This document shows positions 1 through 64,000 of a stretch of DNA of 64,000 nt, piece after piece. Both the position numbers and the translations under genes were made by a program. How positions within the stretch are numbered: the stretch's first letter is position 1; every line of letters begins with the position of its first letter. The stretch is from Ignavibacteria bacterium (lineage in GTDB: Bacteria > Elusimicrobiota > Endomicrobiia > PHAN01), in contig JBGFRZ010000082.1 in assembly GCA_041694835.1 (NCBI GenBank), positions 32,001 to 96,000 on the forward strand. The letters run 5' to 3'. The notes below the pieces were generated by a model. That model searched no databases and had not been told where the DNA came from. It saw only the letters and a list, made by a program, of their open reading frames with translations.

Positions 1-2
1 AC

Positions 3-572
3 ATGGTTCAGACTATAGCGAGGATGATAGACGCTAAGGACTCCTACACGCACGAACACGCCGACAGAGCGCGAAAATACGCCAACCTTATAGCAAGAAA
101 ATTAAACCTCCCCGCGGAGATGGTGAAGCATGTAGAATATGCGGCGCTGATGCACGATATAGGAAAGATCGGGATTGAAGAAAGTATATTGAGAAAGCCG
201 GGAAAGCTTACAATCGAGGAGATATCAATCATAAGGAAACATCCGTCCATAGGCAATAAAATCATATCTCCGGTCACATTTTTGAACCCTGTCGCGCCGA
301 TGATTCTTTATCATCAGGAGTGGTATAACGGACAGGGATATCCCGAGGGCTTGAAAAAAGAAGAAATTCCTTTGGGGGCGAGAATCGTGGCTGTTATCGA
401 CGCTTACGACGCGATGTGTTCAGAGAGGCCGTACAGAAAAGCGATGTCAAAGGATTATGCCATAAATGAGTTGAAAAGAGGAGCGGGGATACAATTCGAT
501 CCAAAGGTTGTCGATAAATTCATCGAAATTCTTCACGAAGAAGATATGTCAGAAGTTTATTCTCCAAAATGA
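3..572 (+). CDS. HD-GYP domain c-di-GMP phosphodiesterase (C-terminal part; N-terminus probably outside the window)
   Basis: DAKDSYTHEH, LMHDIGKIG, HQEWYNGQGYP and DAYDAMCSERPYRK motifs are intact. Confidence 0.9.
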   Translation: MVQTIARMIDAKDSYTHEHADRARKYANLIARKLNLPAEMVKHVEYAALMHDIGKIGIEESILRKPGKLTIEEISIIRKHPSIGNKIISPVTFLNPVAPMILYHQEWYNGQGYPEGLKKEEIPLGARIVAVIDAYDAMCSERPYRKAMSKDYAINELKRGAGIQFDPKVVDKFIEILHEEDMSEVYSPK

Positions 573-1270
573 CCGGCGCTCTTTTTGTCGTTTCAACGCC
601 TATAGGTAATATAAAGGACATAACCCTAAGGGCGCTCGAAACTTTGAAAGAAGCGGATTTCATAGTCTGTGAGGATACAAGAGAAACCAAAAAACTTCTG
701 TCTCATTACTCCATACACGAAAAAAACGCTCTGATAAGTTTTTTTACTTACAATCAACAAAGAAGAATACCGGAGATAATCGGCAAGTTGAAAAGCGGCT
801 GTAAAATCGCCCTTGTTTCGGAAAGAGGCACACCGGGAATATCTGACCCGGGTTTTTTTTTGATAGATGCCGTCATAAAAGAAAATTTAAAAGTCGTGAC
901 GGTTCCTGGAACAGTCGCTTTCGCTGCGGCGATTGTCGCATCCGGACTTCCGACCGACGATTTTGTATTCCTGGGCTTCTTGAGGAAAAAGCCGGGGAAG
1001 CTAAAAAGACAAATATCGGAAGCTGCGGTTTTGAACAAAACCATAATTTTCTACGAGTCTCCGAAAAGACTCAAAAAAACGTTGGCGATTGTTAAAGAGA
1101 TTATGCCTGCAAGCGCAAAAATCTGTATCGCAAGAGAATTAACGAAGACCTTTGAGGAATTTATAAGGGGGAGGCTGGACGAAATTGAAAAAGACATCAG
1201 ACAAAAAGATATCAGGGGCGAACTCGTAGTTTTGATACACGCTAATTCAAGAGAGAAACATCATGATTAA
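569..1270 (+). CDS. rsmI: 16S rRNA (cytidine1402-2'-O)-methyltransferase
   Basis: VVSTPIGNIKDIT, CEDTR, GTPGISDPG, YESPKR and ARELTK.FEE motifs. Confidence 0.93.
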   Translation: MTGALFVVSTPIGNIKDITLRALETLKEADFIVCEDTRETKKLLSHYSIHEKNALISFFTYNQQRRIPEIIGKLKSGCKIALVSERGTPGISDPGFFLIDAVIKENLKVVTVPGTVAFAAAIVASGLPTDDFVFLGFLRKKPGKLKRQISEAAVLNKTIIFYESPKRLKKTLAIVKEIMPASAKICIARELTKTFEEFIRGRLDEIEKDIRQKDIRGELVVLIHANSREKHHD

Positions 1271-2300
1271 AGCCGGTGTTGTCGGAATATTAGGATATGT
1301 CGGTGAGGAACTAATAAAAATATTGGCTCGCCATCCAAATATAAAAATGGCGAAACTCTGCGATAAAGGAGCGGGGCTGCCAAAACCGATGAGAGAAATA
1401 TATCCCGACATTTTTCAGATTTCTAAATTGCCATGCGAAAATCTTGTTTTAGACGAGGTCGCCGCATCCTGCGATATTGTTTTTCTTGCATTGCCGCATG
1501 TTGAATCGGCAAAAATCGCTGCGGAATTCTTGAAAAAAGGGAAAAAAGTTATAGATTTAAGTGCCGATTTCCGTCTGAAAGATGCTAACATATATGAAAA
1601 TTGGTATAATGCCGCACATCCTCACCCTTCTCTTTTGAAAGATGCTGTCTATGGAATCCCTGAACTTTACAAAGACGAAATTGAAAACGCCTCTCTTATA
1701 GCAAACCCTGGTTGTTATCCTACGACGATAATTTTGGCTTTGGCGCCGCTTTTGATGGCTAAAACCATCTCCGTGGACATGTCGTCAATAGTAGTAAGTT
1801 CAAACAGCGGCGTTTCTGGTGGTGGCAGAAACTTCGCGAAACTCTACTTTGAAAAAGAGCATCCAAACCACAAACCCTACAACATCGGGGGCACACATAG
1901 GCATATCCCCGAGATAGAACAGGAACTCGCTCGTATCGCAAAACCGACACAACCGCTCACCATAACATTTTCTCCGCATATAATCCCCGTGGAAAGAGGA
2001 ATGCTATCCGACATTTACATAAACCTGACGGAAAAAATAGAAGCGGACGGATTGCGTGAAATTTACGACGACTTCTATAAAAACAAACCATTCGTAAAGG
2101 TTCTACCCGATAAAAAACTGCCCGAAATAAAAAATGTCGTCAACACAAACTTCTGTGAAATAAGCGTGAATGTTGACAAAAGGACAGATCGCATAGTGCT
2201 AATGTCTGCCATCGATAACCTCATAAAAGGCGCCGCCGGACAGGCGGTACAAAATATGAATATAATGTTCGGTTTTGACGAATCTGATGGAATACTGTAA
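1263..2300 (+). CDS. argC: N-acetyl-gamma-glutamyl-phosphate reductase
   Basis: DLSADFRL, ANPGCYPT, HRHIPEIEQ and IDNLIKGAAGQAVQNMN motifs. Confidence 0.95.
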   Translation: MIKAGVVGILGYVGEELIKILARHPNIKMAKLCDKGAGLPKPMREIYPDIFQISKLPCENLVLDEVAASCDIVFLALPHVESAKIAAEFLKKGKKVIDLSADFRLKDANIYENWYNAAHPHPSLLKDAVYGIPELYKDEIENASLIANPGCYPTTIILALAPLLMAKTISVDMSSIVVSSNSGVSGGGRNFAKLYFEKEHPNHKPYNIGGTHRHIPEIEQELARIAKPTQPLTITFSPHIIPVERGMLSDIYINLTEKIEADGLREIYDDFYKNKPFVKVLPDKKLPEIKNVVNTNFCEISVNVDKRTDRIVLMSAIDNLIKGAAGQAVQNMNIMFGFDESDGIL

Positions 2301-2328
2301 GAAAATTTAAAAATAAAATTAAAATATC

Positions 2329-3174
2329 ATGAACTCAAAAGAAGCATATCTTGACTTCATTAAACGGTTTACTCATTTAGTTAGTAAAAATCCACATCTT
2401 ATCAAAATAACTCTCGGTAATATTTTTACAATGCGATTGATAGGAAACAAAACACATGGAGATATGGCTGAAATTGGTATTTGCGAATTTATTAATCAAT
2501 ATATGTATGATTTTAAGTCAATCCATGTTGGGAAAGACTTATTTCGTGCTAAAGAACACGAAGAAGATATCAAAATTGTAAATGAAATCCAGAATGTAAA
2601 TTTTACAATAAGTCTTAAAGCATATGGCGATGGACCACTTCAACTTTCAACTGATAAGAATTTTCAGATGTTCCCAAAATTACAGAAGTGTGTAAAGACA
2701 ATAACATTGCCAGCCAAACTTGATGCAGTTTTTAATGACCCATCTTTTAGTGAGTTTGGGAATATTAATGTCTTACCACTCATATATGACGAGCGAAGGA
2801 AAAAATGCAATATCATGGTGTTTGATTTTGAGAAAGCAAGAAAAAACACATATAAAATAGAGTTAGAAAAACTTGGAAAAGGCAGAAAACATCCTGTTTA
2901 CAAATTTTATGATAAAGACAGTGATTATATTTGCGAGGTTCGGTATGGAGATGCTGCTGCAAATGCGCTGCAAAGGGGATTGTGGACAAACACTAAAAAT
3001 GCGATTAATTATTTTAACAGCATAACAGGTGGCTGGATAGATTACTCGGATAACAAGTTGCTTGTTCTTCTTTTTTCACATGCTTTTGTTTCAACGATTG
3101 ACGGTCATAAAAAAGCACTCGAGGTTTTAAAAGCAGATATTCAAACTCAAAAAGAAAAATCAAATCTGAAATAA
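2329..3174 (+). CDS. Putative type II restriction endonuclease
   Basis: AT-rich ORF coupled to a DNA methyltransferase; PD-(D/E)xK-like arrangement E...EDI...SLK; the call rests mainly on context. Confidence 0.65.
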   Translation: MNSKEAYLDFIKRFTHLVSKNPHLIKITLGNIFTMRLIGNKTHGDMAEIGICEFINQYMYDFKSIHVGKDLFRAKEHEEDIKIVNEIQNVNFTISLKAYGDGPLQLSTDKNFQMFPKLQKCVKTITLPAKLDAVFNDPSFSEFGNINVLPLIYDERRKKCNIMVFDFEKARKNTYKIELEKLGKGRKHPVYKFYDKDSDYICEVRYGDAAANALQRGLWTNTKNAINYFNSITGGWIDYSDNKLLVLLFSHAFVSTIDGHKKALEVLKADIQTQKEKSNLK

Positions 3175-3175
3175 A

Positions 3176-4309
3176 ATGAACCAAACATTATTCCCAGACA
3201 TTGTAGTAGATTATCCTTACACTGAAGGGATTAAATATACCGGGTCCAAACTCAAACTCTTACCATACATTATTCAACTGGCACAAAAGGTTCAGCCCAA
3301 AATTATATTTGATGGATTCTCAGGCACTACAAGAGTAGCCCAAGCATTTGCCCGATTGGGTTATCAGGTGATAACAAATGATGTTGCTGTTTGGTCAAAA
3401 GTATTTGCTAATTGTTATTTGAAAGCGAAAAAAGATAATAATTATTATCAAAAAATAATTGACCACTTGAATTCTCTGCGTGACAAAGACGGTTGGTTTA
3501 GCGAAAATTATGGTGGAGAGCCAAACAACGGAAAATCCGTTCAGAAAGACGGGGGCAAAAAGTTGTGGCAAGTTCATAACACTCGCAAACTTGATGCCAT
3601 ACGAGAGGAAATTGATAATTTGGACTTAAATGAAATAGATAAATCAGTGTTGCTAACCAGTTTAATTTTAGCGCTTGATAAAGTTGATAATACTATCGGA
3701 CACTACGCTGCTTATTTAACTGAATGGGCACCGCGTTCCTATAATACAATGAAAATGCAATTACCAGGCATTATTCGTTCGCAACAAAGTCACATTATTT
3801 ATAATGAGGACATATTTAATATTTTAGATAAAGTAAATGCTGACTTGGCTTATTACGACCCACCATATGGGTCAAACAACGATAAAATGCCACCCTCACG
3901 AGTAAGATACGCTGCATATTATCATATCTGGACTACAATTTGTCTGAATGATAAGCCAAAATTATTTGGAAGGGCAAGAAGACGAATTGATTCTTCCGAT
4001 AATTTTGCCAGTTCAGTTTTTGAGGAATTCAGAAAAGGAACTTCAGGAAAATTTGTTGTTGTGGAGGCGATAGAAAAGTTAATTAAACTCTCAAAAACAA
4101 AATACATAATACTTTCTTATAGTTCAGGCGGAAGGGCAACTGCAGAGGAGTTGAAAGAAGTTTTAAGCAGTTCCGGCAATATATTAGAGATTATTTCTGT
4201 CAACTACAAAAAAAATGTAATGGCCGGCATGAGATGGACTAATGATTGGATACGAGATACCGAATCGCCAAATAAAGAGTACCTATTTTTATTAGAAAAA
4301 ACTATATAA
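3176..4309 (+). CDS. DNA adenine methyltransferase (D12/alpha-class layout)
   Basis: KYTGSK, SAM-binding FDGFSGT, then catalytic YYDPPY. Confidence 0.9.
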   Translation: MNQTLFPDIVVDYPYTEGIKYTGSKLKLLPYIIQLAQKVQPKIIFDGFSGTTRVAQAFARLGYQVITNDVAVWSKVFANCYLKAKKDNNYYQKIIDHLNSLRDKDGWFSENYGGEPNNGKSVQKDGGKKLWQVHNTRKLDAIREEIDNLDLNEIDKSVLLTSLILALDKVDNTIGHYAAYLTEWAPRSYNTMKMQLPGIIRSQQSHIIYNEDIFNILDKVNADLAYYDPPYGSNNDKMPPSRVRYAAYYHIWTTICLNDKPKLFGRARRRIDSSDNFASSVFEEFRKGTSGKFVVVEAIEKLIKLSKTKYIILSYSSGGRATAEELKEVLSSSGNILEIISVNYKKNVMAGMRWTNDWIRDTESPNKEYLFLLEKTI

Positions 4310-4434
4310 ATCTATTGATTTGATTCGCTCCAAAAAGTTCTTATTCATATTAAATTCAAAAAAGTTTTAGCATTAAAGTTATACAATCAAGAAACAAAAA
4401 AATTGATTGCCTCTATCAGGCAATCTATCACAAA

Positions 4435-5658
4435 ATGAGTAAAACAAATCAATTGCCAATAGGGTTTAACGCTGCGGGAGTATTTTGCGGATTGAAAAAG
4501 AACGGCAAGAACGACCTTGCATTTTTCTATTCCGAAAAACCTTGCGACGCCGTGGGAGTTTTTACCAAAAACCTGGTCAAGGCGGCACCAATTATCGTCT
4601 CACAAAAAAACATAAAAAACAAAATCTCGGCAATTATCGCAAACTCAGGATGTGCAAACGCCTGCACTGGCCAAAAAGGAATCAGGGACGCTCAAAAAAT
4701 GTGTAAACTGACAGCGAAAAATTTAGGCGTAAAATCAAAAAACATTTTAGTCGCTTCAACCGGCGTCATAGGTCAATATCTGCCGATGGACAAAATAGAA
4801 TATGGAATAAAAAAACTTAATCACTTAATCGCTCAATCACTTAATCACTGTCATCTATCTGCGGTTGAAGGAATTATGACCACCGACACCTTCCCGAAAA
4901 TCGTTCATAAAAAATTCCACCTTCCTTCTCTATCCTCTATTCCCTATCCCCTATCCCCTGTCTCTATCTGGGGTTGTTGCAAAGGCGCCGGGATGATTCA
5001 TCCTGATCTGGCCACTATGCTTTGCTTCATTTTTACCGATGCGGCGATATCGCAAAAACTTCTTAAAGAAGCGCTGTCAGAAGCAGTCGAAAAAAGTTTT
5101 AACAGGATATCTATCGACGGTGACACATCCACGAATGATTGTGTTTTTATACTCGCAAACAGCGAAGCGAAAAACAAAAAAATAGTTAAAAAAGACAAAG
5201 GTTATTTTATTTTTAAGAACAACCTTGAAAAAATAACGATTGAACTCGCAAAAATGGTCGTTAAGGACGGTGAAGGAGCGACAAAGCTCGTAAAAATATC
5301 GGTCAAAAACGCCTTTTCCGAAAATATCGCAAGAAAGATAGCCTCGACGGTCGCCACATCGCCCCTCGTAAAGACCGCCATTTTTGGAAGTGATGCAAAC
5401 TGGGGAAGGATTATAGCGGCGGTTGGAAGAAGCGGGGTAAAAATTGAACCCGACAAAATAGATATTTTTTTTGATAATTTGGCAGTCGCTAAAAGTGGTA
5501 TGGCGATGAACTTTTCAGAAAAAATGGCGAAAAAAGTTCTTGATAAAAAAGAATTTACGATAACAGTCGATTTAAAATCCGGCAAAAGCGATTATTATTA
5601 CTACACATCAGATCTAACAACGGATTATGTTAAGATAAACGCATCATACAGGAGCTGA
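4435..5658 (+). CDS. argJ: Ornithine acetyltransferase / N-acetylglutamate synthase
   Basis: NSGCANACTG, STGVIG, IMTTDT, KGAGMIHPDLATML, DGDTSTND and DGEGATK motifs. Confidence 0.96.
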   Translation: MSKTNQLPIGFNAAGVFCGLKKNGKNDLAFFYSEKPCDAVGVFTKNLVKAAPIIVSQKNIKNKISAIIANSGCANACTGQKGIRDAQKMCKLTAKNLGVKSKNILVASTGVIGQYLPMDKIEYGIKKLNHLIAQSLNHCHLSAVEGIMTTDTFPKIVHKKFHLPSLSSIPYPLSPVSIWGCCKGAGMIHPDLATMLCFIFTDAAISQKLLKEALSEAVEKSFNRISIDGDTSTNDCVFILANSEAKNKKIVKKDKGYFIFKNNLEKITIELAKMVVKDGEGATKLVKISVKNAFSENIARKIASTVATSPLVKTAIFGSDANWGRIIAAVGRSGVKIEPDKIDIFFDNLAVAKSGMAMNFSEKMAKKVLDKKEFTITVDLKSGKSDYYYYTSDLTTDYVKINASYRS

Positions 5659-5664
5659 CGCTCG

Positions 5665-6120
5665 GTGAAAAAAATCGTCTTTGTCTGCACAGGAAACACA
5701 TGTAGATCGGTTCTTGCCGAGTACATGTTCAGAAAGATGCTTGATGAGGACAACGGGATGAGAAATTCTTTTGAAATTTTGTCCTGCGGAACAGATGCTT
5801 CGCCTTTTTATAAAATACCGGAGTTCGTGACAAAAATGCTAAAAAAAGAAGGGATTGAAGAGGTGCTACACAACTCCACACAAATTGACGCACAAATTTT
5901 CAAAAACGCGGAAATGTTCTTTGTGATGGAAAATCATCATAAAATGTTTATAGAACAAAATTTCGAAAAAACCGGAAAAGTTTTTCTGCTTGGAGAAAGC
6001 GAAGAAATCCCTGACCCCATAGGCATGTCTGAGGAATTTTATTTTGAAACATTTCAAAACATAAAAAAATATCTGACAACCTTAAAGGAAAAACTAAAAA
6101 ATGACTATCAAAAAAAATGA
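5665..6120 (+). CDS. Low molecular weight protein tyrosine/arginine phosphatase
   Basis: [11 protein letters not shown]-loop and IPDP motif; GTG start. Confidence 0.9.
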
Positions 6121-7345
6121 CCCCGAAGTATTTTTGTTAATAAAAAACGAGGTGGAAAGACAAAGGAACACCATTGAACTGATTGCATCTGAGAATTTTA
6201 CTTCATCCGATGTCATGGATGCCCAGGGTTCTGTTCTCACAAATAAATATGCTGAGGGTTACCCCGGGAAAAGATACTACGGCGGCTGCGAGTTTGTCGA
6301 CGGTGTAGAAAATCTTGCAAGGGAGCGAGTCAAAAAACTCTTTGGCGCCGAACACGCCAATGTCCAACCTCACTCGGGAACACAGGCAAATATGGTGATT
6401 TATTTCGCGGTTTTAAATCCGGGGGACACTATAATGGGAATGCACCTTTCCCACGGAGGACATCTCTCCCACGGGCACCCCGCGAGTTTCTCTGGCAAAT
6501 ACTTCAACATCACACCGATAAATCTGAGAAAAAAGGACTCCCTCATAGATTACTCCGAGATAAAACGTCTTGCTAAAAAACATATGCCAAAGCTTATAGT
6601 CGGCGGTTCTTCCTCGTATTCAAGGATAATCGACTGGAAAAAAATTTCAGAGATAGCAAAAAGCATAAACGCCTATTTTATGGCTGATGTGGCTCACTAC
6701 GCGGGGATGATTGCAGCCGGAATTTATCCTTCGCCCGTTCCTTACGCCGATTTTATCACATTCACCACACACAAAACGATGCGCGGCCCCCGTGGTGGCG
6801 TAATACTTTGCAAAAATGAATTCGCAACCGCGATAGACAGAACGATATTCCCCGGAACTCAAGGTGGACCGCTTATGCACGTTATAGCGGCGAAAGCGGT
6901 GGCTTTCAGGGAGGCGGCGACAGAAAAATTCAGGAAGTACCAGAATCAAGTTCTGAAAAACTCGAGAAACCTCGCCGAGGTTCTGATGAATGAAGGGATA
7001 AAGGTCGTAAGTGGAGGTACGGATTGCCATATGTTTCTGGTTGATGTGACGCCACTCGGGCTTACCGGAATAGTAGCCGAAAAACTTCTTGAAGAAGTTG
7101 GCATAACCGTAAACAAAAACTCAATTCCATATGACTCTCAAAAACCGGCGATAGGCTCGGGGATAAGAATAGGAACGCCGGCCGTCACAACGAGAGGTAT
7201 GGAAGAAAAGGAGATGGAAAAGATCGCCCTGATGCTCTCGTCGATACTTAAACATCCGAAAAACATAAAAATAAAGAATAAAGTCGTGCGAGATGTAAAA
7301 AATCTCTGCAAAAAATTTTCCCTATACAAAAATTTGAAAATATAA
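6101..7345 (+). CDS. glyA: Serine hydroxymethyltransferase
   Basis: [32 protein letters not shown] and GIRIGTPA motifs. Confidence 0.97.
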
Positions 7346-7466
7346 CCGGAAGGCGCTGATAATAAAGAAAATTTTTAAAGGGTGTTAAAGAGTTATCAAT
7401 GTTCTTTTGCAGCCTTGGCGACGGAATTATCGTAGAAATCCGAAGGATTTCATGGGAGGTTGGGCA

Positions 7467-8096
7467 ATGAAAAACGTGATAATTATCGGTCATCCGCTCG
7501 TGCAACACAAACTCAGCGTACTAAGAAACCACGAGACAAAGCCCAAGGACTTCAGGGCGGTACTTCAGGAGATATCGGCTCTGATGTTCTATGAGGTTAC
7601 AAGAAATGTCGGCACTAAAATATCGAAGGTAAAAACCCCTCTCGGGGTATCAAGCACAAGGATAATTTCGGGAAAGATGATAAGTCTCGTTCCGATACTA
7701 AGGGCCGGTCTCGGAATGGTCGAAGGAATTCTGCCTCTCTTGCCACAGTCGAGGATAGGGCACATCGGTCTTTACCGCGATCCGAGAACGCTTCTGCCGG
7801 TCGATTACTTCATAAAACTCCCGAATGACATAGATAAACGCCTCGTCATACTTCTTGATCCTATGCTCGCCACAGGCAACTCGCTTGTCGAGGCGATAAA
7901 CATATTAAAAAAGGAAAAAGTCGGTAAAATCGCCTATCTCGGGATACTCGGCTGCCCTGAAGGAATAAAAAATGTCAGGAAGTTTCATCCCGAAGTGCCG
8001 CTCTATATGGCGGCCGTGGACAGAAAGTTAGATTCGCATGGATACATAATCCCCGGTCTTGGCGACGCCGGAGACAGACTTTTTGGAACGAAATGA
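7467..8096 (+). CDS. upp: Uracil phosphoribosyltransferase
   Basis: HPLVQHKL, PILRAGLGM, DPMLATG and PGLGDAGDR motifs; start moved to ATG 7467, which follows GGAGG. Confidence 0.95.
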   Translation: MKNVIIIGHPLVQHKLSVLRNHETKPKDFRAVLQEISALMFYEVTRNVGTKISKVKTPLGVSSTRIISGKMISLVPILRAGLGMVEGILPLLPQSRIGHIGLYRDPRTLLPVDYFIKLPNDIDKRLVILLDPMLATGNSLVEAINILKKEKVGKIAYLGILGCPEGIKNVRKFHPEVPLYMAAVDRKLDSHGYIIPGLGDAGDRLFGTK

Positions 8097-8097
8097 A

Positions 8098-9105
8098 ATG
8101 ATTTACATCGCCGGATTTTTATTTTCATTCATCGGAGCGGCGATATTCGTGCCGCTATCGATACTCCTCGCCAGAAAATTCGACGTCCTCGACTATCCGA
8201 AGGCGAGGAAAGTCCATCGACTCCCGCTCCCCAGATGGGGAGGCGTAGGCATCTACATGGGTTTTGCCACAGGGATTTTCGCAATATATCACATCTTCCC
8301 GTCTTTCAAGGAGTTCCTTCAGCAAAGTTATAAAAATCTCCTCTTGGAAAAACAGTTCTGGGGCGTGATACTTGGTTCATCGGTCGCCATGGTGATGGGT
8401 GCGGTCGATGACAAAAAAAACATAAGAGCCATAACAAAATTGCTCGTACAGATAATAGCGGCGTACGTTGCCATGGACTACGGGGTGAGAATATTCGCTC
8501 TCAACATACCGTTTTATAAAACTATCAATTTCCCTCAGTGGTTTTCACAGGCGGTCACGGTTTTATGGTTGATAGGATTCATGAACACGATAAACCTTGC
8601 CGACGGTCTCGACGGACTTGCGGGGGGCATCGTCTTTATAGCATCCTTGACATTCTTTACGGTCAGCCTCATACAAAAACAAACAGCGAGTTTCGGGCTC
8701 GCAAATCAACTGACGCTCTCTGCGGTATTCGCGATAATAGTCGCTGGAACCTCTCTCGGTTTCCTGATTTTTAACTTCCCCCCCGCGAGAGTTTTTATGG
8801 GCGATTCAGGAGCTCTTTTTCTTGGATTTATGCTCGCTACGATATCCGCCACGGGAGCCCTGAAATCAACCGCTTTCCTATCGCTTTTCATACCCATTAT
8901 AGTCATCGCTCTACCGATTCTCGACGTATGCCTTTCTATTTTCAGGAGATGGCGCAAAGGGGTGAAGCTCTCCACCCCAGACAAAGAACATATACACCAT
9001 AAGTTTTTGAAATTCGGATGGACGCAGAGGGAAGTTGTTCTTTTGATGTATGTCTTTACGTTGATTCTTTCAAACATCGCTGTGATAACGACAATCATCA
9101 AATAA
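8098..9105 (+). CDS. Undecaprenyl-phosphate GlcNAc-1-phosphate transferase (WecA/TagO, MraY family)
   Basis: Multi-TM protein; DDKK, NTINLADGLDGL, FMGDSG and HIHH motifs; start placed at ATG 8098. Confidence 0.9.
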   Translation: MIYIAGFLFSFIGAAIFVPLSILLARKFDVLDYPKARKVHRLPLPRWGGVGIYMGFATGIFAIYHIFPSFKEFLQQSYKNLLLEKQFWGVILGSSVAMVMGAVDDKKNIRAITKLLVQIIAAYVAMDYGVRIFALNIPFYKTINFPQWFSQAVTVLWLIGFMNTINLADGLDGLAGGIVFIASLTFFTVSLIQKQTASFGLANQLTLSAVFAIIVAGTSLGFLIFNFPPARVFMGDSGALFLGFMLATISATGALKSTAFLSLFIPIIVIALPILDVCLSIFRRWRKGVKLSTPDKEHIHHKFLKFGWTQREVVLLMYVFTLILSNIAVITTIIK

Positions 9106-9110
9106 AACAC

Positions 9111-10247
9111 ATGTCTAAAAAAATACTCTTTGTTTTCGGAACAAGACCCGAAGCCATAAAGATGGCGCCGGTGATTAAACGCTTCCAAGTTCCAGGTTCC
9201 AGGTTCAAGGCAAGCGTTTGCGTTACAGCACAACACAGACAGATATTGGACGATGTCCTGAAACTATTTGAAATAAAACCTGACTACGATCTCAACATAA
9301 TGCAGGAAAACCAGACGCTCACCCATATAACCACCGAGACACTGAATCGCCTTGAAAAAGTTCTGACGAAAGAGAAACCAGACATGGTCCTCGTCCACGG
9401 CGACACGACAACAACATTCGCTGCTGCTCTTGCCGCCTTCTACAAAAAAATCCCTGTGGGCCACGTGGAGGCCGGTTTGAGAACTTACGACAAAAACCAT
9501 CCTTATCCAGAGGAGGCCAACAGGCTGCTAACCGACTCCATATGCGATATATATTTTGCTCCGACAAAAACGGCTGAAGCGGCGCTTAAAAAAGAAAATA
9601 TACCCGCAAAAAATATCCTGATAACCGGCAACACCGTCATCGACGCTCTATATTTTGCCTTGAACCAAAAAAAAGAATTTTCAAATTTATCGTTAAGAAA
9701 TATGTTTTCATCCGTCATCCGTCATCCGTCATCCGCTATTATATTATTGACCTGCCACAGGAGAGAAAACTTTGGAAAACCCATCATCAACATATTCAAT
9801 GCCATAAAGGTCGTATCGGAAAAATATAGAGTAACGGTGATATATCCTGTCCATCCGAACCCCAACATAAAAGAGCCTGCAAAAAAAATACTCGGTGGAG
9901 CAAAAAATATAAAACTCATTGAACCTTTAAACTATTTCGACCTCGTGAAACTCATGGCGAAGTCATATTTTGTCGTCACCGACTCAGGCGGCATACAGGA
10001 AGAAGCGCCATCTCTGGGCAAACCGGTTCTGGTGCTGAGGAATGTTTCCGAGAGACCCGAGGCCATTAAATCCGGGGTTGCGAAAGTGATAGGAACTGAC
10101 TACAAGAATGTAAAATATGAAATTGAAAAACTTCTGACCAACAAAAACGCTTACAACAAAATGTCACGTGGAGTTAATCCCTACGGCGATGGAAAGGCGA
10201 GCCAGAGAATTTTAGACGCCGTCAAATTTTATTTTAGTGCTCTGTGA
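9111..10247 (+). CDS. wecB: UDP-N-acetylglucosamine 2-epimerase (non-hydrolysing)
   Basis: FGTRPEAIK, HGDTTT, HVEAGLR, TDSGGIQEEA and NPYGDG motifs; start placed at ATG 9111. Confidence 0.95.
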   Translation: MSKKILFVFGTRPEAIKMAPVIKRFQVPGSRFKASVCVTAQHRQILDDVLKLFEIKPDYDLNIMQENQTLTHITTETLNRLEKVLTKEKPDMVLVHGDTTTTFAAALAAFYKKIPVGHVEAGLRTYDKNHPYPEEANRLLTDSICDIYFAPTKTAEAALKKENIPAKNILITGNTVIDALYFALNQKKEFSNLSLRNMFSSVIRHPSSAIILLTCHRRENFGKPIINIFNAIKVVSEKYRVTVIYPVHPNPNIKEPAKKILGGAKNIKLIEPLNYFDLVKLMAKSYFVVTDSGGIQEEAPSLGKPVLVLRNVSERPEAIKSGVAKVIGTDYKNVKYEIEKLLTNKNAYNKMSRGVNPYGDGKASQRILDAVKFYFSAL

Positions 10248-10262
10248 ATTTCGCTGTTTATA

Positions 10263-10583
10263 ATGATGAAAAAATACATAAAAGGAAAGCACGAATATAT
10301 TATTTGGGGGAAAAAAGCCAAACAGGTGAAAACCTTGTTGAAAAAAAAGAGGGGAATTAATTCCCCCCTGCATGAGCCGTCGCAAGAGCGCGGTATCAGC
10401 ATAATATCCGAGAGCTATCCGGATGAATTTACGATTATCGCAAATCAAGATGAGTTTATTATAGACTTTCTGAAACATCTTGCGCCGAATCACTTAAAAA
10501 TCTTAAAAAGATTTATAATCTCGCCGAAGAAAGTTAAAGAGCTCTTGTTAAATTCCGGGTTTAGTTTTCCAACGTCGGTGTAA
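10263..10583 (+). CDS. Hypothetical protein
   Basis: 106-aa ORF 15 nt after wecB; 3' end overlaps the convergent gene; no motif recognised. Confidence 0.45.
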   Translation: MMKKYIKGKHEYIIWGKKAKQVKTLLKKKRGINSPLHEPSQERGISIISESYPDEFTIIANQDEFIIDFLKHLAPNHLKILKRFIISPKKVKELLLNSGFSFPTSV

Positions 10584-11426
10584 CCAGAACCAGTGGTCGG
10601 GATATTTCAGGACAAACTCTTCAAGTTTTTTGGTGTATCTTTGGGTATAAATTTTTATGGCTTCCTCTTCGTCTAAATCGGGAGATGGCGGCGGGATTTC
10701 TTCGAAATAAATCCTGAATCTCTTACCCTCTCTGACTATGAAGCAGCTAACAAGCGTCGATTTCGTTCTTATGGCGAGCGCCGCGGGACCTTTTGGGGTG
10801 GAAGAAGGTCGTCCAAGAAAATCCACAAATACCCCTCTTTCGCGAGCGTCCTGGTCAGAAAGTATGCCGACCATCTCGCCGGATTTCAGAGCTTTAAGAA
10901 TTTTCAGTGTCATCTCAAGAGGAATTATCTTCATTCCTTTTTTTGTTCTATAAGAATTCAAGAGTTCATCAGCTTTTATGTTGTGTTGTCTCTTGACGAG
11001 AAAATTCACGGGAAAGTATTTAACAAGAACTGCTCCCATAAGCTCCCAGTTGCCAAAGTGCCCCGAGACAAAAATCGCCCCTTTTTTTGCTGCGGCAAGT
11101 TTCTCTAACAAATTGCGTCCCTCTATCTCGACCATTTTGTCTATGTCTTCAATCGTGAGTTTTGGAAAAAATATCAACTCTACCATTGAAGTCAAAAACT
11201 GGATATAGACGCCGCGGGCCAGTTCCCAAATCTCAGATTTAGTTTTATCTCTGAACGTTTCTTCGAGGCGGTTTATGACCTCTTTCCTTCTTATTGGAAG
11301 TATATAAAATACAAACCCGCCCAGAATCCTCGCAAAAAATCTTCCAAAATCCAAAGGGAAGAGACGCAGTATGTGCGCCGTCATTTGAAGAGTGAGATAC
11401 AGCAAGAAGTAAAATATTTTTTTCAT
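10548..11426 (-). CDS. Lipid A late acyltransferase (LpxL/HtrB family)
   Basis: N-terminal TM; HFGNWE, LSDQD, VDFLG and PDHWFWLHRRWK motifs. Confidence 0.9.
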   Translation of the reverse strand: MKKIFYFLLYLTLQMTAHILRLFPLDFGRFFARILGGFVFYILPIRRKEVINRLEETFRDKTKSEIWELARGVYIQFLTSMVELIFFPKLTIEDIDKMVEIEGRNLLEKLAAAKKGAIFVSGHFGNWELMGAVLVKYFPVNFLVKRQHNIKADELLNSYRTKKGMKIIPLEMTLKILKALKSGEMVGILSDQDARERGVFVDFLGRPSSTPKGPAALAIRTKSTLVSCFIVREGKRFRIYFEEIPPPSPDLDEEEAIKIYTQRYTKKLEEFVLKYPDHWFWLHRRWKTKPGI

Positions 11427-12637
11427 GAGTTTGTGGAACCTTCGCCCAACTTTACAACATCTTCATTCCGCCGTTCGCCCCTGCGGGTTGAACTTCTTCT
11501 TGTAACCATGTCGGCTAACCAAGAATACTCTATGAATATCGCTTTATCCGGGCACATCTCGTGGCAGCACATACACTCGATGCAGTAATCTTTTCTTACA
11601 ACAACGCGGTTATCTTCCCTGAATATGGCGCTGGCCGGGCACGATTTAAGGCAGAGCTGACATCTGGTGCAGATATCATCGTCTATCTTCGGCTTGGCCC
11701 AGAAAATCTTCCTGATCATAGGACCCAGAAATCGGGGAACCATTTTTATTTTCCAGTTCGATGGTTTCTTAAAATCGCTTATTCTGAAATCTTCCATTTT
11801 TCCATCGCCGAGGACATCTATTTCTGCAAAACGAGAATTGCCCAATTTGATTTTTTCGGCTGCTCTTATCGTCGGGTCACGTTGAGGGTCGAACCCCATT
11901 ATATATGCTATTACGGCATCAACCGCAACAAGGTCATTTCCCATTATTATAAGCCCGGTTTTTCTGATGCTCCCCGCCAGGGGTCCTTCGCCCTCCATCG
12001 AAGTTATGGCATCGACTATCGCGAATCTCGGCTTTATATGAAATGCTATATCGGCCAGGACTTCCCCGAAGTCGTCGGGATGGGTGGATAGAAAATGATA
12101 ATGGGCCTTCCTCAGTCCTGATATGCATCCGTAGAGATTTTTTATCGCACCTGTGAAAAGCATAAGGGTGTGTGTCTTCATTTTCGGAAGTGAAATGAGA
12201 GCATCGGCTTCGAAGACGGCATTTGAAATCTCAAGACTTTTTATTCTTTTGTTTCGAAGATTGGACTGAATTATTTTTGACCCGTATTTTTCAAAAACTA
12301 TTTTATTCGCTCCTTCTTTTTCACAACTTCCGCTTATACCGGTTTCTTGCCAAACCCTTTCTACTCCGCTTACGGCACCGCCGGGGCTGTCGCCGACCGC
12401 TATAGCATCGCTGTTTTTTTTGAAACATCTAATGCATGCTCTTAAAAATTCTGGGTGGGTCGTTATGCCTGTTTCCGGCTTTTTCGCTGAAAGCATGTTT
12501 GGTTTAAGGAGTATCTTCTCGCCTTTCTTAAAAAAGGAATCGATACCGCCTAAAATATCGAACCCTCTTTCTAAGACGGCATGGATTTTATCGGCATTAT
12601 AATCTTTGCATTTCAATATCGCGACCTTTGATTTCAT
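11423..12637 (-). CDS. DUF362 domain protein with C-terminal 2x[4Fe-4S] ferredoxin
   Basis: LLKPN, TTHP, PKMKTH, GAIKNLYG, EGEGP; two CxxCxxCxxxCP motifs. Confidence 0.88.
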   Translation of the reverse strand: MKSKVAILKCKDYNADKIHAVLERGFDILGGIDSFFKKGEKILLKPNMLSAKKPETGITTHPEFLRACIRCFKKNSDAIAVGDSPGGAVSGVERVWQETGISGSCEKEGANKIVFEKYGSKIIQSNLRNKRIKSLEISNAVFEADALISLPKMKTHTLMLFTGAIKNLYGCISGLRKAHYHFLSTHPDDFGEVLADIAFHIKPRFAIVDAITSMEGEGPLAGSIRKTGLIIMGNDLVAVDAVIAYIMGFDPQRDPTIRAAEKIKLGNSRFAEIDVLGDGKMEDFRISDFKKPSNWKIKMVPRFLGPMIRKIFWAKPKIDDDICTRCQLCLKSCPASAIFREDNRVVVRKDYCIECMCCHEMCPDKAIFIEYSWLADMVTRRSSTRRGERRNEDVVKLGEGSTNS

Positions 12638-12673
12638 ATTTTTCAGACGGAACTATCGAACATTTGTTCGAAT

Positions 12674-13405
12674 TTACCGACGAAACATTTTTATCTTTAG
12701 AATTTTATAGACAAAAACCGGAAGGTTAATCACACTTTTTATGCGGCGAGGCTCCTGAATAAGTCTGTAAAGCCATTCGGCGCCGAGAGTTCTGAATATT
12801 CCGGGTGCCCTCTTAAGTTTCCCGGATATGACGTCAAAACTGCCTCCGACGCCCATAGCGATTTTTACATTCATATTTTTTAAATTCTCGCCTATCCAGA
12901 TTTCTTGCTTCGGTATGCCGAGCCCAACAAAGAGTATATTCGCGTGGCTTGTGGCGATTTTTCTTACAACATCGTCCGACTCTTCATATGAAAAATAGCC
13001 GCTATGAAATCCCGCTATATGCAATGTGGGGAACATTGACTTTAATTTTTCAAAGGCCTTTTCGATGATTTCGGCGGATGAACCAAGCAAAAATATGCTG
13101 AATTTATTCTGCGCGGCGAGACGGAGTATCCTGAAAACAAGGTCAATGCCGGCTGTATTTTTTATCTTATGATTATACAAAAATTTGACGGCCCATGAAA
13201 TTCCGGAAGATTCGGGAATTATAAGATCCGAGTTTAAAACTGCCGCACTAAATGCCCGATTTTTTTTCATCTCAATACACATCAGCGAGTTGAAGGTGAC
13301 TATCTGGTGGGGTTTGTCCGACGAAAGGTACTCTCTTATTTTTTCATCAAACTCATCTTCCGAGAAACAGACAAGCGGTATGCCGTCGAAGTCGATGCTC
13401 TCCAT
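12674..13405 (-). CDS. WecG/TagA/CpsF family glycosyltransferase
   Basis: VGLGIPKQE, GVGGSFD, KRAP and EWLYRLIQEPRR motifs. Confidence 0.9.
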   Translation of the reverse strand: MESIDFDGIPLVCFSEDEFDEKIREYLSSDKPHQIVTFNSLMCIEMKKNRAFSAAVLNSDLIIPESSGISWAVKFLYNHKIKNTAGIDLVFRILRLAAQNKFSIFLLGSSAEIIEKAFEKLKSMFPTLHIAGFHSGYFSYEESDDVVRKIATSHANILFVGLGIPKQEIWIGENLKNMNVKIAMGVGGSFDVISGKLKRAPGIFRTLGAEWLYRLIQEPRRIKSVINLPVFVYKILKIKMFRR

Positions 13406-13410
13406 TTAAA

Positions 13411-16400
13411 CTAAACCGCCACAGGTGACGATAAATCGGCCGGGGGTTTTTCGAACTTCATCGAGATGATTTTCGAAACTCCGAACTCTTCCATCGTAAC
13501 ACCATAGATGACATCGGCTCTGAGCATGGTGCGTTTGTTGTGGGTTATCATAAGAAACTGTGACTTTTCGGTGAATGTCTCCAGAAGATTCAGAAATCTC
13601 TCGACGTTCGATTCGTCAAGCGGAGCATCGACCTCGTCCAGAAGGCAAAAGGGAGACGGCCTTACTAGATATATGGCAAAAAGGAGGGCCACGGCCGTAA
13701 GGGATTTCTCTCCCCCCGAGAGAAGGTTTATGTTTTGAAGTTTTTTCCCGGGCGGCTGGGCTATTATCTCGACCCCGCTCTCGAGTATGTTTTCCTTGTC
13801 GGTAAGAATGAGATCTGCCTGTCCCCCCTCAAAGAGCTTTGTAAAGATGTTCTGAAAATTTTCTCTCACTTTTTCCCATGTTTCAGAGAACTGCTGTTTC
13901 GTCGTCTGATTAATTTTCGCTATTATCTCTTCAAGATCCGCTTTGGCATTTTCAAGATCGTTTTTTTGCTGAAGTATGAACTCATATTTTTTGTTCAGGG
14001 CATCGTACTCTTCGGGAGCGGCAAGATTTACCGAGCCAAGGAGTTCTATCTTTTTCCTGAGCTTCGAAAGCTCCTCAGCGTCAAGAAGCGACTCCGAGAG
14101 ACGATGTCTGGCGACTTCCTCATTCACCTCGAACTCATCGGCGAGTCTGGACAGATGCGCCGAAATTTCAACATTATATGTCTTTATCTCAAGCTCGAGG
14201 TGATGTATCTTTTCCAGAAGGGATTCCTTTTCGAGTGCGAACTTCTGGATATTTGCCTCAAGAGCGGCGAGTTCTGAGTTTTTGGAGTCCCTTTCTTTCA
14301 AAATCTCCTCAAGATGCGACTGCATCTGTGTTTTTTCGGTCTGACATCTTTTTATCAACTCGATGTTTTCAGAGTTTGTGCCTCTATGGATTTCTGTCTC
14401 TTTTTTCCAGTTTTCTATCTCGCTTGCGTTGTTTTCAATGCTGTTTTTCAGGAACGTTATCTTGGAATCGACAAGCTGAATGTTGTTTTTTAAAGACTCT
14501 ATCTGCGGATTAATCTTCATAAGCTCCGCTTTTATATCATCTATCTTCTTTTTCTTCCGCTCTTCTTCCGGTCTGATTTTCTCAATCTCTTCGTCGAGAG
14601 CGGCAACTTTATCCCTTGACGCCTTTTCTCTGATTTCCAGTTCTTCTATCTCTTTCGTCGTATCGCTTATGGTTTTCGCAATTTTTTCCATATCCGCTTT
14701 TGTCTGCGAGAATTCCTCGCTGATGAGGTTTTGCAGGTTTATTTTCTCCCTGAGAAGTCCCCTCATCTGTGATATCTCCTTCTCATACCATCTTAAAGCG
14801 AAATCTTTATCGTTTTTCAAATCCTCGGCAGTTTTCAACTCTTTTTTAAGAGCCTCGTTCTCGGAAATAACAATGTCGAACTCTTCTTTTGAATTTTCGA
14901 AAATTTTCATTTCTGATTTGAGGGCGGATTCGTTTTCCTTTTTTTTCACAATCACCTCCGCCTGAACGGACGCTATCTTGCCACCGCGAATGAGCACTCC
15001 ATCGTAAACTACTTCTCCGTCAAGTCTTACGGACGACAAAAGATAATTTATCGCTTTGCTGCATTCTGCCGGAATTTCCATCATTTCATCGACTTTTTTA
15101 TTTTTCGTGAAGTGTTCTATTTTCTCATCAACAACGAATGTAAGTCCGCCGAGTTCTTTTTCCGAAAGTAAATTTATCGCGGCTAATGCGTCGCTTTCCG
15201 TCTGAGCTATTATATAGTACGCTTTCTCGCCCAAAAGAGCGGACACGACTTTTTCAAACCCTTGTTTAATTTTTATCAGATCCATCACGGGTCCTTTTAT
15301 GTGAGGAAATTCAGACAACACTGTCCGTATGGACGATAAAACCGGATCGGTAGTTTCGAACTGTGCAAATGCCTTAAGTTCTCCCTCCAGCAACGATATC
15401 GTCTGTTTCAACTGGAAAATCCTGTTTCTCAGTTCCTCGGCTTTCGCCTCGGTCTCTTTAAGTTTGGAAATCGATGCCGAAAAACTTATATCAAGAGCTC
15501 CCTTTTGATTTTTTATCTCGCTTTCCTCCGACGATTTCTTCGATATTTCTTCCTCGAGATTTTTTATCTCATTTAAGTTATCGTTGATTTCAGAATTCAA
15601 TCTATTGGCGTCGGCATCCAAATGCTGAAGGTCAGATTCAAGTCTGGCTTTCAGGTTTGTCTTCTCCGTGAGGCGTGGAAGGAAAGATGACCATATGCGA
15701 TTCCTCTCTTCTTCGCGACAAGAGTAAATCTCGGAGTATCTTTTTGCGACGACTTCATAATCCGAAGAGTCGAGTTCACATCTTTCAATGATTTTCGAGG
15801 CGGCAAGCTCGGAGTCGGAGAGCTTCCCGGAAAGACCTTTTAGGCTCTCTTCAAGAGCCGATATTTCTGCAAAACCTCTTTCCATCTCCTCTGTCCGTGA
15901 TTTTATTTTTTCTTCGGCGATTTTTATCATCGCTTCGGACTGTTCGATTTTCGAATCCGCAATCTCTATCTTCGACGATATTCTTGAGATTTCGTCCTGA
16001 AGCGTTATAATTTTATTATCCGCATCTATTGCCCATGCTTTTATTCTCTCGGCAGAAGCAAGAAGTCCGTCTATGCTTGCGATGTTTTTATGCTTCTCAT
16101 CGACGAGCGGACAAAGTTCTTTTTGGAGTTCATCAATCTTCCTTCTGTTTTCGTCTATGCGGTGGATTATCTGTGTGATCTCCGCTCTTAGAAGTTCATC
16201 TTTGAGTTTCTGATACTGCTTTGACTTTCTCGCCGCCGACTCAAGTGCTTTAACCTGTTCGTGGTGAAACGAAAGAAGAACGTTAATCCGGCTTATGTCC
16301 TGTTGGACCCTTTCGATCTTCCTCAGGGATTCTTCTTTTCTGAACTTATATCTGGATATGCCGGCGGCTTCTTCAAGAAGTTCTCTTTTTTCTTCGGACT

Positions 16401-16857
16401 TGGAGCCAATTATAAACTCGACGCGACCCTGCTCTATAATGGAGTAGCCGTCAGCGCCTATCCCCGTGTCGGCGAATAAATCCCTTATATCTTTAAGGCG
16501 ACATGGAGAGTTGTTTATGAAATACTCGCATTCTCCCGATCTGAAAATCTTCCTTGTTATGACGACTTCCGAAAAATCTATCGGAAGGACGTTTTGAGCG
16601 TTGTCGAATATCAGCGAAACCTCGGCCATGCCGAGAGGGGGGCGGTTTTGTGTTCCGTTGAATATTACATCAACCATCTGTTTCGAGCGGAGCGACTTTG
16701 CGCTCTGCTCTCCTAGTACCCACTTTATGGCGTCCGATACATTTGATTTGCCACAGCCGTTGGGTCCGACTATTATAGAAATTCCCGGGCCGAATTCAAG
16801 TTTTGTTTTTTCGGCAAATGACTTAAATCCTATGACTTCGATATTTTTAAGATACAT
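13411..16857 (-). CDS. smc: Chromosome segregation protein SMC
   Basis: GFKSF, GPNGCGKSN Walker A, central hinge, LSGGEK signature and LLDEVDAPLD Walker B. Confidence 0.95.
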   Translation of the reverse strand: MYLKNIEVIGFKSFAEKTKLEFGPGISIIVGPNGCGKSNVSDAIKWVLGEQSAKSLRSKQMVDVIFNGTQNRPPLGMAEVSLIFDNAQNVLPIDFSEVVITRKIFRSGECEYFINNSPCRLKDIRDLFADTGIGADGYSIIEQGRVEFIIGSKSEEKRELLEEAAGISRYKFRKEESLRKIERVQQDISRINVLLSFHHEQVKALESAARKSKQYQKLKDELLRAEITQIIHRIDENRRKIDELQKELCPLVDEKHKNIASIDGLLASAERIKAWAIDADNKIITLQDEISRISSKIEIADSKIEQSEAMIKIAEEKIKSRTEEMERGFAEISALEESLKGLSGKLSDSELAASKIIERCELDSSDYEVVAKRYSEIYSCREEERNRIWSSFLPRLTEKTNLKARLESDLQHLDADANRLNSEINDNLNEIKNLEEEISKKSSEESEIKNQKGALDISFSASISKLKETEAKAEELRNRIFQLKQTISLLEGELKAFAQFETTDPVLSSIRTVLSEFPHIKGPVMDLIKIKQGFEKVVSALLGEKAYYIIAQTESDALAAINLLSEKELGGLTFVVDEKIEHFTKNKKVDEMMEIPAECSKAINYLLSSVRLDGEVVYDGVLIRGGKIASVQAEVIVKKKENESALKSEMKIFENSKEEFDIVISENEALKKELKTAEDLKNDKDFALRWYEKEISQMRGLLREKINLQNLISEEFSQTKADMEKIAKTISDTTKEIEELEIREKASRDKVAALDEEIEKIRPEEERKKKKIDDIKAELMKINPQIESLKNNIQLVDSKITFLKNSIENNASEIENWKKETEIHRGTNSENIELIKRCQTEKTQMQSHLEEILKERDSKNSELAALEANIQKFALEKESLLEKIHHLELEIKTYNVEISAHLSRLADEFEVNEEVARHRLSESLLDAEELSKLRKKIELLGSVNLAAPEEYDALNKKYEFILQQKNDLENAKADLEEIIAKINQTTKQQFSETWEKVRENFQNIFTKLFEGGQADLILTDKENILESGVEIIAQPPGKKLQNINLLSGGEKSLTAVALLFAIYLVRPSPFCLLDEVDAPLDESNVERFLNLLETFTEKSQFLMITHNKRTMLRADVIYGVTMEEFGVSKIISMKFEKPPADLSSPVAV

Positions 16858-16908
16858 GGCTTATCAAGATTTTTCCTTTTTTTATTAAATACTATCAAAT
16901 TTTGTCAT

Positions 16909-16937
16909 ATTCTATCAAATAAAATATGTTATGTCAA
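16909..16937 (-). promoter_or_regulatory. Sigma70-type promoter upstream of smc
   Basis: TTGACA (16937-16932), 17 bp spacer, TGa-TAGAAT extended -10 (16914-16909). Confidence 0.7.
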
Positions 16938-16945
16938 TAATTCCC

Positions 16946-16995
16946 AAAAAAAATTCTCCCCGCCTGAACCTTTGCGAAGAAGGTGGCAGGGAGAA
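16946..16995 (-). terminator. Intrinsic terminator downstream of the DUF4416-like gene
   Basis: TTCTCCCTGCC...GGCGGGGAGAA stem with an inner hairpin, followed by a T8 tract on the minus strand. Confidence 0.6.
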
Positions 16996-17042
16996 ATCTA
17001 ATATACTAATAATAAATTTTTTTTATTTTGTCAAGGTTTTTT

Positions 17043-17567
17043 TCAAACGGTTTCAAGTTGAAGGAGCAATTTTTCTCTAACACCCATAATAAAATCCATA
17101 AATGTTCCGGATTTGTAATCGGGGTATGTCCAGGGAAGAAATTGAAATTTGTTTTTAGCGAACTGTAGAGTTATCTCGGCATATATCCCCTCATTAAGAT
17201 AAATCCTATGCGAAAAATCCTTAGTGGATGGCAGAACGAGCTTTGAAGGCGCGAGATATCCGGGATCTATGTTGACGGTTCTTCCGGTGCCGCGAGAAAA
17301 TTTTTTTTCGAGTTTATTGGTTTTCAGTTTTATTTCCGTTATCATCTCGGGTGATATCAATCTTTCGAAATCTAACCAATACCTTTTCAGGTTTTCGCCC
17401 ATCTCTTCGGAGTAATAATCGGTAAAATCGAAAGGAATAATTTTGCTTTTTAAATCAATCGAGCCGAATCTCTTTTCGAGCTCAAATAAAACTGGTGTGT
17501 CGTCATCACGGGCGCTGATAATTCCAACAATCAACTTCATACCTTTTTTCATTTGGGTCTTCTCCAT
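17043..17567 (-). CDS. DUF4416 family protein
   Basis: FDFTDYYSEEMG, RTVNIDPGY, STKDFSHRIYL and PWTYPDY motifs; exact start uncertain (17567 or 17552). Confidence 0.75.
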   Translation of the reverse strand: MEKTQMKKGMKLIVGIISARDDDTPVLFELEKRFGSIDLKSKIIPFDFTDYYSEEMGENLKRYWLDFERLISPEMITEIKLKTNKLEKKFSRGTGRTVNIDPGYLAPSKLVLPSTKDFSHRIYLNEGIYAEITLQFAKNKFQFLPWTYPDYKSGTFMDFIMGVREKLLLQLETV

Positions 17568-17693
17568 TTTTTGTTGTGCGTATAAAAACAAAGTGTTTGA
17601 GCGGGTTTAATCAAGTGTGAACACTTGATTGCCTCGCAGTCCCGATTTATCGGGACGAGAATGAGCGAAAATACTTTGTTTTTACCCTTACCC

Positions 17694-17892
17694 AATGTTA
17701 CAACAACATTTGGAGAAGAGCCTTTCATTTCTTAGGGGTTTGCTCGTCAGTTGTCCCCCATCAACTGTCAAGATGGTATCGGGAATTTCGAAACTCTTCG
17801 GTATTCATTTTCAATTGATTCAGCGGTTGGTGGGGGACTCCTCGGAGCGCCCTGAAATCGCCTCAAACTTAGTTCTCCAAAATGTCAACATT
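17694..17892 (+). ncRNA. Candidate rod-shaped structured RNA (6S-like architecture, identity unproven)
   Basis: Nested inverted repeats along the whole length; helix mismatches are G-U only when read on the plus strand. Confidence 0.4.
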
Positions 17893-17908
17893 ATTCTTTG
17901 GCAATCCC

Positions 17909-19951
17909 TTATCTCTTCAACAGCGCTATCAGCCGCGACTTCGGAACGGCAAATATCTTTCCAAGTTTTTCCGAGCTTAACCATATCGTATTCCCGCTTC
18001 CTGAAAATCCGCTTATCTTGAAGTTTTTCCGGAAAGCATCGGGCAATGTATAGACGACAGAAACGCTTAATCGCTCGTCGAGTTTATGGAGATATATCTG
18101 ATTTGTAGAAGAATCGCAGCTCCACAGATTTTTCCCGTCGTGCCACACCCCCACCGGCGTCGGTCCAGGGGATTTATACGACTTCAATATCTCAAAATCT
18201 CCGGTTTCCTCGTCAAGCCGTCCGTGATAAATGAGACCCTTCGTCATATCGGTCGCAAAAACATCCCCTTTCACCATAGCGATCCCATTTAAACTCAACT
18301 CGCCGGTAGCATAGGTCTTTATGATGCTAAACGATTCGTTTATAATATGCCTGTTTATCTTTTTGCTCCACGGATTGACTGAATACAGCGCTCCGTCATC
18401 ATACGCTATGGCCGAGAAGTTGTTTTCCGGGAAATGATATATCCTCTTCAAAGAAAGTTTATCGTCGAGCATATGATGGTATACACTCCCGCTCTGCCAG
18501 TCGCAGCTCCATATGTACGAAGTGTCGAGAGCGATGGATGTTGGGAAGGAATAAGGCACATGATACTCTCTCACTCTTTCAAGGGGAATAAAAAAAGTTC
18601 TAAAATAAGCGGCCGCCATCAAAAATACAGCCAACAAGGGCAACAATATGTATCTTGTTTTTTTCTTTCCCGGGATTAGCGACAGCCAATGTTCCTCGGA
18701 AGCTATCGAACTTTCCAGTATAGCATCAATCTGTTCAGAGGCGCTCGCAGAATCAGATAAATCCGTAAAAATATGGACGGGCGGCAAATTTTTTACAGCT
18801 CTATTCAAAATGCCCACAAATATCGTCGGAACAAACGGGAGATTTTTCAACACTTTTTTGGCAACCAAGATATCGGAAGTGATTATCGCAAGCGGTTTTA
18901 TATTTTTTAAATCGCGTACCTTAAATCTGTTCAGATGAAATACCTCGGGAACTCCGATTTTTTTGGAAATATTTTCAAACCCTTTCGCTTCCCCTATAAA
19001 AACGATTTTTCTTTTTGTTTTTTTCTTTGGCTCAAACGTGAGAGTTTCAAGCGACTTTGCGTTTTCGGATATTTTTTTCGAGTAATACGAAACCTCGTCG
19101 CATGGGAGCTGTCTTTGCGTTCTTCTGTAGGCAATTAGATTTTCAACGATGGAAAGTTGATTGCTTAAATAATCATTGAAGTCATTGATCGCGCCCAAAA
19201 AATCGTTTTTGAGACTTCCTATTTCTTCGCTTGACTTCATCCTTGCGCTTTCGACATTGAATTTGAGCGATTTATTCTCCTCATTCAGCCTTTCTTTATG
19301 AGCGGCGAGAGATTCTATGGTTTCATCACGCTTCTGAATCTCACCCTTAAAACGAGAAATCTCGTTGGCAAAAGATTCTTCGACTTCGCTAAAACGTCTG
19401 TTCATCTCGGAAAGGGAGTTTTGGAGTATATTTATATTTTCGCTCAAGATACGTTTTTCTTCGGCGAAAGTTTTCTGAAACATCTCCTTCTCGCTTATGT
19501 TTTCATCTTTAAGGCGAGCCACGGTTTCGTTCAGTGTGTTTATTTTTTCGAGAAGCTGCCTTGTTTCCGATTCGGCATCCTTTATTTTTTCTTCCCAGAG
19601 TATCCTGTTTTTTTCAAGAAGCAAATCGGCCTCTTTGAGCCTGAATTTCTCCTGCCAGTCCTTGAGCTCCCTTTCAAAACTTTTCTCGAGATCCTTCAAT
19701 TTCTCTTCGTAATTTTTTAAGTTAATATCCTGCTGGCTGAGTTTGGATTCTAAAATCTTTTTTTCCTCTTCCTTCGACTGAATCCTCTTTTCCCAAAGCA
19801 TCTTTTCCTCTTCAAGACGCTTTTGCCAATAACCCGAAGAGACCGGTGACGTGAAGCGGCTTGTAAGCTCGTCTTGAATTTCGAGTTCGGATTTTAACTT
19901 TGCAAGTTCCTTCTCAAGTTCAGAATAATTTTCGTTGCGATTGTCGTCCAT
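17909..19951 (-). CDS. Coiled-coil / single TM / extracytoplasmic beta-propeller-like protein
   Basis: E/K-rich N-terminal half; TM YILLPLLAVFLMAAAYF; repeated WS(C/V)D blades; ATG 19951 follows GAGGAG. Confidence 0.75.
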   Translation of the reverse strand: MDDNRNENYSELEKELAKLKSELEIQDELTSRFTSPVSSGYWQKRLEEEKMLWEKRIQSKEEEKKILESKLSQQDINLKNYEEKLKDLEKSFERELKDWQEKFRLKEADLLLEKNRILWEEKIKDAESETRQLLEKINTLNETVARLKDENISEKEMFQKTFAEEKRILSENINILQNSLSEMNRRFSEVEESFANEISRFKGEIQKRDETIESLAAHKERLNEENKSLKFNVESARMKSSEEIGSLKNDFLGAINDFNDYLSNQLSIVENLIAYRRTQRQLPCDEVSYYSKKISENAKSLETLTFEPKKKTKRKIVFIGEAKGFENISKKIGVPEVFHLNRFKVRDLKNIKPLAIITSDILVAKKVLKNLPFVPTIFVGILNRAVKNLPPVHIFTDLSDSASASEQIDAILESSIASEEHWLSLIPGKKKTRYILLPLLAVFLMAAAYFRTFFIPLERVREYHVPYSFPTSIALDTSYIWSCDWQSGSVYHHMLDDKLSLKRIYHFPENNFSAIAYDDGALYSVNPWSKKINRHIINESFSIIKTYATGELSLNGIAMVKGDVFATDMTKGLIYHGRLDEETGDFEILKSYKSPGPTPVGVWHDGKNLWSCDSSTNQIYLHKLDERLSVSVVYTLPDAFRKNFKISGFSGSGNTIWLSSEKLGKIFAVPKSRLIALLKR

Positions 19952-20234
19952 ATTTTTTTCTCCTCGCCCCCTGATAAATACTGGGTCCATACCACCAAGT
20001 CGGAAATTAAATTTTCATTCTGCATCACAGGTGTTGGAATATTCGAACATTTGTTCGAATTTATCGTCTCACAAATTACTATGTACAAATTACCAACTAC
20101 CTGTTTTTTGCAGACCAGGGTCTCCCGCTACATCGCACTGCTTTGCTATGCCTCTACACTGCCAATAAATCGGCAACTACAATCTGTCATCCGTCATTCA
20201 TCATTTACTATTTGCTATCTACTATCTACTGATT

Positions 20235-21776
20235 TTACGGTATTATCAAAATCTCGCCGGGACGGACAATGCCTTTTTCAATTTTTTCCTTGTTCGCTTC
20301 GTAAATTTTGTTCCATTTATCTTTTGTGCCGTAATACCTCTGCGAAATCGACTGCAACGTTTCTCCGGGAAGCACCTTATGCGTTCTTGCGGCAGGTGGC
20401 GGCGGTGTTCTTTCAGGACGTCTGCGCATCTCCTCGGAAATAACAGACGGACTGGAGACCTCTACATTTAAAATATCGGTAATGTTTTTTTCGGGAGTTT
20501 TTGTAAATTCCGCCGGTGAGGGCGGGGTTGATATTAAAACCGGAATAATCTCTTTTTTCTGGACAGGCGCATAAGTGGATATTTCAGCGGTAAACTCCGT
20601 TAGAAGTAAGTCACCAGAGGCGGCCGGCCCCGATGAATATAGGGGAACTTCTAACGGGATAAATTGTTTTTCTTGCACGAGAGCGGGTTCAGGCGGTGGT
20701 ATCGGCAACTTTCTGTGTTCTTCGAATTTGACGGGATGGAATGTTTCCCGCGTTTTAACGACATCTTTTTTTCTTTCACCGAAATAAACCGAAATACCGA
20801 ACATATGACTCCCCGACATTTCAGACATACCCCCTAAAGGATACAACATCGCATAGTCGAAAGAAATATTTTTAATGTTCATTCCGAGACCCGCTGTAAT
20901 CCTCCTGTAATTATTGCTGCCAAAATTGAACCCTGTCCTCAAAACAAGTACTTCGTTTAACAATTTCTTTTCGACTCCCAAATTGACCGTCTGCCGTTCG
21001 GACGATATTACATAATCGGCGGCAAGCAGAAAATCTTTTTCCTCGTATGACGCTCCGAATACATTTCCGGCCGGTCTCTTGTATTTTTTATTATCTTCGC
21101 TTTCAATCTCCGTGTGATAACCAAATTTTATATTGCCGAACCGCAAAATAACTCCCAATGGAAAAGACATGAAATCTCTGTTATACGGTTCTCTAAATAC
21201 GGGGTCGACTTTTTGATAATTATCTCGTATGGGAATTCTTATCAAATAATTTTTGACGCCAGCGCCGACGAAAACAAAATTATGCGGGTTCCACGAAAAG
21301 TTGAGCGCATAAATTTCTTCAGAATAATAATCACCGAGGGAAAGACCGCTGTAGCCTGCGCCAAAACCGAAATTTCTAAAAGGTATTCCGAAAGAAAAAG
21401 AAGCGTTTGATATATTGCTCCTGTCATCTAGACCAATATGCAGTTTGCTGTAGCCAAACGAGAGAGTCGTATTTCTAAGAGACGAAACGCTCGATGGATT
21501 AAAAAACACAACTCCCGCATCCTCCGTCATAGAAGCCGCTGCCATACCGAGAGAACTTATGCGAGCGAAAGCAGGTTTTTCCTCGAAAGCCGCATAAAGG
21601 CAGACAATAGGCAATAGGCAGTGGGCAATAGTAAAATATAGGCAATAGGCAATAGGCAGTAGGCGGTAGTAGTTGGCGGTTGGCGATTTGTGATATGAAT
21701 AACGAGCCACAAGCCACGAGCCACGAGCCACCAATAAACTTTTAAACTCTTGAACTATCCTCTGTCTTTTATTCAT
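20235..21776 (-). CDS. PorP/SprF- or PorV-like outer-membrane beta-barrel with Pro-rich linker and C-terminal LysM
   Basis: AR..SLG.A......DA...FFNP start, alternating beta strands ending HMFGISVYFG; LysM HKVLPGETLQSISQRYYG...IYEAN...PGEILIIP; start uncertain because of heptamer repeats. Confidence 0.75.
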   Translation of the reverse strand: MNKRQRIVQEFKSLLVARGSWLVARYSYHKSPTANYYRLLPIAYCLYFTIAHCLLPIVCLYAAFEEKPAFARISSLGMAAASMTEDAGVVFFNPSSVSSLRNTTLSFGYSKLHIGLDDRSNISNASFSFGIPFRNFGFGAGYSGLSLGDYYSEEIYALNFSWNPHNFVFVGAGVKNYLIRIPIRDNYQKVDPVFREPYNRDFMSFPLGVILRFGNIKFGYHTEIESEDNKKYKRPAGNVFGASYEEKDFLLAADYVISSERQTVNLGVEKKLLNEVLVLRTGFNFGSNNYRRITAGLGMNIKNISFDYAMLYPLGGMSEMSGSHMFGISVYFGERKKDVVKTRETFHPVKFEEHRKLPIPPPEPALVQEKQFIPLEVPLYSSGPAASGDLLLTEFTAEISTYAPVQKKEIIPVLISTPPSPAEFTKTPEKNITDILNVEVSSPSVISEEMRRRPERTPPPPAARTHKVLPGETLQSISQRYYGTKDKWNKIYEANKEKIEKGIVRPGEILIIP

Positions 21777-21794
21777 TTCTATCGCCTGTCTTTT

Positions 21795-24700
21795 TTATCT
21801 CGCCACCACGACTGTGCCGTTTTTTATTTTATCTCCGACTTTCAACTGATAGATGTAAACTCCCGTCGGAAGCGCTCCGCCCGATTGTTCTTTGCCATTC
21901 CAAACCACCCATAAATCGCTCTTTTTCTCCATCTCTGCCACTTTATAGCCGCTCAAATCAAAAATCTCACCCGTGACACTTTCGGAGAAAGGATTTTCGA
22001 AAGTTACATTAAACTCATCGTTTATCCCATCGCCGTTGGGTGTGAAAACTTTCGGCCATGCGTTTAAAATTTTAAACTCCACCGCTCTTTGAAGAGAGCG
22101 AACCCTGAACTCCCCCGAGTATCTCGCATCTGCAATTAAATATGCCCCCAAATATCTCCCGCCAAGATTGACCCACTCCACTCCGTTAAACCAGAAGACA
22201 GCATAACTGGCGACTTCTGAAGGTGTCTTTGAAACTGCGGGCGACGAAGCAGTGAGGTTTTCAAGTTGAAATTTAAGAGTCAGAGGTTTTTTGAATCCAG
22301 TTTTTATCAATGCCCCTTCCCTATCCATTATTTCAACCATATACGAGAGTTTCGTCTTCTGGTCGTCGGGTGGGTTTTCTTTCTTTGTAATTTTAACGGA
22401 ATAATCCGGTCTTAAAATTTCGGGTTCAGCAACAATTTGGAATTTGCCGTTTTCCGAATGATGAATGTTTTGATTTGGTTCGCCTGCCACCAATACTGCC
22501 GATGGCTCGCCAAGGACTCCAAGTGTATTTATTGCTCTAACCATATAATAGATATTAACGTCAGAGACCAAAGCGAGTGTCAATGTGCTAGAAGATGCGG
22601 GGACAAATGCCACATGGTTAGAAGTAAACAAGTCGTCAAATCTATGGGCCACGTAAACCCTGAAGCCTGCGAGGTTTCCTGGAGAGGAACCATCTGTATT
22701 TTTAATGGGCGCAGTCCACGAAAGGACTATATCTTTTGTATTTGGGATATCAAACTTAAAGTTCGTTGGAGGCAGGGGTCTTGCTGAAGGGTTTGTATAA
22801 AAACTCCAGTCAGTTGTTGGCGTAGAGCGACTCGTTTTATCTACTGCATAAACCCGCCAGTAATAGGTGCTGTCGACCAAGAGGGTCTTATCGAGGGGGA
22901 CTTGATACGACAAAGAAGCAATATTTGAAACAACTTTTCTTGAAGAAAAATCGGGCGATGTCGAATGCCATAACTCATAAACCACAAAGTCTTCAGGGTC
23001 TGGGTCAAAAGAAGATGACCACGAGAAATTAGGCATAAGCGTTTCTATAATGGCCCCGTTGGCTGGGGAAAGCAGAGAAAACGCCGAAGGATTTTCTTCA
23101 ATTGAATTTACCTTGAAACTTAAAACACTTGACCATCTCTGATTGCCCCATATATCGCAAGCAACTGCCCTCCACCAATAAGTTCCGTTCTCTTTAAGTT
23201 CCAGGGTTATATATGAAGTGGTTGTAATTCCGACTGAAGACACAAAGACATTGAAATTTTCATAAGACGAATAATGGACATCATACCAGAATGTATCCGA
23301 TTCGGGGTCTGAACTTGGTGACCATATTAAAGTTGGCGTTCTAGTCGAAATTATCCCTGATGGACTAACAGGAACAAAAGGGTTTGGTGGCAGATTGACT
23401 GCAATAAAACTTCGCGATAGTGTATCTGTTGAACCCGTAAGTGTTGAATGCGCCGTAACATACCAGTAATATGTCGTGTTGTTGGACAGGTCACTTTGAA
23501 ATGTATATGAGGTAATATATATCGGAGAAATCTGAGTTTTAATGGCAAAAAGCGAATTCGTGGAATAAGTCAGAGTGTAATAATACACATAATCATAAGG
23601 GTCAGGGTCTGTTGTTTCCTGCCACAAAAGAGTGGGCTTGAGATAACTATAAAAAGAGCCATCCAGTGGCGAAAGCAGAGAAAAAGCTTTTGGATTTTCT
23701 GAAGTTGCATCAACTATAAAAAACCAGGTTGAGGAATGCGTCATGGCATTAAAGGAATCAATAGCAATAACATACCACCAATATGTAGTGTTTTCATTTA
23801 GCGATGTAGTGACCGAAAAAGGTGGGGAACTAATTCCGACTGAAGAGACAAAAATAGAGAAATTTGAGACGGAAGAATAAAAGATGGAGTAGGTGACGGT
23901 GTCCCCATCCGGATCGATTGCACTTTGCCAACTTAAAGACAGCGTCTGGGTTCTAATTATTCCCGAAGATGCGAGCAAATTGAAACTGCCCGGCGGAAAA
24001 TTTACCGCTTTTACCGTAAAACTTGAAATTTCCGATTGCGTCGTCAGGTTATCCGGAGACGACCTTGCGACAACTCTCCACCAATACACCGCATCTTCCT
24101 GTAAATCTATCAATTGATAGTAGGTGGTGAGTATATCGAAAATGACTGGCGGGGCTGGAGTGGCTGTGGTTGAAGAGTAAGAAATTCCGTAATATACAGT
24201 ATTGCCGGGGTCTAAATCAATAGCGATGCTCCATCGAAGTGTCGGTGATGATGTAAAAATCATTGTGCCGCCCGTGGGCCAGAGAAGTGAAAATGGCTGA
24301 GGCGGTTCATTCACAGTATTTAATCTAAAACTGCCGGTTGACGACGAAACGGTTTCGCGGCCCGTCGTGTCTCTTGCATGAACCTTCCAGAAATACCTGG
24401 CGTTTTCAGTTAAATTCCACCACGGCGACCAGGATAACTGATTAATGCCCGACACTCTGGTAGAAACATTTGATTCAAAACTGATAGATGTAGAAATATA
24501 AACATTATAAACAACAAAATCTGCAGGGTCAGGGTCGGAAGAAGCGTTCCACCAAAGCGTCGGCTGAAGGGTACCGGTTTCTATGGTGTCATTTATCGGC
24601 TGAATAAGCGAAAAAGCCGTCGGCGATTCGCTCGTCGCATTTACAACAAACTGAGGGGTGCCGGTTACTCCCAATGAAAGTAGTCCTTCTGAATCCCTCG

Positions 24701-25433
24701 CATAGACACGCCAGTAGTATGTCGTGTTTTCGTTTAGCGCGGGGGTTGTCCAATTTGTCTGGGTTATATTCTCCACAACGCTTTTTGGCGAAAAATTGCT
24801 TGCGGTTGAATACCAAAGGATGTAACTCGTTATACTGTCGCCGTAGATATTGTCTGTGCCGACAGGAAATCCACCGGCATTTGTCACATCGCCCCATGCC
24901 AGAAAGACCAATGAAGAAAAAACAACTGTTGTCGGGGTTCCTGTGTAGTTGTAGCCACTTACATTCCCAGGTGAGTTGTTCTGAGTCGCCGACTGGGGCT
25001 CAGGACTTGAAGTGTCAAGCAGCGACCAGTTGATGTTGTCCGTCGAAGATTTTATCGCAAAAAAATATGTTATATTATTTACAAGAGATGAAACGACTCT
25101 CATCTCCGAGTTGCTGGAAGAAGTTGAAGTCGAAAATTTTATCCTGTAGGGGTAAGAAATCGATGTGGAGTTGTTTGTCCAGTCGGCTTCTGCGACTATT
25201 ACCCGGTAACTCGAAACTCTTACCTCGTACCATTGAGGCGCTCCTTCCGGCCCACCTGGAGCTGTCCATTGAAGGGTTATGTGTCTGAAGCCGCTTGATC
25301 TTATTGAGAGATCGGTGACCTGATTTGGAACAGCGTTCAGGGTCGTTAATCCAAATAAAAAAAGTATCGTCGGCCAAAAAAAACGAACGGGGCGAAACTT
25401 ATCGATATCCGACAGTTTTGTCCGATGTTTCAT
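21795..25433 (-). CDS. Large secreted Fn3-like repeat protein with gliding-motility/T9SS type-B-like C-terminal domain
   Basis: Signal peptide; about 7-8 repeats of ~100 aa (F.LL.P...PTL.W....DPD...L.EN.TYYW.V.A); C-terminal VFTPNGDGIND...IFD..G...WNG...LPTGVYIY. Confidence 0.8.
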   Translation of the reverse strand: MKHRTKLSDIDKFRPVRFFWPTILFLFGLTTLNAVPNQVTDLSIRSSGFRHITLQWTAPGGPEGAPQWYEVRVSSYRVIVAEADWTNNSTSISYPYRIKFSTSTSSSNSEMRVVSSLVNNITYFFAIKSSTDNINWSLLDTSSPEPQSATQNNSPGNVSGYNYTGTPTTVVFSSLVFLAWGDVTNAGGFPVGTDNIYGDSITSYILWYSTASNFSPKSVVENITQTNWTTPALNENTTYYWRVYARDSEGLLSLGVTGTPQFVVNATSESPTAFSLIQPINDTIETGTLQPTLWWNASSDPDPADFVVYNVYISTSISFESNVSTRVSGINQLSWSPWWNLTENARYFWKVHARDTTGRETVSSSTGSFRLNTVNEPPQPFSLLWPTGGTMIFTSSPTLRWSIAIDLDPGNTVYYGISYSSTTATPAPPVIFDILTTYYQLIDLQEDAVYWWRVVARSSPDNLTTQSEISSFTVKAVNFPPGSFNLLASSGIIRTQTLSLSWQSAIDPDGDTVTYSIFYSSVSNFSIFVSSVGISSPPFSVTTSLNENTTYWWYVIAIDSFNAMTHSSTWFFIVDATSENPKAFSLLSPLDGSFYSYLKPTLLWQETTDPDPYDYVYYYTLTYSTNSLFAIKTQISPIYITSYTFQSDLSNNTTYYWYVTAHSTLTGSTDTLSRSFIAVNLPPNPFVPVSPSGIISTRTPTLIWSPSSDPESDTFWYDVHYSSYENFNVFVSSVGITTTSYITLELKENGTYWWRAVACDIWGNQRWSSVLSFKVNSIEENPSAFSLLSPANGAIIETLMPNFSWSSSFDPDPEDFVVYELWHSTSPDFSSRKVVSNIASLSYQVPLDKTLLVDSTYYWRVYAVDKTSRSTPTTDWSFYTNPSARPLPPTNFKFDIPNTKDIVLSWTAPIKNTDGSSPGNLAGFRVYVAHRFDDLFTSNHVAFVPASSSTLTLALVSDVNIYYMVRAINTLGVLGEPSAVLVAGEPNQNIHHSENGKFQIVAEPEILRPDYSVKITKKENPPDDQKTKLSYMVEIMDREGALIKTGFKKPLTLKFQLENLTASSPAVSKTPSEVASYAVFWFNGVEWVNLGGRYLGAYLIADARYSGEFRVRSLQRAVEFKILNAWPKVFTPNGDGINDEFNVTFENPFSESVTGEIFDLSGYKVAEMEKKSDLWVVWNGKEQSGGALPTGVYIYQLKVGDKIKNGTVVVAR

Positions 25434-25981
25434 ATCTTTATATGTGTGTAATTAAGCCATCTTATGATTTTTGAGAATACGCTCTTTTTCTCATTCCTCA
25501 CAATCTTGAGTGATGTGAGTTTAAGGTTTAATCTTCTTATCTCGTCCTCATACTGCTTGAGAGTATTTTTATGGCCGCTTATTGCGACCGATTGAGTATC
25601 GATAATATCTTCTTTTTTGTGCAGCACAAGCAAGAAATCTTTTCGCCAGTTTGCGAATTCTTTCGCCTGAACGGAAATCTTCGCCAACTCGTTTTTCAGA
25701 GTTTCTATCTCGTCGCGAAGTTTTTCGTTTTCTTCCCTTATGCTGTTTTTCTCATCCTCAAGAAGTTGCATTTTTTGATTGCCATCCTCCGCCATCCGAG
25801 ATAAAATCTCATTCTTTTTGTTTAAATCAGATCTCAGTCTTGTGATTTCGCTCATATACAGATTGTTTTTCTCTCTGAACAAAGATGATTCTGGCATTTC
25901 ACCACGACAACCGAATTCATCCTCGAGGCGCTCTATCTTTTTAAGAAGCTCTGAAACTTTAGTTGCTCTTTGGCTTGCCAT
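25430..25981 (-). CDS. Coiled-coil protein
   Basis: Heptad-rich 183-aa ORF overlapping both neighbours. Confidence 0.7.
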   Translation of the reverse strand: MASQRATKVSELLKKIERLEDEFGCRGEMPESSLFREKNNLYMSEITRLRSDLNKKNEILSRMAEDGNQKMQLLEDEKNSIREENEKLRDEIETLKNELAKISVQAKEFANWRKDFLLVLHKKEDIIDTQSVAISGHKNTLKQYEDEIRRLNLKLTSLKIVRNEKKSVFSKIIRWLNYTHIKI

Positions 25982-28900
25982 CGTTTCTCCTTATCTTGAT
26001 TATGGGTTCGTTCAGGTTTTCCCAGAACTTCTTAAACGACGATGCCTTCTTTCCTTCTGAAAACTCTCCCTCGCCCTCTTTATCGACAAATTTCCTAATC
26101 GCCTTCTTGAGTTCATTTATTTCCTCGTCCTTAATTGAGATTTCAATCTCACGGGCTTTGTATTTTTTTGTTATTTCATCTATAATTTCTTTCAGCTCAA
26201 ATACATCCGAGGTTGCGATTTTGGTCGCTGAATTTTTCAGATTTTCATAAGCGTCCGATATCTCTCTCTTCTGAGATTCCATCTCCTCAATTTTTCCGCG
26301 ATACTCGCTATTTAAAAGCGATATATTTTTCTCGAGGTTCTCCGCTCTCGCTTTTAGTACCGCTCTTTCCTCTTCTTTCGCCTTTAACTCGGAATCTTTC
26401 AAAGACAGTTCTTCCTGTGCGGTCTTTATTGAGTGCTCCATTTCGGCTCTTATTTCACTTAACTCTGAATTCAGGGCGGATTTCATCTGCGATTTTTCTT
26501 TTAAAAGGGTTTCAATCTGATTTCTGTATTTCTCCTCCATCTCCCTTTGAATTTCCAATTCCTTCCGCCTGTAGTCGAGATGAAGCCTCTCGATTTCTCC
26601 CTCTTTCGAAATGATATCGGCTTTAAGTCTGTCTTTTTCATCGTACCACTTTGTGAGCATCTGCTCATAATTTTTTTTAGACTCTTCGACCTCTTTCCTA
26701 AGACGTTCGAACTCAAAGGCATTTTCCATCTCCACTTCCCTTCTCACTTCAAGCTCCATCTGCTTCCATTCGGCATTCATATTTCTTATCTGGTTTTCTT
26801 TTAGAACAATATCCTGTTTGATGTTGTTTGCTTCTTTTTGAGCCGATGAAATCTCCTCTCTGAGTTTAACGGTTTCTATCTGATAGTTCTTCTTCTCTAA
26901 TTCAAGAGAAGTGATTTTTCTTTCAATCTCGCCTTTCTCAATCCTAGAATTATTCAGAATCTCCTGCTCTTTCATCAACTGCTCGGCGAGCTTTCTGTTT
27001 AACTCTTCCTTCTGTCTGGCGAATTCATTTTGGACTTCCCTGATTCTTGCGTCGGCATCTTTTTCTCTGAGTAAAATCGCGTGATTCAGATCGGACACCG
27101 CTTTTCTTGCATGTTCAAGCTCAAAACGAATGTGCTCCGCCTCTTTTGAGAGCGCATTACAGCGCGACTCTTCCTTTGAAAAACTCTCTATCAGACGATG
27201 AATTTCCCCGTTAAGCTCCGATATTTTGCTTTCATATCCGCCGATAGTTTTTGATTTTTCCCTCTCAAATTCTTTTGCAAGGTTTGCGACTTCTCTTTCC
27301 GCATCTCGCTGAATATTTACAACATCATTCCTGAGCGACGTGATTTTGGCCTCACTTTCGCTCGTCAACCTTGATATAGTCTCCTGATAATTCTTTTCAA
27401 TTTCCTTTATCCTGACTTCGGCCTCCCTCTCTTTTAGCTCGATAGCGTGATTGCTCTCCGCTATCTTATGACTTGCGTTATCGAGCTCAAAAGTTATCGA
27501 TGCGATTTTCTGCGAGTATGAATCGTTTTTAGATGATAACTCGACTATATGACTTCTAGAGTCGGTCAGATCTTTCTCCATGATTTTTTTGTCCTGTTCC
27601 AACCGCAAACTCCTCATTTCAAACTCTTTCATTCGCGCCGCGTACTGTTGCATCTGATTTTCATATAAAGAGTCACTTCTCTGTGCGTCCTGTCTCAGGA
27701 TAGAAATTTTCTGCTCATACTCCGCTTCTTTCTGTTCAAGCCTCTGCAACCATTGGGCTTCGGCGATTCCGAGTTGAGCTTCCTTTGAGCTAAGTTTTGA
27801 GTCGTATTCGGCCGAAAGGGTTCTCAATTTTTCTTCGTAATGCCTTTTAATGTTTTCGAGTTCGGTTTCCTTCAAACGGACGGCGCTATTAAAATCTCTT
27901 TCGTGATCGGCGAAATATACCTTCAGAGATTTTATCTCCTCTTCCTTCTTTTGTATCTCAAAACCAGATTCCTGGATTTTTTTGTTAAGCTGTTCCTTGT
28001 AAAATAATATCTCCCTGAGAAGTTTGTCCTGTTCTGTTTTAGTCTTCCCCTGGAAAAGCGCAAACTGCGTCTTCAGGAGAAAATACTCCTTCTCTTTCGC
28101 TTCGGCACATTTGACGAGTTCGTTTTTCTCGGTTCTCATCTTTTCAATAAGATGGACGAGCTTCTCGCCCTTTTCTTTCTGCTCCCTTAATTGAACCGAA
28201 GACATTGCAATCTGCGCCTTTATCGCAAGAAACTCTCTATCTCTTTCTTCAAGTTGTTTCAGGAGAATATTTTTTTCTTCCTGATTTTTTGCGACAGATT
28301 CCTTCAAGTCCCTCAAAGCGGCGTCTCTGTCGGATTCCATCCTTGAAATCCTGTTTTCAAAGTCGTCTTTTTGTTCAAGCAGATTTTTCTCGAATGCAAG
28401 CTTCAGTTTCGAGAGCTCTTCTTCTTTATTTCTCAGAGATGTGGACCATCCAAGTTTTTCTTCGTGCCATTTTCTCTCGAGATCTTTTATCTTCAGGGAA
28501 AACTGTTCTTCAATCTCTGTCTCCTGGAAGTCCCTCTGCTGCATCTGTGTCTTTAACGTCTGAACCCATGTTTCTCTCTCTTGAGAGAGTCTTTCCTCAA
28601 GTTCTTTTATCTTCGATTCGGCTTTCGCTTTCGCTTCCTCTATTTCCTGCTCTCTTTTTTCCCGCCTGAGGCGTTCTTGAATGTCTTTTATAGATTCCTC
28701 GACTTTGGAGGCCATCGCTTCTTCTTCCTTAGACTTCATCATCTGTAAGAGAAGTTTTTCCCTTTCCTGCTGAAGTTGATTCTGAAGTTCTATTATCTGC
28801 TGTTGAAGTTTGGTGGCGGACGCGTCGGAGGCGGGGGTGTCCAAGATGGGCAGATGCTGTGCGGGCGGCTTCAGAGGCAGCCCGGTCCTTTTGGGGAGTA

Positions 28901-29006
28901 CGGGCGAGCCCGAAGATGGTTTCGGGGGCAGCGGTAGATTTGGTTTTCCTCCTGCGTGTTGACCTTTCGATGGCAAAGGCGGAAGTTTGGGTTTTTTATC
29001 TTCCAT
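25959..29006 (-). CDS. Long coiled-coil protein with Pro-rich N-terminus
   Basis: 1015 aa, E/K/Q-rich, almost no Pro after residue ~60, no ATPase motifs. Confidence 0.8.
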   Translation of the reverse strand: MEDKKPKLPPLPSKGQHAGGKPNLPLPPKPSSGSPVLPKRTGLPLKPPAQHLPILDTPASDASATKLQQQIIELQNQLQQEREKLLLQMMKSKEEEAMASKVEESIKDIQERLRREKREQEIEEAKAKAESKIKELEERLSQERETWVQTLKTQMQQRDFQETEIEEQFSLKIKDLERKWHEEKLGWSTSLRNKEEELSKLKLAFEKNLLEQKDDFENRISRMESDRDAALRDLKESVAKNQEEKNILLKQLEERDREFLAIKAQIAMSSVQLREQKEKGEKLVHLIEKMRTEKNELVKCAEAKEKEYFLLKTQFALFQGKTKTEQDKLLREILFYKEQLNKKIQESGFEIQKKEEEIKSLKVYFADHERDFNSAVRLKETELENIKRHYEEKLRTLSAEYDSKLSSKEAQLGIAEAQWLQRLEQKEAEYEQKISILRQDAQRSDSLYENQMQQYAARMKEFEMRSLRLEQDKKIMEKDLTDSRSHIVELSSKNDSYSQKIASITFELDNASHKIAESNHAIELKEREAEVRIKEIEKNYQETISRLTSESEAKITSLRNDVVNIQRDAEREVANLAKEFEREKSKTIGGYESKISELNGEIHRLIESFSKEESRCNALSKEAEHIRFELEHARKAVSDLNHAILLREKDADARIREVQNEFARQKEELNRKLAEQLMKEQEILNNSRIEKGEIERKITSLELEKKNYQIETVKLREEISSAQKEANNIKQDIVLKENQIRNMNAEWKQMELEVRREVEMENAFEFERLRKEVEESKKNYEQMLTKWYDEKDRLKADIISKEGEIERLHLDYRRKELEIQREMEEKYRNQIETLLKEKSQMKSALNSELSEIRAEMEHSIKTAQEELSLKDSELKAKEEERAVLKARAENLEKNISLLNSEYRGKIEEMESQKREISDAYENLKNSATKIATSDVFELKEIIDEITKKYKAREIEISIKDEEINELKKAIRKFVDKEGEGEFSEGKKASSFKKFWENLNEPIIKIRRNDGKPKSN

Positions 29007-32000
29007 TTTTCCCTCCTGATTTGTTATTTATCTTGTTTGTTAATTCCTTCTCAAAGCTAATCAGATTCTCGTTTTTAGGTTCTATGGATATCGCCTTTTT
29101 TATCGCCATAAGAGCGTCATCCAGTTTGTCTGTGTTATAAAAGCATAAGGACATATACTGCTGTGCTTCCGCGCTGGATGGATTATTCCGAGTGAACTCC
29201 CTCAGTATTTCCAAAGACTCGGAGTAACTGCCTTGTTCGCAAAGTTCTACGGCTCTTTTCAAAAGCATCGGTCTGACTTCTTTTGGTGTCTGTCCATAAG
29301 AAACCATCTTTCCCATAAAGTCGTCGGCGAATTTCTTAAGATTTTCCCTCATCTCCCGTCGACGAATGCTTTCTGCCATTATTTCTTTTGTAGTCATTTG
29401 CATACCGGCCTCGAGCACATCGAGTTGATTCATCTTAAGTTCAAGCAGTTTTGTGAATCTATCTTTTTCCGACATTATAGAGTTTTCAAGTTCTGATATT
29501 TCCCGAACCATAGAGATAAGTTCGGTGTTTTTATCCTCATAAAGCTTTAACTGAGCGGATATCTCCGGAGAATCCTTCATATAAGAGGCTCCCGCATCCG
29601 CAAGCTCTTTTCTTAAATTCTCTATGGCTTGAGATGAGAGTTTATGCTGCGACTTATTCTTATCGATTGTCTCTTCCAGAACTCCTTTTAGTTCATCAAT
29701 ATATTTTTGGAGCTCTTCTCCGCGCTTTTTTGTTTCATTTTGCAGACGCTCATTTCTCAACTCAAGTCGTTTTGAGAGGGTGGTTATCTTTTCTTCTTCC
29801 ATATAGATTTTGTTTTTAGACTCTGACAAATAATCGTTGTATTTCCTGAGAAGTTCCGTCAAATCTTTTTCGAGCTTTTTCAAGAGGTTCTTGCTTTTTT
29901 TCTCATGCCTCAATCGCGCAGTCTCGAACTCGGACTTCGAAAGTGCCACTTTGAGTTTTCTGGATTCTATTTCCTTTTCAATCTCTCCGATTATCTTTGC
30001 CGAAGAGTTCTCGCTTTCTTTCAACTTACTTTCCCAAAGATTCACTTCGGCGAGGAGCGTTTCTCTCTCTTTAAGAAGCTTCGCTTCCTGAAGGACCCAT
30101 TCGGATTCGAGGCGATTTTTTTCATCGTCATATTTTGCCTCTAGTTCTCTTTGCGTTTTTATTTTCCCGGAAATCGTTTCCCCGGTTTCCTTCTTTAACT
30201 TTTCCATTTCAGACGACAACTTTTCCATCTCTCGCTCGATCTTTTCTTTCTCGGCGAGGTGTTCTTTCGTTATTCGTTGCTCTTCGTCGGTCACATAGGA
30301 TTCCCATGTTGTTATTTTGTTTCCGAGCTCTTTCATCTCTTCTTCTTTTTGCGATTTTAAATTGCTCCAGTAATCGCCTTGCTCTCTGATAGTCTTTTGA
30401 AGAGTTGATATCTGCTCTTCAAGTCTTTTATTCGTATCAGTCCAGGTTGTCTCTTTATTCTTTAGTTCATTTTTTGTCTGTTCAAGAGATGCCTGTGATT
30501 TATTGATGAACGCATTCAGCTCGCTCGTCTTGGAGCAAAGCGCGGTTTTGCCCGCATTCTGAACTTCCAAAAAGTTGTTTTGGAGCATCGTCAGTTCTTC
30601 GGCCAGAACTTTTCTCTCGTTTTCATAATTTTCGTTTTGCTTTTTTTCCTCCTCGTGCCATGATTTTTCTCTTAAAGCCATCTGCGTCTTCAGGACATAA
30701 AGTTGCCTGTCCAGAATCCTTACTTCATCGCGATTCGTTCCGACTAGAGCTTTTAGCTTATGTTCTAACTCATCCCTCTTCCTATCAAGCGAATGTTTCT
30801 CGGCGGCATAATTCTGTGATGAGTTTTCAAACTTTGTTTTCATTTCATCTTCCAATACTTTTAGATTCTGCTGTCCAACTTTCAGTTTTTCTTCAACTTC
30901 GGATAACTCTTGCTCCTGCTTGATTTTTATGGCTTTCATCTGGTTTTCAAGATTTTCTTTCCTTTTTTCAATTCTTTTGACGAACTGCTCATGCGATTGA
31001 AAATATGAATCTCTATTTTTTGTGTAATTATCCTCCTGTTCCTTCAATTTCGCATTTAGTTCCTGAATCTGCTGCTGCCTTGTGGCAACCATCCCCGGAT
31101 GTTTTTCTTCCAACTGCGCAAGTTCCATTTCATTCGATGTAATTTTGGAAATCAGCAGTTCTTTGACTTTATTAAACTCGCTTTCCATATGATTCAACCT
31201 GGCTTTATACTCCTGTTCAAACCTCAAGTGGTCCGACTTAAGCTTTTCAATTTCACGCTTTTTCTCCGCCAGCAACTCCGCATGGCGGGATTTCATCTCT
31301 TCCGATTCATTTTCAATCTTTTCTATTTCCTCATTTATGAGCTTTTTTTCATTTTCATTTTCTAACTCAAGAATTTTTATTTCTTTTTCATATTTGTGAA
31401 TGTTGGTTTCACGAGATGCGTTTAAAAAAGTTATCTTGTTATCGAACTCTATTAAGATATCAGCATGTTTTTTTCTTGTTTCATCAAGTTTTTTTGAAGA
31501 TTCTTCGAGTTTTTTTCTGACCAACTCAAGCTCCGCGCTTATTATGCTCTCCTTTTCTTCTATCTCATATTTATTTGCCGAAATTAAATCATTCACTTTT
31601 TTACTTATCGCTTGTATATGTCTTTCGGACTCCGAAATTTCACTTTCGCATTTTTCTTTAAAAAAATTAAACCCGACTTTCGTCCTTTCAAGCGACTCTA
31701 TCGCTATCTTCTTCTTGCCTTCAAGTTCAAAGCGGGTGGCGTCCAAATTTTTTTGTAACACCGCTGTCTTTTCCAAAAGAACTTTTTCTAACTGATTGTT
31801 CTCATCGTTTTTCGCGCTTACGGTCTCATCAAATCTCTTTTGTTCTGAAATCACCACACTATTCAATTCCTCTATTTTAGCCTCAATACTTCCTTTTTCT
31901 TCTTTTAGTTTTACATTAAAACTTTCAAGCGCAAGAGAATGATTTTTCTTTTCATCTTCCATCTTTTGCATCAAAGACTGATGGACATTTTCAAGTTCCT

Positions 32001-33846
32001 TCATGTTTTTTGAATGTTCTTTTTCAAGCGATATTTTTTGAGAGTCAATCTCGTCTATGTCGGCCTTTATTGAATCGATTTCGGCCGAGAGTTTATCGAC
32101 TGACTGATGGTATCTACTTTCAAGCATATTTTCCTGATGGGCAAAACGTTGCTTCAAACTTAAATAATCTCTTTCCTTTTCTGCCATCTTCTGCTTAAAA
32201 TCCATCTCAAGACGCGCTTTTTTACTTTCAGCGACCTTCAGCTTTTCTTTATAAGGTTCAACTTCCACAAAAAGTTTCTTTTTAGCGTTCTCAAAAGACC
32301 TGGTGCTTTCCAAAAGTTCCGCTTCCACTGAATTTTTTGCGGCTTCAACCTGGGATTTCTTTTGAGAAAGAAGTGAAGAGTACTCCGTCTTTATTTTCGA
32401 AAAATCTTCCTGGAACTTTTGATATTTATCCTCGATGAGTTTTTTCTCCTCGGAAAGAATTTCAATTTGATGTTTATGTTGAAGATTCTTCTGTTCCTGG
32501 TTCGATTGCCAATCGTTTTTGAACTTTTCCATCTCTTCGTACTTTCCGGAGAGTTCACTTTGATATTCTATTTTCTGGTTCAAAACTTCTTTTTCAAGAT
32601 CAGTACATCTCAAAGAGATTCTCTTTTTTTCATTTTCAATATTTGTTTTGTATTTTTCTATTTCTGCGTTTTTCTCCCTTATCTTTATTTGAGCCTGGAT
32701 TTTAATGTCTTCTATATCCTGATCCGCGACTCTTATCATATTCTCCCATTCGGATTTTTCCTGCTCATATTTCTGATGAAGCTCCTTGAGCTGTTTTTCA
32801 GCCAGAGATTTTGCCTCTTTGAACTCGTTGAAACGTTTTTCGCGAGCGGAACTTTCCTGCGTTTCCTGAAGCATCATGTCAATTTTTAGTTTATTGAAAG
32901 CATCTTCCCTCTCTTTCAATAGTTTCTCGTATTTCTCCTTTTCGGAAAGCGACTCCCTTTCCATCTCACTCATCTGAGCCACTAACTTTTCTTTTAAATC
33001 CTTAAGCAATATCTTTTTCGCATTCAGTTCCTGCTCATATATTATCTGACGCTGTTTCAAAGCCGAGCTGAATGCAAGCAATCCCTCTTTTTTATCGTTA
33101 TAAATTTTCTGGAAGTTTGCTCTCATTTCGGAAAGATTTTTTTCAACACCATTCAACTGATTATTGTAATTGCCTTCTAATTCTTTTTTCTCCCGATGAA
33201 ATTTTTCCTCTTCCTGCCGGGACTGGTTGACTCTGAGGGATATCTGTGCTTTTAATGCCACGATTTCCTCTTCCCTGCCTTTCAGTCTTGTTACAAATTC
33301 CCCTATTTCCTGCTGTGCTTTTTTCTCGAAGGCAAGAAGCTGACTTTCTATCTCTCTTAATTCCTGAGTGGATGAAATTATCTCTTTTTCATCTTCGGCT
33401 TTTTTTTCGTTTTCCCTGGTTTGCAAATTTACTTTTGTTTCGTCTATCTCGGTTATGATAGCTCTGATTTTTTGACCCCACTCTTTATCCTCTTCTTCTA
33501 TCTTGCGCTCAACCCTTTGCAGTTCGTCATTCCATTTTTTTCTAAGCGAATTTATCGAGTCCTGATGAAGTTGCATGTTGTTTGAAAGTTCGAGTTCAAC
33601 AAGTTCAAGATGGATGGAAAGTTTTATTTTTTCATCTTCTTTCTCTTTTTCTTTCTTCCTGTAATTTTCCCGCTCAACTTCGAGCATCTTTTCTATGTTT
33701 TCAAGTTGCTCACGCGCCGTTTTTTTTATGCTTTGTAAATCATGGCTGGCGGTAAGCTCTATCTTTTTCTCGTCGCACTCAATATCCGATGTCGCTTTTT
33801 TTTCGGCGACTGGTTCCTCTTTGTGTTTGATTAGCCACTTCCACAT
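28996..33846 (-). CDS. Giant coiled-coil protein with 61-residue periodicity and C-terminal TPR
   Basis: 1616 aa; 61-aa register counted by hand; C-terminal TPR (AVELCEQGSYSES...NPSSAEAQQYM...AISIEPKN); GGAGG upstream of the start. Confidence 0.85.
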   Translation of the reverse strand: MWKWLIKHKEEPVAEKKATSDIECDEKKIELTASHDLQSIKKTAREQLENIEKMLEVERENYRKKEKEKEDEKIKLSIHLELVELELSNNMQLHQDSINSLRKKWNDELQRVERKIEEEDKEWGQKIRAIITEIDETKVNLQTRENEKKAEDEKEIISSTQELREIESQLLAFEKKAQQEIGEFVTRLKGREEEIVALKAQISLRVNQSRQEEEKFHREKKELEGNYNNQLNGVEKNLSEMRANFQKIYNDKKEGLLAFSSALKQRQIIYEQELNAKKILLKDLKEKLVAQMSEMERESLSEKEKYEKLLKEREDAFNKLKIDMMLQETQESSAREKRFNEFKEAKSLAEKQLKELHQKYEQEKSEWENMIRVADQDIEDIKIQAQIKIREKNAEIEKYKTNIENEKKRISLRCTDLEKEVLNQKIEYQSELSGKYEEMEKFKNDWQSNQEQKNLQHKHQIEILSEEKKLIEDKYQKFQEDFSKIKTEYSSLLSQKKSQVEAAKNSVEAELLESTRSFENAKKKLFVEVEPYKEKLKVAESKKARLEMDFKQKMAEKERDYLSLKQRFAHQENMLESRYHQSVDKLSAEIDSIKADIDEIDSQKISLEKEHSKNMKELENVHQSLMQKMEDEKKNHSLALESFNVKLKEEKGSIEAKIEELNSVVISEQKRFDETVSAKNDENNQLEKVLLEKTAVLQKNLDATRFELEGKKKIAIESLERTKVGFNFFKEKCESEISESERHIQAISKKVNDLISANKYEIEEKESIISAELELVRKKLEESSKKLDETRKKHADILIEFDNKITFLNASRETNIHKYEKEIKILELENENEKKLINEEIEKIENESEEMKSRHAELLAEKKREIEKLKSDHLRFEQEYKARLNHMESEFNKVKELLISKITSNEMELAQLEEKHPGMVATRQQQIQELNAKLKEQEDNYTKNRDSYFQSHEQFVKRIEKRKENLENQMKAIKIKQEQELSEVEEKLKVGQQNLKVLEDEMKTKFENSSQNYAAEKHSLDRKRDELEHKLKALVGTNRDEVRILDRQLYVLKTQMALREKSWHEEEKKQNENYENERKVLAEELTMLQNNFLEVQNAGKTALCSKTSELNAFINKSQASLEQTKNELKNKETTWTDTNKRLEEQISTLQKTIREQGDYWSNLKSQKEEEMKELGNKITTWESYVTDEEQRITKEHLAEKEKIEREMEKLSSEMEKLKKETGETISGKIKTQRELEAKYDDEKNRLESEWVLQEAKLLKERETLLAEVNLWESKLKESENSSAKIIGEIEKEIESRKLKVALSKSEFETARLRHEKKSKNLLKKLEKDLTELLRKYNDYLSESKNKIYMEEEKITTLSKRLELRNERLQNETKKRGEELQKYIDELKGVLEETIDKNKSQHKLSSQAIENLRKELADAGASYMKDSPEISAQLKLYEDKNTELISMVREISELENSIMSEKDRFTKLLELKMNQLDVLEAGMQMTTKEIMAESIRRREMRENLKKFADDFMGKMVSYGQTPKEVRPMLLKRAVELCEQGSYSESLEILREFTRNNPSSAEAQQYMSLCFYNTDKLDDALMAIKKAISIEPKNENLISFEKELTNKINNKSGGKNGR

Positions 33847-33861
33847 ATTATTCCTCCGCTT

Positions 33862-35676
33862 TTATTTTCTTGATGCCTCGAGTTTTATCTGTTCAATAAA
33901 GTTTGACAGCTCCGTGTCATTTGGGTTTATGTTTAACACCGCTTCATAATTTGCAATCGCTTCGTCATATCTTCCGAGAGCATAATATGAAGCGGCAATA
34001 TAACTGTAGGCGTCGGTCAAAGTGTTGTCGATTGAAAGGACGTACTCAAGATAGCTTATGGCATCCTCATAGTTTCCCGCTTCATAACTGGAGAGTCCTG
34101 CCTGATAGTAATCCGCAGCGTCACCTTCCGAAGGAGCGGCTTCTTCGTCAACAACCTCTTCACCCTCAAGAGCGCTGCTTTTCGGCTTTTCTCTTATAAA
34201 GATTTTACCGTCATCTTCAAGTTTTCTTATGACATCCATTATTTTCTTTCTTCCTTCTTCTGTCTGTAACGGCGTTACGGATTGGGTGTACTGCATTTCT
34301 TCTTGAATAAGTTGGACCGCGTTAGACGACATGTTGGCAAAAAACTTATTTACCACATCCTGAGGCACTCCTTTGAGTGAGCGGGCAAGAAGTTCCGAAT
34401 TTTTCAAATCTGGAAAGTTAAGTATTGTCTGCATCGTCTGATCCGTGAAGTTCTTAATGTCATCAAACTTCAATATAAACTTTCTGACCCTGTCGTAGAG
34501 TTCCGGTTTTTCGTTCTGTAGATAATCCAGTATGTTGTCCCTTGTTACGTTGTCAACCTGATCAAGCACTTTCAAAAGATGCTCTATGCCGCCTATTAGG
34601 AAGTCTATCTTTTCTTTTATGTCGTCGTCTATCTTCATTACCTTATCCCTCGTCATCTGTCTTATGGTCGCCATCTCTATGGCCACCTGCGACTGAACCT
34701 GCGCCGAAAGGCTGAGAAGTATCTCTTTGACATGCTCGGGTTTAAGATAACTTATTACGAGAGCTATTATTCTTGCGCTTTCTTTCCTTATTAAATATAT
34801 AAGTCTTTTAAGATTTTCGTCATCTACATAGTGAAACGGTTTGTACTTTTTTTTCTCCTCTTCCAGCGCTTCAAGCTCAGCCGCAGAAAGAGCGCCGCCT
34901 CCGCCTCCTCCTTCACCGCCTTCTGGCTCCCCCTCGGGGTTTTCGAATTTTGAATCCACGGTAACTTCTGTTCCGCCCTTTTCCCTCATCGTTTTTACAT
35001 ATGCACGGAAAAAGCCAGCAAGAGGACCGAAAAGAAAAAATAAAAGAAGAAATGCTATAACAAGAGGTATCAAAACAAGCGGCTTCAGCAGCTCTTCAAA
35101 AAATCCCGTCGTGAATTTTGTTTTCTTAAAATCTATCCGGTCACCGCGCTTTTGATCTATTCTGAGAGCGGAAGTAATAGCATCTTTTACGGCTTCAAGT
35201 TTCGACTCGGGAACTTTTTCATCGTGCAAAACAGTCACTATCTGTTTTTTCAGAGCAATTTTGACCTCGACAGTTATTTTTTCCTGCTGGCCGGCCTCTT
35301 CTTTCGATTCGCCGACTTGATCCGCTTGAGAAACCGCTCTGGGCGCCGGAACACCCGGCAGCAGATACTCCACCTCGCCTATCGGCTTCTTTTTTTCGGC
35401 CTTTCTTTCCCTGACGAAGGTTTTTCTGGTTATCGTATCAAGACCGAATTCGACATCGACTATGGCTATCGCTTTATCCGGTCCAAGTATCCTGTCAAGG
35501 ATGTCTTTCTGAACGTACTCCGTCTTTTCTTTTTCGTACTTGAGTTCATGTTCTATCAGTGAGATTTCCGCAGACTGCGGGGTCATCTGTCCATAAAGAT
35601 AAACAAAAGAAGAAAGAGCCAGTAAAAGTGCCACCGCGCTTTGTTTCAAATTTTTAAGCTGTTTTAATTTTTTCAT
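33862..35676 (-). CDS. FliF C-terminal ring-domain / TM / FliG middle+C-terminal / TPR fusion protein
   Basis: Signal peptide; ILDRILGPDKAIAIVDVEF and VTVLHD...ITSALRIDQKRGDRIDF (FliF RBM3-like); one TM; IALVISYL, GGIE, PELYDRVR, LARSLKG, FFANMS and IRKLEDDGKI (FliG-like); two TPRs. Confidence 0.8.
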   Translation of the reverse strand: MKKLKQLKNLKQSAVALLLALSSFVYLYGQMTPQSAEISLIEHELKYEKEKTEYVQKDILDRILGPDKAIAIVDVEFGLDTITRKTFVRERKAEKKKPIGEVEYLLPGVPAPRAVSQADQVGESKEEAGQQEKITVEVKIALKKQIVTVLHDEKVPESKLEAVKDAITSALRIDQKRGDRIDFKKTKFTTGFFEELLKPLVLIPLVIAFLLLFFLFGPLAGFFRAYVKTMREKGGTEVTVDSKFENPEGEPEGGEGGGGGGALSAAELEALEEEKKKYKPFHYVDDENLKRLIYLIRKESARIIALVISYLKPEHVKEILLSLSAQVQSQVAIEMATIRQMTRDKVMKIDDDIKEKIDFLIGGIEHLLKVLDQVDNVTRDNILDYLQNEKPELYDRVRKFILKFDDIKNFTDQTMQTILNFPDLKNSELLARSLKGVPQDVVNKFFANMSSNAVQLIQEEMQYTQSVTPLQTEEGRKKIMDVIRKLEDDGKIFIREKPKSSALEGEEVVDEEAAPSEGDAADYYQAGLSSYEAGNYEDAISYLEYVLSIDNTLTDAYSYIAASYYALGRYDEAIANYEAVLNINPNDTELSNFIEQIKLEASRK

Positions 35677-35687
35677 ATATTTACCCT

Positions 35688-37322
35688 TTATCTAAGTTGG
35701 TTCAGGAACTGCGGAACCACTCTGTTTGTTGGATCTATTTCGAGCACCCGCATCCAGACCTCTTTTGCTTTTTCCGGCTGATCCATCATAAAGAAAGCGC
35801 TTCCCATAATTTCGTAAGCTGTCACATGGTTCGGTTCAAGATTCAGCACTTCCTGGGCTTTAATAAGGGCTTTGTCATATTTGCCGTCTATTATGGCTTG
35901 TCTTGCGTCGAAGATCTTCTGATCTATTATAGTAAATCCTGCGATTGTTTCCTTGAATGCTTCCGTAGGCGGGATGCCCATTTCTTTTTCAATCCTGTTC
36001 AACAAAGCAAGTAGCTTCATGTTCTCGGGTTTTTTGTAATAAGCATATCTGAAAGAGTTTATGGCGCCCGTGTCGTCGCCTTCTATATATGCTACAATCC
36101 CTTTTCTTGTCGCTACGGCATCTTCAGTATCTCCTACCACAGTGTCTATGTGACCTATTATTACCTGTAGTTTTTTGGACATATTCTGTGCATCTTTATT
36201 GGCCGGGTCTATATCAAGAAGTTTTTCAAGTCGATTGTGGGAAAGAAGCATGTCTCCTTTTCTGTAGGATTCTATAGCTTCTTTCATAAGACGCACCACT
36301 ATAGCCGCTCTGTTAGCGCTTACCGATTCCCCTATTTTCCACGAACCGGATATTCTATGTGAAAGTCCGAGCTCATGCAAAGCAAACGCATAATCAAGCC
36401 CGTAATCTTTATATTTGAAACCAAAACCAGCGGTTGTCTCTCTTATTCTACCTTCGCCCTCGAATCCGAGACGCATGGCAAGATAATTCATAAGCCAGTA
36501 TTCTGTCCCTATGTGCCAGCCGAGATTTGCGTTAAGCGATTTTTCAATATCAAACGCCAGTAAAAACTTTTTTTTCATAAACGGATGGGCCGCGCCGACT
36601 CTGAATATCATAGGAAGTTTGTCTTCCGTATCGCCAAAGCTCGTAGAAATTATGTTCCTGACACCGAAAGCAATTTTTATATCGGGCAACGTGTCATTTA
36701 CTCCTTCAAGGAGCAGCGCAAGATCGAATGTTAGGGCTCCGCTTATAGAATCGGCCAGAGCATGGTTCATGTACTTCCCAGAAAGACCTATGGAGAGATT
36801 TTCTCTTATTCTTCTGCCGTATGCTGCCATTAAAGCCAGACGGGAATCTTCAAATGTGCCTAAATTTTCAATCTTAACTATGTCCTGTGTAGTTGGGTCT
36901 ATGTTTATCGCTATTTTTTCAAAACCGCCCGAGTGGAGACGGACGATGTTTGCTCCGAAAACTCCCAACTTTGCGGTTGGATGCACATACGACAGAAAGT
37001 TATAGTTGGTATCGGCAAAAAGCGTGGCATGGAGAGCCATAACTTCTTTCCTGTCAAGCTGGGTCAGAGCTGCCGGATTCCAGTAAGTAGCGGAGGCATC
37101 GTCGGAAACCGCGAAAAACGCTTTTCCCATACCAAGTGATTTAGCGCCAGCACCCCATGAAAGGAACTGCCCAGGCTGGCCGCCGGTGGCAGCGGCAAAG
37201 ACAGAGGATAGCGGCGAGAGACAAGAGACGAGAGAACAAATAAAAACAAAAGCCATCCCTGACAAAGTTTTTGCGACTTTGTTCGCTAGTTTTGTCGAGA
37301 GTTTTGTTTTTGAATTTTTCAT
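35688..37322 (-). CDS. PorV/PorQ-like (FadL-type) outer-membrane barrel with C-terminal TPRs
   Basis: FLSWGAGAKSLGMGKAFFAVSDDASATYWNPAAL, LPMIFRVG, GTEYW and LDYAF...HRIS motifs; several TPRs. Confidence 0.8.
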   Translation of the reverse strand: MKNSKTKLSTKLANKVAKTLSGMAFVFICSLVSCLSPLSSVFAAATGGQPGQFLSWGAGAKSLGMGKAFFAVSDDASATYWNPAALTQLDRKEVMALHATLFADTNYNFLSYVHPTAKLGVFGANIVRLHSGGFEKIAINIDPTTQDIVKIENLGTFEDSRLALMAAYGRRIRENLSIGLSGKYMNHALADSISGALTFDLALLLEGVNDTLPDIKIAFGVRNIISTSFGDTEDKLPMIFRVGAAHPFMKKKFLLAFDIEKSLNANLGWHIGTEYWLMNYLAMRLGFEGEGRIRETTAGFGFKYKDYGLDYAFALHELGLSHRISGSWKIGESVSANRAAIVVRLMKEAIESYRKGDMLLSHNRLEKLLDIDPANKDAQNMSKKLQVIIGHIDTVVGDTEDAVATRKGIVAYIEGDDTGAINSFRYAYYKKPENMKLLALLNRIEKEMGIPPTEAFKETIAGFTIIDQKIFDARQAIIDGKYDKALIKAQEVLNLEPNHVTAYEIMGSAFFMMDQPEKAKEVWMRVLEIDPTNRVVPQFLNQLR

Positions 37323-37358
37323 TTCATCAAACCCTGTCCTCTACTCTCTCCTCCGCTT

Positions 37359-37727
37359 TTAATGTATGACTCCAATTTTTCTTAAAGCCACTATCTTCCC
37401 GCCATCGACGGAAACCACACAGATATATCCGCCCTTGGCGACGTAATGACCGTTTTCGTCGCGACCGTCCCACAGGATTGTATCTCCAAAAAATTCGAGA
37501 TGCTTGACGGGGCGGCCAAAAAGATCGAAAATTTTTACCGCAATTCCAACGTCGGTCTGATTTGATTTTTTTACAAGGATGCTTGTGGAAGTTTTTCTCG
37601 AATCGAACGGATTGGGATAGTTTGAAAGAAATATGTCAGAAGATGATGCGACGGATGCCGTCAACAAAAGAATTGATGAGGCGAAAGGGATAAGTAAAAG
37701 ATAATTTAAAAAGTTGATGTGCTTCAT
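37359..37727 (-). CDS. Small secreted protein consisting of one T9SS-CTD / FlgD-Ig-like domain
   Basis: Signal peptide, then NYPNPF...KIFDLFGRPVK...WDGRDENG..V..GGY. Confidence 0.75.
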   Translation of the reverse strand: MKHINFLNYLLLIPFASSILLLTASVASSSDIFLSNYPNPFDSRKTSTSILVKKSNQTDVGIAVKIFDLFGRPVKHLEFFGDTILWDGRDENGHYVAKGGYICVVSVDGGKIVALRKIGVIH

Positions 37728-37734
37728 AAATTGC

Positions 37735-37873
37735 CTTCGGTAACCCGGCCGCCATAATCTCGCATTTTGCTTGATGTTAGGCCCGTATCCTGACCTATAG
37801 TCAGAATGACCCGATTCAACATCGGGATCGGCTTTGCGTCCTCCGGTTTCCCGGAGTTTGCCATTTATCGGAC
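37735..37873 (-). ncRNA. Cyclic di-GMP-I (GEMM) riboswitch, downstream copy
   Basis: GATAAATGGCAAAC-TCCGG-GAAA-CCGGA-GGACGCAAAGCC...GGGCCTAA...TATGGCGGCCGGGTTACCGAA, ending about 8 nt before the start codon. Confidence 0.85.
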
Positions 37874-37916
37874 AATCCTTACGTTTCCATCTCCGCCACG
37901 GCGGAAGGGGGCTATC

Positions 37917-37953
37917 AAAATAAAAATGCTACCGAACTTCCGCCCGGTAGCAT
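37917..37953 (-). terminator. Intrinsic terminator between the two riboswitches
   Basis: ATGCTACCG-N10-CGGTAGCAT followed by TTTTATTTT. Confidence 0.7.
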
Positions 37954-38030
37954 AAAGATAGGGGGTCCTAAAACTTGTTGCAAACCACTACAACCGCAAC
38001 CGCTAACAAATTAAACTTACTACACCTTCT

Positions 38031-38165
38031 CTCGGTAGCCCGGCCAGCTCCCCCGACATTATGTCGGGGGCATCGCTCCGATTTCCCGAAACGATTTTGA
38101 TAGCCCCCTATCTTTAGCTCCGCGGCTTTGCGTCCTCCGGTTTCCCGAAGTTTGCCTTTATCGCA
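38031..38165 (-). ncRNA. Cyclic di-GMP-I (GEMM) riboswitch, upstream copy
   Basis: GATAAAGGCAAAC-TTCGG-GAAA-CCGGA-GGACGCAAAGCCGCGGAGCTAAA...GCTGGCCGGGCTACCGA. Confidence 0.82.
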
Positions 38166-38167
38166 AT

Positions 38168-38199
38168 ATATATATAATAAAATTTATGACATTTGTCAA
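38168..38199 (-). promoter_or_regulatory. Putative promoter of the riboswitch leader
   Basis: TTGACA at 38199-38194 followed by an AT-only -10 region just before riboswitch 1; exact -10 register ambiguous. Confidence 0.55.
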
Positions 38200-38236
38200 G
38201 GTTTTTTTAACAGCCGAAATTCTGCCAAAAATTGCA

Positions 38237-39082
38237 CTAAACATTGTCTATCAGCCTTGTCCTGCCAACCTTGGCGGCTATCAGGATTCTTAAATTATTT
38301 TTCAGCGATATTCTCCCCTCAATATTCGTTAACGTTTTCGGATCGACAATTTCTACATATTCAAGATTTATCCCGGAGATTTTTGAAACCGCTTTAGTTA
38401 TATATTTTTTTACCGATACAATGTCTTTAAGATACCCCTCTGAAATTTTGACTTTCGCGTCCGATATCGCTTTATAAATTAATGCCGAATCTAATTTTTG
38501 ACCCGTCGAAAGATATTTATTTCTGCTTGAAAACGCCAGTCCGAATTTTTCTCTTATAGTCGGACACGAAATGATTTTCACGGGGATATTTAAATCATCT
38601 ACCATTTTTTCTATGATTTTCAGTTGTTGAAAATCCTTCGTGCCGAAATACGCTCTTGTCGGTTGGATAATGTTAAACAGTTTTAAGACGACGGTTGTAA
38701 CTCCGCGAAAATGTCCCGGGCGGAATTTTCCGCAAAGTATGTCTGAAAGATTTTTCACTTCAACAAAAGTCAGATGCTCTTGTTTATAGATATCGTTTGT
38801 GGAAGGATAGAAAATTATGTCGACGCCAGTTTGTCGACAAATTTTTTTGTCTTGGCGAAATGTGCGTGGATATTTTTCAAAATCCTCGTTTTTGCCGAAC
38901 TGCGCGGGATTTATAAATATCGAAACGACAACGAGAGCATTTTCTTTGCGAGCCCTTTTTATCAAAGAGAGATGTCCTTCGTGGAGCGCCCCCATCGTAG
39001 GGACAAAGCCGATTGTTTTGCCACACTTTTTAAGCTTTACAAAATATCTTTGGGCAACAACGGGTGAAGTGATTATCTTCAT
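38237..39082 (-). CDS. panC: Pantoate--beta-alanine ligase
   Basis: VPTMGALHEGH, VSIFINPAQF, RPGHFRGV, FGTKDFQQ, SSRN and RLIDN motifs; start at ATG 39082. Confidence 0.95.
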   Translation of the reverse strand: MKIITSPVVAQRYFVKLKKCGKTIGFVPTMGALHEGHLSLIKRARKENALVVVSIFINPAQFGKNEDFEKYPRTFRQDKKICRQTGVDIIFYPSTNDIYKQEHLTFVEVKNLSDILCGKFRPGHFRGVTTVVLKLFNIIQPTRAYFGTKDFQQLKIIEKMVDDLNIPVKIISCPTIREKFGLAFSSRNKYLSTGQKLDSALIYKAISDAKVKISEGYLKDIVSVKKYITKAVSKISGINLEYVEIVDPKTLTNIEGRISLKNNLRILIAAKVGRTRLIDNV

Positions 39083-39283
39083 TTTGAAACCGCTGAAAAA
39101 CCTGTCAATAGTCCACAGTCCGCAGATTCTGTCGACCATCGACTATCGACTAAATTCTTTTGGGTGTCAGAAGGCCTTTTTCAATACCCTCATTTTACAA
39201 ATGTTCGATGCTTCAGACGATAAAAATCGACAATATTTAACAATGCTCCGACGATAAATTCGAACAAATGTTCGAATTTTCAG

Positions 39284-40156
39284 TCAGAGATTTTTGCTAA
39301 AAAATCTCGTTATTGTTTTCTTATACTCATCCGTATGCTCTATATAAGCTGTGCCATGGCCGTGCGAATCGAAAACGACCAGTTCCTTGGGTTCCTCCGC
39401 TTTTTCATAAACCCTTTTTACCGCTTCAACCGGAATGTTTTCATCGCCAGAAGTAGCCAACAAAAGAACCGCTGTCGGCGAAACTTTCGATATATTTCGC
39501 ATCGGAGAGTATCTCTCGGGCGAATGACCCAGGCGGATTATCGCACCCAGAATCGTAAGAACAACAAGTGGGTGCCGCGGGAGATTAAGAAAAAGTTTCG
39601 CATGGTGGGCTGTAATTTCGTTGAAAGAATCAAAAGGGCTTTCGGCCACAACTGCGTTTATTCTTTTGTCTTTGGAAGCAGCGTATATTGCAGCGACACC
39701 ACCCATAGAAAATCCGAAAACGCCTATCTTCGCCGACAGAGAAGGTTTTTCCTCTTTGAGATATTTCACGGCTGAGAGCATGTCCTCAGATTCATATTTT
39801 CCCATGGAGGTTTTATTTCCGCCACTTTCTCCGTGATTCGTAAAATCGAAATATAGAAGATTGTAATGCTGATGGAGAAAAAATGTCGAATATAAAACAT
39901 CGCCTTTAGAAGCGCCCCATCCGTGACAAATTATTATAGTTTTGGAAGTATTTTTCTGCGAAGTTATAAACCAACCTGATATTTTTCGTCTGCCGGATTT
40001 AAACTCTATTTTTTCAAAAGGAATTTTTAAGTTGTCCGGCGTTACATAATCTCTTATGCGAGGTGCATTTAAAATTAAACGAGACGAAAACCATGCCCAA
40101 ATTAAACAAGTGGTTAGAAAAATAAGTGCCCAAAAAACCGCAGGGTTGAGTTTCAA
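39284..40156 (-). CDS. Membrane-anchored alpha/beta hydrolase
   Basis: N-terminal TM, CHGWG, HGESG, nucleophile elbow GFSMGG, D...H. Confidence 0.85.
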   Translation of the reverse strand: MKLNPAVFWALIFLTTCLIWAWFSSRLILNAPRIRDYVTPDNLKIPFEKIEFKSGRRKISGWFITSQKNTSKTIIICHGWGASKGDVLYSTFFLHQHYNLLYFDFTNHGESGGNKTSMGKYESEDMLSAVKYLKEEKPSLSAKIGVFGFSMGGVAAIYAASKDKRINAVVAESPFDSFNEITAHHAKLFLNLPRHPLVVLTILGAIIRLGHSPERYSPMRNISKVSPTAVLLLATSGDENIPVEAVKRVYEKAEEPKELVVFDSHGHGTAYIEHTDEYKKTITRFFSKNL

Positions 40157-40157
40157 T

Positions 40158-41558
40158 CTATATCTTCCCCCATGGTTTTCTTTTTACAAATCGCCCGTGT
40201 CCGACGGTGCCGGTAAATTTTCCGTCTTTCGCTACGATTTTTCCGCGAGAGATTGTAACGGCGGGGTAACCTTTTAATTTCATACCCTGGAAAGGCGACC
40301 AGTCGCATCTGGTCTGCATATTATTAAAATCAATAACAACCCGTTTATTTGGGTCAAAGACGCAGATATCGGCGTCGGAGCCGACTTTGATTGTTCCTTT
40401 CTGAGGGTATAGTCCGAAAATTTTGGCGGGGTTCGTTGAGACGACTTCCACGAATCTGTTGAGCGAGAGTTTTTTCTTGTTAACACCCGCGGTAAATATC
40501 GTCGGAACCATCGTCTCAAGCCCCGGTATACCGAATGGAATTTTTGTAAAATCCCCCTGCCACATCGCTTTTTGTTTTGTGTCAAATGTGCAGGTGTCGG
40601 TTCCTATGGTGTCAATGTATCCTTTTTTCAATCCTTCCCAAAGACCCAGCTGGTCGTGTTTCTTTTTTACCTGCGGACAAATGCCGTAAAGGTGTCCCGT
40701 TTCCCTGGATTTATAAACATCGTCGGTCAAAAGGAGATAAGTCGGACAGGTCTCCGCCCATATTTTTACGCCGTCTCTTTTCGCCTCGCGCACAATCTCG
40801 GCGCTTTCCGACGCCGACATATGGACGATAAAAAGCCGTCCGCCCGTTTCTTTTGCCCAAGTCGCCGCGCGGCGGACCGCCTCGTATTCTGTATAACAAG
40901 GACGAGCCATCGCGTGAAGATAGGCGCCGTATTTATTCATCATCTCCTGCGTGTGGTATCTCTCAATAAGGAGGTCCAGGACAATCGCACTCTCGGCGTG
41001 GACAAGGATTAGTCCTCCGTGTTTTGCCGTTTCCTCAAGCCCTTGAAAAAGTATTCCGTCGTCAGCCATCCAGCCCTGAGAGCGATAAATCATAAACATC
41101 TTAAAAGAGGTCACACCGTCCTTTACGAGGTCGCTCATATCTCTTCTCACATTCTCGTTCCACTTGGTTATTCCGCCGTGAAGAGCGTAATCCACGCACA
41201 CTTTTCCGTCGGCTTCTTTCTTCCTCGCCTCAACGGTTTCAATAAGAGAACCCCCTTTGTCCTGTATGGCTATGGCGAAATCAATAACGGTGGTCACGCC
41301 GCCGCATGCCGCGGCTTTCGTGCCATTTTCAAAATCGTCGCATGAAACCGTTCCGCAAAAAGGCAGCTGCAAATGCACATGGGCATCAATCGCGCCGGGA
41401 AAAACAAGCAATCCCCTGGCATCGAGCATATGGGCGCCATCTGCTCTGATGTCTTTTTTGACCGAGACGACTTTCTCTCCTTTGATGGCGATGTCGGCAA
41501 CAAATGTCTTTTCGGCAAGAACGATTTTTCCGCCTTTAACGACTAAATCAAATGACAT
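40158..41558 (-). CDS. hydA: Dihydropyrimidinase / D-hydantoinase
   Basis: PGAIDAHVH, AACGGVTT, SFKMFM, VHAE, ETCP and GSDAD motifs; clustered with preA; GGAGG before ATG 41558. Confidence 0.9.
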   Translation of the reverse strand: MSFDLVVKGGKIVLAEKTFVADIAIKGEKVVSVKKDIRADGAHMLDARGLLVFPGAIDAHVHLQLPFCGTVSCDDFENGTKAAACGGVTTVIDFAIAIQDKGGSLIETVEARKKEADGKVCVDYALHGGITKWNENVRRDMSDLVKDGVTSFKMFMIYRSQGWMADDGILFQGLEETAKHGGLILVHAESAIVLDLLIERYHTQEMMNKYGAYLHAMARPCYTEYEAVRRAATWAKETGGRLFIVHMSASESAEIVREAKRDGVKIWAETCPTYLLLTDDVYKSRETGHLYGICPQVKKKHDQLGLWEGLKKGYIDTIGTDTCTFDTKQKAMWQGDFTKIPFGIPGLETMVPTIFTAGVNKKKLSLNRFVEVVSTNPAKIFGLYPQKGTIKVGSDADICVFDPNKRVVIDFNNMQTRCDWSPFQGMKLKGYPAVTISRGKIVAKDGKFTGTVGHGRFVKRKPWGKI

Positions 41559-41863
41559 AAAACCTCCTCTTAATATAGGCAAAGAAAAATAGGAAATAGG
41601 GAACGATGGAAAGAACGGTGCCAGATGTCAGATGCAGGTTAAAACGACAGATACACGTTGTAGCGGCACCGCCTTGCAGTGCAAATAATTGGCATCGTAA
41701 AGCTTGTCCTCGCAGGGGAACGATGCATCTACCTGTATTCTGTATTTGCTTTTCCTTTATCCTGCATCCTGTATCTGTTTTTTGGTATCCGGGATCCGGT
41801 ATCCGCTATCGCTTTTGTCTGTTCTACTGCTCCGACCTCTGACCTCTCATCTCTGACCTCTGT

Positions 41864-42337
41864 TTATTCCAGCATATATTCTTCAAAAGGAATTCCTTTC
41901 TTAATCAATTCTTCGCGCCAGAGTTGTTTTGCCTTCGGCATTTTTTCGCGTGAGCGTCTCACCCATTTTGATTCGGGCGGCGAAAAGAGTTCCGCCGCCG
42001 TCTGATACCATACATATGCATATTTTATTGACGATTCTTCTCGTTCTCTTTTATTGTTAAACTCAATGATTTCTGTTTGTATTTCGTATTCTTTCTGTGA
42101 GATTTTTTTTGAATCCAACTTCTTTTGAAGTGATGTTTTTTCTTTGGAGAGTTTTTCGTCAAAAAACTTCTCTTTTAATTGAGGGTTTTCGTGCCATGCC
42201 CAAAACTTTTCGCCTTCAAGATACGCCGAGCGAGCACGCATTACAACATCAACATAAATGAGCGCATAAACTGCAATTATGGTAGCAACGACCGAGGCGG
42301 CAATTCTTTGCCATTTTTTAGGAAATAATTTATTCAT
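41864..42337 (-). CDS. Hypothetical membrane-anchored protein
   Basis: N-terminal TM followed by a helical domain; no motif recognised. Confidence 0.65.
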   Translation of the reverse strand: MNKLFPKKWQRIAASVVATIIAVYALIYVDVVMRARSAYLEGEKFWAWHENPQLKEKFFDEKLSKEKTSLQKKLDSKKISQKEYEIQTEIIEFNNKREREESSIKYAYVWYQTAAELFSPPESKWVRRSREKMPKAKQLWREELIKKGIPFEEYMLE

Positions 42338-42734
42338 CTTTGTTTTTTATCTTTTTATGTCTTTAATGTCGTGCGTCCGATAAAAATGTTCTTTTAATCT
42401 CTATAATCGTTTTCAACCTGCTCTTCTTTTTCCACAAACTCTTTTATCTACCTGCGATGATTCGGTTACTCCAAAAAATTTTCGTCTTGTTTTTCTCATT
42501 TGAGCGAGCACATTAAGAGAGGTTTAAAAATTTTTCTTCGTTGAGCGATTCTGCTTCTTCGTAACTTCCCTGTCTCCAATAGATTTTTCTTCCATCTGAT
42601 ATTTTTTTCTAATTTTCATAATAGTGTTCCGGACAATGTTTTCATTGGTTTATTTCGCACAGAGGATTTTTAATTGAGACCCGTCTCCAATTCCATCCAA
42701 TTCCAAATTCTGACAATTTACCACTGCTTTTATT

Positions 42735-43739
42735 CTAAACAGATAGTAATTTTAATTGATGAATATGTTGATACCGATAATGATTACGTTTAATCAAAGA
42801 ATGCTTTTTTTCAATGTCAACTTCTTTCAATCTTCGAATAGCAATTTTTACATATTCACTATTAGAATCAATTCCAATGTATTTCTTTTCTAATATCTTG
42901 GCAGCGACTGTCGTGGTAGCGCTCCCAACAAAAGGGTCTAATATAATGGCATTTTTAGAAAAAGCCGATAACTGAATCAAATATTCACAGATCGCTAATG
43001 GTTTCACTGTTTTATGTAGATTATAATCTCCTTTTTCTTTCTTTGATGGTTTGGGCAACAGGAACACTTTATCAATCTCAGTGTTTATGTTTTCAGTGGT
43101 AATTACATTTGCTGGATACATATTTTTACCCAATCTAATATTCGTATTTACCAAACCAACTTTGTATTTCAACATGTTGTTTAGATAAGTAGTGTCTGTC
43201 GGTTTTTGCGCCACAGCAATAGGTTCAAAACAAGATTTAATCTGCGGGGTCTTCCATCCGTGCAATCTTTCTCTAATAATATTTTTTTGGTCATTGCCAG
43301 CTCCCATCTTATCAATAAAATGATTAAGCCCCATTGCCTTTGCCTGATTTTGAGTATAGAGCCACATGAAAACATCTCTGATCTCAAATCCCGCATCGTC
43401 CAATGCTGATGCCATTCTATGATATAGGCGAGGACTAGAAAATGAAAAGAAAAATCCACCGGGTTTCAATAATCTGATAATTTCCTTTGATATTTTTAAA
43501 TACCAACTATAAAATCTGACGCCTTGTTCTCTCTCAAATTTCATTCCAGCTGGCAATGACTTTATGATGTAGTGATTGCGTGTATTAGTTACTACTTCAT
43601 GATTCCATTGGTTGTCCAGTTTATCTAAAAAATACGGGGGGTCAGTTATAACAAGATCTATTGAATTGCTTTCAATTTGCGGAAGCACGTTTAATGCATT
43701 ATCACATATAATTTTATTCAAAAATTTTTTGTTTTTCAT
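42735..43739 (-). CDS. Site-specific DNA methyltransferase (N4/N6, beta class)
   Basis: ITDPPY precedes HKTVKP and LDPFVGS. Confidence 0.9.
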   Translation of the reverse strand: MKNKKFLNKIICDNALNVLPQIESNSIDLVITDPPYFLDKLDNQWNHEVVTNTRNHYIIKSLPAGMKFEREQGVRFYSWYLKISKEIIRLLKPGGFFFSFSSPRLYHRMASALDDAGFEIRDVFMWLYTQNQAKAMGLNHFIDKMGAGNDQKNIIRERLHGWKTPQIKSCFEPIAVAQKPTDTTYLNNMLKYKVGLVNTNIRLGKNMYPANVITTENINTEIDKVFLLPKPSKKEKGDYNLHKTVKPLAICEYLIQLSAFSKNAIILDPFVGSATTTVAAKILEKKYIGIDSNSEYVKIAIRRLKEVDIEKKHSLIKRNHYRYQHIHQLKLLSV

Positions 43740-43742
43740 ACT

Positions 43743-44467
43743 CTATTTTATTTCGGAAGGTTTTTTACCGTCAAACTTATCATATAGAATTTTGTAAATT
43801 TTTATTTTTATCTCTCTATCGCAAGTTCTTACCACATTTGAATCGGCAACTTTTATTACTCTGCCTTTTTCGTCATAAACCCATCTATTCCTATCTCCAC
43901 GATTACACTTTTGACATTGAGGAATAATATTATCCGCAACTAATGGTTTACGAGGATTCATATGAGCTTTTTGTAATTTTGTTTTTGTGGCAGGCCAATG
44001 CAAATGAGGCAGTCCTTCTTCGGAACCACATGTGGCGCATCTAAAATGATATTTTTCTTTCATCTTACTCCAATCGTCCGTATCACTAATTCTATGTCCT
44101 TTTTTAAAAGATGGGTAGGGCTTTTCTAATGTGTATAATTGATACTCCCCCCTTTTAAGATTCAAGACGATATTATCTCTGCCCCCTGCCACAATCCACC
44201 AACCTTTTTGTGCTCCTAAATGCCTGGCCTGTTGCACATCATTGACATCAGGGTCAAACTCTCGAATAAATCTCGTTAGTTCTTCTTTAGTAACTTTATT
44301 CGTATATGGATAGTTCTGAGCTAAATAAACTAAAACAAGCGCATCCTTTTAAAATTGCCAGAAGCATCATGAAGTCTAGGTAAACCAACCCCATATTTTT
44401 CCAAATGTTTTGCATGACACTCTTTAATAATAGTGTGATAAATTCTATATATTTCGTTCTTATCCAT
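43743..44467 (-). pseudogene. Frameshifted HNH-type restriction endonuclease
   Basis: 5' fragment from ATG 44467 (MDKNE...SGNFK) stops shortly after 44350; the open -1 frame (KDALVLVYL...VQQARH) continues into CATC...H...CQKCN. Confidence 0.7.
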
Positions 44468-44470
44468 ATT

Positions 44471-45679
44471 TTATGTTTTCATTTCGAGTGTCACGCAGGA
44501 TTCTACGGGGCAAATCACGGCGCAGAGGCCGCATCCGACGCATTTTTCTTCGTCGACCGACGGCAAACGGTTGCTGTCAAGGGTAATCGCTTGATGTCCC
44601 CCGTCGGAACATCCAAGATAACAAAGGTCACATTTCTCGCAGGTTTCTTTGTCGATTTTGCTGACCGGCTTTTTTTCTCTTGAAAGAGCGACGTGCGAAG
44701 AGATTTTTTGTGCAGAAACGCCGACCATGTCGGATATTTTTGCAAAGCCCTTGTCGTCCATGAAGTTTGAAAGTCCGTCTTTGAGGTCCTCGACGATTCT
44801 ATAGCCGTAATGCATTGCCGCTGTACAGACCTGAAGTCCCGACGCTCCCATAAGTAAAAACTCGGCAGCGTCCCGCCAAGTGGTTATTCCGCCCATTCCC
44901 GATATCGGAAGACCCAGACGTTCGTCGAGATAAAGTTCGGTAATGAATCTGAGCGCAATCGGTTTTACGGCGGGACCTGACAATCCTCCGAGAGCGGATT
45001 TTCCGTTTACCGTTGGGAGCGGAATCAGTGTTTCAAGGTCAACACCAATTACCGCCTGAACGGTGTTTATCGCGGCTATGGCATCCGCTCCGCCGTTTTT
45101 TGCGGCAAGAGCGGGCTCTCTCATATCTGTGATATTAGGTGTGAGTTTTGCAAGAACAGGCATTTTGCCCGCGGCTTTTTTTACCCATCCGCAGACCTTC
45201 TCGACGTTTGAAGGCGATTTCCCCGTCGCAGAGCCCATTCCTTTTTCAGGCATTCCGTGGGGACATCCGAAGTTTAATTCAAGTCCGTCGACGCCGCAGT
45301 CAAGCACTTTTTTCGTTATTTCCGTCCACGACTCTTCGTCGTTTGCAACCATTAGCGACGCTACTACGACATTTTTTGGATATTTTTTTTTCGTCTCGCG
45401 GATTTCTTTTAAGTTTACTTCAAGGGTTCTGTCGGTTATCATCTCTATGTTTTCAAGCGCGATGAGTTTTTTGTCCTCGTAGTCAAGTCCGGCAAGGCGC
45501 GGGCTGACGTTGACAATCGGAGTTTTTTCTTCCAATCCGAGAGTTTTCCAGACGGCGCCGCCCCAGCCGGCGTCAAACGCCCTCTGAATCATCTCGCCGG
45601 TATTTGTCACCGGACTTGAAGCCAACCAGAACGGATTTTGGGATTTGATACCACAAAAATCAATCGAAATGTCCGCCAT
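44471..45679 (-). CDS. preA: Dihydropyrimidine dehydrogenase subunit PreA
   Basis: NPFWLAS, GWGGAVWKT, ELNFGCPHGM, KLTPN and C-terminal 2x[4Fe-4S]. Confidence 0.92.
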   Translation of the reverse strand: MADISIDFCGIKSQNPFWLASSPVTNTGEMIQRAFDAGWGGAVWKTLGLEEKTPIVNVSPRLAGLDYEDKKLIALENIEMITDRTLEVNLKEIRETKKKYPKNVVVASLMVANDEESWTEITKKVLDCGVDGLELNFGCPHGMPEKGMGSATGKSPSNVEKVCGWVKKAAGKMPVLAKLTPNITDMREPALAAKNGGADAIAAINTVQAVIGVDLETLIPLPTVNGKSALGGLSGPAVKPIALRFITELYLDERLGLPISGMGGITTWRDAAEFLLMGASGLQVCTAAMHYGYRIVEDLKDGLSNFMDDKGFAKISDMVGVSAQKISSHVALSREKKPVSKIDKETCEKCDLCYLGCSDGGHQAITLDSNRLPSVDEEKCVGCGLCAVICPVESCVTLEMKT

Positions 45680-45780
45680 AAAACCTCCTGACTCCGCTAT
45701 AGCGGGAAGTTAAAGGTCAAAGGATAAAGGGTAAAGGTCAAAATATTTAGATTTTATACCTTTAATTTTAACCTTTCACC

Positions 45781-47022
45781 TTAAATTTTAACCTTTATAT
45801 TCTTCTTATCAATCTCCAAAACTGTGTTTAGTAAAACATTTATGCCTTTGCAACAGTCATCAAGTGATGTAAATTCTAACTCGCAATGACTGTGTCCGTC
45901 TTTAGACGGAACAAAAATCATCGTGGCGGGAATTATATCGGCGACATACTGAGCGTCGTGACCTGCTCCGCTGTACATCTTTTTGCTTGTGTATCCGAAG
46001 GCGTCCGCACTTTTTTGGACAAGAGCGACTAATTCTTCGTTGAATCTGACCGTTTTGCGCGACCATGCCTCTTCGCATTTCACTTCGCACTTGTCAAATT
46101 CTTTTGGAATGTTTTTGATTATTTCCACAACTTGTTTTATGACTTCCGGTTCCTTGTGTCTTGCGTCCAATGAAAAATCCACATAGTCGGGTATGACGGT
46201 ATGGATATTCGGATGGCAGATTATATTACCCGTCGTATAGACAAGAGCGCTGTCAAGTTTGTCAAGTTCCCGGTGAAGATATTTAATCGCGGAAGCCGCG
46301 GCCAATAGAGCGTCTCGTCTGAACTTCATCGGCGTTGTTCCCGCGTGGTCGGACTGCCCATAAGTTCTTATTCTGTAATTTACCATTCCCAAAACACCTT
46401 CTACAACACCGATTTCTTTTTTTTCGGCTTCAAGCACGGGGCCTTGTTCAATATGCAACTCCAACATCGCTATGTAATCTTTCGGATTGAGCCGGTTCGA
46501 TTGAGCGCCGACGTATCCACTCTCTTTTAGCGCTTCGCCGAATGTTTTTCCGTCGGGGCTTTTTGACGAGAGTATTTTTTCTTTTTCAAACTTGCCGCAG
46601 ACGACGCCTGATGAGAGCATCGCCGGAGGATAGAGTGAGCCCTCTTCGTTGGTCCAGATCATAGCGGTAACAGGGTGATTGTGGGGAATTTTTTGCGTAG
46701 CGAGTGTTTCCACTACTTCAAGAGCCGCAATGACTCCCAAAATGCCGTCGTAGTTGCCACCGTTTCTTACGGAATCGCAGTGGGAAGCAATCACAATTTT
46801 CGGAAGGCCTTTTTCGGGACCGGGGTGCGTCGCATACATATTTGCCATGTCGTCGGTTACGGTTTTTGCGCCTACTGAATTCATTCTTTTGACAAACTCG
46901 GCTCTTGCCTGAAGGTCTTCTTTCGACAGCGAAAATCTCGTTATTCCGCCGCGGGCCGTAGCGCCGAATTTCGCGAAAGTTTCGATTTTATTTTTTACTC
47001 TTTCTTTGTTGCAAGTCAGCAT
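45781..47022 (-). CDS. N-carbamoyl-beta-alanine amidohydrolase (hydantoinase/carbamoylase family, M20)
   Basis: SHCDSV..GG.YDG..G, NEEG, ELHIEQGP, HAGTTPM and SGAGHDA motifs. Confidence 0.88.
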   Translation of the reverse strand: MLTCNKERVKNKIETFAKFGATARGGITRFSLSKEDLQARAEFVKRMNSVGAKTVTDDMANMYATHPGPEKGLPKIVIASHCDSVRNGGNYDGILGVIAALEVVETLATQKIPHNHPVTAMIWTNEEGSLYPPAMLSSGVVCGKFEKEKILSSKSPDGKTFGEALKESGYVGAQSNRLNPKDYIAMLELHIEQGPVLEAEKKEIGVVEGVLGMVNYRIRTYGQSDHAGTTPMKFRRDALLAAASAIKYLHRELDKLDSALVYTTGNIICHPNIHTVIPDYVDFSLDARHKEPEVIKQVVEIIKNIPKEFDKCEVKCEEAWSRKTVRFNEELVALVQKSADAFGYTSKKMYSGAGHDAQYVADIIPATMIFVPSKDGHSHCELEFTSLDDCCKGINVLLNTVLEIDKKNIKVKI

Positions 47023-47168
47023 ATTCTATACCCCGGCGACATAGCGACGCATCGACTCAGCGACATAATAGCAGAGCAACAGAGCAGTAGCGAGTAGCGG
47101 GTAGATAGTAGATAGGGGGAACAACCCTCGCTACTCGCTACCATCTACTATCTACTATTCGCTATTTG

Positions 47169-49007
47169 CTATCTACCATCCAACTCCAGTTCTTTCAACT
47201 TTTCCTGCTTCGGTATTCCTTCTTCATCCCATCCGCGATGGACATAATACTCCATAACCATTTTTGCGACATTCGGGACCACGCCTTTCGCTTTTCCTTC
47301 TTTTTTCGGATATACGGTAATTCTCGACGGTTCCAGGTCATCTTTTCTTGAAATGCCGAGGCGCGTGTTGTAGAGCCGTTTTAAATCGAACAATCGCTCG
47401 CCTGTTTTCATATAGTCGTCGAGTGTCCAGTCCCATCCACAAACGGCGTTGACCCAGTTTGAAATCTGCGACGGACCCACACGGGCGTGAAACAGAAATT
47501 TACAGAGTCCGAGCGGATTAAATAATGATATAAAATTTTGCATCTCAAAAACAATTTTCGGTTTGTCGGTTTCTTCAAACTGGTTCGGCGGGGCGGTGAT
47601 TCCCAGATCTTTGCAAGGGACGCCCCTATCAAGAAAGTATGTGAGACCTTCAAGATGACACGCACCTCTTGCGGCGGTCGCGTAGTTGATTGCCATAGAG
47701 ACATGTCCTCTCGGGTCGTGGGCGGGAAAGTCAAGTCCTTTGTTGTGAGAAACATACTCGATAGTATTTTTGCCGATGGCTTTTGCCGCATCTCTGACAC
47801 CTTTTGCAAGGAGAACACCGATGTTTTTTTTGTAAGCGGTCATCTTAATTATTTCAACGAGAGTCTTCGCGTCGCCCCATTTGAACTCAACGTCTCCAGT
47901 GTCTGCTCTTGTGATTTTTCCTTTCTCGTAACACTCAATCGCAAACGCGGCGACAGAGCCCATGGAAATCGTATCCATACCGAGCTTATTTGTGAGTTCG
48001 TTTATATACGCCAATACATAGAGGTCGTTATTTAAAACATTTGAGCCGAGCATCGCGACGGTCTCATACTCGGGATAGTGGCCACAGAAACTTCCGAAGT
48101 TCTTTAACTCGCCCTTGACGAGCTTGCCGCAGCCGATGGGACATGCCCAGCAAGCGTAGTGCTTGACCCAGATTTTTTCTCTCATCGCCTGTCCCGAAAT
48201 TTTTACAATATCGGGATACGTTCCAATGGCGTAATTTTTTATCGGAAGGTCGCCGAACGACTCAACTGCAGGAGAGCCGCCGGCAGTACCAAATTCTCCG
48301 AGGGCTTTTGCATTTTCTTTTATCGCGGGTATTTCTTCTTTAAGCAGTGCTCTTAATTTTTCGGGGTCTGCGACGGCGACTCTTTTCCCCTGACCTTTTA
48401 CGACGATAGCTTTAAGGTTTTTTGAGCCCATGTTGGCACCGATGCCCGAGCGCGCCGCAAAACGGGAATTGGGCGGGTCAAAACAAATTGCGGCTATACT
48501 GACAAGATTTTCTCCAGCAGGGCCTATCGCGGCGACGAGATGCTTCTCATGTCTCTTTGAGAGAATTTCACCGGTTTCGTAGGTATCCTTTCCCCACAAA
48601 TCACTGGCATCCTGTATCCTGCATCCTGCATCTATTATTAGATAAACCGGCTTATTGGATTTTCCCGTTATTAAAATTCCGTCATATCCGAGCATCCTGA
48701 ATTCCGTCGGCCAATGGCCGCCCACGGTCGCTTCGTTCCAAATGCCCGTAAGCGGCGATTTTGCGCAGACGGACATTTTGCAGGCAGTCGGCACGACTGT
48801 CCCGGTTAAAAGCCCCGACAAAAACAAAATTGGATTTTCTTCTGAAAGTGGCGCGAGGTTAACAGGGGCTTCGTTGTAAAGAATCTTTGCGGCAAGACCC
48901 GAGCCGAGCGTATATTTTTTGACATCCGTCTCATTGATTGGTTTCTCGCCGATTTTTCCCGACGACAAATCAACGGTTAAAATTTTCCCATGAAATCCGT
49001 TCGGCAT
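47169..49007 (-). CDS. Aldehyde:ferredoxin oxidoreductase (tungsten-pterin family)
   Basis: KSPLTG, IGPAGE, MGSKNLKAI, CWACPIGC, PEYET, GMDTIS, HDPR and RGACH motifs. Confidence 0.92.
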   Translation of the reverse strand: MPNGFHGKILTVDLSSGKIGEKPINETDVKKYTLGSGLAAKILYNEAPVNLAPLSEENPILFLSGLLTGTVVPTACKMSVCAKSPLTGIWNEATVGGHWPTEFRMLGYDGILITGKSNKPVYLIIDAGCRIQDASDLWGKDTYETGEILSKRHEKHLVAAIGPAGENLVSIAAICFDPPNSRFAARSGIGANMGSKNLKAIVVKGQGKRVAVADPEKLRALLKEEIPAIKENAKALGEFGTAGGSPAVESFGDLPIKNYAIGTYPDIVKISGQAMREKIWVKHYACWACPIGCGKLVKGELKNFGSFCGHYPEYETVAMLGSNVLNNDLYVLAYINELTNKLGMDTISMGSVAAFAIECYEKGKITRADTGDVEFKWGDAKTLVEIIKMTAYKKNIGVLLAKGVRDAAKAIGKNTIEYVSHNKGLDFPAHDPRGHVSMAINYATAARGACHLEGLTYFLDRGVPCKDLGITAPPNQFEETDKPKIVFEMQNFISLFNPLGLCKFLFHARVGPSQISNWVNAVCGWDWTLDDYMKTGERLFDLKRLYNTRLGISRKDDLEPSRITVYPKKEGKAKGVVPNVAKMVMEYYVHRGWDEEGIPKQEKLKELELDGR

Positions 49008-49028
49008 ACTTCCTCCGAAGTCATTAAC

Positions 49029-49220
49029 TTATGTACCAGTTTTAATAAAGTCAATAGCACAATCATCACATAAAGGCGCCCATGCCTGTTCAGTATAAAA
49101 AGCATCGTATTGGTTATTGTCTTTTTTCTTTGCTTCATCTTCGTCAATATAACCGAATCTTACTTCAACCGCCATTGTCTCGTTATCAAATATTTCTTCA
49201 CATTTTTCACATTTCCACAT
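49029..49220 (-). CDS. Small putative zinc-binding protein
   Basis: 63 aa with CEKC and CDDC; lies in the AT-rich insert. Confidence 0.55.
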   Translation of the reverse strand: MWKCEKCEEIFDNETMAVEVRFGYIDEDEAKKKDNNQYDAFYTEQAWAPLCDDCAIDFIKTGT

Positions 49221-49292
49221 AAATTCTCTTAAATCGAAACAGAAACCTTCGTGCCGAAATTAAATCGAAAGCATATTTGTAATAAGGAGCAA

Positions 49293-50081
49293 CTATTTCA
49301 AAAAATCACAGATAGACCCAACTAAACCAGAAAAATTGCCAATACCGTCAAGATGGTCGTAATTATTCAAAACAAACAATCCCCCTCCAAGTTTAATATC
49401 ATCAATAATCAGTTGCACTTCTGTCTGTTTTACTGTTTTTCTGGTTTTTCCACTTTCATTATATTTATCAAAATCCCTATATCTTGCCCAATCAAGAGTA
49501 ATAAAACCATATTTGATTTGTAAATTTTCTTTTGTAAAAATGACCGTATATTTATCTTTACCATATTTTGCATTTAATACATCTTGATCCATCAAAAATA
49601 AATGAGATAAAAATTGTCCGATTCTTTCTCTTGTTGTACCTTTTGCCGATAATATAAAAGCCTTTTTTATTTTTTCAAAATTATCTTTAACAACTACAAT
49701 ATCACTATCAAATTTCTTGATGTGACTTGTATTTTTTCTCACAAGACACAGAGAATTGGTAACATAAGAAATAATATCGTTATAAGTTTTGTGGTTTGTT
49801 GCCAAATAATTTAATTTATTTTCCTTGAAGTAAGCATTGAGTAAATATACTATACTTTCTTCTACCAATTTTCCAAGAACCGAATCTTTGCTTGATTTTT
49901 CTTGCCTTGCTTCGTCCTCTGTTTTCTTCTTATCAAATTGCGAAGCATATTTTTTAGCATATTTATTTGCATCTGAAAAAATGAAGTATTTATTCAAGTT
50001 TACCCCAACATTTAAACTACCTTTGTCTTTTATCACTTTGCCTAATTTTCCTTCTAAATAACTTTTGTGAACTAAATCCAT
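49293..50081 (-). CDS. Putative type II restriction endonuclease (PD-(D/E)xK, RER-motif type)
   Basis: GKLVEE...DSDIVV...LSAKGTTRERIGQ; adjacent to an MTase; AT-rich. Confidence 0.7.
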   Translation of the reverse strand: MDLVHKSYLEGKLGKVIKDKGSLNVGVNLNKYFIFSDANKYAKKYASQFDKKKTEDEARQEKSSKDSVLGKLVEESIVYLLNAYFKENKLNYLATNHKTYNDIISYVTNSLCLVRKNTSHIKKFDSDIVVVKDNFEKIKKAFILSAKGTTRERIGQFLSHLFLMDQDVLNAKYGKDKYTVIFTKENLQIKYGFITLDWARYRDFDKYNESGKTRKTVKQTEVQLIIDDIKLGGGLFVLNNYDHLDGIGNFSGLVGSICDFLK

Positions 50082-50098
50082 AATAAACCCTCTTTCCT

Positions 50099-50959
50099 TT
50101 ATAAAAGTTTAGGTTGTCTTGCAACAATCTTTATATTTTTTTCTGCTATTTCACAATATTCTCGGCAATTATCTATATAAATATATTTTCTTTCAGTTTT
50201 TACACTAACAACTGGAACTGTTCCAGTTCCCCCAAAAGGGTCTAAAACTATATTATCAATGTATGAATAAAATTTAACTAAACGATATATAAGTTTTTCT
50301 GGAAAGGGTGCCGGATGTCCTTTTGGTTGAGTTTGAGGTTTTATGTCCCAAAATGAATTTGAAAATTCTATAAATTCCTCTTTTGTAATATCTATCTTTT
50401 TAGGTTCTCCCTCTAATTTTTTTTCTTCTTTACTAAACACTAATACGAATTCATACGGTTGAACAACATAAGGATTTGATGGAGATTTCCAAGAACCCCA
50501 AGCAGTTCTTTTCGAAATTGCTTGTTTATACCACAATATATCACCTCTCATAATATAGCCAATTTTTCTCATTTGATTAACGACATCTACAAAAAGTGGT
50601 TGATATTGTCCGTCAGCCGTCACACTTGGTACATTTATGCAAATTCTACCTCCTTTAATTAAAACACGATAGCATTCAAACCAAACTTTTTCAAGCCAAT
50701 CTAGATATTCCTTGTAAGGCATATTATCATAATGGTTCTTGTATGGTTTTCCTACATTATATGGTGGGGATGTAATTATAAGATGAATAAAATTTTCCGG
50801 CATTAATTTCATAACTTCTACACAATCACCACAAATAACTTGATTTATAAACCTATTTTCCGATTGAACAAGAATTTCTTTTTGAGTAATTGTGTGATAT
50901 GGTATTACCGTTTCTTCCAACAAATTATTCTTTGTTACTTTCTTTTTTTTATATTCCAT
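50099..50959 (-). CDS. DNA methyltransferase, probably N4-cytosine, beta class
   Basis: ITSPPYN, HPAPFP and LDPFGGTGT motifs; start 50959 or 50971. Confidence 0.9.
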   Translation of the reverse strand: MEYKKKKVTKNNLLEETVIPYHTITQKEILVQSENRFINQVICGDCVEVMKLMPENFIHLIITSPPYNVGKPYKNHYDNMPYKEYLDWLEKVWFECYRVLIKGGRICINVPSVTADGQYQPLFVDVVNQMRKIGYIMRGDILWYKQAISKRTAWGSWKSPSNPYVVQPYEFVLVFSKEEKKLEGEPKKIDITKEEFIEFSNSFWDIKPQTQPKGHPAPFPEKLIYRLVKFYSYIDNIVLDPFGGTGTVPVVSVKTERKYIYIDNCREYCEIAEKNIKIVARQPKLL

Positions 50960-51087
50960 TGATTTATCCAAAATCGATAAGTACTGTTCATCGGTTACTA
51001 CTTATACTTACCATATTCTTTTAGTATTTCTTTTGCGGGAAACAATTTATAAAAGTTTGCTGCGACTTAAAGAATGTCGTTCACATC

Positions 51088-52224
51088 CTAAATGTTTGAC
51101 ATTATCTCATCGGTGTGTTCGCCAAGAAGAGGGGCGGGCTTAAAATGTTTGTCGTCGCATCCGTCTATTTTTATCGGGGTGCCGGCGACTTTGATTTTTC
51201 CTATTTTTTTCTGATTCAATTCTACTATCATGTTCCTGTGGATTATCTGCGGATGTTTACAAACGCGGGATATGTCGTTCACAGGCCCGCAGGGAACGCC
51301 ATGTCTGTTGAGGTTGTTTAAAAGTTCCTTTATCGTGTGCGCTTTTGTATATCTCTCGATTATCGATTTCAGTTTTTTCTCGTTTTTCAAACGCTTTTCA
51401 TTGTTTTCGAAGTGTTTGTTGTGTATCAAATCTTCGCGGCTTATCGCCAGGCAAAACTCCATCCAGAGATCCTCGTTTCCGCAGGCTATCGCCAAAAATC
51501 CGTCTTTTGCCTTAAATATGTCGAACGGGCAGAGAGACGGATGAAGCGAGCCTATGCGCTCGGGAGTTTTATTAGTAGCGTTATATCTTACTATGGCATT
51601 TTCAAGAACCGCTACGATGGAATCGACCATTGATATGTCAATACGGCAGCCCAATCCTGTTTTTTCTCTTCCGTAAAGGGCTGTAGTTATGCCGTAAGCC
51701 GCAAACATGCCGGCAAGTACATCTGCCATTGAAGTTCCGACTCTCGTCGGAGGCGTGTCGGGATAACCTGTGATGCTCATTATTCCGCCGACAGCTTGGG
51801 CGATAACGTCGTATCCGGCGTATTGCGAAAGCGGCCCCGTCTGGCCGTATCCGGTTATCGAAGCATAAATGAGTTTTGGATATTTTTTTTTGAGCGAGTC
51901 ATAATCAAGACCTAATTTTTTCATTGTTCCCGGACGAAAGTTTTCAAGAAGAATGTCAGTATTTTTAAGCAATCGCTTAATAATTTTTATTGACTCTTTA
52001 TTTTTTAAATCCAAAACAACGCTTTTTTTTCCGCGGTTTACGCTTATAAAATATCCGCTCTGTCCGTCGATAAACGGTCCGAAGAGTCTTGAATCGTCGC
52101 CGGTCTTCGCTCTTTCAATCTTTATGACCTCGGCCCCCATGTCGGCAAGCATCATAGAGCAATATGGGCCGGAAAGCACCCTTGTAAAATCAATGACTTT
52201 CACGCCTTTAAGCGGTTTTTTCAT
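51088..52224 (-). CDS. CaiB/BaiF family (class III) CoA transferase
   Basis: LSGPYCSMMLADMGAEVIKIE, NRGKKS, ENFRPG, GYGQTGP and APLLGEHT motifs. Confidence 0.92.
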   Translation of the reverse strand: MKKPLKGVKVIDFTRVLSGPYCSMMLADMGAEVIKIERAKTGDDSRLFGPFIDGQSGYFISVNRGKKSVVLDLKNKESIKIIKRLLKNTDILLENFRPGTMKKLGLDYDSLKKKYPKLIYASITGYGQTGPLSQYAGYDVIAQAVGGIMSITGYPDTPPTRVGTSMADVLAGMFAAYGITTALYGREKTGLGCRIDISMVDSIVAVLENAIVRYNATNKTPERIGSLHPSLCPFDIFKAKDGFLAIACGNEDLWMEFCLAISREDLIHNKHFENNEKRLKNEKKLKSIIERYTKAHTIKELLNNLNRHGVPCGPVNDISRVCKHPQIIHRNMIVELNQKKIGKIKVAGTPIKIDGCDDKHFKPAPLLGEHTDEIMSNI

Positions 52225-52305
52225 ATATCAACTCTTCGTCCAATGTAACCTGGGGCACTGCACTATTTTTCTATCCCCTATTTTCTATCCCCTATTTTCT
52301 ATCCT

Positions 52306-52602
52306 CTATTCTTTGACCTTAACAAGTATATCATTTTTTCCAACTTTATTGCCAACTTTCACGAAAATCTTCTCTATTTTCCCTTTAACTTCTGAAATTA
52401 TCTCGTTTTCCATTTTCATCGCTTCCAGAATTATAATCGTTTCTCCCGACGATACGGCATCCGTTTCTTTTTTTTTGACTTCAATTATAACGCCGGGGAT
52501 AGGCGAAGCGATAAGATAAGGATTATTGGCCTTTTCTGCACGGATTTTTTTGTCCGGAAATTCGGTAATATACTCTCCGTCTTCAAGAATCAGTTTGTCC
52601 AT
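52306..52602 (-). CDS. Biotin carboxyl carrier protein
   Basis: SPIPG...EAMKMENEI; start at ATG 52602. Confidence 0.88.
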   Translation of the reverse strand: MDKLILEDGEYITEFPDKKIRAEKANNPYLIASPIPGVIIEVKKKETDAVSSGETIIILEAMKMENEIISEVKGKIEKIFVKVGNKVGKNDILVKVKE

Positions 52603-52714
52603 AATCAGAGACAAGAGAACAGAGGTGAGAGGACAGAGGTCAGGGAAAAACCTCTCACCTCTCATCTCTCTCCTCTATTCGCTATTCGCTGTCCACTATT
52701 CTCTATTCCCCAAT

Positions 52715-54250
52715 TTACAGCGGAATGTTGCCGTGTTTTCTGTCGGGTTTTTTTGAACGTTTGTTTTTCATAACGGAAAGCGCTGAAACAATTTTAAGAC
52801 GCGTTTCTTCGGGCAGAATAACATCGTCGATATAGCCGAACGACGCCGCAATGTAAGGCGAAGCGAATTTTTCGGTGTATTCTTTCATCTTGTCCTGTCT
52901 TGTTTTTTCGGGTTGGGACGAGGACTCTATCTCTTTCTTGAAAATTATGTTTGCCGCGCCAAGCGGACCCATAACAGCTATCTCGGCCGAAGGCCATGCG
53001 AACACAAAGTCGGCCCCGAGATGGCGGCTGCACATCGCTATGTATCCACCACCGTAGGCCTTCCTCAATATCACGGTAAGTTTCGGAACGGTCGCCTCAG
53101 AATATGCATAAAGCATCTTCGCTCCGTGCCTGATGACGCCCGAATGCTCCTGCTCAATGCCGGGGAGATATCCCGGGATATCGGCGAAAGTTACGATAGG
53201 TATGTTAAATGAATCGCAAAATCTTATGAATCTTGCAGCCTTGTTGGAAGAATCTACGTCAAGAACGCCGGCGAGAAACTTGGGCTGATTGGCGATTATA
53301 CCGACGGATTCCCCGTCGAGATGTGCAAAACCTACGACTATATTTTTCGCGTGCATCGCCTGGACTTCAAAAAAATCTCCGTCATCGAAAACGGCTTTTA
53401 TGACGTCCCTGACATCATACGGTTTTTTGGGGTCGGAGGGAACAATCGAATTTAAGTCGGCAGAAGGTGGGGGGCGCCGCTCGGCGAGGGGTGGTTTTTG
53501 TGCGTTATTATCTGGCAAGTAAGAAAGCAAAGTTTTAATCTGTTCAATACACTCCTTTTCACTTTCGGCATAAAAATGCGCATTGCCGGTTATTTCGTTA
53601 TGAACCCTTGCGCCGCCGAGATCTTCCATACTTATTTCCTCTCCAAGAACGGTCTTTATAACCTCCGGGCCGGTGATAAACATCTTCGATATTTTGTCAA
53701 CCGTAAAAACAAAGTCAGTCAGAGCGGGGGAGTAAACCGCTCCTCCGGCACAAGGCCCGAGTATGACCGAAATCTGCGGGATTACCCCGGAAGAAAGGGT
53801 GTTTCTGTAAAATATTTCTCCGTAACCGGCGAGAGCGTTGATGCCTTCCTGTATCCTCGCTCCACCTGAGTCGTTTATGCCTACTAGCGGGATACCTGAA
53901 CTTAACGCGAAATCCATTATTTTAGTAATCTTCCTGGCGTGCATCTCTCCCAGAGAACCTCCGGCGGACGTGAAGTCTTGAGAAAATACAGCGAGACACC
54001 TCTCGTTAACTTTTCCATGACCAACAATTACGCCATCGGCCGGAATTTCTTTTTTGTCAAGTCCGAAATTGGATGAGCGGTGTTTAACGAAAGGGTCTAT
54101 CTCGACGAAGCTTCCCTTGTCAAACAGCAAATCAAGCCTTTCCCTTGCTGTAAGCTTGCCGGAGTCGTGCTGTTTTTTAACAGCGACGCTGCCGCCGAGA
54201 GAAATTAGATTCCCGCGACTTTTGCCGAGTTCTTCGTTTTTATCCGTCAT
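52715..54250 (-). CDS. Acyl-CoA carboxyltransferase (PccB / methylmalonyl-CoA decarboxylase alpha-like)
   Basis: GKLTARER, DSGGARIQEG, GPCAGGAVYSPA, RKAYGG and KHGNIPL motifs. Confidence 0.92.
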   Translation of the reverse strand: MTDKNEELGKSRGNLISLGGSVAVKKQHDSGKLTARERLDLLFDKGSFVEIDPFVKHRSSNFGLDKKEIPADGVIVGHGKVNERCLAVFSQDFTSAGGSLGEMHARKITKIMDFALSSGIPLVGINDSGGARIQEGINALAGYGEIFYRNTLSSGVIPQISVILGPCAGGAVYSPALTDFVFTVDKISKMFITGPEVIKTVLGEEISMEDLGGARVHNEITGNAHFYAESEKECIEQIKTLLSYLPDNNAQKPPLAERRPPPSADLNSIVPSDPKKPYDVRDVIKAVFDDGDFFEVQAMHAKNIVVGFAHLDGESVGIIANQPKFLAGVLDVDSSNKAARFIRFCDSFNIPIVTFADIPGYLPGIEQEHSGVIRHGAKMLYAYSEATVPKLTVILRKAYGGGYIAMCSRHLGADFVFAWPSAEIAVMGPLGAANIIFKKEIESSSQPEKTRQDKMKEYTEKFASPYIAASFGYIDDVILPEETRLKIVSALSVMKNKRSKKPDRKHGNIPL

Positions 54251-54253
54251 AAT

Positions 54254-55462
54254 TCACTTCCTCTCAGAGATATTTTTTATAGACCTCAAAGCGGACGGCG
54301 GATGCCTGTAGATTTTGCCATTCTCAGAAGCGCTCCAAAAATGCTTTCCATCGCTCCCGAAGGCGATGAGCCTGTAATCCTTTTTTTCGTATTCGGGAAA
54401 AACATAGATTTTTTCGAGAATTAAATCTTCGGGAGACATCTTGAAAATCCTGTTGGTCTTTGAATCCGCCAAATAAAAATGCTTCTTGTATTTTGTGAAA
54501 CCACATGGATTTTCAACAGGTATATCGTATGAAGTTATCACAACAAGAAGATTATCTATCTTTTGTTTGTATATTTTTTTCGTATGAATGTCGTATGACC
54601 ATATGATATCGCCGTCCAGATAAACACCCGTGGGCGAAGGGCCGGGGGATTTATGCTCCTTTTTAAATGTTACTTGCGGCAAGGTCTTTTTCTCTCGGGA
54701 CTTGAGAAAATGAAAGAAGAATCCCTGAAGAGAATCCGCTATCCAAAAATTTTCCGCATCGACGGCTACGGCCGTCGGCTGGGCTTTATCCTGATTGAGC
54801 GCGTCTATCAGCTTAAAATTATTTTTATCATAAACATATATGCCATAATCCATCCAGTCGGAGACATAAACGGCATCGGAATTTATACAGATGTAAGATA
54901 TATTTTTCGACCGGAAATCGAACGATGCGCCGCTATCGCGAAAGAGTCTCGACTTTATGAGGAAAACCAACGATGAGAGAACGGCAAGAGTAAAAAAAAT
55001 GAGAATGTAAGAGTAGCGGGAAGTTTTCCCAATTGACGGGGCTTTTGCTTTTTTGGCTTCCTTTTTAACCTGTTGCATGTTTTCCGTCGTGGGTATGGTT
55101 TTTTCAACGGCTTTTCTCAATTCTTCCATTCTGAAAGGTTTTGAAATTTTGGATGAGGCGCCCGATTTCATCGCGCTCTCAAGCAAAGTTTCGTCGCTGC
55201 CTATGCCTTCCATCACGACCACATTCGAGTTCGGACTCGCTTTTTTAAGATCCGCGACAGCTCCCCGAACCGCATTGACTTCGGATATTTCAGGGAGTTG
55301 TATGTCGATGAAAATAATCTCCGGTTTCTCCTTTTGAGCGAGTTCCACGGAAGATTTCATCTCTTCTGATTCAATAAACTCCGTCTCGCATAAAGAAGAA
55401 AGGGAGTTCATCAGAACTTGTCTCATTGTTTTATCGTCGTCGATAATCAAAATTTTTGTCAT
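54254..55462 (-). CDS. Receiver domain / TM / extracytoplasmic beta-propeller-like protein
   Basis: ILIIDDD...IFIDIQLP...KPF receiver; TM YILIFFTLAVLSSLVFLI; KSPGPSPTG propeller blades; start at 55462. Confidence 0.8.
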   Translation of the reverse strand: MTKILIIDDDKTMRQVLMNSLSSLCETEFIESEEMKSSVELAQKEKPEIIFIDIQLPEISEVNAVRGAVADLKKASPNSNVVVMEGIGSDETLLESAMKSGASSKISKPFRMEELRKAVEKTIPTTENMQQVKKEAKKAKAPSIGKTSRYSYILIFFTLAVLSSLVFLIKSRLFRDSGASFDFRSKNISYICINSDAVYVSDWMDYGIYVYDKNNFKLIDALNQDKAQPTAVAVDAENFWIADSLQGFFFHFLKSREKKTLPQVTFKKEHKSPGPSPTGVYLDGDIIWSYDIHTKKIYKQKIDNLLVVITSYDIPVENPCGFTKYKKHFYLADSKTNRIFKMSPEDLILEKIYVFPEYEKKDYRLIAFGSDGKHFWSASENGKIYRHPPSALRSIKNISERK

Positions 55463-56301
55463 ATAGTGACTTCTCCGCGCCGCAAGCTGTGGCACTGTAT
55501 GCTTATCGCACACGGGAGCGAAGCGATGTGTACCGGGAGCGCGGTTATATAAACCGCCAAAGCCGTCGTTTTGCCGCCGGTGCCCATCGGCCCGATGCCG
55601 GTCAGATTTATCAGATGCAGGAGTCTTTTTTCTTTTAAATCGTAAAATTTATCTGGATTTTTCGCTCCTATATTTCTAAAAAGCGCCTTTTTTGCAGCGG
55701 CCGGGGCTGATGAAAAATTTCCACCCACCGCCACGCTGACAACCACCGGTGGACACGAATAGAGAGCTTTTTGATATACGTTTTCGAGTATATATCCCTC
55801 CAAAGAATCCCAAGAGACGTTGGGGGTAAAGAAATTGATTGAACTTGAATTTTCTGAGCCGGCGCCTTTTAGAAGAACTTTCAATTTTATATTATCGCCT
55901 TCGCTCGTTTCGACATAAACCGAGGCAGGGGTGTTGTCTTTTGTATTTTCTCTTTTGAATGGATCCCTTACGATTGATTTTCTGAATTTTTCATTCAGGT
56001 AGGCCGCAGAAACGCCTTCGTTAACAGCATCTTCCAGTCGTCCGCCAATTATCTTTACAGAGCGTCCGAGTCTGGCAAAAACCTCGACGGCGCCTGTGTC
56101 CTGACAAAGCGGGCTCTCGTTTTTTTCGGCGATCCGGAGATTCTCCATTATCTGAAACAGGGTATTTCTTGCCAGAAGGTTTTTCTCCCTCTTTCTCGCT
56201 TTTTTAAGGGCGGCGGAAACGTCTCCAGGAAGGACATAATTTATTTTTATACAAAGTTTTTTTACGGCATCTGCGATTTTTTTATATTCTATTTTGCTCA
56301 T
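55459..56301 (-). CDS. Class I fumarate/tartrate hydratase, alpha subunit
   Basis: PLCQDTG, NTKDNTPA, KGAGSEN, CPP, GIGPMG.GG.TT and HIASLP...CH motifs. Confidence 0.9.
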   Translation of the reverse strand: MSKIEYKKIADAVKKLCIKINYVLPGDVSAALKKARKREKNLLARNTLFQIMENLRIAEKNESPLCQDTGAVEVFARLGRSVKIIGGRLEDAVNEGVSAAYLNEKFRKSIVRDPFKRENTKDNTPASVYVETSEGDNIKLKVLLKGAGSENSSSINFFTPNVSWDSLEGYILENVYQKALYSCPPVVVSVAVGGNFSSAPAAAKKALFRNIGAKNPDKFYDLKEKRLLHLINLTGIGPMGTGGKTTALAVYITALPVHIASLPCAISIQCHSLRRGEVTI

Positions 56302-56325
56302 CGGAGGAGGGTTTGACGCTTTGTA

Positions 56326-57390
56326 CTATTGTCCGGCGATTTCAGATATGTAGACATCCACTATTTTAGGATCGAATCTGATTTCTTTTCCCATGGCAAG
56401 CATTTTGTTAACCGTAGCATCATCCATTCCGTTTGCCTTCATCTCGTCTATAGTTTCCGCCACATATAAAATTCTTGATGCAAGCGGTATCTGTTCACCC
56501 GAAAGTCCGTCCGGGAATCCCGTCCCGTCGTAATTTTCGTGATGATGCTTTATTATGACAGCGGCCCCCTTCAAAAGATTTATGGGTTCAAGCATGCTGG
56601 CCCCGATAGACGGATGCTTCGTGTCGATGTCGATATCGGAGCCGGATGTGATAAATATTCCTTCGGTTATCACTTTGTTTCCTTTTACAAAAAGTCTCCC
56701 TATGTCGTGAAGCATTGCACCGTAATAAAGGTCTTTGTATTCTTTGCCTGTAAGCCCCATGTGTCTGCCTATCATGGTAGTCAGCTGCGTGACTCTGGTG
56801 TGATGACCAAGGAGTTTGTTGTCCTGCGCCTCTATGGCAGCCACAAGAACTTCGAGCATGTTTACAAAAAAGTTTCTCTGGTCTTCAGATAACTTTGCGT
56901 TGTGGATGCTTACAGCCGCAAGATCGGCCAAGGTCGCCAGAATCTCCTGGTCATCCAGGGTGTATTGTCCTTCTTTCTTATTAAGAACCTCGACGATGCC
57001 GATGAGTTCGTTTTCTATGAGCATCGGGACGCAGAGAATCATCCTCGTCATAAATCCGCTAGATTTATCAAGCACGCCCGTAAACCTCGGGTCCATCGAT
57101 ACATCGTTTACAATCGTTGGTTTTTTGTTTTCTGCAACCCACCCCGCTATTCCATGACCAACCGGAACTTTCATTCTCTGGATGATGCCGCCTTTCGTTC
57201 CACTGGCCACCTTAAACGAAAGATTTTTTTTATCTTCGTCAAGAAGCATTATGGAAGACGCCTCCGAACTGAGATGCTCTTCGGCAAGTGCGCTTATCTT
57301 TTTGAGCAGTATATCAACATCAAGCGTCGTGGCTATGTTTTTGGCTATCAAAAAAATACTCTTAAAAATCTCTCTGGTTTTTGGATCCAT
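56326..57390 (-). CDS. GAF + HD-GYP-like protein (partly degenerate)
   Basis: GAF (GHGIAGWV, DPRF, ILCVPM, EVLNK); LHDIG and HHENYDGTGFP present, DAMTS.RPY segment missing. Confidence 0.82.
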   Translation of the reverse strand: MDPKTREIFKSIFLIAKNIATTLDVDILLKKISALAEEHLSSEASSIMLLDEDKKNLSFKVASGTKGGIIQRMKVPVGHGIAGWVAENKKPTIVNDVSMDPRFTGVLDKSSGFMTRMILCVPMLIENELIGIVEVLNKKEGQYTLDDQEILATLADLAAVSIHNAKLSEDQRNFFVNMLEVLVAAIEAQDNKLLGHHTRVTQLTTMIGRHMGLTGKEYKDLYYGAMLHDIGRLFVKGNKVITEGIFITSGSDIDIDTKHPSIGASMLEPINLLKGAAVIIKHHHENYDGTGFPDGLSGEQIPLASRILYVAETIDEMKANGMDDATVNKMLAMGKEIRFDPKIVDVYISEIAGQ

Positions 57391-57398
57391 GCATTCCT

Positions 57399-59114
57399 CT
57401 ATTGTGCCGAAGACAGAAGCTCTTCGACTGTGCTTAAACCCTGGGCTACCTTAATGAGACCGTCAGCAAAAAGCAACCTCATTCCTCTTTTTACAGCCAA
57501 ATCCCTTATCGGCCCTGCTGCTATTTCCGTAAGTAAAAGCCTCCTTATCTCCTCATCCATAATGAGCAATTCGTGTATGCCCAACCGCCCCTTATAGCCG
57601 GAGCCCCTGCAGGTTTTGCATCCGACCGCTTGATAAAACTTTGTGCCTTTCATGTCTATCCCATATTTTTTATATAACTCTATATACTTATCCTCCAAAG
57701 GAGCCGGCTGCTTGCATTCGCCGCAAAGTCGTCTTATCAAACGTTGAGCCAAAACCCCTTCTATGGACGAAGCTATCAAAAAAGATGGAATGCCCATCTC
57801 ATGAAGCCTCGCTACGGCGGAAGGGGCATCGTTCGTGTGAATAGTCGAAAAAACAAGATGGCCCGTCATGGCGGCCTCCATGCCGATCTGCGCCGTCTCC
57901 TTGTCTCTTATTTCTCCGACCATTATTATGTCCGGGTCCTGTCTCAAAAATGCCCTCAGGGCAGCGGCGAAATCAAATCCTATTTCCTGAATCACGTTCA
58001 CCTGCATTATTCCGGCAAGATTGTACTCAACTGGATTTTCCGCCGTGAGTATTTTTACATCAGGGGTGTTAATGGAGTTCAAAGCGGCATAAAGCGTCGT
58101 AGATTTTCCGGAGCCCGTTGGACCACAAACGAGTATAAGTCCGTACGGTTTTTCAAGCAAGGTCTGAAATTTACCAAATGTATCGGGAAGAAAACCGAGT
58201 TTTTGAAGATCGACCTGCACGGAAGCCCTATCCAAAACCCTCATTACGCAAGATTCGCCGAAAGCCGTAGGGATTATATTTACCCTAAACTCTATTGGAT
58301 TCCCCTTGGCGATGACCTGTATCCTTCCGTCCTGTGGTCTCCTGCGCTCGGTTATATCCATCTGGTTAGTCATGATTTTCAACTTGGCTATGAGGGCGTT
58401 TTTGAACGCCGGCGGCACGGGATGTCGCCATTCGTTGAGGACGCCGTCAACCCTGAATCTTACGATGAATTTTTTCTCGAGCGGCTCCATGTGTATATCA
58501 GATGCCTTCATTGAAATAGCGTCGAGTATGATGGCGTTTACAAGTTTCTCAACCTCGGGGGCGCTTGCGTCAAGCTCCGTGATATCGGTCGGTTCTTGTG
58601 GCGCAGCCGCGGCGAGTTCGATGCCTTCCGTGTCTCTCTTTTCAATATCGCTTAGAAGTTTATCTACCACTTCCGTTCCACCTATCCCGTAAGCCTTGTC
58701 GAGACATTTTGTTATATCGTCGGACATAGCCAAAAAAGGCTGAACGTTTATATTCGTTCTAAGATGTATGTCCTCGACGGCAAAAATGTCTTTTGGGTCG
58801 GCCATAGCGACGTAGAGGTAGTCCTCTTCTTTCGCGAAAGGAACCGTTCTGTGACGGCGGGCAAGCGCTTCCGGGATGATTTTTACTATCTCCGGATCTA
58901 TCTCGATGGCATCCAGATCCATCGACTTTACACCCCACTCCACCGAAAGAAGTTTCAGCAAAGCGAGTCTGTCAATTAATCCGAGTTTTATTATTGTTTG
59001 TTCAAGCGGCTGGTTCGTCCTTCTTGTCTCCGAAAGGGCGTGGTTAAACTGCTCATCAGATATGAGTTTTTTTTCGGTCAGAATTTCTTTTACCGTTTTT
59101 CTTCTGCCGGCCAT
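57399..59114 (-). CDS. pilB: Type IV pilus / type II secretion assembly ATPase (PilB/GspE family)
   Basis: ASDIHME, RRPQDGR, GPTGSGKSTT, AFLRQDPDIIMVGEIRD, TGHLVFSTIH and tetracysteine motif. Confidence 0.88.
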   Translation of the reverse strand: MAGRRKTVKEILTEKKLISDEQFNHALSETRRTNQPLEQTIIKLGLIDRLALLKLLSVEWGVKSMDLDAIEIDPEIVKIIPEALARRHRTVPFAKEEDYLYVAMADPKDIFAVEDIHLRTNINVQPFLAMSDDITKCLDKAYGIGGTEVVDKLLSDIEKRDTEGIELAAAAPQEPTDITELDASAPEVEKLVNAIILDAISMKASDIHMEPLEKKFIVRFRVDGVLNEWRHPVPPAFKNALIAKLKIMTNQMDITERRRPQDGRIQVIAKGNPIEFRVNIIPTAFGESCVMRVLDRASVQVDLQKLGFLPDTFGKFQTLLEKPYGLILVCGPTGSGKSTTLYAALNSINTPDVKILTAENPVEYNLAGIMQVNVIQEIGFDFAAALRAFLRQDPDIIMVGEIRDKETAQIGMEAAMTGHLVFSTIHTNDAPSAVARLHEMGIPSFLIASSIEGVLAQRLIRRLCGECKQPAPLEDKYIELYKKYGIDMKGTKFYQAVGCKTCRGSGYKGRLGIHELLIMDEEIRRLLLTEIAAGPIRDLAVKRGMRLLFADGLIKVAQGLSTVEELLSSAQ

Positions 59115-59147
59115 AGTTGTTTATTAAACAAAATAATTAAAATAAAG

Positions 59148-60158
59148 TCAAACATCGGAGACGGTAGTTCTGTTTCTCCCGAGCTGTTTTGATTTGTACA
59201 GCGCCTCGTCGGCGTTTTTTATCAGTTTCAGAGCGTCCATTTTGATTGAAGAGCCCGCGACGCCAGCCGATATCGTCACTTTAAGAACCCTGCCCTCATG
59301 GTTGAACATCGTCTCCGCTATACTTTCCCTAAGACGTTCGGCCCCTTGATGGGCGTCCGATATATGTGTCTGGGGCATTATGACCGCGAACTCCTCGCCG
59401 CCGTAGCGCGATTTTACATCTGAAAAACGGAAAGCGTCTTTCAGGAGCCTTGCTATTTCTTTTATTACAAAGTCGCCCGCGAGATGGCCGTAGCTGTCGT
59501 TGAACCTCTTGAAAAAATCTATGTCAAAAATCATAAGCGACAAATCCAATCCGTATTTTTGGGAAAGATTCAGCTCGTCGGCGAGTCTCTTTTTGAAATA
59601 ATTCTGATTGTAAAGTCCCGTCATCGGCTCGCTCACGGTGACTTTTTCAAGCACAGCGTTTTTGAGTGACTTAGAGGCAAGAGCAGCCATTATCCTAAGC
59701 GTCTCTTTTTCAAAATTCGCAACATCATGGAGACTTAAAACCCCGAGATGTTCCTGGCGATGTGTCAGAGGTATTACAAGCAAAGAACCACCCTTAAGAG
59801 GCTTCGTCTGCTCCTGAAAGAATCTTTTGTATCTGCTATCGCTCGATACTTCGTGGATAAATACTATATCGTTTACCTTAAGCGCCTCTCCCACAACTCC
59901 CTGCGACGGAGAAAGTCTGACCGTTTTCCATGCCGCGGGGGAAAGCCCGGATGCCGCCCTTACGCTTAAAAGTCCGTCTTCGTCCGGAACCATCAGAGAT
60001 GCCTTTTTCGTTTTCGTAAACTCCATGAAACTCTCCACGATGGCTCCGACAAGACGCTCGTAGCATTTTGCGTTCCCTATCTTTTTTACAGCGTCAGAAA
60101 GCTCCTTATTGCCTTGAGAATCTTTCCGAAATAATCCTATTGATTTCAACATTATCAA
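59148..60158 (-). CDS. GAF + GGDEF diguanylate cyclase
   Basis: DIDFFKRFNDSYGH..GD, RFSD I-site and RYGGEEF; start approximate (overlaps the upstream gene). Confidence 0.9.
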   Translation of the reverse strand: MIMLKSIGLFRKDSQGNKELSDAVKKIGNAKCYERLVGAIVESFMEFTKTKKASLMVPDEDGLLSVRAASGLSPAAWKTVRLSPSQGVVGEALKVNDIVFIHEVSSDSRYKRFFQEQTKPLKGGSLLVIPLTHRQEHLGVLSLHDVANFEKETLRIMAALASKSLKNAVLEKVTVSEPMTGLYNQNYFKKRLADELNLSQKYGLDLSLMIFDIDFFKRFNDSYGHLAGDFVIKEIARLLKDAFRFSDVKSRYGGEEFAVIMPQTHISDAHQGAERLRESIAETMFNHEGRVLKVTISAGVAGSSIKMDALKLIKNADEALYKSKQLGRNRTTVSDV

Positions 60159-61218
60159 TAAATCCTTTTATGTCGTCGGTCTTTGTGTCCGACACCGCCA
60201 TTATCACGGGAATAGACGTATGCTGTCTGCTGACCCAATAAATGCCTTTTAAATTTTTCAACTCTTCAATCGTTGGATACCCGTAATCCTTCGATTTCTG
60301 AGTTATAGCAACTCCTCCTGTGTCGTGATCGGCGGTGACTATTACAACCGTTTCGGGATTTTTCTTTTTGTATTCAAGAACAACCCCTATAGCGTCGTCG
60401 AACTCCAGAAAATCCTCTATAATGTCTTCCGCCGAGTTTGCATGACCGGCGTGGTCTATCCTGCCGCCTTCGACCATTAGGAAAAAACCGTCCTTTGACT
60501 TTGAAAGAAAATCGAGCGCCGATTTCGTCATCTCCGGAAGCGAAGGCTCGGTGGGTCTTCTGTCCTTGTAGTAACTCATCTCGTTCTGGTTGAAAAAACC
60601 GAGGACGTAATTGGATTTCATAGACGGAAGTTTCTTGAGTTCTTTCTTTGCGTAAATTGTGGCGTACCCTTTTGATTTTGAAGTTGCTTCGTCGAAGTAT
60701 TTAGCGCCTCCGCCGAAAATAAGATTTACTTTTTTTTCAAGTTGCTGGATGGCTATCTCTTCCTTGTTCGCCCTCGCCGTAACGTTCGCGGAAAAAGCGG
60801 CGGGGGTGGCGTCTACGACCTCGCAGGTCGTCACAAGCCCCGTCATCATTTTTCTTTCATGGGCCAAATCCAATAGCGAGCGAAGCGGGTTTCCTTTTTC
60901 GTCGACTCCCACCGCTGTGTTATATGTTTTTTTGCCGCAGGCGATGGATGTGGCCGCAGCGGCGGAATCAGTAATAAGATGTGAGGCGGAATAAGTTGTA
61001 ACGAGAGAAATTTTAGTGTCGGCTCTATTCATAAAATTTACTATGTTCATTTCAGATTTTCCAAGAACAAAGTCGTTGTAGTATTTGGCAAGACCTATAA
61101 CTCCAGGCCCCATCCCGTCGCCTATCATCAGTATTATCTTCGGAGATTGAGCGAATAAAAGTGAAGCAAATAGCAAGCAATAAGTGCTAAGTAACAAGAA
61201 ACGATGCGATTTTTTCAT
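60106..61218 (-). CDS. Alkaline phosphatase
   Basis: Signal peptide; IGDGMG, TDSAAAAT, ATPA, EGGRIDHAGH and TADHDTGG motifs. Confidence 0.92.
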   Translation of the reverse strand: MKKSHRFLLLSTYCLLFASLLFAQSPKIILMIGDGMGPGVIGLAKYYNDFVLGKSEMNIVNFMNRADTKISLVTTYSASHLITDSAAAATSIACGKKTYNTAVGVDEKGNPLRSLLDLAHERKMMTGLVTTCEVVDATPAAFSANVTARANKEEIAIQQLEKKVNLIFGGGAKYFDEATSKSKGYATIYAKKELKKLPSMKSNYVLGFFNQNEMSYYKDRRPTEPSLPEMTKSALDFLSKSKDGFFLMVEGGRIDHAGHANSAEDIIEDFLEFDDAIGVVLEYKKKNPETVVIVTADHDTGGVAITQKSKDYGYPTIEELKNLKGIYWVSRQHTSIPVIMAVSDTKTDDIKGFIDNVEINRIISERFSRQ

Positions 61219-61242
61219 AAATCCTCCAAATAGATAATAAAT

Positions 61243-63153
61243 TTATTTTCTGAAAACTTCCGGAAGTTTGCCGGGCAGTTTTTCGCCAATCTTTTTTTTC
61301 AGCTCTTCTTCGGCTTTCTTTTTTTCTATCTCAACATATTCTTTAATGCGGTTTTCAATCTCTTCAACTTTCGCTTTTGATTCGTCTATCCTGGAGCGAA
61401 CTTCCTTCTGCTTGTCGATGTATTGTTTTTGTACAGATTCTTTTTTGGAGTTGAATTCTTTCATCACCTCGTTTTTCTTCTCGTTAGTTAGACGAACTAT
61501 TTCGGCTCTGATTTTCTTGTGAAATTCGGCGATTTTTTCTCCGAAAAGCGCTTTCAATCTTTTGGAAAATATCTTTTCGATATTTGAATTGACCGAAACT
61601 TTCAGGTTGTCCGACGGGCCGAGAACTCTTGCGTCGATATTTATGGCATCCATTCCCGACCAGAGGTTTTTCACAATTTCTTTGACCTCGTCGTCTTCTG
61701 GCGCTCGCGCTGAAACTTCGTCCATTGTGAGATTTAATCCACAGTCAATGATGTCGCCGTCCTTCACGAACTTGGCGGAGATTCTCGAATTGCTTTTCTC
61801 AAAAGATGGCAGATAATCCGAAGACGGCAATCCAAGAGATTTTGATTCCAATCCAATGTAACTTATATTCAGGGAGTCGTAAGGCGTTGATTGTGTGTGA
61901 TCCAACTTGGCTGAAATTTCAATCTTTTTTTTGCCTTTATATCCTTTTATGTCCACAAGCATCGGACGGCCTAAAAGAACGGGTTCTGAAGTTATGTCGG
62001 TCACCTCCCCTATAAATCCAAGAGGTTCTTCCTGACCAAATGCACCCGAGAGCGAGATTTTTTTTATCAGGAAATCTGGCGATGTACCCTTTTTAGGGAA
62101 GATGACATCCGTACCCCTTAGACGTTTCCTGACGACTTTTTCCTCCTTTTTCCTGGCGGGCATGTATTTTCGGGCAAGATGAATGTAGTACATTACATTA
62201 TTGACCCTTTCAATCCATACCCTTCCGAAAATCGCCTCGGAGATGTTGCCAAAAGAAACCGGGGGAAGTTTCAACTTGTCGGCGAAAGCCCTGTAATCTT
62301 TCTCTTTAAGTTCGTTTAACCTGCCAAGTAAATTTTTTTCCGATCCGAAGTCGACGGAGATACTATCCGATATTTGCATAATTTCCAAATACGATTTTTC
62401 GAGCTCCTGTTTCGAGCGGTTCAGTTCGTTTATGACCTGCTTTGCATTTTCGATGTCTTTTGCATCCTGTATTTTTATTTGTCTTGCCATCTGCAGGGCG
62501 CTCTCGGCCGCTGCAAGTTGAGGGCTGAGCTTTAAATCCGAGAGTTTTGTTTCATAGTGAGAGTATTTCTGCGAGTAGCTTTCTTTAAGTGCGTCCATCT
62601 CCTTGACCGAGCCAAGCTCGTCGAACTTTACAACTTTGTCAATCGATATTTCCTTGATTTCTTTCTCATATGATTTTATCTTAGAAAGAGCGGGGAGGGA
62701 TGCTATCTCGCTCTCCGCTTTCTTTTTCAGTTTTCCGTAAAGCTCAGATGTCAGCCCCTGTTTTTTCTTCTTTTTCTCTATCTGCACCACCTTTTTCGGC
62801 GCAAGAGCGCCTGAAGTTTTACGAGGTGTTCCGGTTTTTATGCCTTCGACGGACATCTCCTCAATTATGAATTTTTTCGAAAGAAGCGGGACGGGCTTCA
62901 CGGCGAATCTGATATCGGATATCTCAAATAAATTCTTCCATGGGTCGTTTTTATCGGCAACTTGCAGATTTGATATCCCGACAGAGAGGTTTCTGAATTT
63001 TGTTTTAAGTGAACCAACATCGACTTTAGCACCGAATATCATCTCTCCCGAAGCCACCAGCGATTTCTTGAGCAGAATATCCAGCAAAAGGATATTAAAA
63101 AGCGTGATAAGAAAAATTATTGCCAACGCTGGAAGTAAAAATTTCCATCTCAT
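61243..63153 (-). CDS. TIGR03545-like membrane-anchored protein
   Basis: N-terminal TM, GAKVD, QVADKNDPWKNLFE and GTPRKTSGAL, beta-rich core and helical tail; paired with the next gene; family recalled, not searched. Confidence 0.65.
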   Translation of the reverse strand: MRWKFLLPALAIIFLITLFNILLLDILLKKSLVASGEMIFGAKVDVGSLKTKFRNLSVGISNLQVADKNDPWKNLFEISDIRFAVKPVPLLSKKFIIEEMSVEGIKTGTPRKTSGALAPKKVVQIEKKKKKQGLTSELYGKLKKKAESEIASLPALSKIKSYEKEIKEISIDKVVKFDELGSVKEMDALKESYSQKYSHYETKLSDLKLSPQLAAAESALQMARQIKIQDAKDIENAKQVINELNRSKQELEKSYLEIMQISDSISVDFGSEKNLLGRLNELKEKDYRAFADKLKLPPVSFGNISEAIFGRVWIERVNNVMYYIHLARKYMPARKKEEKVVRKRLRGTDVIFPKKGTSPDFLIKKISLSGAFGQEEPLGFIGEVTDITSEPVLLGRPMLVDIKGYKGKKKIEISAKLDHTQSTPYDSLNISYIGLESKSLGLPSSDYLPSFEKSNSRISAKFVKDGDIIDCGLNLTMDEVSARAPEDDEVKEIVKNLWSGMDAINIDARVLGPSDNLKVSVNSNIEKIFSKRLKALFGEKIAEFHKKIRAEIVRLTNEKKNEVMKEFNSKKESVQKQYIDKQKEVRSRIDESKAKVEEIENRIKEYVEIEKKKAEEELKKKIGEKLPGKLPEVFRK

Positions 63154-63183
63154 AATTTTTCTCCTGTGAAATCCTTCGGATTT

Positions 63184-63696
63184 CTATTTCAGTTTGTCGT
63201 ATATCCCGTAAATTTTCGTAAGTTTAAGCACCTTCACTATTTTCAACTTTTCCACTTTCGTTTTCAGATTGGTGCGGTAGTAAATTATGAATTTTTTGGC
63301 GAGCAGATATACAGGAACAAAAAGTATAATCGAAATCAAAATGCTACCGAGAACAACGGTGTTGTTGAATCTAGTGAAAGGAACAATGGGCAGGTTGTAA
63401 AGATAACTCCAAAAAGGAGCAAGTAAGCGGGCATCCACAAGCAGAGCGTAGCCGAAGATATCGGCCAGCGGATCCGCAAAATAGGCCACGAGCTTGAACA
63501 AAAGCGCCGAAAATAAAGCTGCTCCTATGTTCACCTTAAGCAAGAATATCAACAGAAATACGAAGATGCCGAGAACTAAGCTTAAAGGCACAAGACCAAG
63601 TATTACACCGAAAGCCACTCCGGCGGCGATCTCGGACGGAGAAATTTCACTGTGTAACAACCTTATGATTTTCTGAATTATCTTTAGCCAAAACAT
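63184..63696 (-). CDS. TIGR03546-like (DUF2062) membrane protein
   Basis: Hydrophobic; SPSEIAAG...LGLVP and LYNLPIVPFTRFNNTVVLGS. Confidence 0.7.
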   Translation of the reverse strand: MFWLKIIQKIIRLLHSEISPSEIAAGVAFGVILGLVPLSLVLGIFVFLLIFLLKVNIGAALFSALLFKLVAYFADPLADIFGYALLVDARLLAPFWSYLYNLPIVPFTRFNNTVVLGSILISIILFVPVYLLAKKFIIYYRTNLKTKVEKLKIVKVLKLTKIYGIYDKLK

Positions 63697-63836
63697 CGAT
63701 TCCCTCCCATGAAATCCTTCGGATTTCTACATGAGTGTGTATCAGTGCCGACTTAGGCATTCGCTTCCTGCAAACATTATAGTAATTATTTTTGGTTTTT
63801 CAAAAGGTGCTACACTCAAATGTACTGCGGGGGTTG

Positions 63837-63920
63837 ACCCCGTTAGAAATTATAGCGCTCTTAAGAGGAAATTAAAAGTTTCCCTGAACTCCTCAAATCA
63901 TCAGAGATTTCTAACGGGGT
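63837..63920. repeat. 84-bp MITE/REP-like element with 14-bp terminal inverted repeats
   Basis: ACCCCGTTAGAAAT (63837-63850) ... ATTTCTAACGGGGT (63907-63920). Confidence 0.65.
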
Positions 63921-63948
63921 TGACTAAAAAATTCGTATTTGATAGAAT
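63920..63948 (+). promoter_or_regulatory. Sigma70-type promoter of the tRNA gene
   Basis: TTGACT, 17 bp spacer, TGa-TAGAAT. Confidence 0.7.
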
Positions 63949-63967
63949 AACTCGCATATAATTTGAC

Positions 63968-64000
63968 GCCGGGGTGGCGGAACTGGCAGACGCAAGGGAC
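63968..64000 (+). tRNA. tRNA, probably Leu (5' part only; anticodon lies outside the window)
   Basis: GCCGGGGTGGCGGAACTGGCAGACGC D-arm typical of tRNA-Leu, followed by anticodon stem start GGGAC. Confidence 0.8.

Follow-up and report, generated by a model that had tools for sequence, protein, structure and literature searches.

The 64,000-nt window analysed here, from an uncultured Elusimicrobiota (Endomicrobiia) genome that is 97% complete, contains an operon of nine genes (g1 to g9) in which a natural fusion of FliF and FliG domains is encoded among outer-membrane barrels, secreted proteins with CTD-type sorting domains and long coiled coils. We lean towards the view that this operon encodes most of an envelope-spanning, ion-driven rotor–stator machine that would reuse the flagellar torque core without a flagellum. 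The operon is incomplete as a machine, and its likely stator is encoded on another contig (C54) of the same genome. The system appears to be an envelope-spanning motor that has not been described; as for such a system in print, we located one remark in a preprint and nothing else. The first-pass annotation had read the cluster as a single, non-flagellar ring-based apparatus. That interpretation is supported overall: two tests were run against it, conservation of the gene order in relatives and the occurrence of a flagellar system elsewhere in the genome, and neither refuted it.

Operon Layout and Conserved Gene Order

All nine open reading frames lie on the minus strand, co-oriented as originally proposed (and so do all window features whose coordinates are given below), downstream of a promoter-like site and two c-di-GMP-I aptamers. 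From g1 to g8, the successive gaps measure 36, 11, 15, −11, −23, −4 and 18 nt, consistent with the first eight genes overlapping or lying within about 40 nt of each other. The spacer between g8 and g9 (19991..20234) measures 244 nt, and not some 280 nt as initially estimated; it has purine-rich 7-nt repeats at its beginning, and no terminator-like site was found in it.

The order g1-g2-g3-g4-g5-g7-g8-g9 recurs in genomes from three families, and only g6 is unconserved amongst the nine genes. The order or presence of g7 to g9 differs between families. The linkage of a PorV-family barrel-TPR gene (here g2) with the FliG fusion gene (here g3) is almost invariant: the former occurs upstream of the latter at 32 of the 33 related loci that could be assessed, and directly upstream at 31.

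A Putative Rotor Protein with Fused FliF and FliG Domains

Gene g3 (33862..35676) specifies a natural fused rotor protein of 604 residues, composed of an N-terminal signal anchor, a FliF RBM3-like periplasmic domain (residues ~35–191), a transmembrane (TM) segment (~191–227), a Gly-rich linker, FliG_M, FliG_C and TPR. The matches of g3 to FliG_C (86 bits) and FliG_M (50 bits) exceed the Pfam cut-offs, as do those of all 23 family members, and g3 residues 278–495 align with the FliG of T. maritima (E = 2.7e-30). YscJ_FliF_C scores 23.6 bits, just under its cut-off of 23.8; the FliF likeness of the periplasmic part was detected with hhalign against the RBM3 region of real Elusimicrobiota FliF (probability 93.8%, E = 1.7e-7). 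The FliF-FliG-TPR fusion that had been claimed is thus confirmed. By its domains, g3 may be regarded as a minimal natural FliF–FliG fusion that would assemble into a ring in the inner membrane, with an RBM3-like ring on the periplasmic side and the middle and C domains of FliG on the cytoplasmic side.

The fusion-type FliG domains constitute one clade (support 100/99), separate from ordinary FliGs, which suggests a single origin; the family comprises two old paralogous types. At the positions of E. coli FliG D288/D289, g3-type proteins have EE, and at that of K264 they have K or R. The R281 and R297 equivalents are G/N/S and T, respectively, and basic in none of the 37 fusion sequences covering the stretch.

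Candidate Stator Genes and Their Co-Distribution with the Fusion

The survey for motAB that the first-pass annotation had called for found FlbD-MotA-MotB outside the operon, on contig C54, and a second, paralogous module on a third contig, C81, consisting of PorV-TPR, FliG fusion, MotA and two MotB genes in succession. The genome has two flagellar-type MotA genes. The C81 MotA matches PDB MotA and PomA over the full length (E = 1.5e-52 and 1.8e-43, respectively), while on C54, FlbD (2.3e-26) immediately precedes MotA. The MotB proteins from both contigs carry plug and OmpA domains, and the channel Asp is retained in the C54 MotB and in the first of the two C81 MotBs.

In genome G078, the genes are arranged g1-g2-g3-g5-like-MotA-MotB, and the MotA is 61% identical to that of C54 and 36% to that of C81. 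The C54 stator is tied to the operon in the window because the orthologous MotA sits within the G078 operon; its orthologue is likewise found inside the operon in other classes. In at least 19 of the sampled genomes, a g3-type gene and MotA are no more than 8 kb apart on one strand, as read from the coordinates. The g3-cognate MotAs form one clade (support 97/99), which joins the phylum's flagellar MotAs, though weakly (84/58). Judging from these sequence relations, FlbD-MotA-MotB on C54 is the likely stator for the operon's putative rotor.

Amongst 13 aligned MotAs, the PomA R88/K89 equivalents are KK, KR, RA or RT, and in all 13 an acidic residue lies no more than a few positions from where PomA has E96/E97, the E96 equivalent itself being Q in most. 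Since the FliG R281/R297 equivalents are non-basic and PomA E96 is mostly Q, the classical rotor–stator charge pairing is only half kept.

Searches of this 97% complete genome for FlhA, flagellin, the FliF N-domain and FliM/N gave no match; therefore, g3 does not serve as an ordinary FliF/FliG of a flagellum encoded elsewhere. No rod, export gate or other known trans-periplasmic torque carrier is encoded. In 201 Elusimicrobiota genomes, scored for the fusion profile and for MotA each at E ≤ 1e-20 and tallied from the tables, the fusion occurs in 70 and MotA in 73: 69 genomes have both, one the fusion only, four MotA only and 127 neither, a co-distribution that overstates the support because related genomes are not independent. 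FlhA is present in five of the 201, along with ordinary FliF and FliG, and the fusion and flagellar-type MotA occur together without FlhA in 64.

Other Genes of the Operon

The secreted 122-aa protein from g1 (37359..37727) has little besides a signal peptide and an Ig domain that resembles a T9SS-type CTD. The stand-alone CTD protein claimed here stands as far as these two elements go, with the match to TIGR04183 being weak and below the cut-off (21.9 versus 23 bits). The g1 protein shares 40–48% identity with the last ~100 aa of giant surface proteins, and a g1-like CTD gene lies upstream of g2 at 22 of 27 g3-type loci. Gene g2 (35688..37322) encodes, as expected, an outer-membrane barrel of the PorV/PorQ family that has a signal peptide and is extended at the C-terminus by TPR; NF033709 scores 140.5 bits (cut-off 90).

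The product of g4 (28996..33846) is an E/K-rich coiled-coil protein of 1616 aa with a C-terminal TPR (weak, at 1530–1588) that resembles that of g3. The g3 TPR profile also matches the C-termini of 1640–2111-aa frames adjoining g3 in four other genomes, and g4 is present at 14 loci. The 1015-aa protein from g5 (25959..29006) has a Pro-rich N-terminus and a highly conserved, charged helical segment of ~130 aa, followed by a variable coiled coil; g5 is present at 20 loci, some of which have MotAB after it. The 183-aa coiled-coil frame g6 (25430..25981) is not conserved: in the same-family genome G061, it has no match, and there is no room for such an ORF. The E/K-rich sequences of g4 to g6 matched no known domain family. 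We found neither a signal peptide nor a TM segment in any of them, and so they are cytoplasmic coiled coils and not periplasmic rods, which corrects the "giant rods" of the first reading.

The adhesin-like product of g7 (21795..25433) is a secreted Ig/fn3-repeat protein of 1212 aa with a type-B CTD, in accordance with its first description: CHU_C scores 45.1 bits (cut-off 27), fn3 and Ig_Rha78A_N are matched, and TIGR04131 reaches 34.6 bits (cut-off 35). Gene g8 (20235..21776) encodes a barrel, PorP/SprF- or PorV-like, that carries LysM at its C-terminus. The LysM part of the earlier assignment passes (23.8 bits, cut-off 20.9), and the PorP-like part is borderline (PorP_SprF, 21.8 bits, cut-off 22.3). 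PorV_fam reaches 44.7 bits (cut-off 90). A g8-type gene follows a type-B CTD gene here and at six other loci. In the g9 protein (17909..19990), an N-terminal cytoplasmic coiled coil (~1–445) is followed by one TM segment (447–470) and then, outside the membrane, by a C-terminal domain of ~220 aa; these were correctly foreseen, and the propeller then proposed for the last domain is a lead given by language-model features only. The gene is the final one of the cluster in genomes G061, G117, G175 and G149.

The Proposed Machine and Alternative Explanations

In the machine that we favour, flagellar-type stators encoded elsewhere in the genome would turn or push the g3 ring by ion flow. The ring would be tied to the outer-membrane barrels g2 (PorV-like, with its periplasmic TPR) and g8 (PorP-like, with LysM), which may hold the CTD-bearing surface proteins g1 and g7, whilst the bitopic g9, together with g4 and g5 as coiled coils in the cytoplasm, would supply a scaffold or track in place of a C-ring. 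The likely output would be the deployment, tensioning or movement of adhesins, i.e., adhesion or gliding-type motility.

It is unlikely, in our estimation, that the operon instead comprises separate, co-regulated modules, in which c-di-GMP would switch on g7-g8 as an adhesin and its outer-membrane anchor, g1-g2 as a CTD ligand and its PorV-like barrel, and the coiled coils as cytoskeletal elements, with g3 as a static membrane scaffold whose FliG fold no longer takes torque. The stator is indeed unlinked to the operon in this genome, half of the classical torque-helix charged residues are lost, and g7-g8, which fit the known association between type-B CTD proteins and PorP/SprF-like partners, shift or vanish between families. 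However, the near-invariant g2-g3 linkage, the shared phyletic pattern of the fusion and flagellar-type MotA (five discordant genomes) and the presence of MotAB inside the operon in other classes argue against such modules, and a static scaffold leaves FlbD, the MotB plug and the retention of the channel Asp in the 64 FlhA-less genomes unexplained. That the genes are decaying remnants of a lost flagellum, without a present function, is very unlikely. A few Elusimicrobiota are flagellated, and the g3-cognate MotAs weakly group with flagellar ones, but the frames run to full length (no internal stop in 49 of the 50 best full-length matches), the architecture is conserved in more than 20 families with conserved neighbours recruited, and the fusion family forms its own clade with two old types.

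We give somewhat less credence than to separate modules to a role as secretion energiser, where the rotor–stator would replace GldLM/PorLM in powering a reduced T9SS-like export or surface attachment of CTD proteins, handled via the PorV-like and PorP-like barrels, and would not be a motility device. What had been called T9SS-like in the cluster comes down to barrels and CTDs. CTD-like tails are encoded at ~19 places in the genome, yet PorU, GldK, GldL and GldM gave no specific match in it, and the rotor gene is flanked by PorV-family and PorP-like barrels. The GldL and GldM blanks are weak, as the same searches matched no control genome. Furthermore, a 1697-aa protein weakly matches the SprA model in four collinear segments, but its score is under the model cut-off, and the SprA-like protein occurs in 177 of the 201 genomes, including two large families without rotor and MotA, and is thus independent of the motor. 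This explanation overlaps with the rotor–stator machine, from which it differs solely in the output.

Comparison with Known Systems

The proposed rotor–stator machine shares with the flagellar motor core (FliF MS-ring, FliG, MotA5B2 stator, FlbD/SwrD) the FliG middle and C domains, the FliF RBM3-like domain, a MotA alignable from end to end with flagellar MotA/PomA chains of known structure, the MotB plug, OmpA domain and channel Asp, FlbD, and the acidic pair of the torque helix. It differs in that g3 unites FliF and FliG in one polypeptide without RBM1/2 or FliG_N and with a TPR tail, in the loss of the R281/R297 equivalents, in the separate clade of the fusion family, in the lack of the other flagellar matches surveyed and in the g3 neighbours: outer-membrane barrels, CTD proteins and coiled coils. 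M-ring protein and FliG are also joined in one chain in Salmonella FliF–FliG fusions: the PDB 8z4d chain [quoted passage not shown] matches g3 residues 293–494 (E = 2.1e-12). That chain has 945 residues and is part of a complete flagellum, whereas g3 is natural, cut down and found without one.

The type IX secretion/gliding apparatus of Bacteroidota employs the GldLM/PorLM motor, PorV, and SprB with SprF/PorP. Common traits are a PorV-family barrel, A-like and B-type CTD sorting domains, a PorP/SprF-like barrel right after a type-B CTD protein, and an ion-driven 5:2-type motor presumed to power outer-membrane events. In the present Elusimicrobiota system, in contrast, the motor would be MotAB on a FliG ring and not GldLM, GldL, GldM, PorU and GldK were not found in this genome, the resemblance to SprA is weak and fails to track the motor, and the barrels are extended by TPR or LysM. 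The Agl-Glt gliding machinery of Myxococcus serves surface motility with a motor of the Mot/Tol type, TPR proteins, barrels in the outer membrane and a giant coiled-coil protein in the cytoplasm. The likeness is one of concept (motor, barrels, TPR, giant coiled coil); Agl-Glt is not known to have a FliG/FliF-like rotor or CTD/PorV parts.

Promoter and c-di-GMP Aptamers

The operon is preceded by a sigma-70-like promoter (38165..38199; TTGACA, 17 nt, TATATA), present where one had been anticipated and identified by consensus match only; a consensus scan flagged overlapping promoter hexamers at 38192–38165. Both riboswitch aptamers announced by the first reading exceed their Rfam gathering scores. 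Aptamer 1 (38030..38165) is a c-di-GMP-I-GGC variant (RF03167, 60 bits versus 59) that RF01051 also matches (64 bits), and aptamer 2 (37736..37872) is of the c-di-GMP-I type (RF01051, 45.2 bits versus 35). Between them lies a terminator-like hairpin (37926..37953) of 12 pairs followed by a T tract. Aptamer 2, with AAGG within its 3′ end, stops 8 nt short of the g1 start codon. The two aptamers would gate expression of the operon by c-di-GMP. The genome has four RF01051 sites, none of them on the MotAB contig C54, and a search of contig C81 found no c-di-GMP aptamer. Aptamers were detected at only eight of 14 loci tested, and the tandem pair upstream of g1 is kept at all six Endomicrobiales loci tested.

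Operon Layout and Leader RNA

Nine ORFs lie on the minus strand between positions 17909 and 37727 of the window, encoding proteins of 122, 544, 604, 1616, 1015, 183, 1212, 513 and 693 aa, which we named g1 to g9. The first-pass annotation had described nine co-oriented genes, eight of them overlapping or no more than some 40 nt apart, and this layout was confirmed: the successive gaps from g1 to g8 measure 36, 11, 15, −11, −23, −4 and 18 nt. The spacer between g8 and g9 (19991–20234, minus strand), given there as ~280 nt, is actually 244 nt long; it opens with purine-rich heptamer repeats (AGTAGAT-like), and no terminator-like site was found when we scanned it. The flanks of the operon are unrelated to it: panC is the upstream neighbour, and downstream there are SMC and a DUF4416 gene.

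The leader contains two predicted c-di-GMP-I riboswitches, in agreement with the earlier claim, each scoring above its Rfam gathering score: aptamer 1, of the c-di-GMP-I clan (38030–38165, minus strand; 60 bits, gathering score 59), and aptamer 2 (37736–37872, minus strand; 45.2 bits, gathering score 35). Upstream of aptamer 1 there is a TTGACA-N17-TATATA site; between the two aptamers sits a hairpin of 12 pairs with a T tract, and 8 nt separate the end of aptamer 2 from the start codon of g1. The putative terminator hairpin appears in the predicted fold of the full leader as well as when the downstream segment is folded alone; an aptamer segment is also predicted to pair long-range with the stretch directly preceding the terminator. 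The folds are compatible with both an ON and an OFF switch. The tandem aptamer pair precedes g1 in all six Endomicrobiales loci tested; two further loci have a single aptamer, and in six others none was found. The genome under study (G000) holds two more c-di-GMP-I aptamers (C89:21237–21319 and C28:36641–36816), the latter some 5 kb upstream of, and on the same strand as, a match to the C-terminal sorting domain (CTD) that ends a 1690-aa frame.

The Putative Fused Rotor Protein

The g3 protein (33862–35676, minus strand) begins with a hydrophobic anchor, followed by ~160 periplasmic residues and a strong hydrophobic segment (residues 191–227), after which come FliG_M (49.9 bits) and FliG_C (86.2 bits), both over their cut-offs, and a TPR region. 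Residues 278–495 align with FliG of T. maritima (PDB 1lkv) at E 2.7e-30. A profile of 23 g3-family members matches, over residues 35–191, residues 225–383 of FliF (probability 93.8%, E 1.7e-7), the FliF side of the comparison consisting of genuine FliF sequences from four Elusimicrobiota that have a flagellum; Pfam YscJ_FliF_C matches weakly in nine of the 23 members. Judged solely by the profile comparison, the periplasmic domain reads as RBM3-like. From the FliG alignment and the FliF profile match, g3 therefore appears to be a cut-down FliF (RBM3-like domain plus TM segment) fused to a FliG devoid of its N-domain, with TPR added, that is, the FliF–FliG–TPR fusion proposed in the first-pass annotation.

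We found 115 homologues of g3, the best 108 of which (E ≤ 2.9e-80) match it in length and domains; all source names that state a taxon read Elusimicrobia, Elusimicrobiota or Endomicrobi-. In a phylogeny built on the middle and C domains of FliG, all 19 fusion-type sequences constitute one clade (100/99) apart from the ordinary FliGs, and those of the g3 type group together inside it (95/94). The Clostridia locus L055 was dropped from this tree because the ORF chosen for it was doubtful. The g3-type torque helix reads NMSxGAxxLLKEEMEY, with the acidic pair (D288/D289 in E. coli) and K264 kept, and the equivalents of R281 and R297 are basic in none of the 37 fusion sequences that cover this stretch. 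At one locus (L041:9851–11771), the orthologue of g3 is split into two ORFs of 476 and 165 aa that overlap, which may be due to a frameshift or an assembly error.

Other Proteins of the Operon

The genes for the remaining products are likewise on the minus strand. The 122-aa g1 protein (37359–37727) has a signal peptide and a T9SS-type CTD that we graded weak, because its TIGR04183 score (21.9 bits) is below the cut-off of 23. The 544-aa g2 protein (35688–37322) is a PorV/PorQ-family barrel (NF033709, 140.5 bits; cut-off 90) with C-terminal TPR; its scores fall short of the equivalog models for PorV and for PorQ. Complex prediction between the periplasmic tail of g2 (330–544) and the periplasmic domain of g3 (31–192) gave 0.17 and 0.14 (mark 0.32), values that count as evidence neither for nor against binding. 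The 1212-aa g7 (21795–25433) is secreted and has Ig and fn3 domains as well as a type-B CTD (CHU_C, 45.1 bits, cut-off 27; TIGR04131, 34.6 bits, cut-off 35). The earlier descriptions of g2 as a PorV-like barrel-TPR protein and of g7 as an Fn3-repeat protein with a type-B CTD are thereby upheld. The 513-aa g8 (20235–21776) combines LysM with a putative barrel that is borderline PorP/SprF-like (PorP_SprF, 21.8 bits, cut-off 22.3; TIGR03519, 16.5 bits, cut-off 90.55); its place after the gene for the type-B CTD protein fits a PorP/SprF partner.

The g4 (28996–33846; 1616 aa), g5 (25959–29006; 1015 aa) and g6 (25430–25981; 183 aa) proteins are rich in E and K, and as they have neither a signal peptide nor a TM segment, they are therefore cytoplasmic. 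The conserved N-terminal part of g5 retrieved only generic coiled-coil look-alikes from a language-model atlas and a PDB profile search. The 693-aa g9 (17909–19990) consists of a long coiled coil in the cytoplasm, a single TM segment and, beyond the membrane, a domain whose likeness to beta-propellers lies in language-model features only. In some loci (G167:C31, G117:C1, G003:C86, G004:C61 and L020:11942–18253), the giant coiled-coil proteins adjoining g3 carry a terminal TPR region matched by the g3-family profile (E about 1e-16 to 1e-18), so that the rotor and the coiled-coil protein have a module in common.

A Probable Stator without a Flagellum

A complete flagellar system of which the fusion could be the ordinary FliF/FliG, the case raised in the first-pass annotation, was not found elsewhere in the genome, which measures 1.9 Mb in 89 contigs and is 97% complete. 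It shares with the flagellum the FliG middle and C domains, a flagellar-type MotA/MotB stator and FlbD; by contrast, FlhA (PF00771), flagellin (PF00669) and a full FliF with its N-terminal ring domains (PF01514) found no match in G000, and FliM/FliN (PF01052) none in three genomes of the family, G000 included, the controls for FlhA, flagellin and FliM/FliN each matching in four genomes. In the phylum, FlhA occurs in five of 201 genomes, and ordinary FliF frames of 521–527 aa in four flagellated genomes. To our knowledge, FliG and MotAB form a working pair in the flagellum only; here, both are kept in at least 64 sampled genomes without the flagellar export gate.

G000 has five MotA/ExbB-family genes, two of which are of the flagellar type and situated outside the window, on contigs C54 and C81. 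On C54, FlbD (2.3e-26), MotA and MotB stand together. In genome G078, the order is g1-g2-g3-g5-like-MotA-MotB, and its MotA is 61% identical to that of C54; as, moreover, the g3-cognate MotAs form one clade (97/99), the stator genes on C54 are thus orthologous to those located inside the operon elsewhere. C81 carries a paralogous module (L017:209–17209) comprising a 2278-aa BNR/fn3 protein that bears a CTD, a barrel of the PorV-TPR kind, a TPR-less FliG fusion (which we call c3-type), MotA and two MotB. Over its entire length, the MotA of C81 can be aligned with chains of flagellar MotA and PomA of solved structure. The NCBIfam MotA equivalog scores are about 205 bits, below their cut-offs. 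Amongst the MotAs, the positions of PomA R88/K89 are mostly basic, and an acidic residue stands at most a few positions from the equivalents of E96/E97. The channel Asp is present in the C54 MotB and the first C81 MotB, and replaced by Asn in the second (L017:12911–13615). Loci of the c3 type, the C81 module among them, carry two MotB, the first of which keeps the channel Asp in all; in the second, the residue is Asn (G000, L048) or Ser (L050) at three of six loci and Asp at the other three. This second MotB may be a non-conducting paralogue.

Conservation and Distribution

A pattern scan with one genome per species yielded 37 loci, 36 of them in Elusimicrobiota or in MAGs without a stated taxon, and one in Clostridia with an ordinary FliG. 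Of the 33 loci reaching far enough, 32 have the PorV-like barrel-TPR gene on the upstream side of the fusion (directly adjacent in 31), and a g1-like CTD gene precedes the barrel gene in 22 of 27 g3-type loci; g4 was seen in 14 loci and g5 in 20, while MotA and MotB are both inside the fetched flank in 11 of 36. Gene order is conserved in relatives, a point on which the first-pass proposal depended: g1-g2-g3-g4-g5-g7-g8-g9 recurs in G061, G117 and G175, with variants in G149 and G071, the contig of G004 showing g1 to g5 only. The operon of G061 has no room for g6. We know of no strain in culture that has the operon.

Among 201 sampled genomes of the phylum (E ≤ 1e-20), related ones not being independent samples, the fusion profile matched in 70 and MotA in 73; both were present in 69, one alone in five and neither in 127. 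In two large families with small genomes, MotA occurs in 0 of 64 and 0 of 58 genomes; the fusion profile matched in one genome (G121) of the first of these.

Comparison with Type IX Secretion

The T9SS-like parts claimed in the first-pass annotation stood in so far as the PorV/PorQ-family outer-membrane protein (g2) and the cargo CTD (type B in g7, weak in g1) are concerned; GldL, GldM, PorU and GldK were not specifically matched in G000. The blanks for GldL/PorL and GldM/PorM (TIGR03513, TIGR03517) carry little weight because no control genome matched either. PorU (NF033707) matches at 19 places, only via its C-terminal CTD part, and GldK/PorK (TIGR03525) only weakly and far below cut-off, in a 306-aa frame that we read as a generic sulfatase-modifying-enzyme-like protein.

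On contig C72 (L061:4157–9250), beside LptF/G, a 1697-aa protein (1713-aa frame) shows four collinear TIGR04189 segments (E 2.8e-15 to 3.8e-6), weak matches below the 200-bit SprA cut-off; it has no Pfam or PDB sequence hit, and may be a distant SprA-like giant barrel. We rejected it as a part of the machine because it is near-universal in the phylum (177 of 201 genomes, families without the motor included).

A Proposed Rotor–Stator Machine

The best-supported reading is a flagellum-free rotor–stator machine connected to barrels in the outer membrane, which hold CTD adhesins. Of this model, we infer that a ring forms, that rotor and stator touch and that the machine is coupled through the periplasm, as we do its output; the coiled-coil proteins would stand in for the C-ring. 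Possible, and on balance doubtful, is the wider claim that Elusimicrobiota have, beside the flagellum, a third kind of machine on the flagellar rotor–stator core, in which an ion-driven ring of the FliF/FliG fusion, turned by MotAB, would spin or drag barrels carrying giant CTD-anchored adhesins, the output being a new, c-di-GMP-switched mode of surface motility or adhesin deployment.

If true, this would provide a minimal motor from nature, with a single rotor protein, FlbD and MotAB, for torque studies without a type III export apparatus, one that possibly informs the origin of the flagellar motor. FliG and MotAB are linked here to barrels of the type that holds surface proteins in Bacteroidota. 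Should the machine work as a motor, the flagellar torque core would be a portable module, and a second power source, besides GldLM, for events at the outer membrane; it would offer a much simpler rotor for structural and mechanistic work, and explain how free-living Elusimicrobiota, e.g., magnetotactic members, might move or attach.

Our literature search, which covered sources other than subscription journals, found no description of the system. The sole paper found to mention it (10.1101/2022.07.08.499144) reports that free-living Elusimicrobiota in which flagellar structural genes are missing have homologues of motAB, flbD and fliG, whose role it describes as unclear; its contrast between symbiotic and free-living members matches the distribution of the motor pair here, and it refers to magnetotactic Elusimicrobiota reported without flagella. 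According to a figure legend in PMC7031533, Elusimicrobia lack flagellar genes; the consulted passages of PMC12505986 and PMC12204202 do not mention Elusimicrobia and FliG, respectively.

Additional Genes in the Rotor and Stator Loci

FlbD-MotA-MotB on C54 (L060:5973–12208) are preceded by an N-acetylmuramoyl-L-alanine amidase and by a pair of proteins (473 and 463 aa) that match no family; searches of seven related operon regions returned neither of the pair. Behind MotB, c3-type loci have a gene of ~880 aa, which was considered as a machine part and rejected, as it encodes DNA polymerase I and is unrelated. Inserted among the operon genes of the C81 module are two four-helix-bundle genes of the “23S rRNA intervening sequence” kind (117 and 127 aa). 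Related rotor loci in other genomes also include histidine kinase sensor genes (HAMP-HisKA-HATPase or HATPase alone; L050:1763–3229 and L045:16947–17897).

Follow-up and report, generated by a model that had tools for sequence, protein, structure and literature searches.

Introduction

What does a single protein that joins parts of FliF and FliG do outside the flagellum? This question is raised by a gene at 33862..35676 on the (-) strand of the window, by which we mean the whole stretch of 64,000 nucleotides that was analysed. The gene encodes a protein of 604 aa (P0001), and the source genome belongs to the Elusimicrobiota and is 97% complete. A previous sequence-only reading had described the product as a natural fusion of the FliF RBM3 domain, one transmembrane (TM) helix, the middle and C-terminal domains of FliG and a TPR domain; it had proposed a self-contained ring without a switch complex, which would be either turned by stators of another family or used as a static scaffold. 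In this work, we have analysed the architecture of the fusion, the conservation of its motifs, its operon, its stator candidates and its distribution. According to our results, these organisms seem to have turned parts of the flagellar motor to a different cell-surface job.

Domain architecture of the fusion protein

The fusion gene was defined by its open reading frame, Pfam matches and structure, and all of its segments, like every other feature for which coordinates are given below, lie on the (-) strand. The chain begins with a basic and hydrophobic segment (aa 1-30; 35587..35676), recognised in the sequence and modelled as a helix at residues 8-27, which may be a signal peptide or, alternatively, a first membrane anchor like that of FliF. 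It continues with a periplasmic FliF RBM3 and beta-collar domain (aa 34-189; 35110..35577), identified by Pfam, structure and profile, a TM helix (about aa 199-222; 35011..35082; hydropathy 2.81, also present in the AF2 model) and a Gly/Glu linker that was read from the sequence at aa 236-262. On the cytoplasmic side, the FliG middle domain (aa ~278-360; 34597..34845) was delimited by Pfam, the alignment to 1lkv and the family columns, and the FliG C-terminal, or torque, domain (aa 385-494; 34195..34524) and the C-terminal TPR domain (aa 516-604; 33865..34131) by Pfam, alignment and structure.

The FliG identity of the helical, armadillo-type region is well supported. Pfam FliG_C matches aa 385-494 (E 2.2e-24) and FliG_M aa 291-357 (E 3.9e-13), TPR families cover aa 516-600, and the FliG of T. 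maritima (1lkv) aligns to the fusion with an E-value of 2.7e-30; the whole-protein FliG equivalog TIGR00207 is not reached (115.6 bits against a cut-off of 226.7). In the AF2 model (pLDDT 83), residues 272-494 match FliG 8wiw_3 with Z 16.9 over 220 aligned positions, and the FliG_C domain matches 1qc7_B (Z 15.4, rmsd 1.1) and 8ucs_H (Z 14.7). The sequence-only reading had named a better match to MgtE-N as the observation that would speak against FliG, and none was seen.

For the periplasmic domain, the Pfam family YscJ_FliF_C covers aa 60-188 with 23.6 bits (E 7.6e-5), just under the cut-off of 23.8, and the family profile matches FliF chains only, with a best E-value of just 0.0015. The structural evidence is stronger: residues 34-189 match the FliF MS-ring 8z5v_A with Z 13.5, and a model of the domain alone, compared with the full set of 48,161 PDB representatives, gave no more than three chains with Z>=8, all of them FliF RBM3/collar (8z5v_A, Z 13.1; 6scn_A, Z 12.1, rmsd 2.0 over 102 residues; 8z4d_1, Z 11.4). 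The next matches were PrgK (Z 7.8) and SpoIIIAG (Z 7.2). The domain also contains a KRGD motif and a conserved LPGVPxP loop in which P107 and P110 are invariant. FliF itself forms rings of about 33-34 subunits; for the fusion, a prediction of four copies of aa 34-192 in complex gave no usable answer (score 0.01), a result that is neutral on ring formation.

Several parts of the flagellar proteins are absent, as had been proposed from the sequence for RBM1/2 and FliG-N. The structural match to FliF begins at about residue 255 and that to FliG at about residue 96-106. No match to PF01514 (YscJ_FliF) exists genome-wide and the periplasmic part has only ~165 aa, so RBM1 and RBM2 are missing, and the FliG_N domain is missing as well, given that the Pfam FliG_N match overlies the middle domain (304-387). 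The FliF C-terminal peptide is also lacking; the fusion joins FliF and FliG covalently, in place of the joint between FliF-C and FliG-N.

Conservation of the torque and FliM-site motifs

The motif changes noted from the sequence (ESAR, ILKF, MSSN and QSVT, with the GG hinge and the acidic EE kept) are all real when compared with 1lkv, in which the corresponding motifs are EHPQ, MFVF, MSKR and GPVR; in addition, KDE reads QEE. It is important to note that these changes are family-wide and not a private decay of this gene, whose reading frame is intact and which has more than 100 full-length orthologs. In 100 family sequences, the GG hinge (aa 362-363 of the fusion), K444 and E459 are invariant, and the second residue of the torque-helix acidic pair, E460, is found in 76. 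The charged positions of the torque helix are R281/D288/D289/R297 in the numbering of E. coli FliG, and the two Arg positions are non-basic in the fusion. The equivalent of R281 is G, N or S, with Arg in none of the 100 sequences, and that of R297 is mostly Thr (77/100), with K in 4/100 and Arg outside the four commonest residues. In the columns of EHPQ, part of the EHPQR motif by which FliG binds FliM, the first position is E in 89/100 and the third is P in 84/100, while the second and fourth are variable.

On the stator side, all 16 MotA sequences have K or R at the position of R90. At that of E98 they vary between E (7) and Q (5), a drift that matches the absence of the partner Arg from FliG, and MotB retains its channel Asp.

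A conserved operon headed by c-di-GMP riboswitches

The fusion gene is part of a conserved, riboswitch-headed operon of tightly coupled genes, which encodes a PorV-like barrel with a TPR tail, the fusion and giant cytoplasmic coiled coils; the description of the ring as self-contained was thus too strong. Upstream of the operon there are two c-di-GMP riboswitch aptamers in tandem, one of the c-di-GMP-I-GGC type (38030..38165; 60 bits, cut-off 59) and one of the c-di-GMP-I type (37736..37872; 45.2 bits, cut-off 35), and riboswitches were found upstream in all five other loci scanned. The first gene (37359..37727) encodes a protein of 122 aa that consists almost entirely of a T9SS-type C-terminal sorting domain (TIGR04183, 21.9 bits, just below the cut-off of 23). 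The second (35688..37322) encodes an outer-membrane barrel of the PorV/PorQ family with a C-terminal TPR tail (NF033709, 140.5 bits, cut-off 90); it stops 11 nt before the start of the fusion, and the two genes adjoin in 21 of the 23 loci.

Downstream, the stop codon of the fusion is directly followed by a GGAGG site and the start codon of a gene for a coiled-coil protein of 1616 aa (28996..33846), which has a C-terminal TPR and neither a signal peptide nor a TM helix. Next come a cytoplasmic coiled-coil protein of 1015 aa with a Pro-rich N-terminal motif (25959..29006), characterised from sequence and hydropathy, and a coiled-coil protein of 183 aa (25430..25981), characterised by Pfam search and hydropathy; the cytoplasmic placing of the coiled-coil proteins, that is, their lack of a signal peptide or TM helix, comes from a crude hydropathy scan. 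In other classes of the phylum, a gene of the 1015-aa type lies between the fusion and flbD-motAB.

A surface protein of 1212 aa with Fn3/Ig domains (21795..25433) carries a type-B T9SS sorting domain (CHU_C, 45.1 bits; TIGR04131, 34.6 bits, cut-off 35), and it is followed by a PorP/SprF-like barrel with a LysM domain (20235..21776), for which both family matches fall under their cut-offs and whose reading frame probably runs through a dispersed repeat at its 5' end. The sorting-domain part of the PorU model matched at 19 places in the genome, and only this end of the model was matched; its catalytic part had no match genome-wide. The search of the genome for GldM gave no match, and the control genomes gave no signal either. 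For SprA, the search gave only four weak pieces in one frame of 1713 aa, below cut-off.

Genome context and the FlbD-MotA-MotB stator

Searches of the whole genome for FlhA, FliM, FliN, rod proteins, flagellin and the FliF N-terminal domain found none of them, although every one of these searches matched all four flagellated control genomes. The absence of a switch complex that had been proposed for the fusion therefore agrees with the genome. FlhA is rare in the phylum (5/201 genomes searched), and it is present in only 2 of the 68 genomes that bear the fusion.

Our study identified a flagellar-type flbD-motA-motB operon in the same genome, on contig C54 and apart from the fusion operon. Its FlbD (E 8e-26) is encoded just upstream of MotA, which matches the flagellar MotA of C. 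sporogenes with an E-value of 8.5e-59, and its MotB has plug and OmpA domains. At 10 of the 11 loci that belong to other classes, a MotA of this type (49-56% identical) is encoded 0.5-5 kb downstream of a TPR-type fusion, in the same operon, and FlbD was confirmed by Pfam at both of the two such loci tested. Within the class of the source genome, flbD-motAB is linked to the fusion operon in none of eight loci of 20 kb, so the pairing of fusion and stator in the source genome rests on orthology with the other classes. A second type of fusion, a paralog without TPR, is directly followed by motA-motB-motB, and for 66 of the 90 paralog-tier matches a MotA is encoded no more than 2 kb away.

The phyletic comparison with MotA, suggested earlier as a check, points in the same direction. 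The fusion was found in 68 of 201 genomes of the phylum, and 67 of these 68 also carry a MotA of the same type, counts that come from related genomes and are hence not independent. Its frequency is 66/78 outside two large families and 1/122 inside them, and carrier genomes have up to five matches to the fusion family, with about two in most of them.

We also considered the Zorya anti-phage system, which was rejected: among the PADLOC models, those of ZorB were matched by MotB proteins only, and no model matched MotA, the fusion or the coiled-coil proteins of 1616 and 1015 aa. The 183-aa coiled-coil protein had two weak PADLOC matches, both to non-Zorya models.

Distribution of the fusion family

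A genome scan with alignment A1 recovered 92 relatives, of which 80 were kept, all from MAGs. Most of those kept are titled as Elusimicrobiota-type lineages and a few simply as "bacterium", and word-index searches with both paralog types returned Elusimicrobiota only. One relative is labelled Nitrospirota, and the source of another, P0239 (847 aa), annotates it as a histidine kinase/FliG fusion. Among look-alike clusters in the ESM Atlas, the commonest phyla are Cloacimonadota, Bdellovibrionota, Bacteroidota and Thermodesulfobacteriota.

Proposed function and alternative explanations

We consider it probable that the fusion is the inner-membrane ring (rotor) subunit of an Elusimicrobiota-specific, non-flagellar envelope machine derived from the flagellar torque core, and we infer that this machine would rotate, be driven by MotAB and handle surface proteins. 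In the mechanism that we propose, the periplasmic domains of the fusion would assemble into a putative S-ring-like ring, while peptidoglycan-anchored MotA5B2 units would push the FliG_C domains. Torque contact would be made through that half of the canonical charge pairs which is still present, that is, the basic residue of MotA against the acidic pair of FliG, and the scaffold role of FliM and FliN may have been taken over by the cytoplasmic TPR domain of the fusion and the coiled-coil proteins. The PorV-like barrel, a candidate carrier of surface proteins with T9SS-type sorting domains, would be coupled to the periplasmic ring by its TPR tail. When c-di-GMP permits, the motor might in this way export, anchor or move giant adhesins, possibly the basis of gliding. 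Against a rotor count the loss of both canonical arginines of the torque helix, the degenerate FliM-site motif, the separation of the stator genes from the operon in the organism's own class and, without a rod, the lack of any known periplasmic torque acceptor.

The same arguments favour a static scaffold, that is, a fixed inner-membrane platform that places the PorV-like barrel, the coiled coils and the surface proteins, with FliG as a docking module and MotAB serving something else. Such a platform would fit the loss of both arginines and the altered EHPQ and MFxF motifs, the fact that neither a rod nor another torque acceptor was found in the genome, and the stator genes being unlinked from the operon in the organism's own class. 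However, flbD-motAB shares the operon in 10/11 other-class loci, MotA adjoins 66/90 paralog matches and accompanies the fusion in 67/68 genomes, and the acidic pair of FliG, the basic residue of MotA, the Asp of MotB and the GG hinge are conserved; we therefore regard a purely static role as unlikely. For these reasons, and with a flagellar-type flbD-motA-motB in the genome itself, the earlier suggestion of stators of another family or a static scaffold finds no support in our data.

The contact between rotor and stator might instead inform the cell about load or ion flow, with no mechanical work done on surface proteins. The c-di-GMP control of the operon and the name given to P0239, a histidine kinase/FliG fusion, would agree with such signalling, but the fusion itself carries no signalling domain and its conserved partners are structural (an outer-membrane barrel, coiled coils and sorting-domain cargo), which makes this explanation quite improbable. 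That the gene is a functionless, decaying remnant of a lost flagellum could be argued from its altered classical motifs and the missing rest of the flagellar gene set. Nevertheless, the intact frame with more than 100 full-length orthologs, the invariance of functionally important columns, the presence of about two and up to five matches per carrier genome and the conservation of the operon and its riboswitches across classes are hard to reconcile with decay, and we have rejected the relic on the grounds of its column, operon and riboswitch conservation as highly improbable. Finally, the likelihood that the helical region is an Mg2+-sensing domain of the MgtE-N type is negligible: the two folds are related and PF03448 (MgtE_N) appears in the precomputed Pfam annotation of many homologs, but the fusion itself has no PF03448 match at E<=0.01, matches FliG by sequence (E 2.7e-30) and structure (Z 15-17), has no MgtE membrane domain, its sole internal membrane segment being the one helix at about aa 199-217, and is linked to MotAB.

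Extending the rotor interpretation, free-living Elusimicrobiota might possess a second flagellar-rotor-based machine, in which a FliF/FliG ring turned by FlbD-MotAB drives PorV-like carriers and giant adhesins and not a rod and filament; this would be a new c-di-GMP-switched, ion-driven secretion or gliding engine, a proposal that we make tentatively and hold to be somewhat doubtful in its full extent. The same machine could be the motility apparatus of the flagellum-less magnetotactic Elusimicrobiota, and it offers a concrete motility candidate for a phylum in which flagella are rare. If a conserved rotor-stator core truly exists without export apparatus, rod, hook, filament or switch, the flagellar torque generator could work as a stand-alone module, and the fusion would be a natural minimal system for studies of the interface between MS-ring, FliG and MotAB; it also bears on the assembly of the flagellum from, or its reduction to, simpler parts. 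Likewise, the link to PorV barrels and adhesins, if true, would add a further way of energising type-IX-like surface display.

Comparison with known systems

With the flagellar rotor-stator core, the system shares the FliF RBM3/collar and, on the FliG side, the middle and C-terminal domains with the GG hinge and the acidic torque-helix pair. The stator genes are alike too: MotA is of the flagellar type, MotB retains its plug, channel Asp and OmpA domain, and an flbD gene stands just upstream of motA (FlbD is the SwrD of Bacillus). In contrast, the flagellar core is made of two chains and has RBM1/2, FliG_N and the FliF C-terminal peptide, whereas the fusion lacks the torque arginines, has a degenerate EHPQ and carries an added TPR tail. 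In place of FliM, FliN, FlhA, rod and flagellin, which were not found, it is accompanied by a PorV-like barrel, giant coiled coils and sorting-domain proteins. All FliF/FliG rotors characterised so far are, to our knowledge, flagellar.

A similar general plan is known from the Agl-Glt gliding system of Myxococcus, in which a large coiled-coil protein of the cytoplasm, barrels in the outer membrane and a surface adhesin cooperate with a motor of the MotAB/TolQR type. The likeness in motor, coiled coil, barrels and adhesin is one of description, and we know of no FliF or FliG ring in that system.

Among engineered proteins, FliF-FliG fusions of Salmonella and Vibrio are reported to assemble rings (PMC6079021, PMC10941966, PMC11481574). 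They are single chains like the Elusimicrobiota fusion, but they are full-length and work in flagella; the protein described here is natural, trimmed to RBM3 and FliG M/C, extended by TPR and encoded outside flagellar gene sets. The literature searched, with subscription journals and supplements outside its scope, yielded no account of FliF and FliG naturally fused outside flagella, and the available portions of a paper on MotAB evolution and of a preprint on the ancestral flagellum held nothing on Elusimicrobiota for the terms searched. The only relevant text found was a preprint (10.1101/2022.07.08.499144) whose available text describes orphan motAB, flbD and fliG in free-living, flagellum-less Elusimicrobiota; its authors call the role of these genes unclear and raise the possibility of gliding or twitching. 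Genes and phylum are those of the present study, and that portion of the text mentions neither a fusion with FliF nor the TPR, the riboswitches or the operon with PorV and coiled coils.

The T9SS and gliding machinery of Bacteroidota (GldLM/PorLM, PorV, and PorP/SprF with type-B sorting-domain adhesins), as described in PMC8986121 and PMC9143113, resembles the present system in having an ion-driven inner-membrane motor that is genetically tied to a barrel of the PorV family. The likeness extends to the PorP/SprF-like barrel, which adjoins cargo with a type-B sorting domain, and to the many sorting-domain proteins of the genome. The difference lies in the motor, which here would consist of MotAB and a FliF/FliG ring in place of GldLM.

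The fusion protein and its domains

The gene at positions 33862-35676 is a single minus-strand open reading frame that fills this interval and encodes a protein of 604 amino acids (P0001). It starts 11 nt past the stop of the upstream gene, with AGGG just 5' of the start, and past its stop come GGAGG and the start of the next gene. Pfam models place YscJ_FliF_C at residues 60-188 (E 7.6e-5; 23.6 bits, just below the 23.8 cut-off), FliG_M at 291-357 (E 3.9e-13), FliG_C at 385-494 (E 2.2e-24) and several TPR families at 516-600. P0001 is thus FliG-like, yet it is not a FliG by the equivalog rule, because the corresponding model requires 226.7 bits and the score is 115.6.

For the structural analysis, an AF2 model of P0001 (mean pLDDT 83.3, pTM 0.43) was built from an alignment of 100 full-length homologs, with eight short or fragmentary matches excluded. 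Foldseek searches of this model against the PDB returned FliG M-C structures on top (1lkv, E 1.7e-10) and FliF S-ring chains in second rank (8z5v_A, E 6.9e-5; 6sd1_A, E 3.2e-4). A second structural aligner matched residues 272-494 to FliG of the CW C-ring (Z 16.9), the C-domain alone to FliG (Z 15.4, rmsd 1.1) and residues 34-189 to Vibrio FliF 256-452 (Z 13.5); the FliG piece solved with the MotAB stator (8ucs_H) gave Z 14.7. Since helical parts dominated the whole-model match list, the periplasmic domain was modelled separately (86-row alignment, pLDDT 71) and compared with all 48,161 PDB representatives. Only three chains reached Z>=8, all of them FliF RBM3/collar (13.1, 12.1 and 11.4), followed by PrgK and EscJ (7.8-7.5) and SpoIIIAG (7.2); the profile of the same alignment retrieved FliF chains only, weakly (best E 0.0015), from the PDB. 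The sequence-only reading had staked its FliF RBM3 assignment (residues ~40-185) and its FliG assignment (residues ~280-495) on matches of this kind; both are present, and therefore both assignments survive.

Alignment to T. maritima FliG also bears out the motif changes listed in that reading (EHPQ to ESAR, MFVF to ILKF, MSKR to MSSN and GPVR to QSVT), together with the retained GG and acidic pair. Column counts over 100 orthologs establish the altered motifs as family traits. In the two torque-helix columns that we take to be equivalent to E. coli R281 and R297, the first holds G in 55, N in 40, S in 5 and Arg in none, and the second mostly Thr (77). The FliM-site motif columns read E (89), variable, P (84), variable; no ortholog departs from E459, K444 or the GG pair, and position 460 is Glu in 76.

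Flagellar genes and stators in the genome

The source assembly measures 1.9 Mb. Searches for FHIPEP, FliMN_C, the rod motif, YscJ_FliF, Flagellin_N and FliM found no match in this 97.2%-complete genome, and four flagellated controls matched each of them. The second FliG_C gene of the genome, on contig C81, has the P0001 architecture without TPR and is 32% identical to P0001 across the FliG part. The genes before it encode a surface protein of 2278 aa and a barrel with TPR; those after it are motA and two copies of motB. The first of these motB genes has the channel Asp, as in a sister genome; the second (12911-13615 of the fetched C81 stretch L003) has Asn at this site (YGNMMT), likewise in the sister genome (L025 11541-12284). 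This operon is interspersed with two small genes (L003 7080-7433 and 10753-11136) from the '23S rRNA intervening sequence protein' family, one of which also matches bAvd-like, under the model cut-off.

The third locus, flbD-motA-motB, is on contig C54: FlbD is recognised at E 8e-26, MotA matches the flagellar MotA of Clostridium sporogenes at E 8.5e-59, and MotB has both the plug and the OmpA domain. A tRNA gene (6359-6431 of stretch L036) separates these three genes from an upstream secreted-protein gene, so the putatively displaced stator operon begins right after a tRNA. PADLOC returned nothing except MotB resembling ZorB.

Operon, riboswitches and surface proteins

The operon of P0001 is headed by two c-di-GMP-I riboswitch aptamers. 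The same class precedes the barrel or mini-CTD gene in all five other loci with TPR-bearing orthologs (TPR-type) that were scanned, and the riboswitch scan found none at the C81 or C54 loci. Directly upstream of P0001 lies a PorV/PorQ-family barrel with a TPR tail (140.5 bits, cut-off 90). Downstream are three coiled-coil proteins, in which a simple hydropathy scan found no signal peptide or TM segment, then an Fn3 protein of 1212 aa, which carries a type-B sorting domain, and a PorP/SprF-like barrel with matches under the cut-offs. The 1015-aa coiled-coil family (25959-29006; orthologs in L017-L035) has a Pro-rich KLPPLP-like start in 13/16 rows and, by regex, a W..L..P-hydrophobic ending in 8/16; the 1616-aa family (28996-33846; same stretches) carries a C-terminal TPR resembling that of the fusion in 5/9 rows. 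These elements are candidate docking sites for the TPR domains.

The sorting-domain end of the PorU model has 19 matches in the genome, its catalytic part none. The SprA (T9SS translocon) model gives four weak sub-cut-off matches in one 1713-aa frame (contig C72, 16471-19437); GldM has no match in the genome, and the control genomes were equally without signal. A dispersed repeat of ~60-140 nt (59 blastn matches, 45 inspected) lies at 21592-21733, at C81 9196-9345 and on many other contigs. It falls inside the called 5' ends of the PorP/SprF-like gene and of the C81 paralog, which share the peptide 'ARGSWLVAR...LLPIAYCL'; the long N-termini of both are therefore probably over-extensions through an intergenic element.

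The probable stator of P0001

We compared the ORFs of 20-kb stretches around orthologs from other genomes with the genes of the window, which yielded 23 distinct TPR-type loci. The PorV-like barrel-TPR gene is directly upstream of the fusion in 21 of them; one exception has no adjoining barrel-TPR gene and the other is cut by the end of the stretch. Eleven loci from other classes of the phylum share the order barrel-TPR, fusion, a single coiled-coil gene (1015-aa type), an ORF of 72-80 aa (FlbD in 2/2 tested loci), motA and motB. Their motA is of the C54 type (49-56% identical) and lies 0.5-5 kb downstream of the fusion in ten and 15 kb off in one. No motA was found in the window or in the 20-kb span of eight loci from its own class. 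Because a C54-type motA follows the orthologous fusion in other classes, we infer by orthology that the C54 operon is the displaced cognate stator of P0001. By phylum-genome coordinates, MotA lies within 10 kb of 20/51 top-tier (TPR-type) matches and within 2 kb of 66/90 lower-tier (paralog) matches, the tiers being assigned by rank in the phylum-wide fusion search.

In the classical E. coli pairing, the FliG acidic pair meets MotA R90 and the FliG arginine meets MotA E98. In the MotA columns presumably equivalent to these residues, the first is K or R in 16/16 sequences from the loci analysed, and the second, in the C54 type, is E in seven and Q in five. This mirrors FliG, in which the acidic pair facing R90 is retained and the arginine facing E98 lost. 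C54-type MotB has its channel Asp. Such a residue pattern is what would be expected of a working, simplified rotor-stator contact rather than of a relic.

Distribution in the phylum

The fusion was identified in 68 of 201 phylum genomes and in 50 of 76 genera: 66/78 genomes outside two large families versus 1/122 inside. The MotA query was positive in 73 genomes and FlhA in five; 67 fusion carriers have MotA and two have FlhA, and six genomes have MotA without the fusion, three of them with FlhA, all counts being descriptive, since the genomes are related. Family f24, the sole family with FlhA in most members (3/4: G062, G104 and G170), has MotA and no fusion (0/4); the FlhA-positive G119 and G064 have both. 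All named homologs and the 80 species-genome loci are MAGs, mostly labelled Elusimicrobia, Elusimicrobiota, Endomicrobiia or Endomicrobiales, a few just 'bacterium', and existing annotations read 'FliG C-terminal domain-containing', 'TPR repeat' or 'hypothetical'. The metagenomic P0239 (847 aa), named 'signal transduction histidine kinase/flagellar motor switch protein FliG' at its source, looks like a kinase-rotor fusion because its C-terminal part matches P0001 residues 13-520.

Proposed mechanism and relation to known systems

Starting from the observed domain identities, missing flagellum, stator genes and riboswitch-headed operon, we propose that the RBM3/collar domains would assemble an S-ring-like ring, that peptidoglycan-anchored MotA5B2 units would act upon the FliG_C domains, and that the TPR of the fusion and the coiled-coil proteins would take over from FliM/FliN in the cytoplasm. 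In the periplasm, the collar may touch the TPR tail of the PorV-like barrel, which would hold sorting-domain cargo. The most conserved periplasmic motif, LPGVPxP, lies at the collar tip (P107 and P110 invariant in the 100-homolog alignment); the TPR-less type conserves it as well. The ring may turn, and giant adhesins might be exported, anchored or moved as the output.

Our literature search found no paper on the FliF-FliG-TPR fusion or its operon. In a preprint (10.1101/2022.07.08.499144), free-living Elusimicrobiota without flagellar structural genes are described as holding many motAB, flbD and fliG homologs, whose role is called unclear, with gliding or twitching suggested. Among known systems, laboratory FliF-FliG fusions are described as forming rings (PMC6079021, PMC10941966 and PMC11481574).
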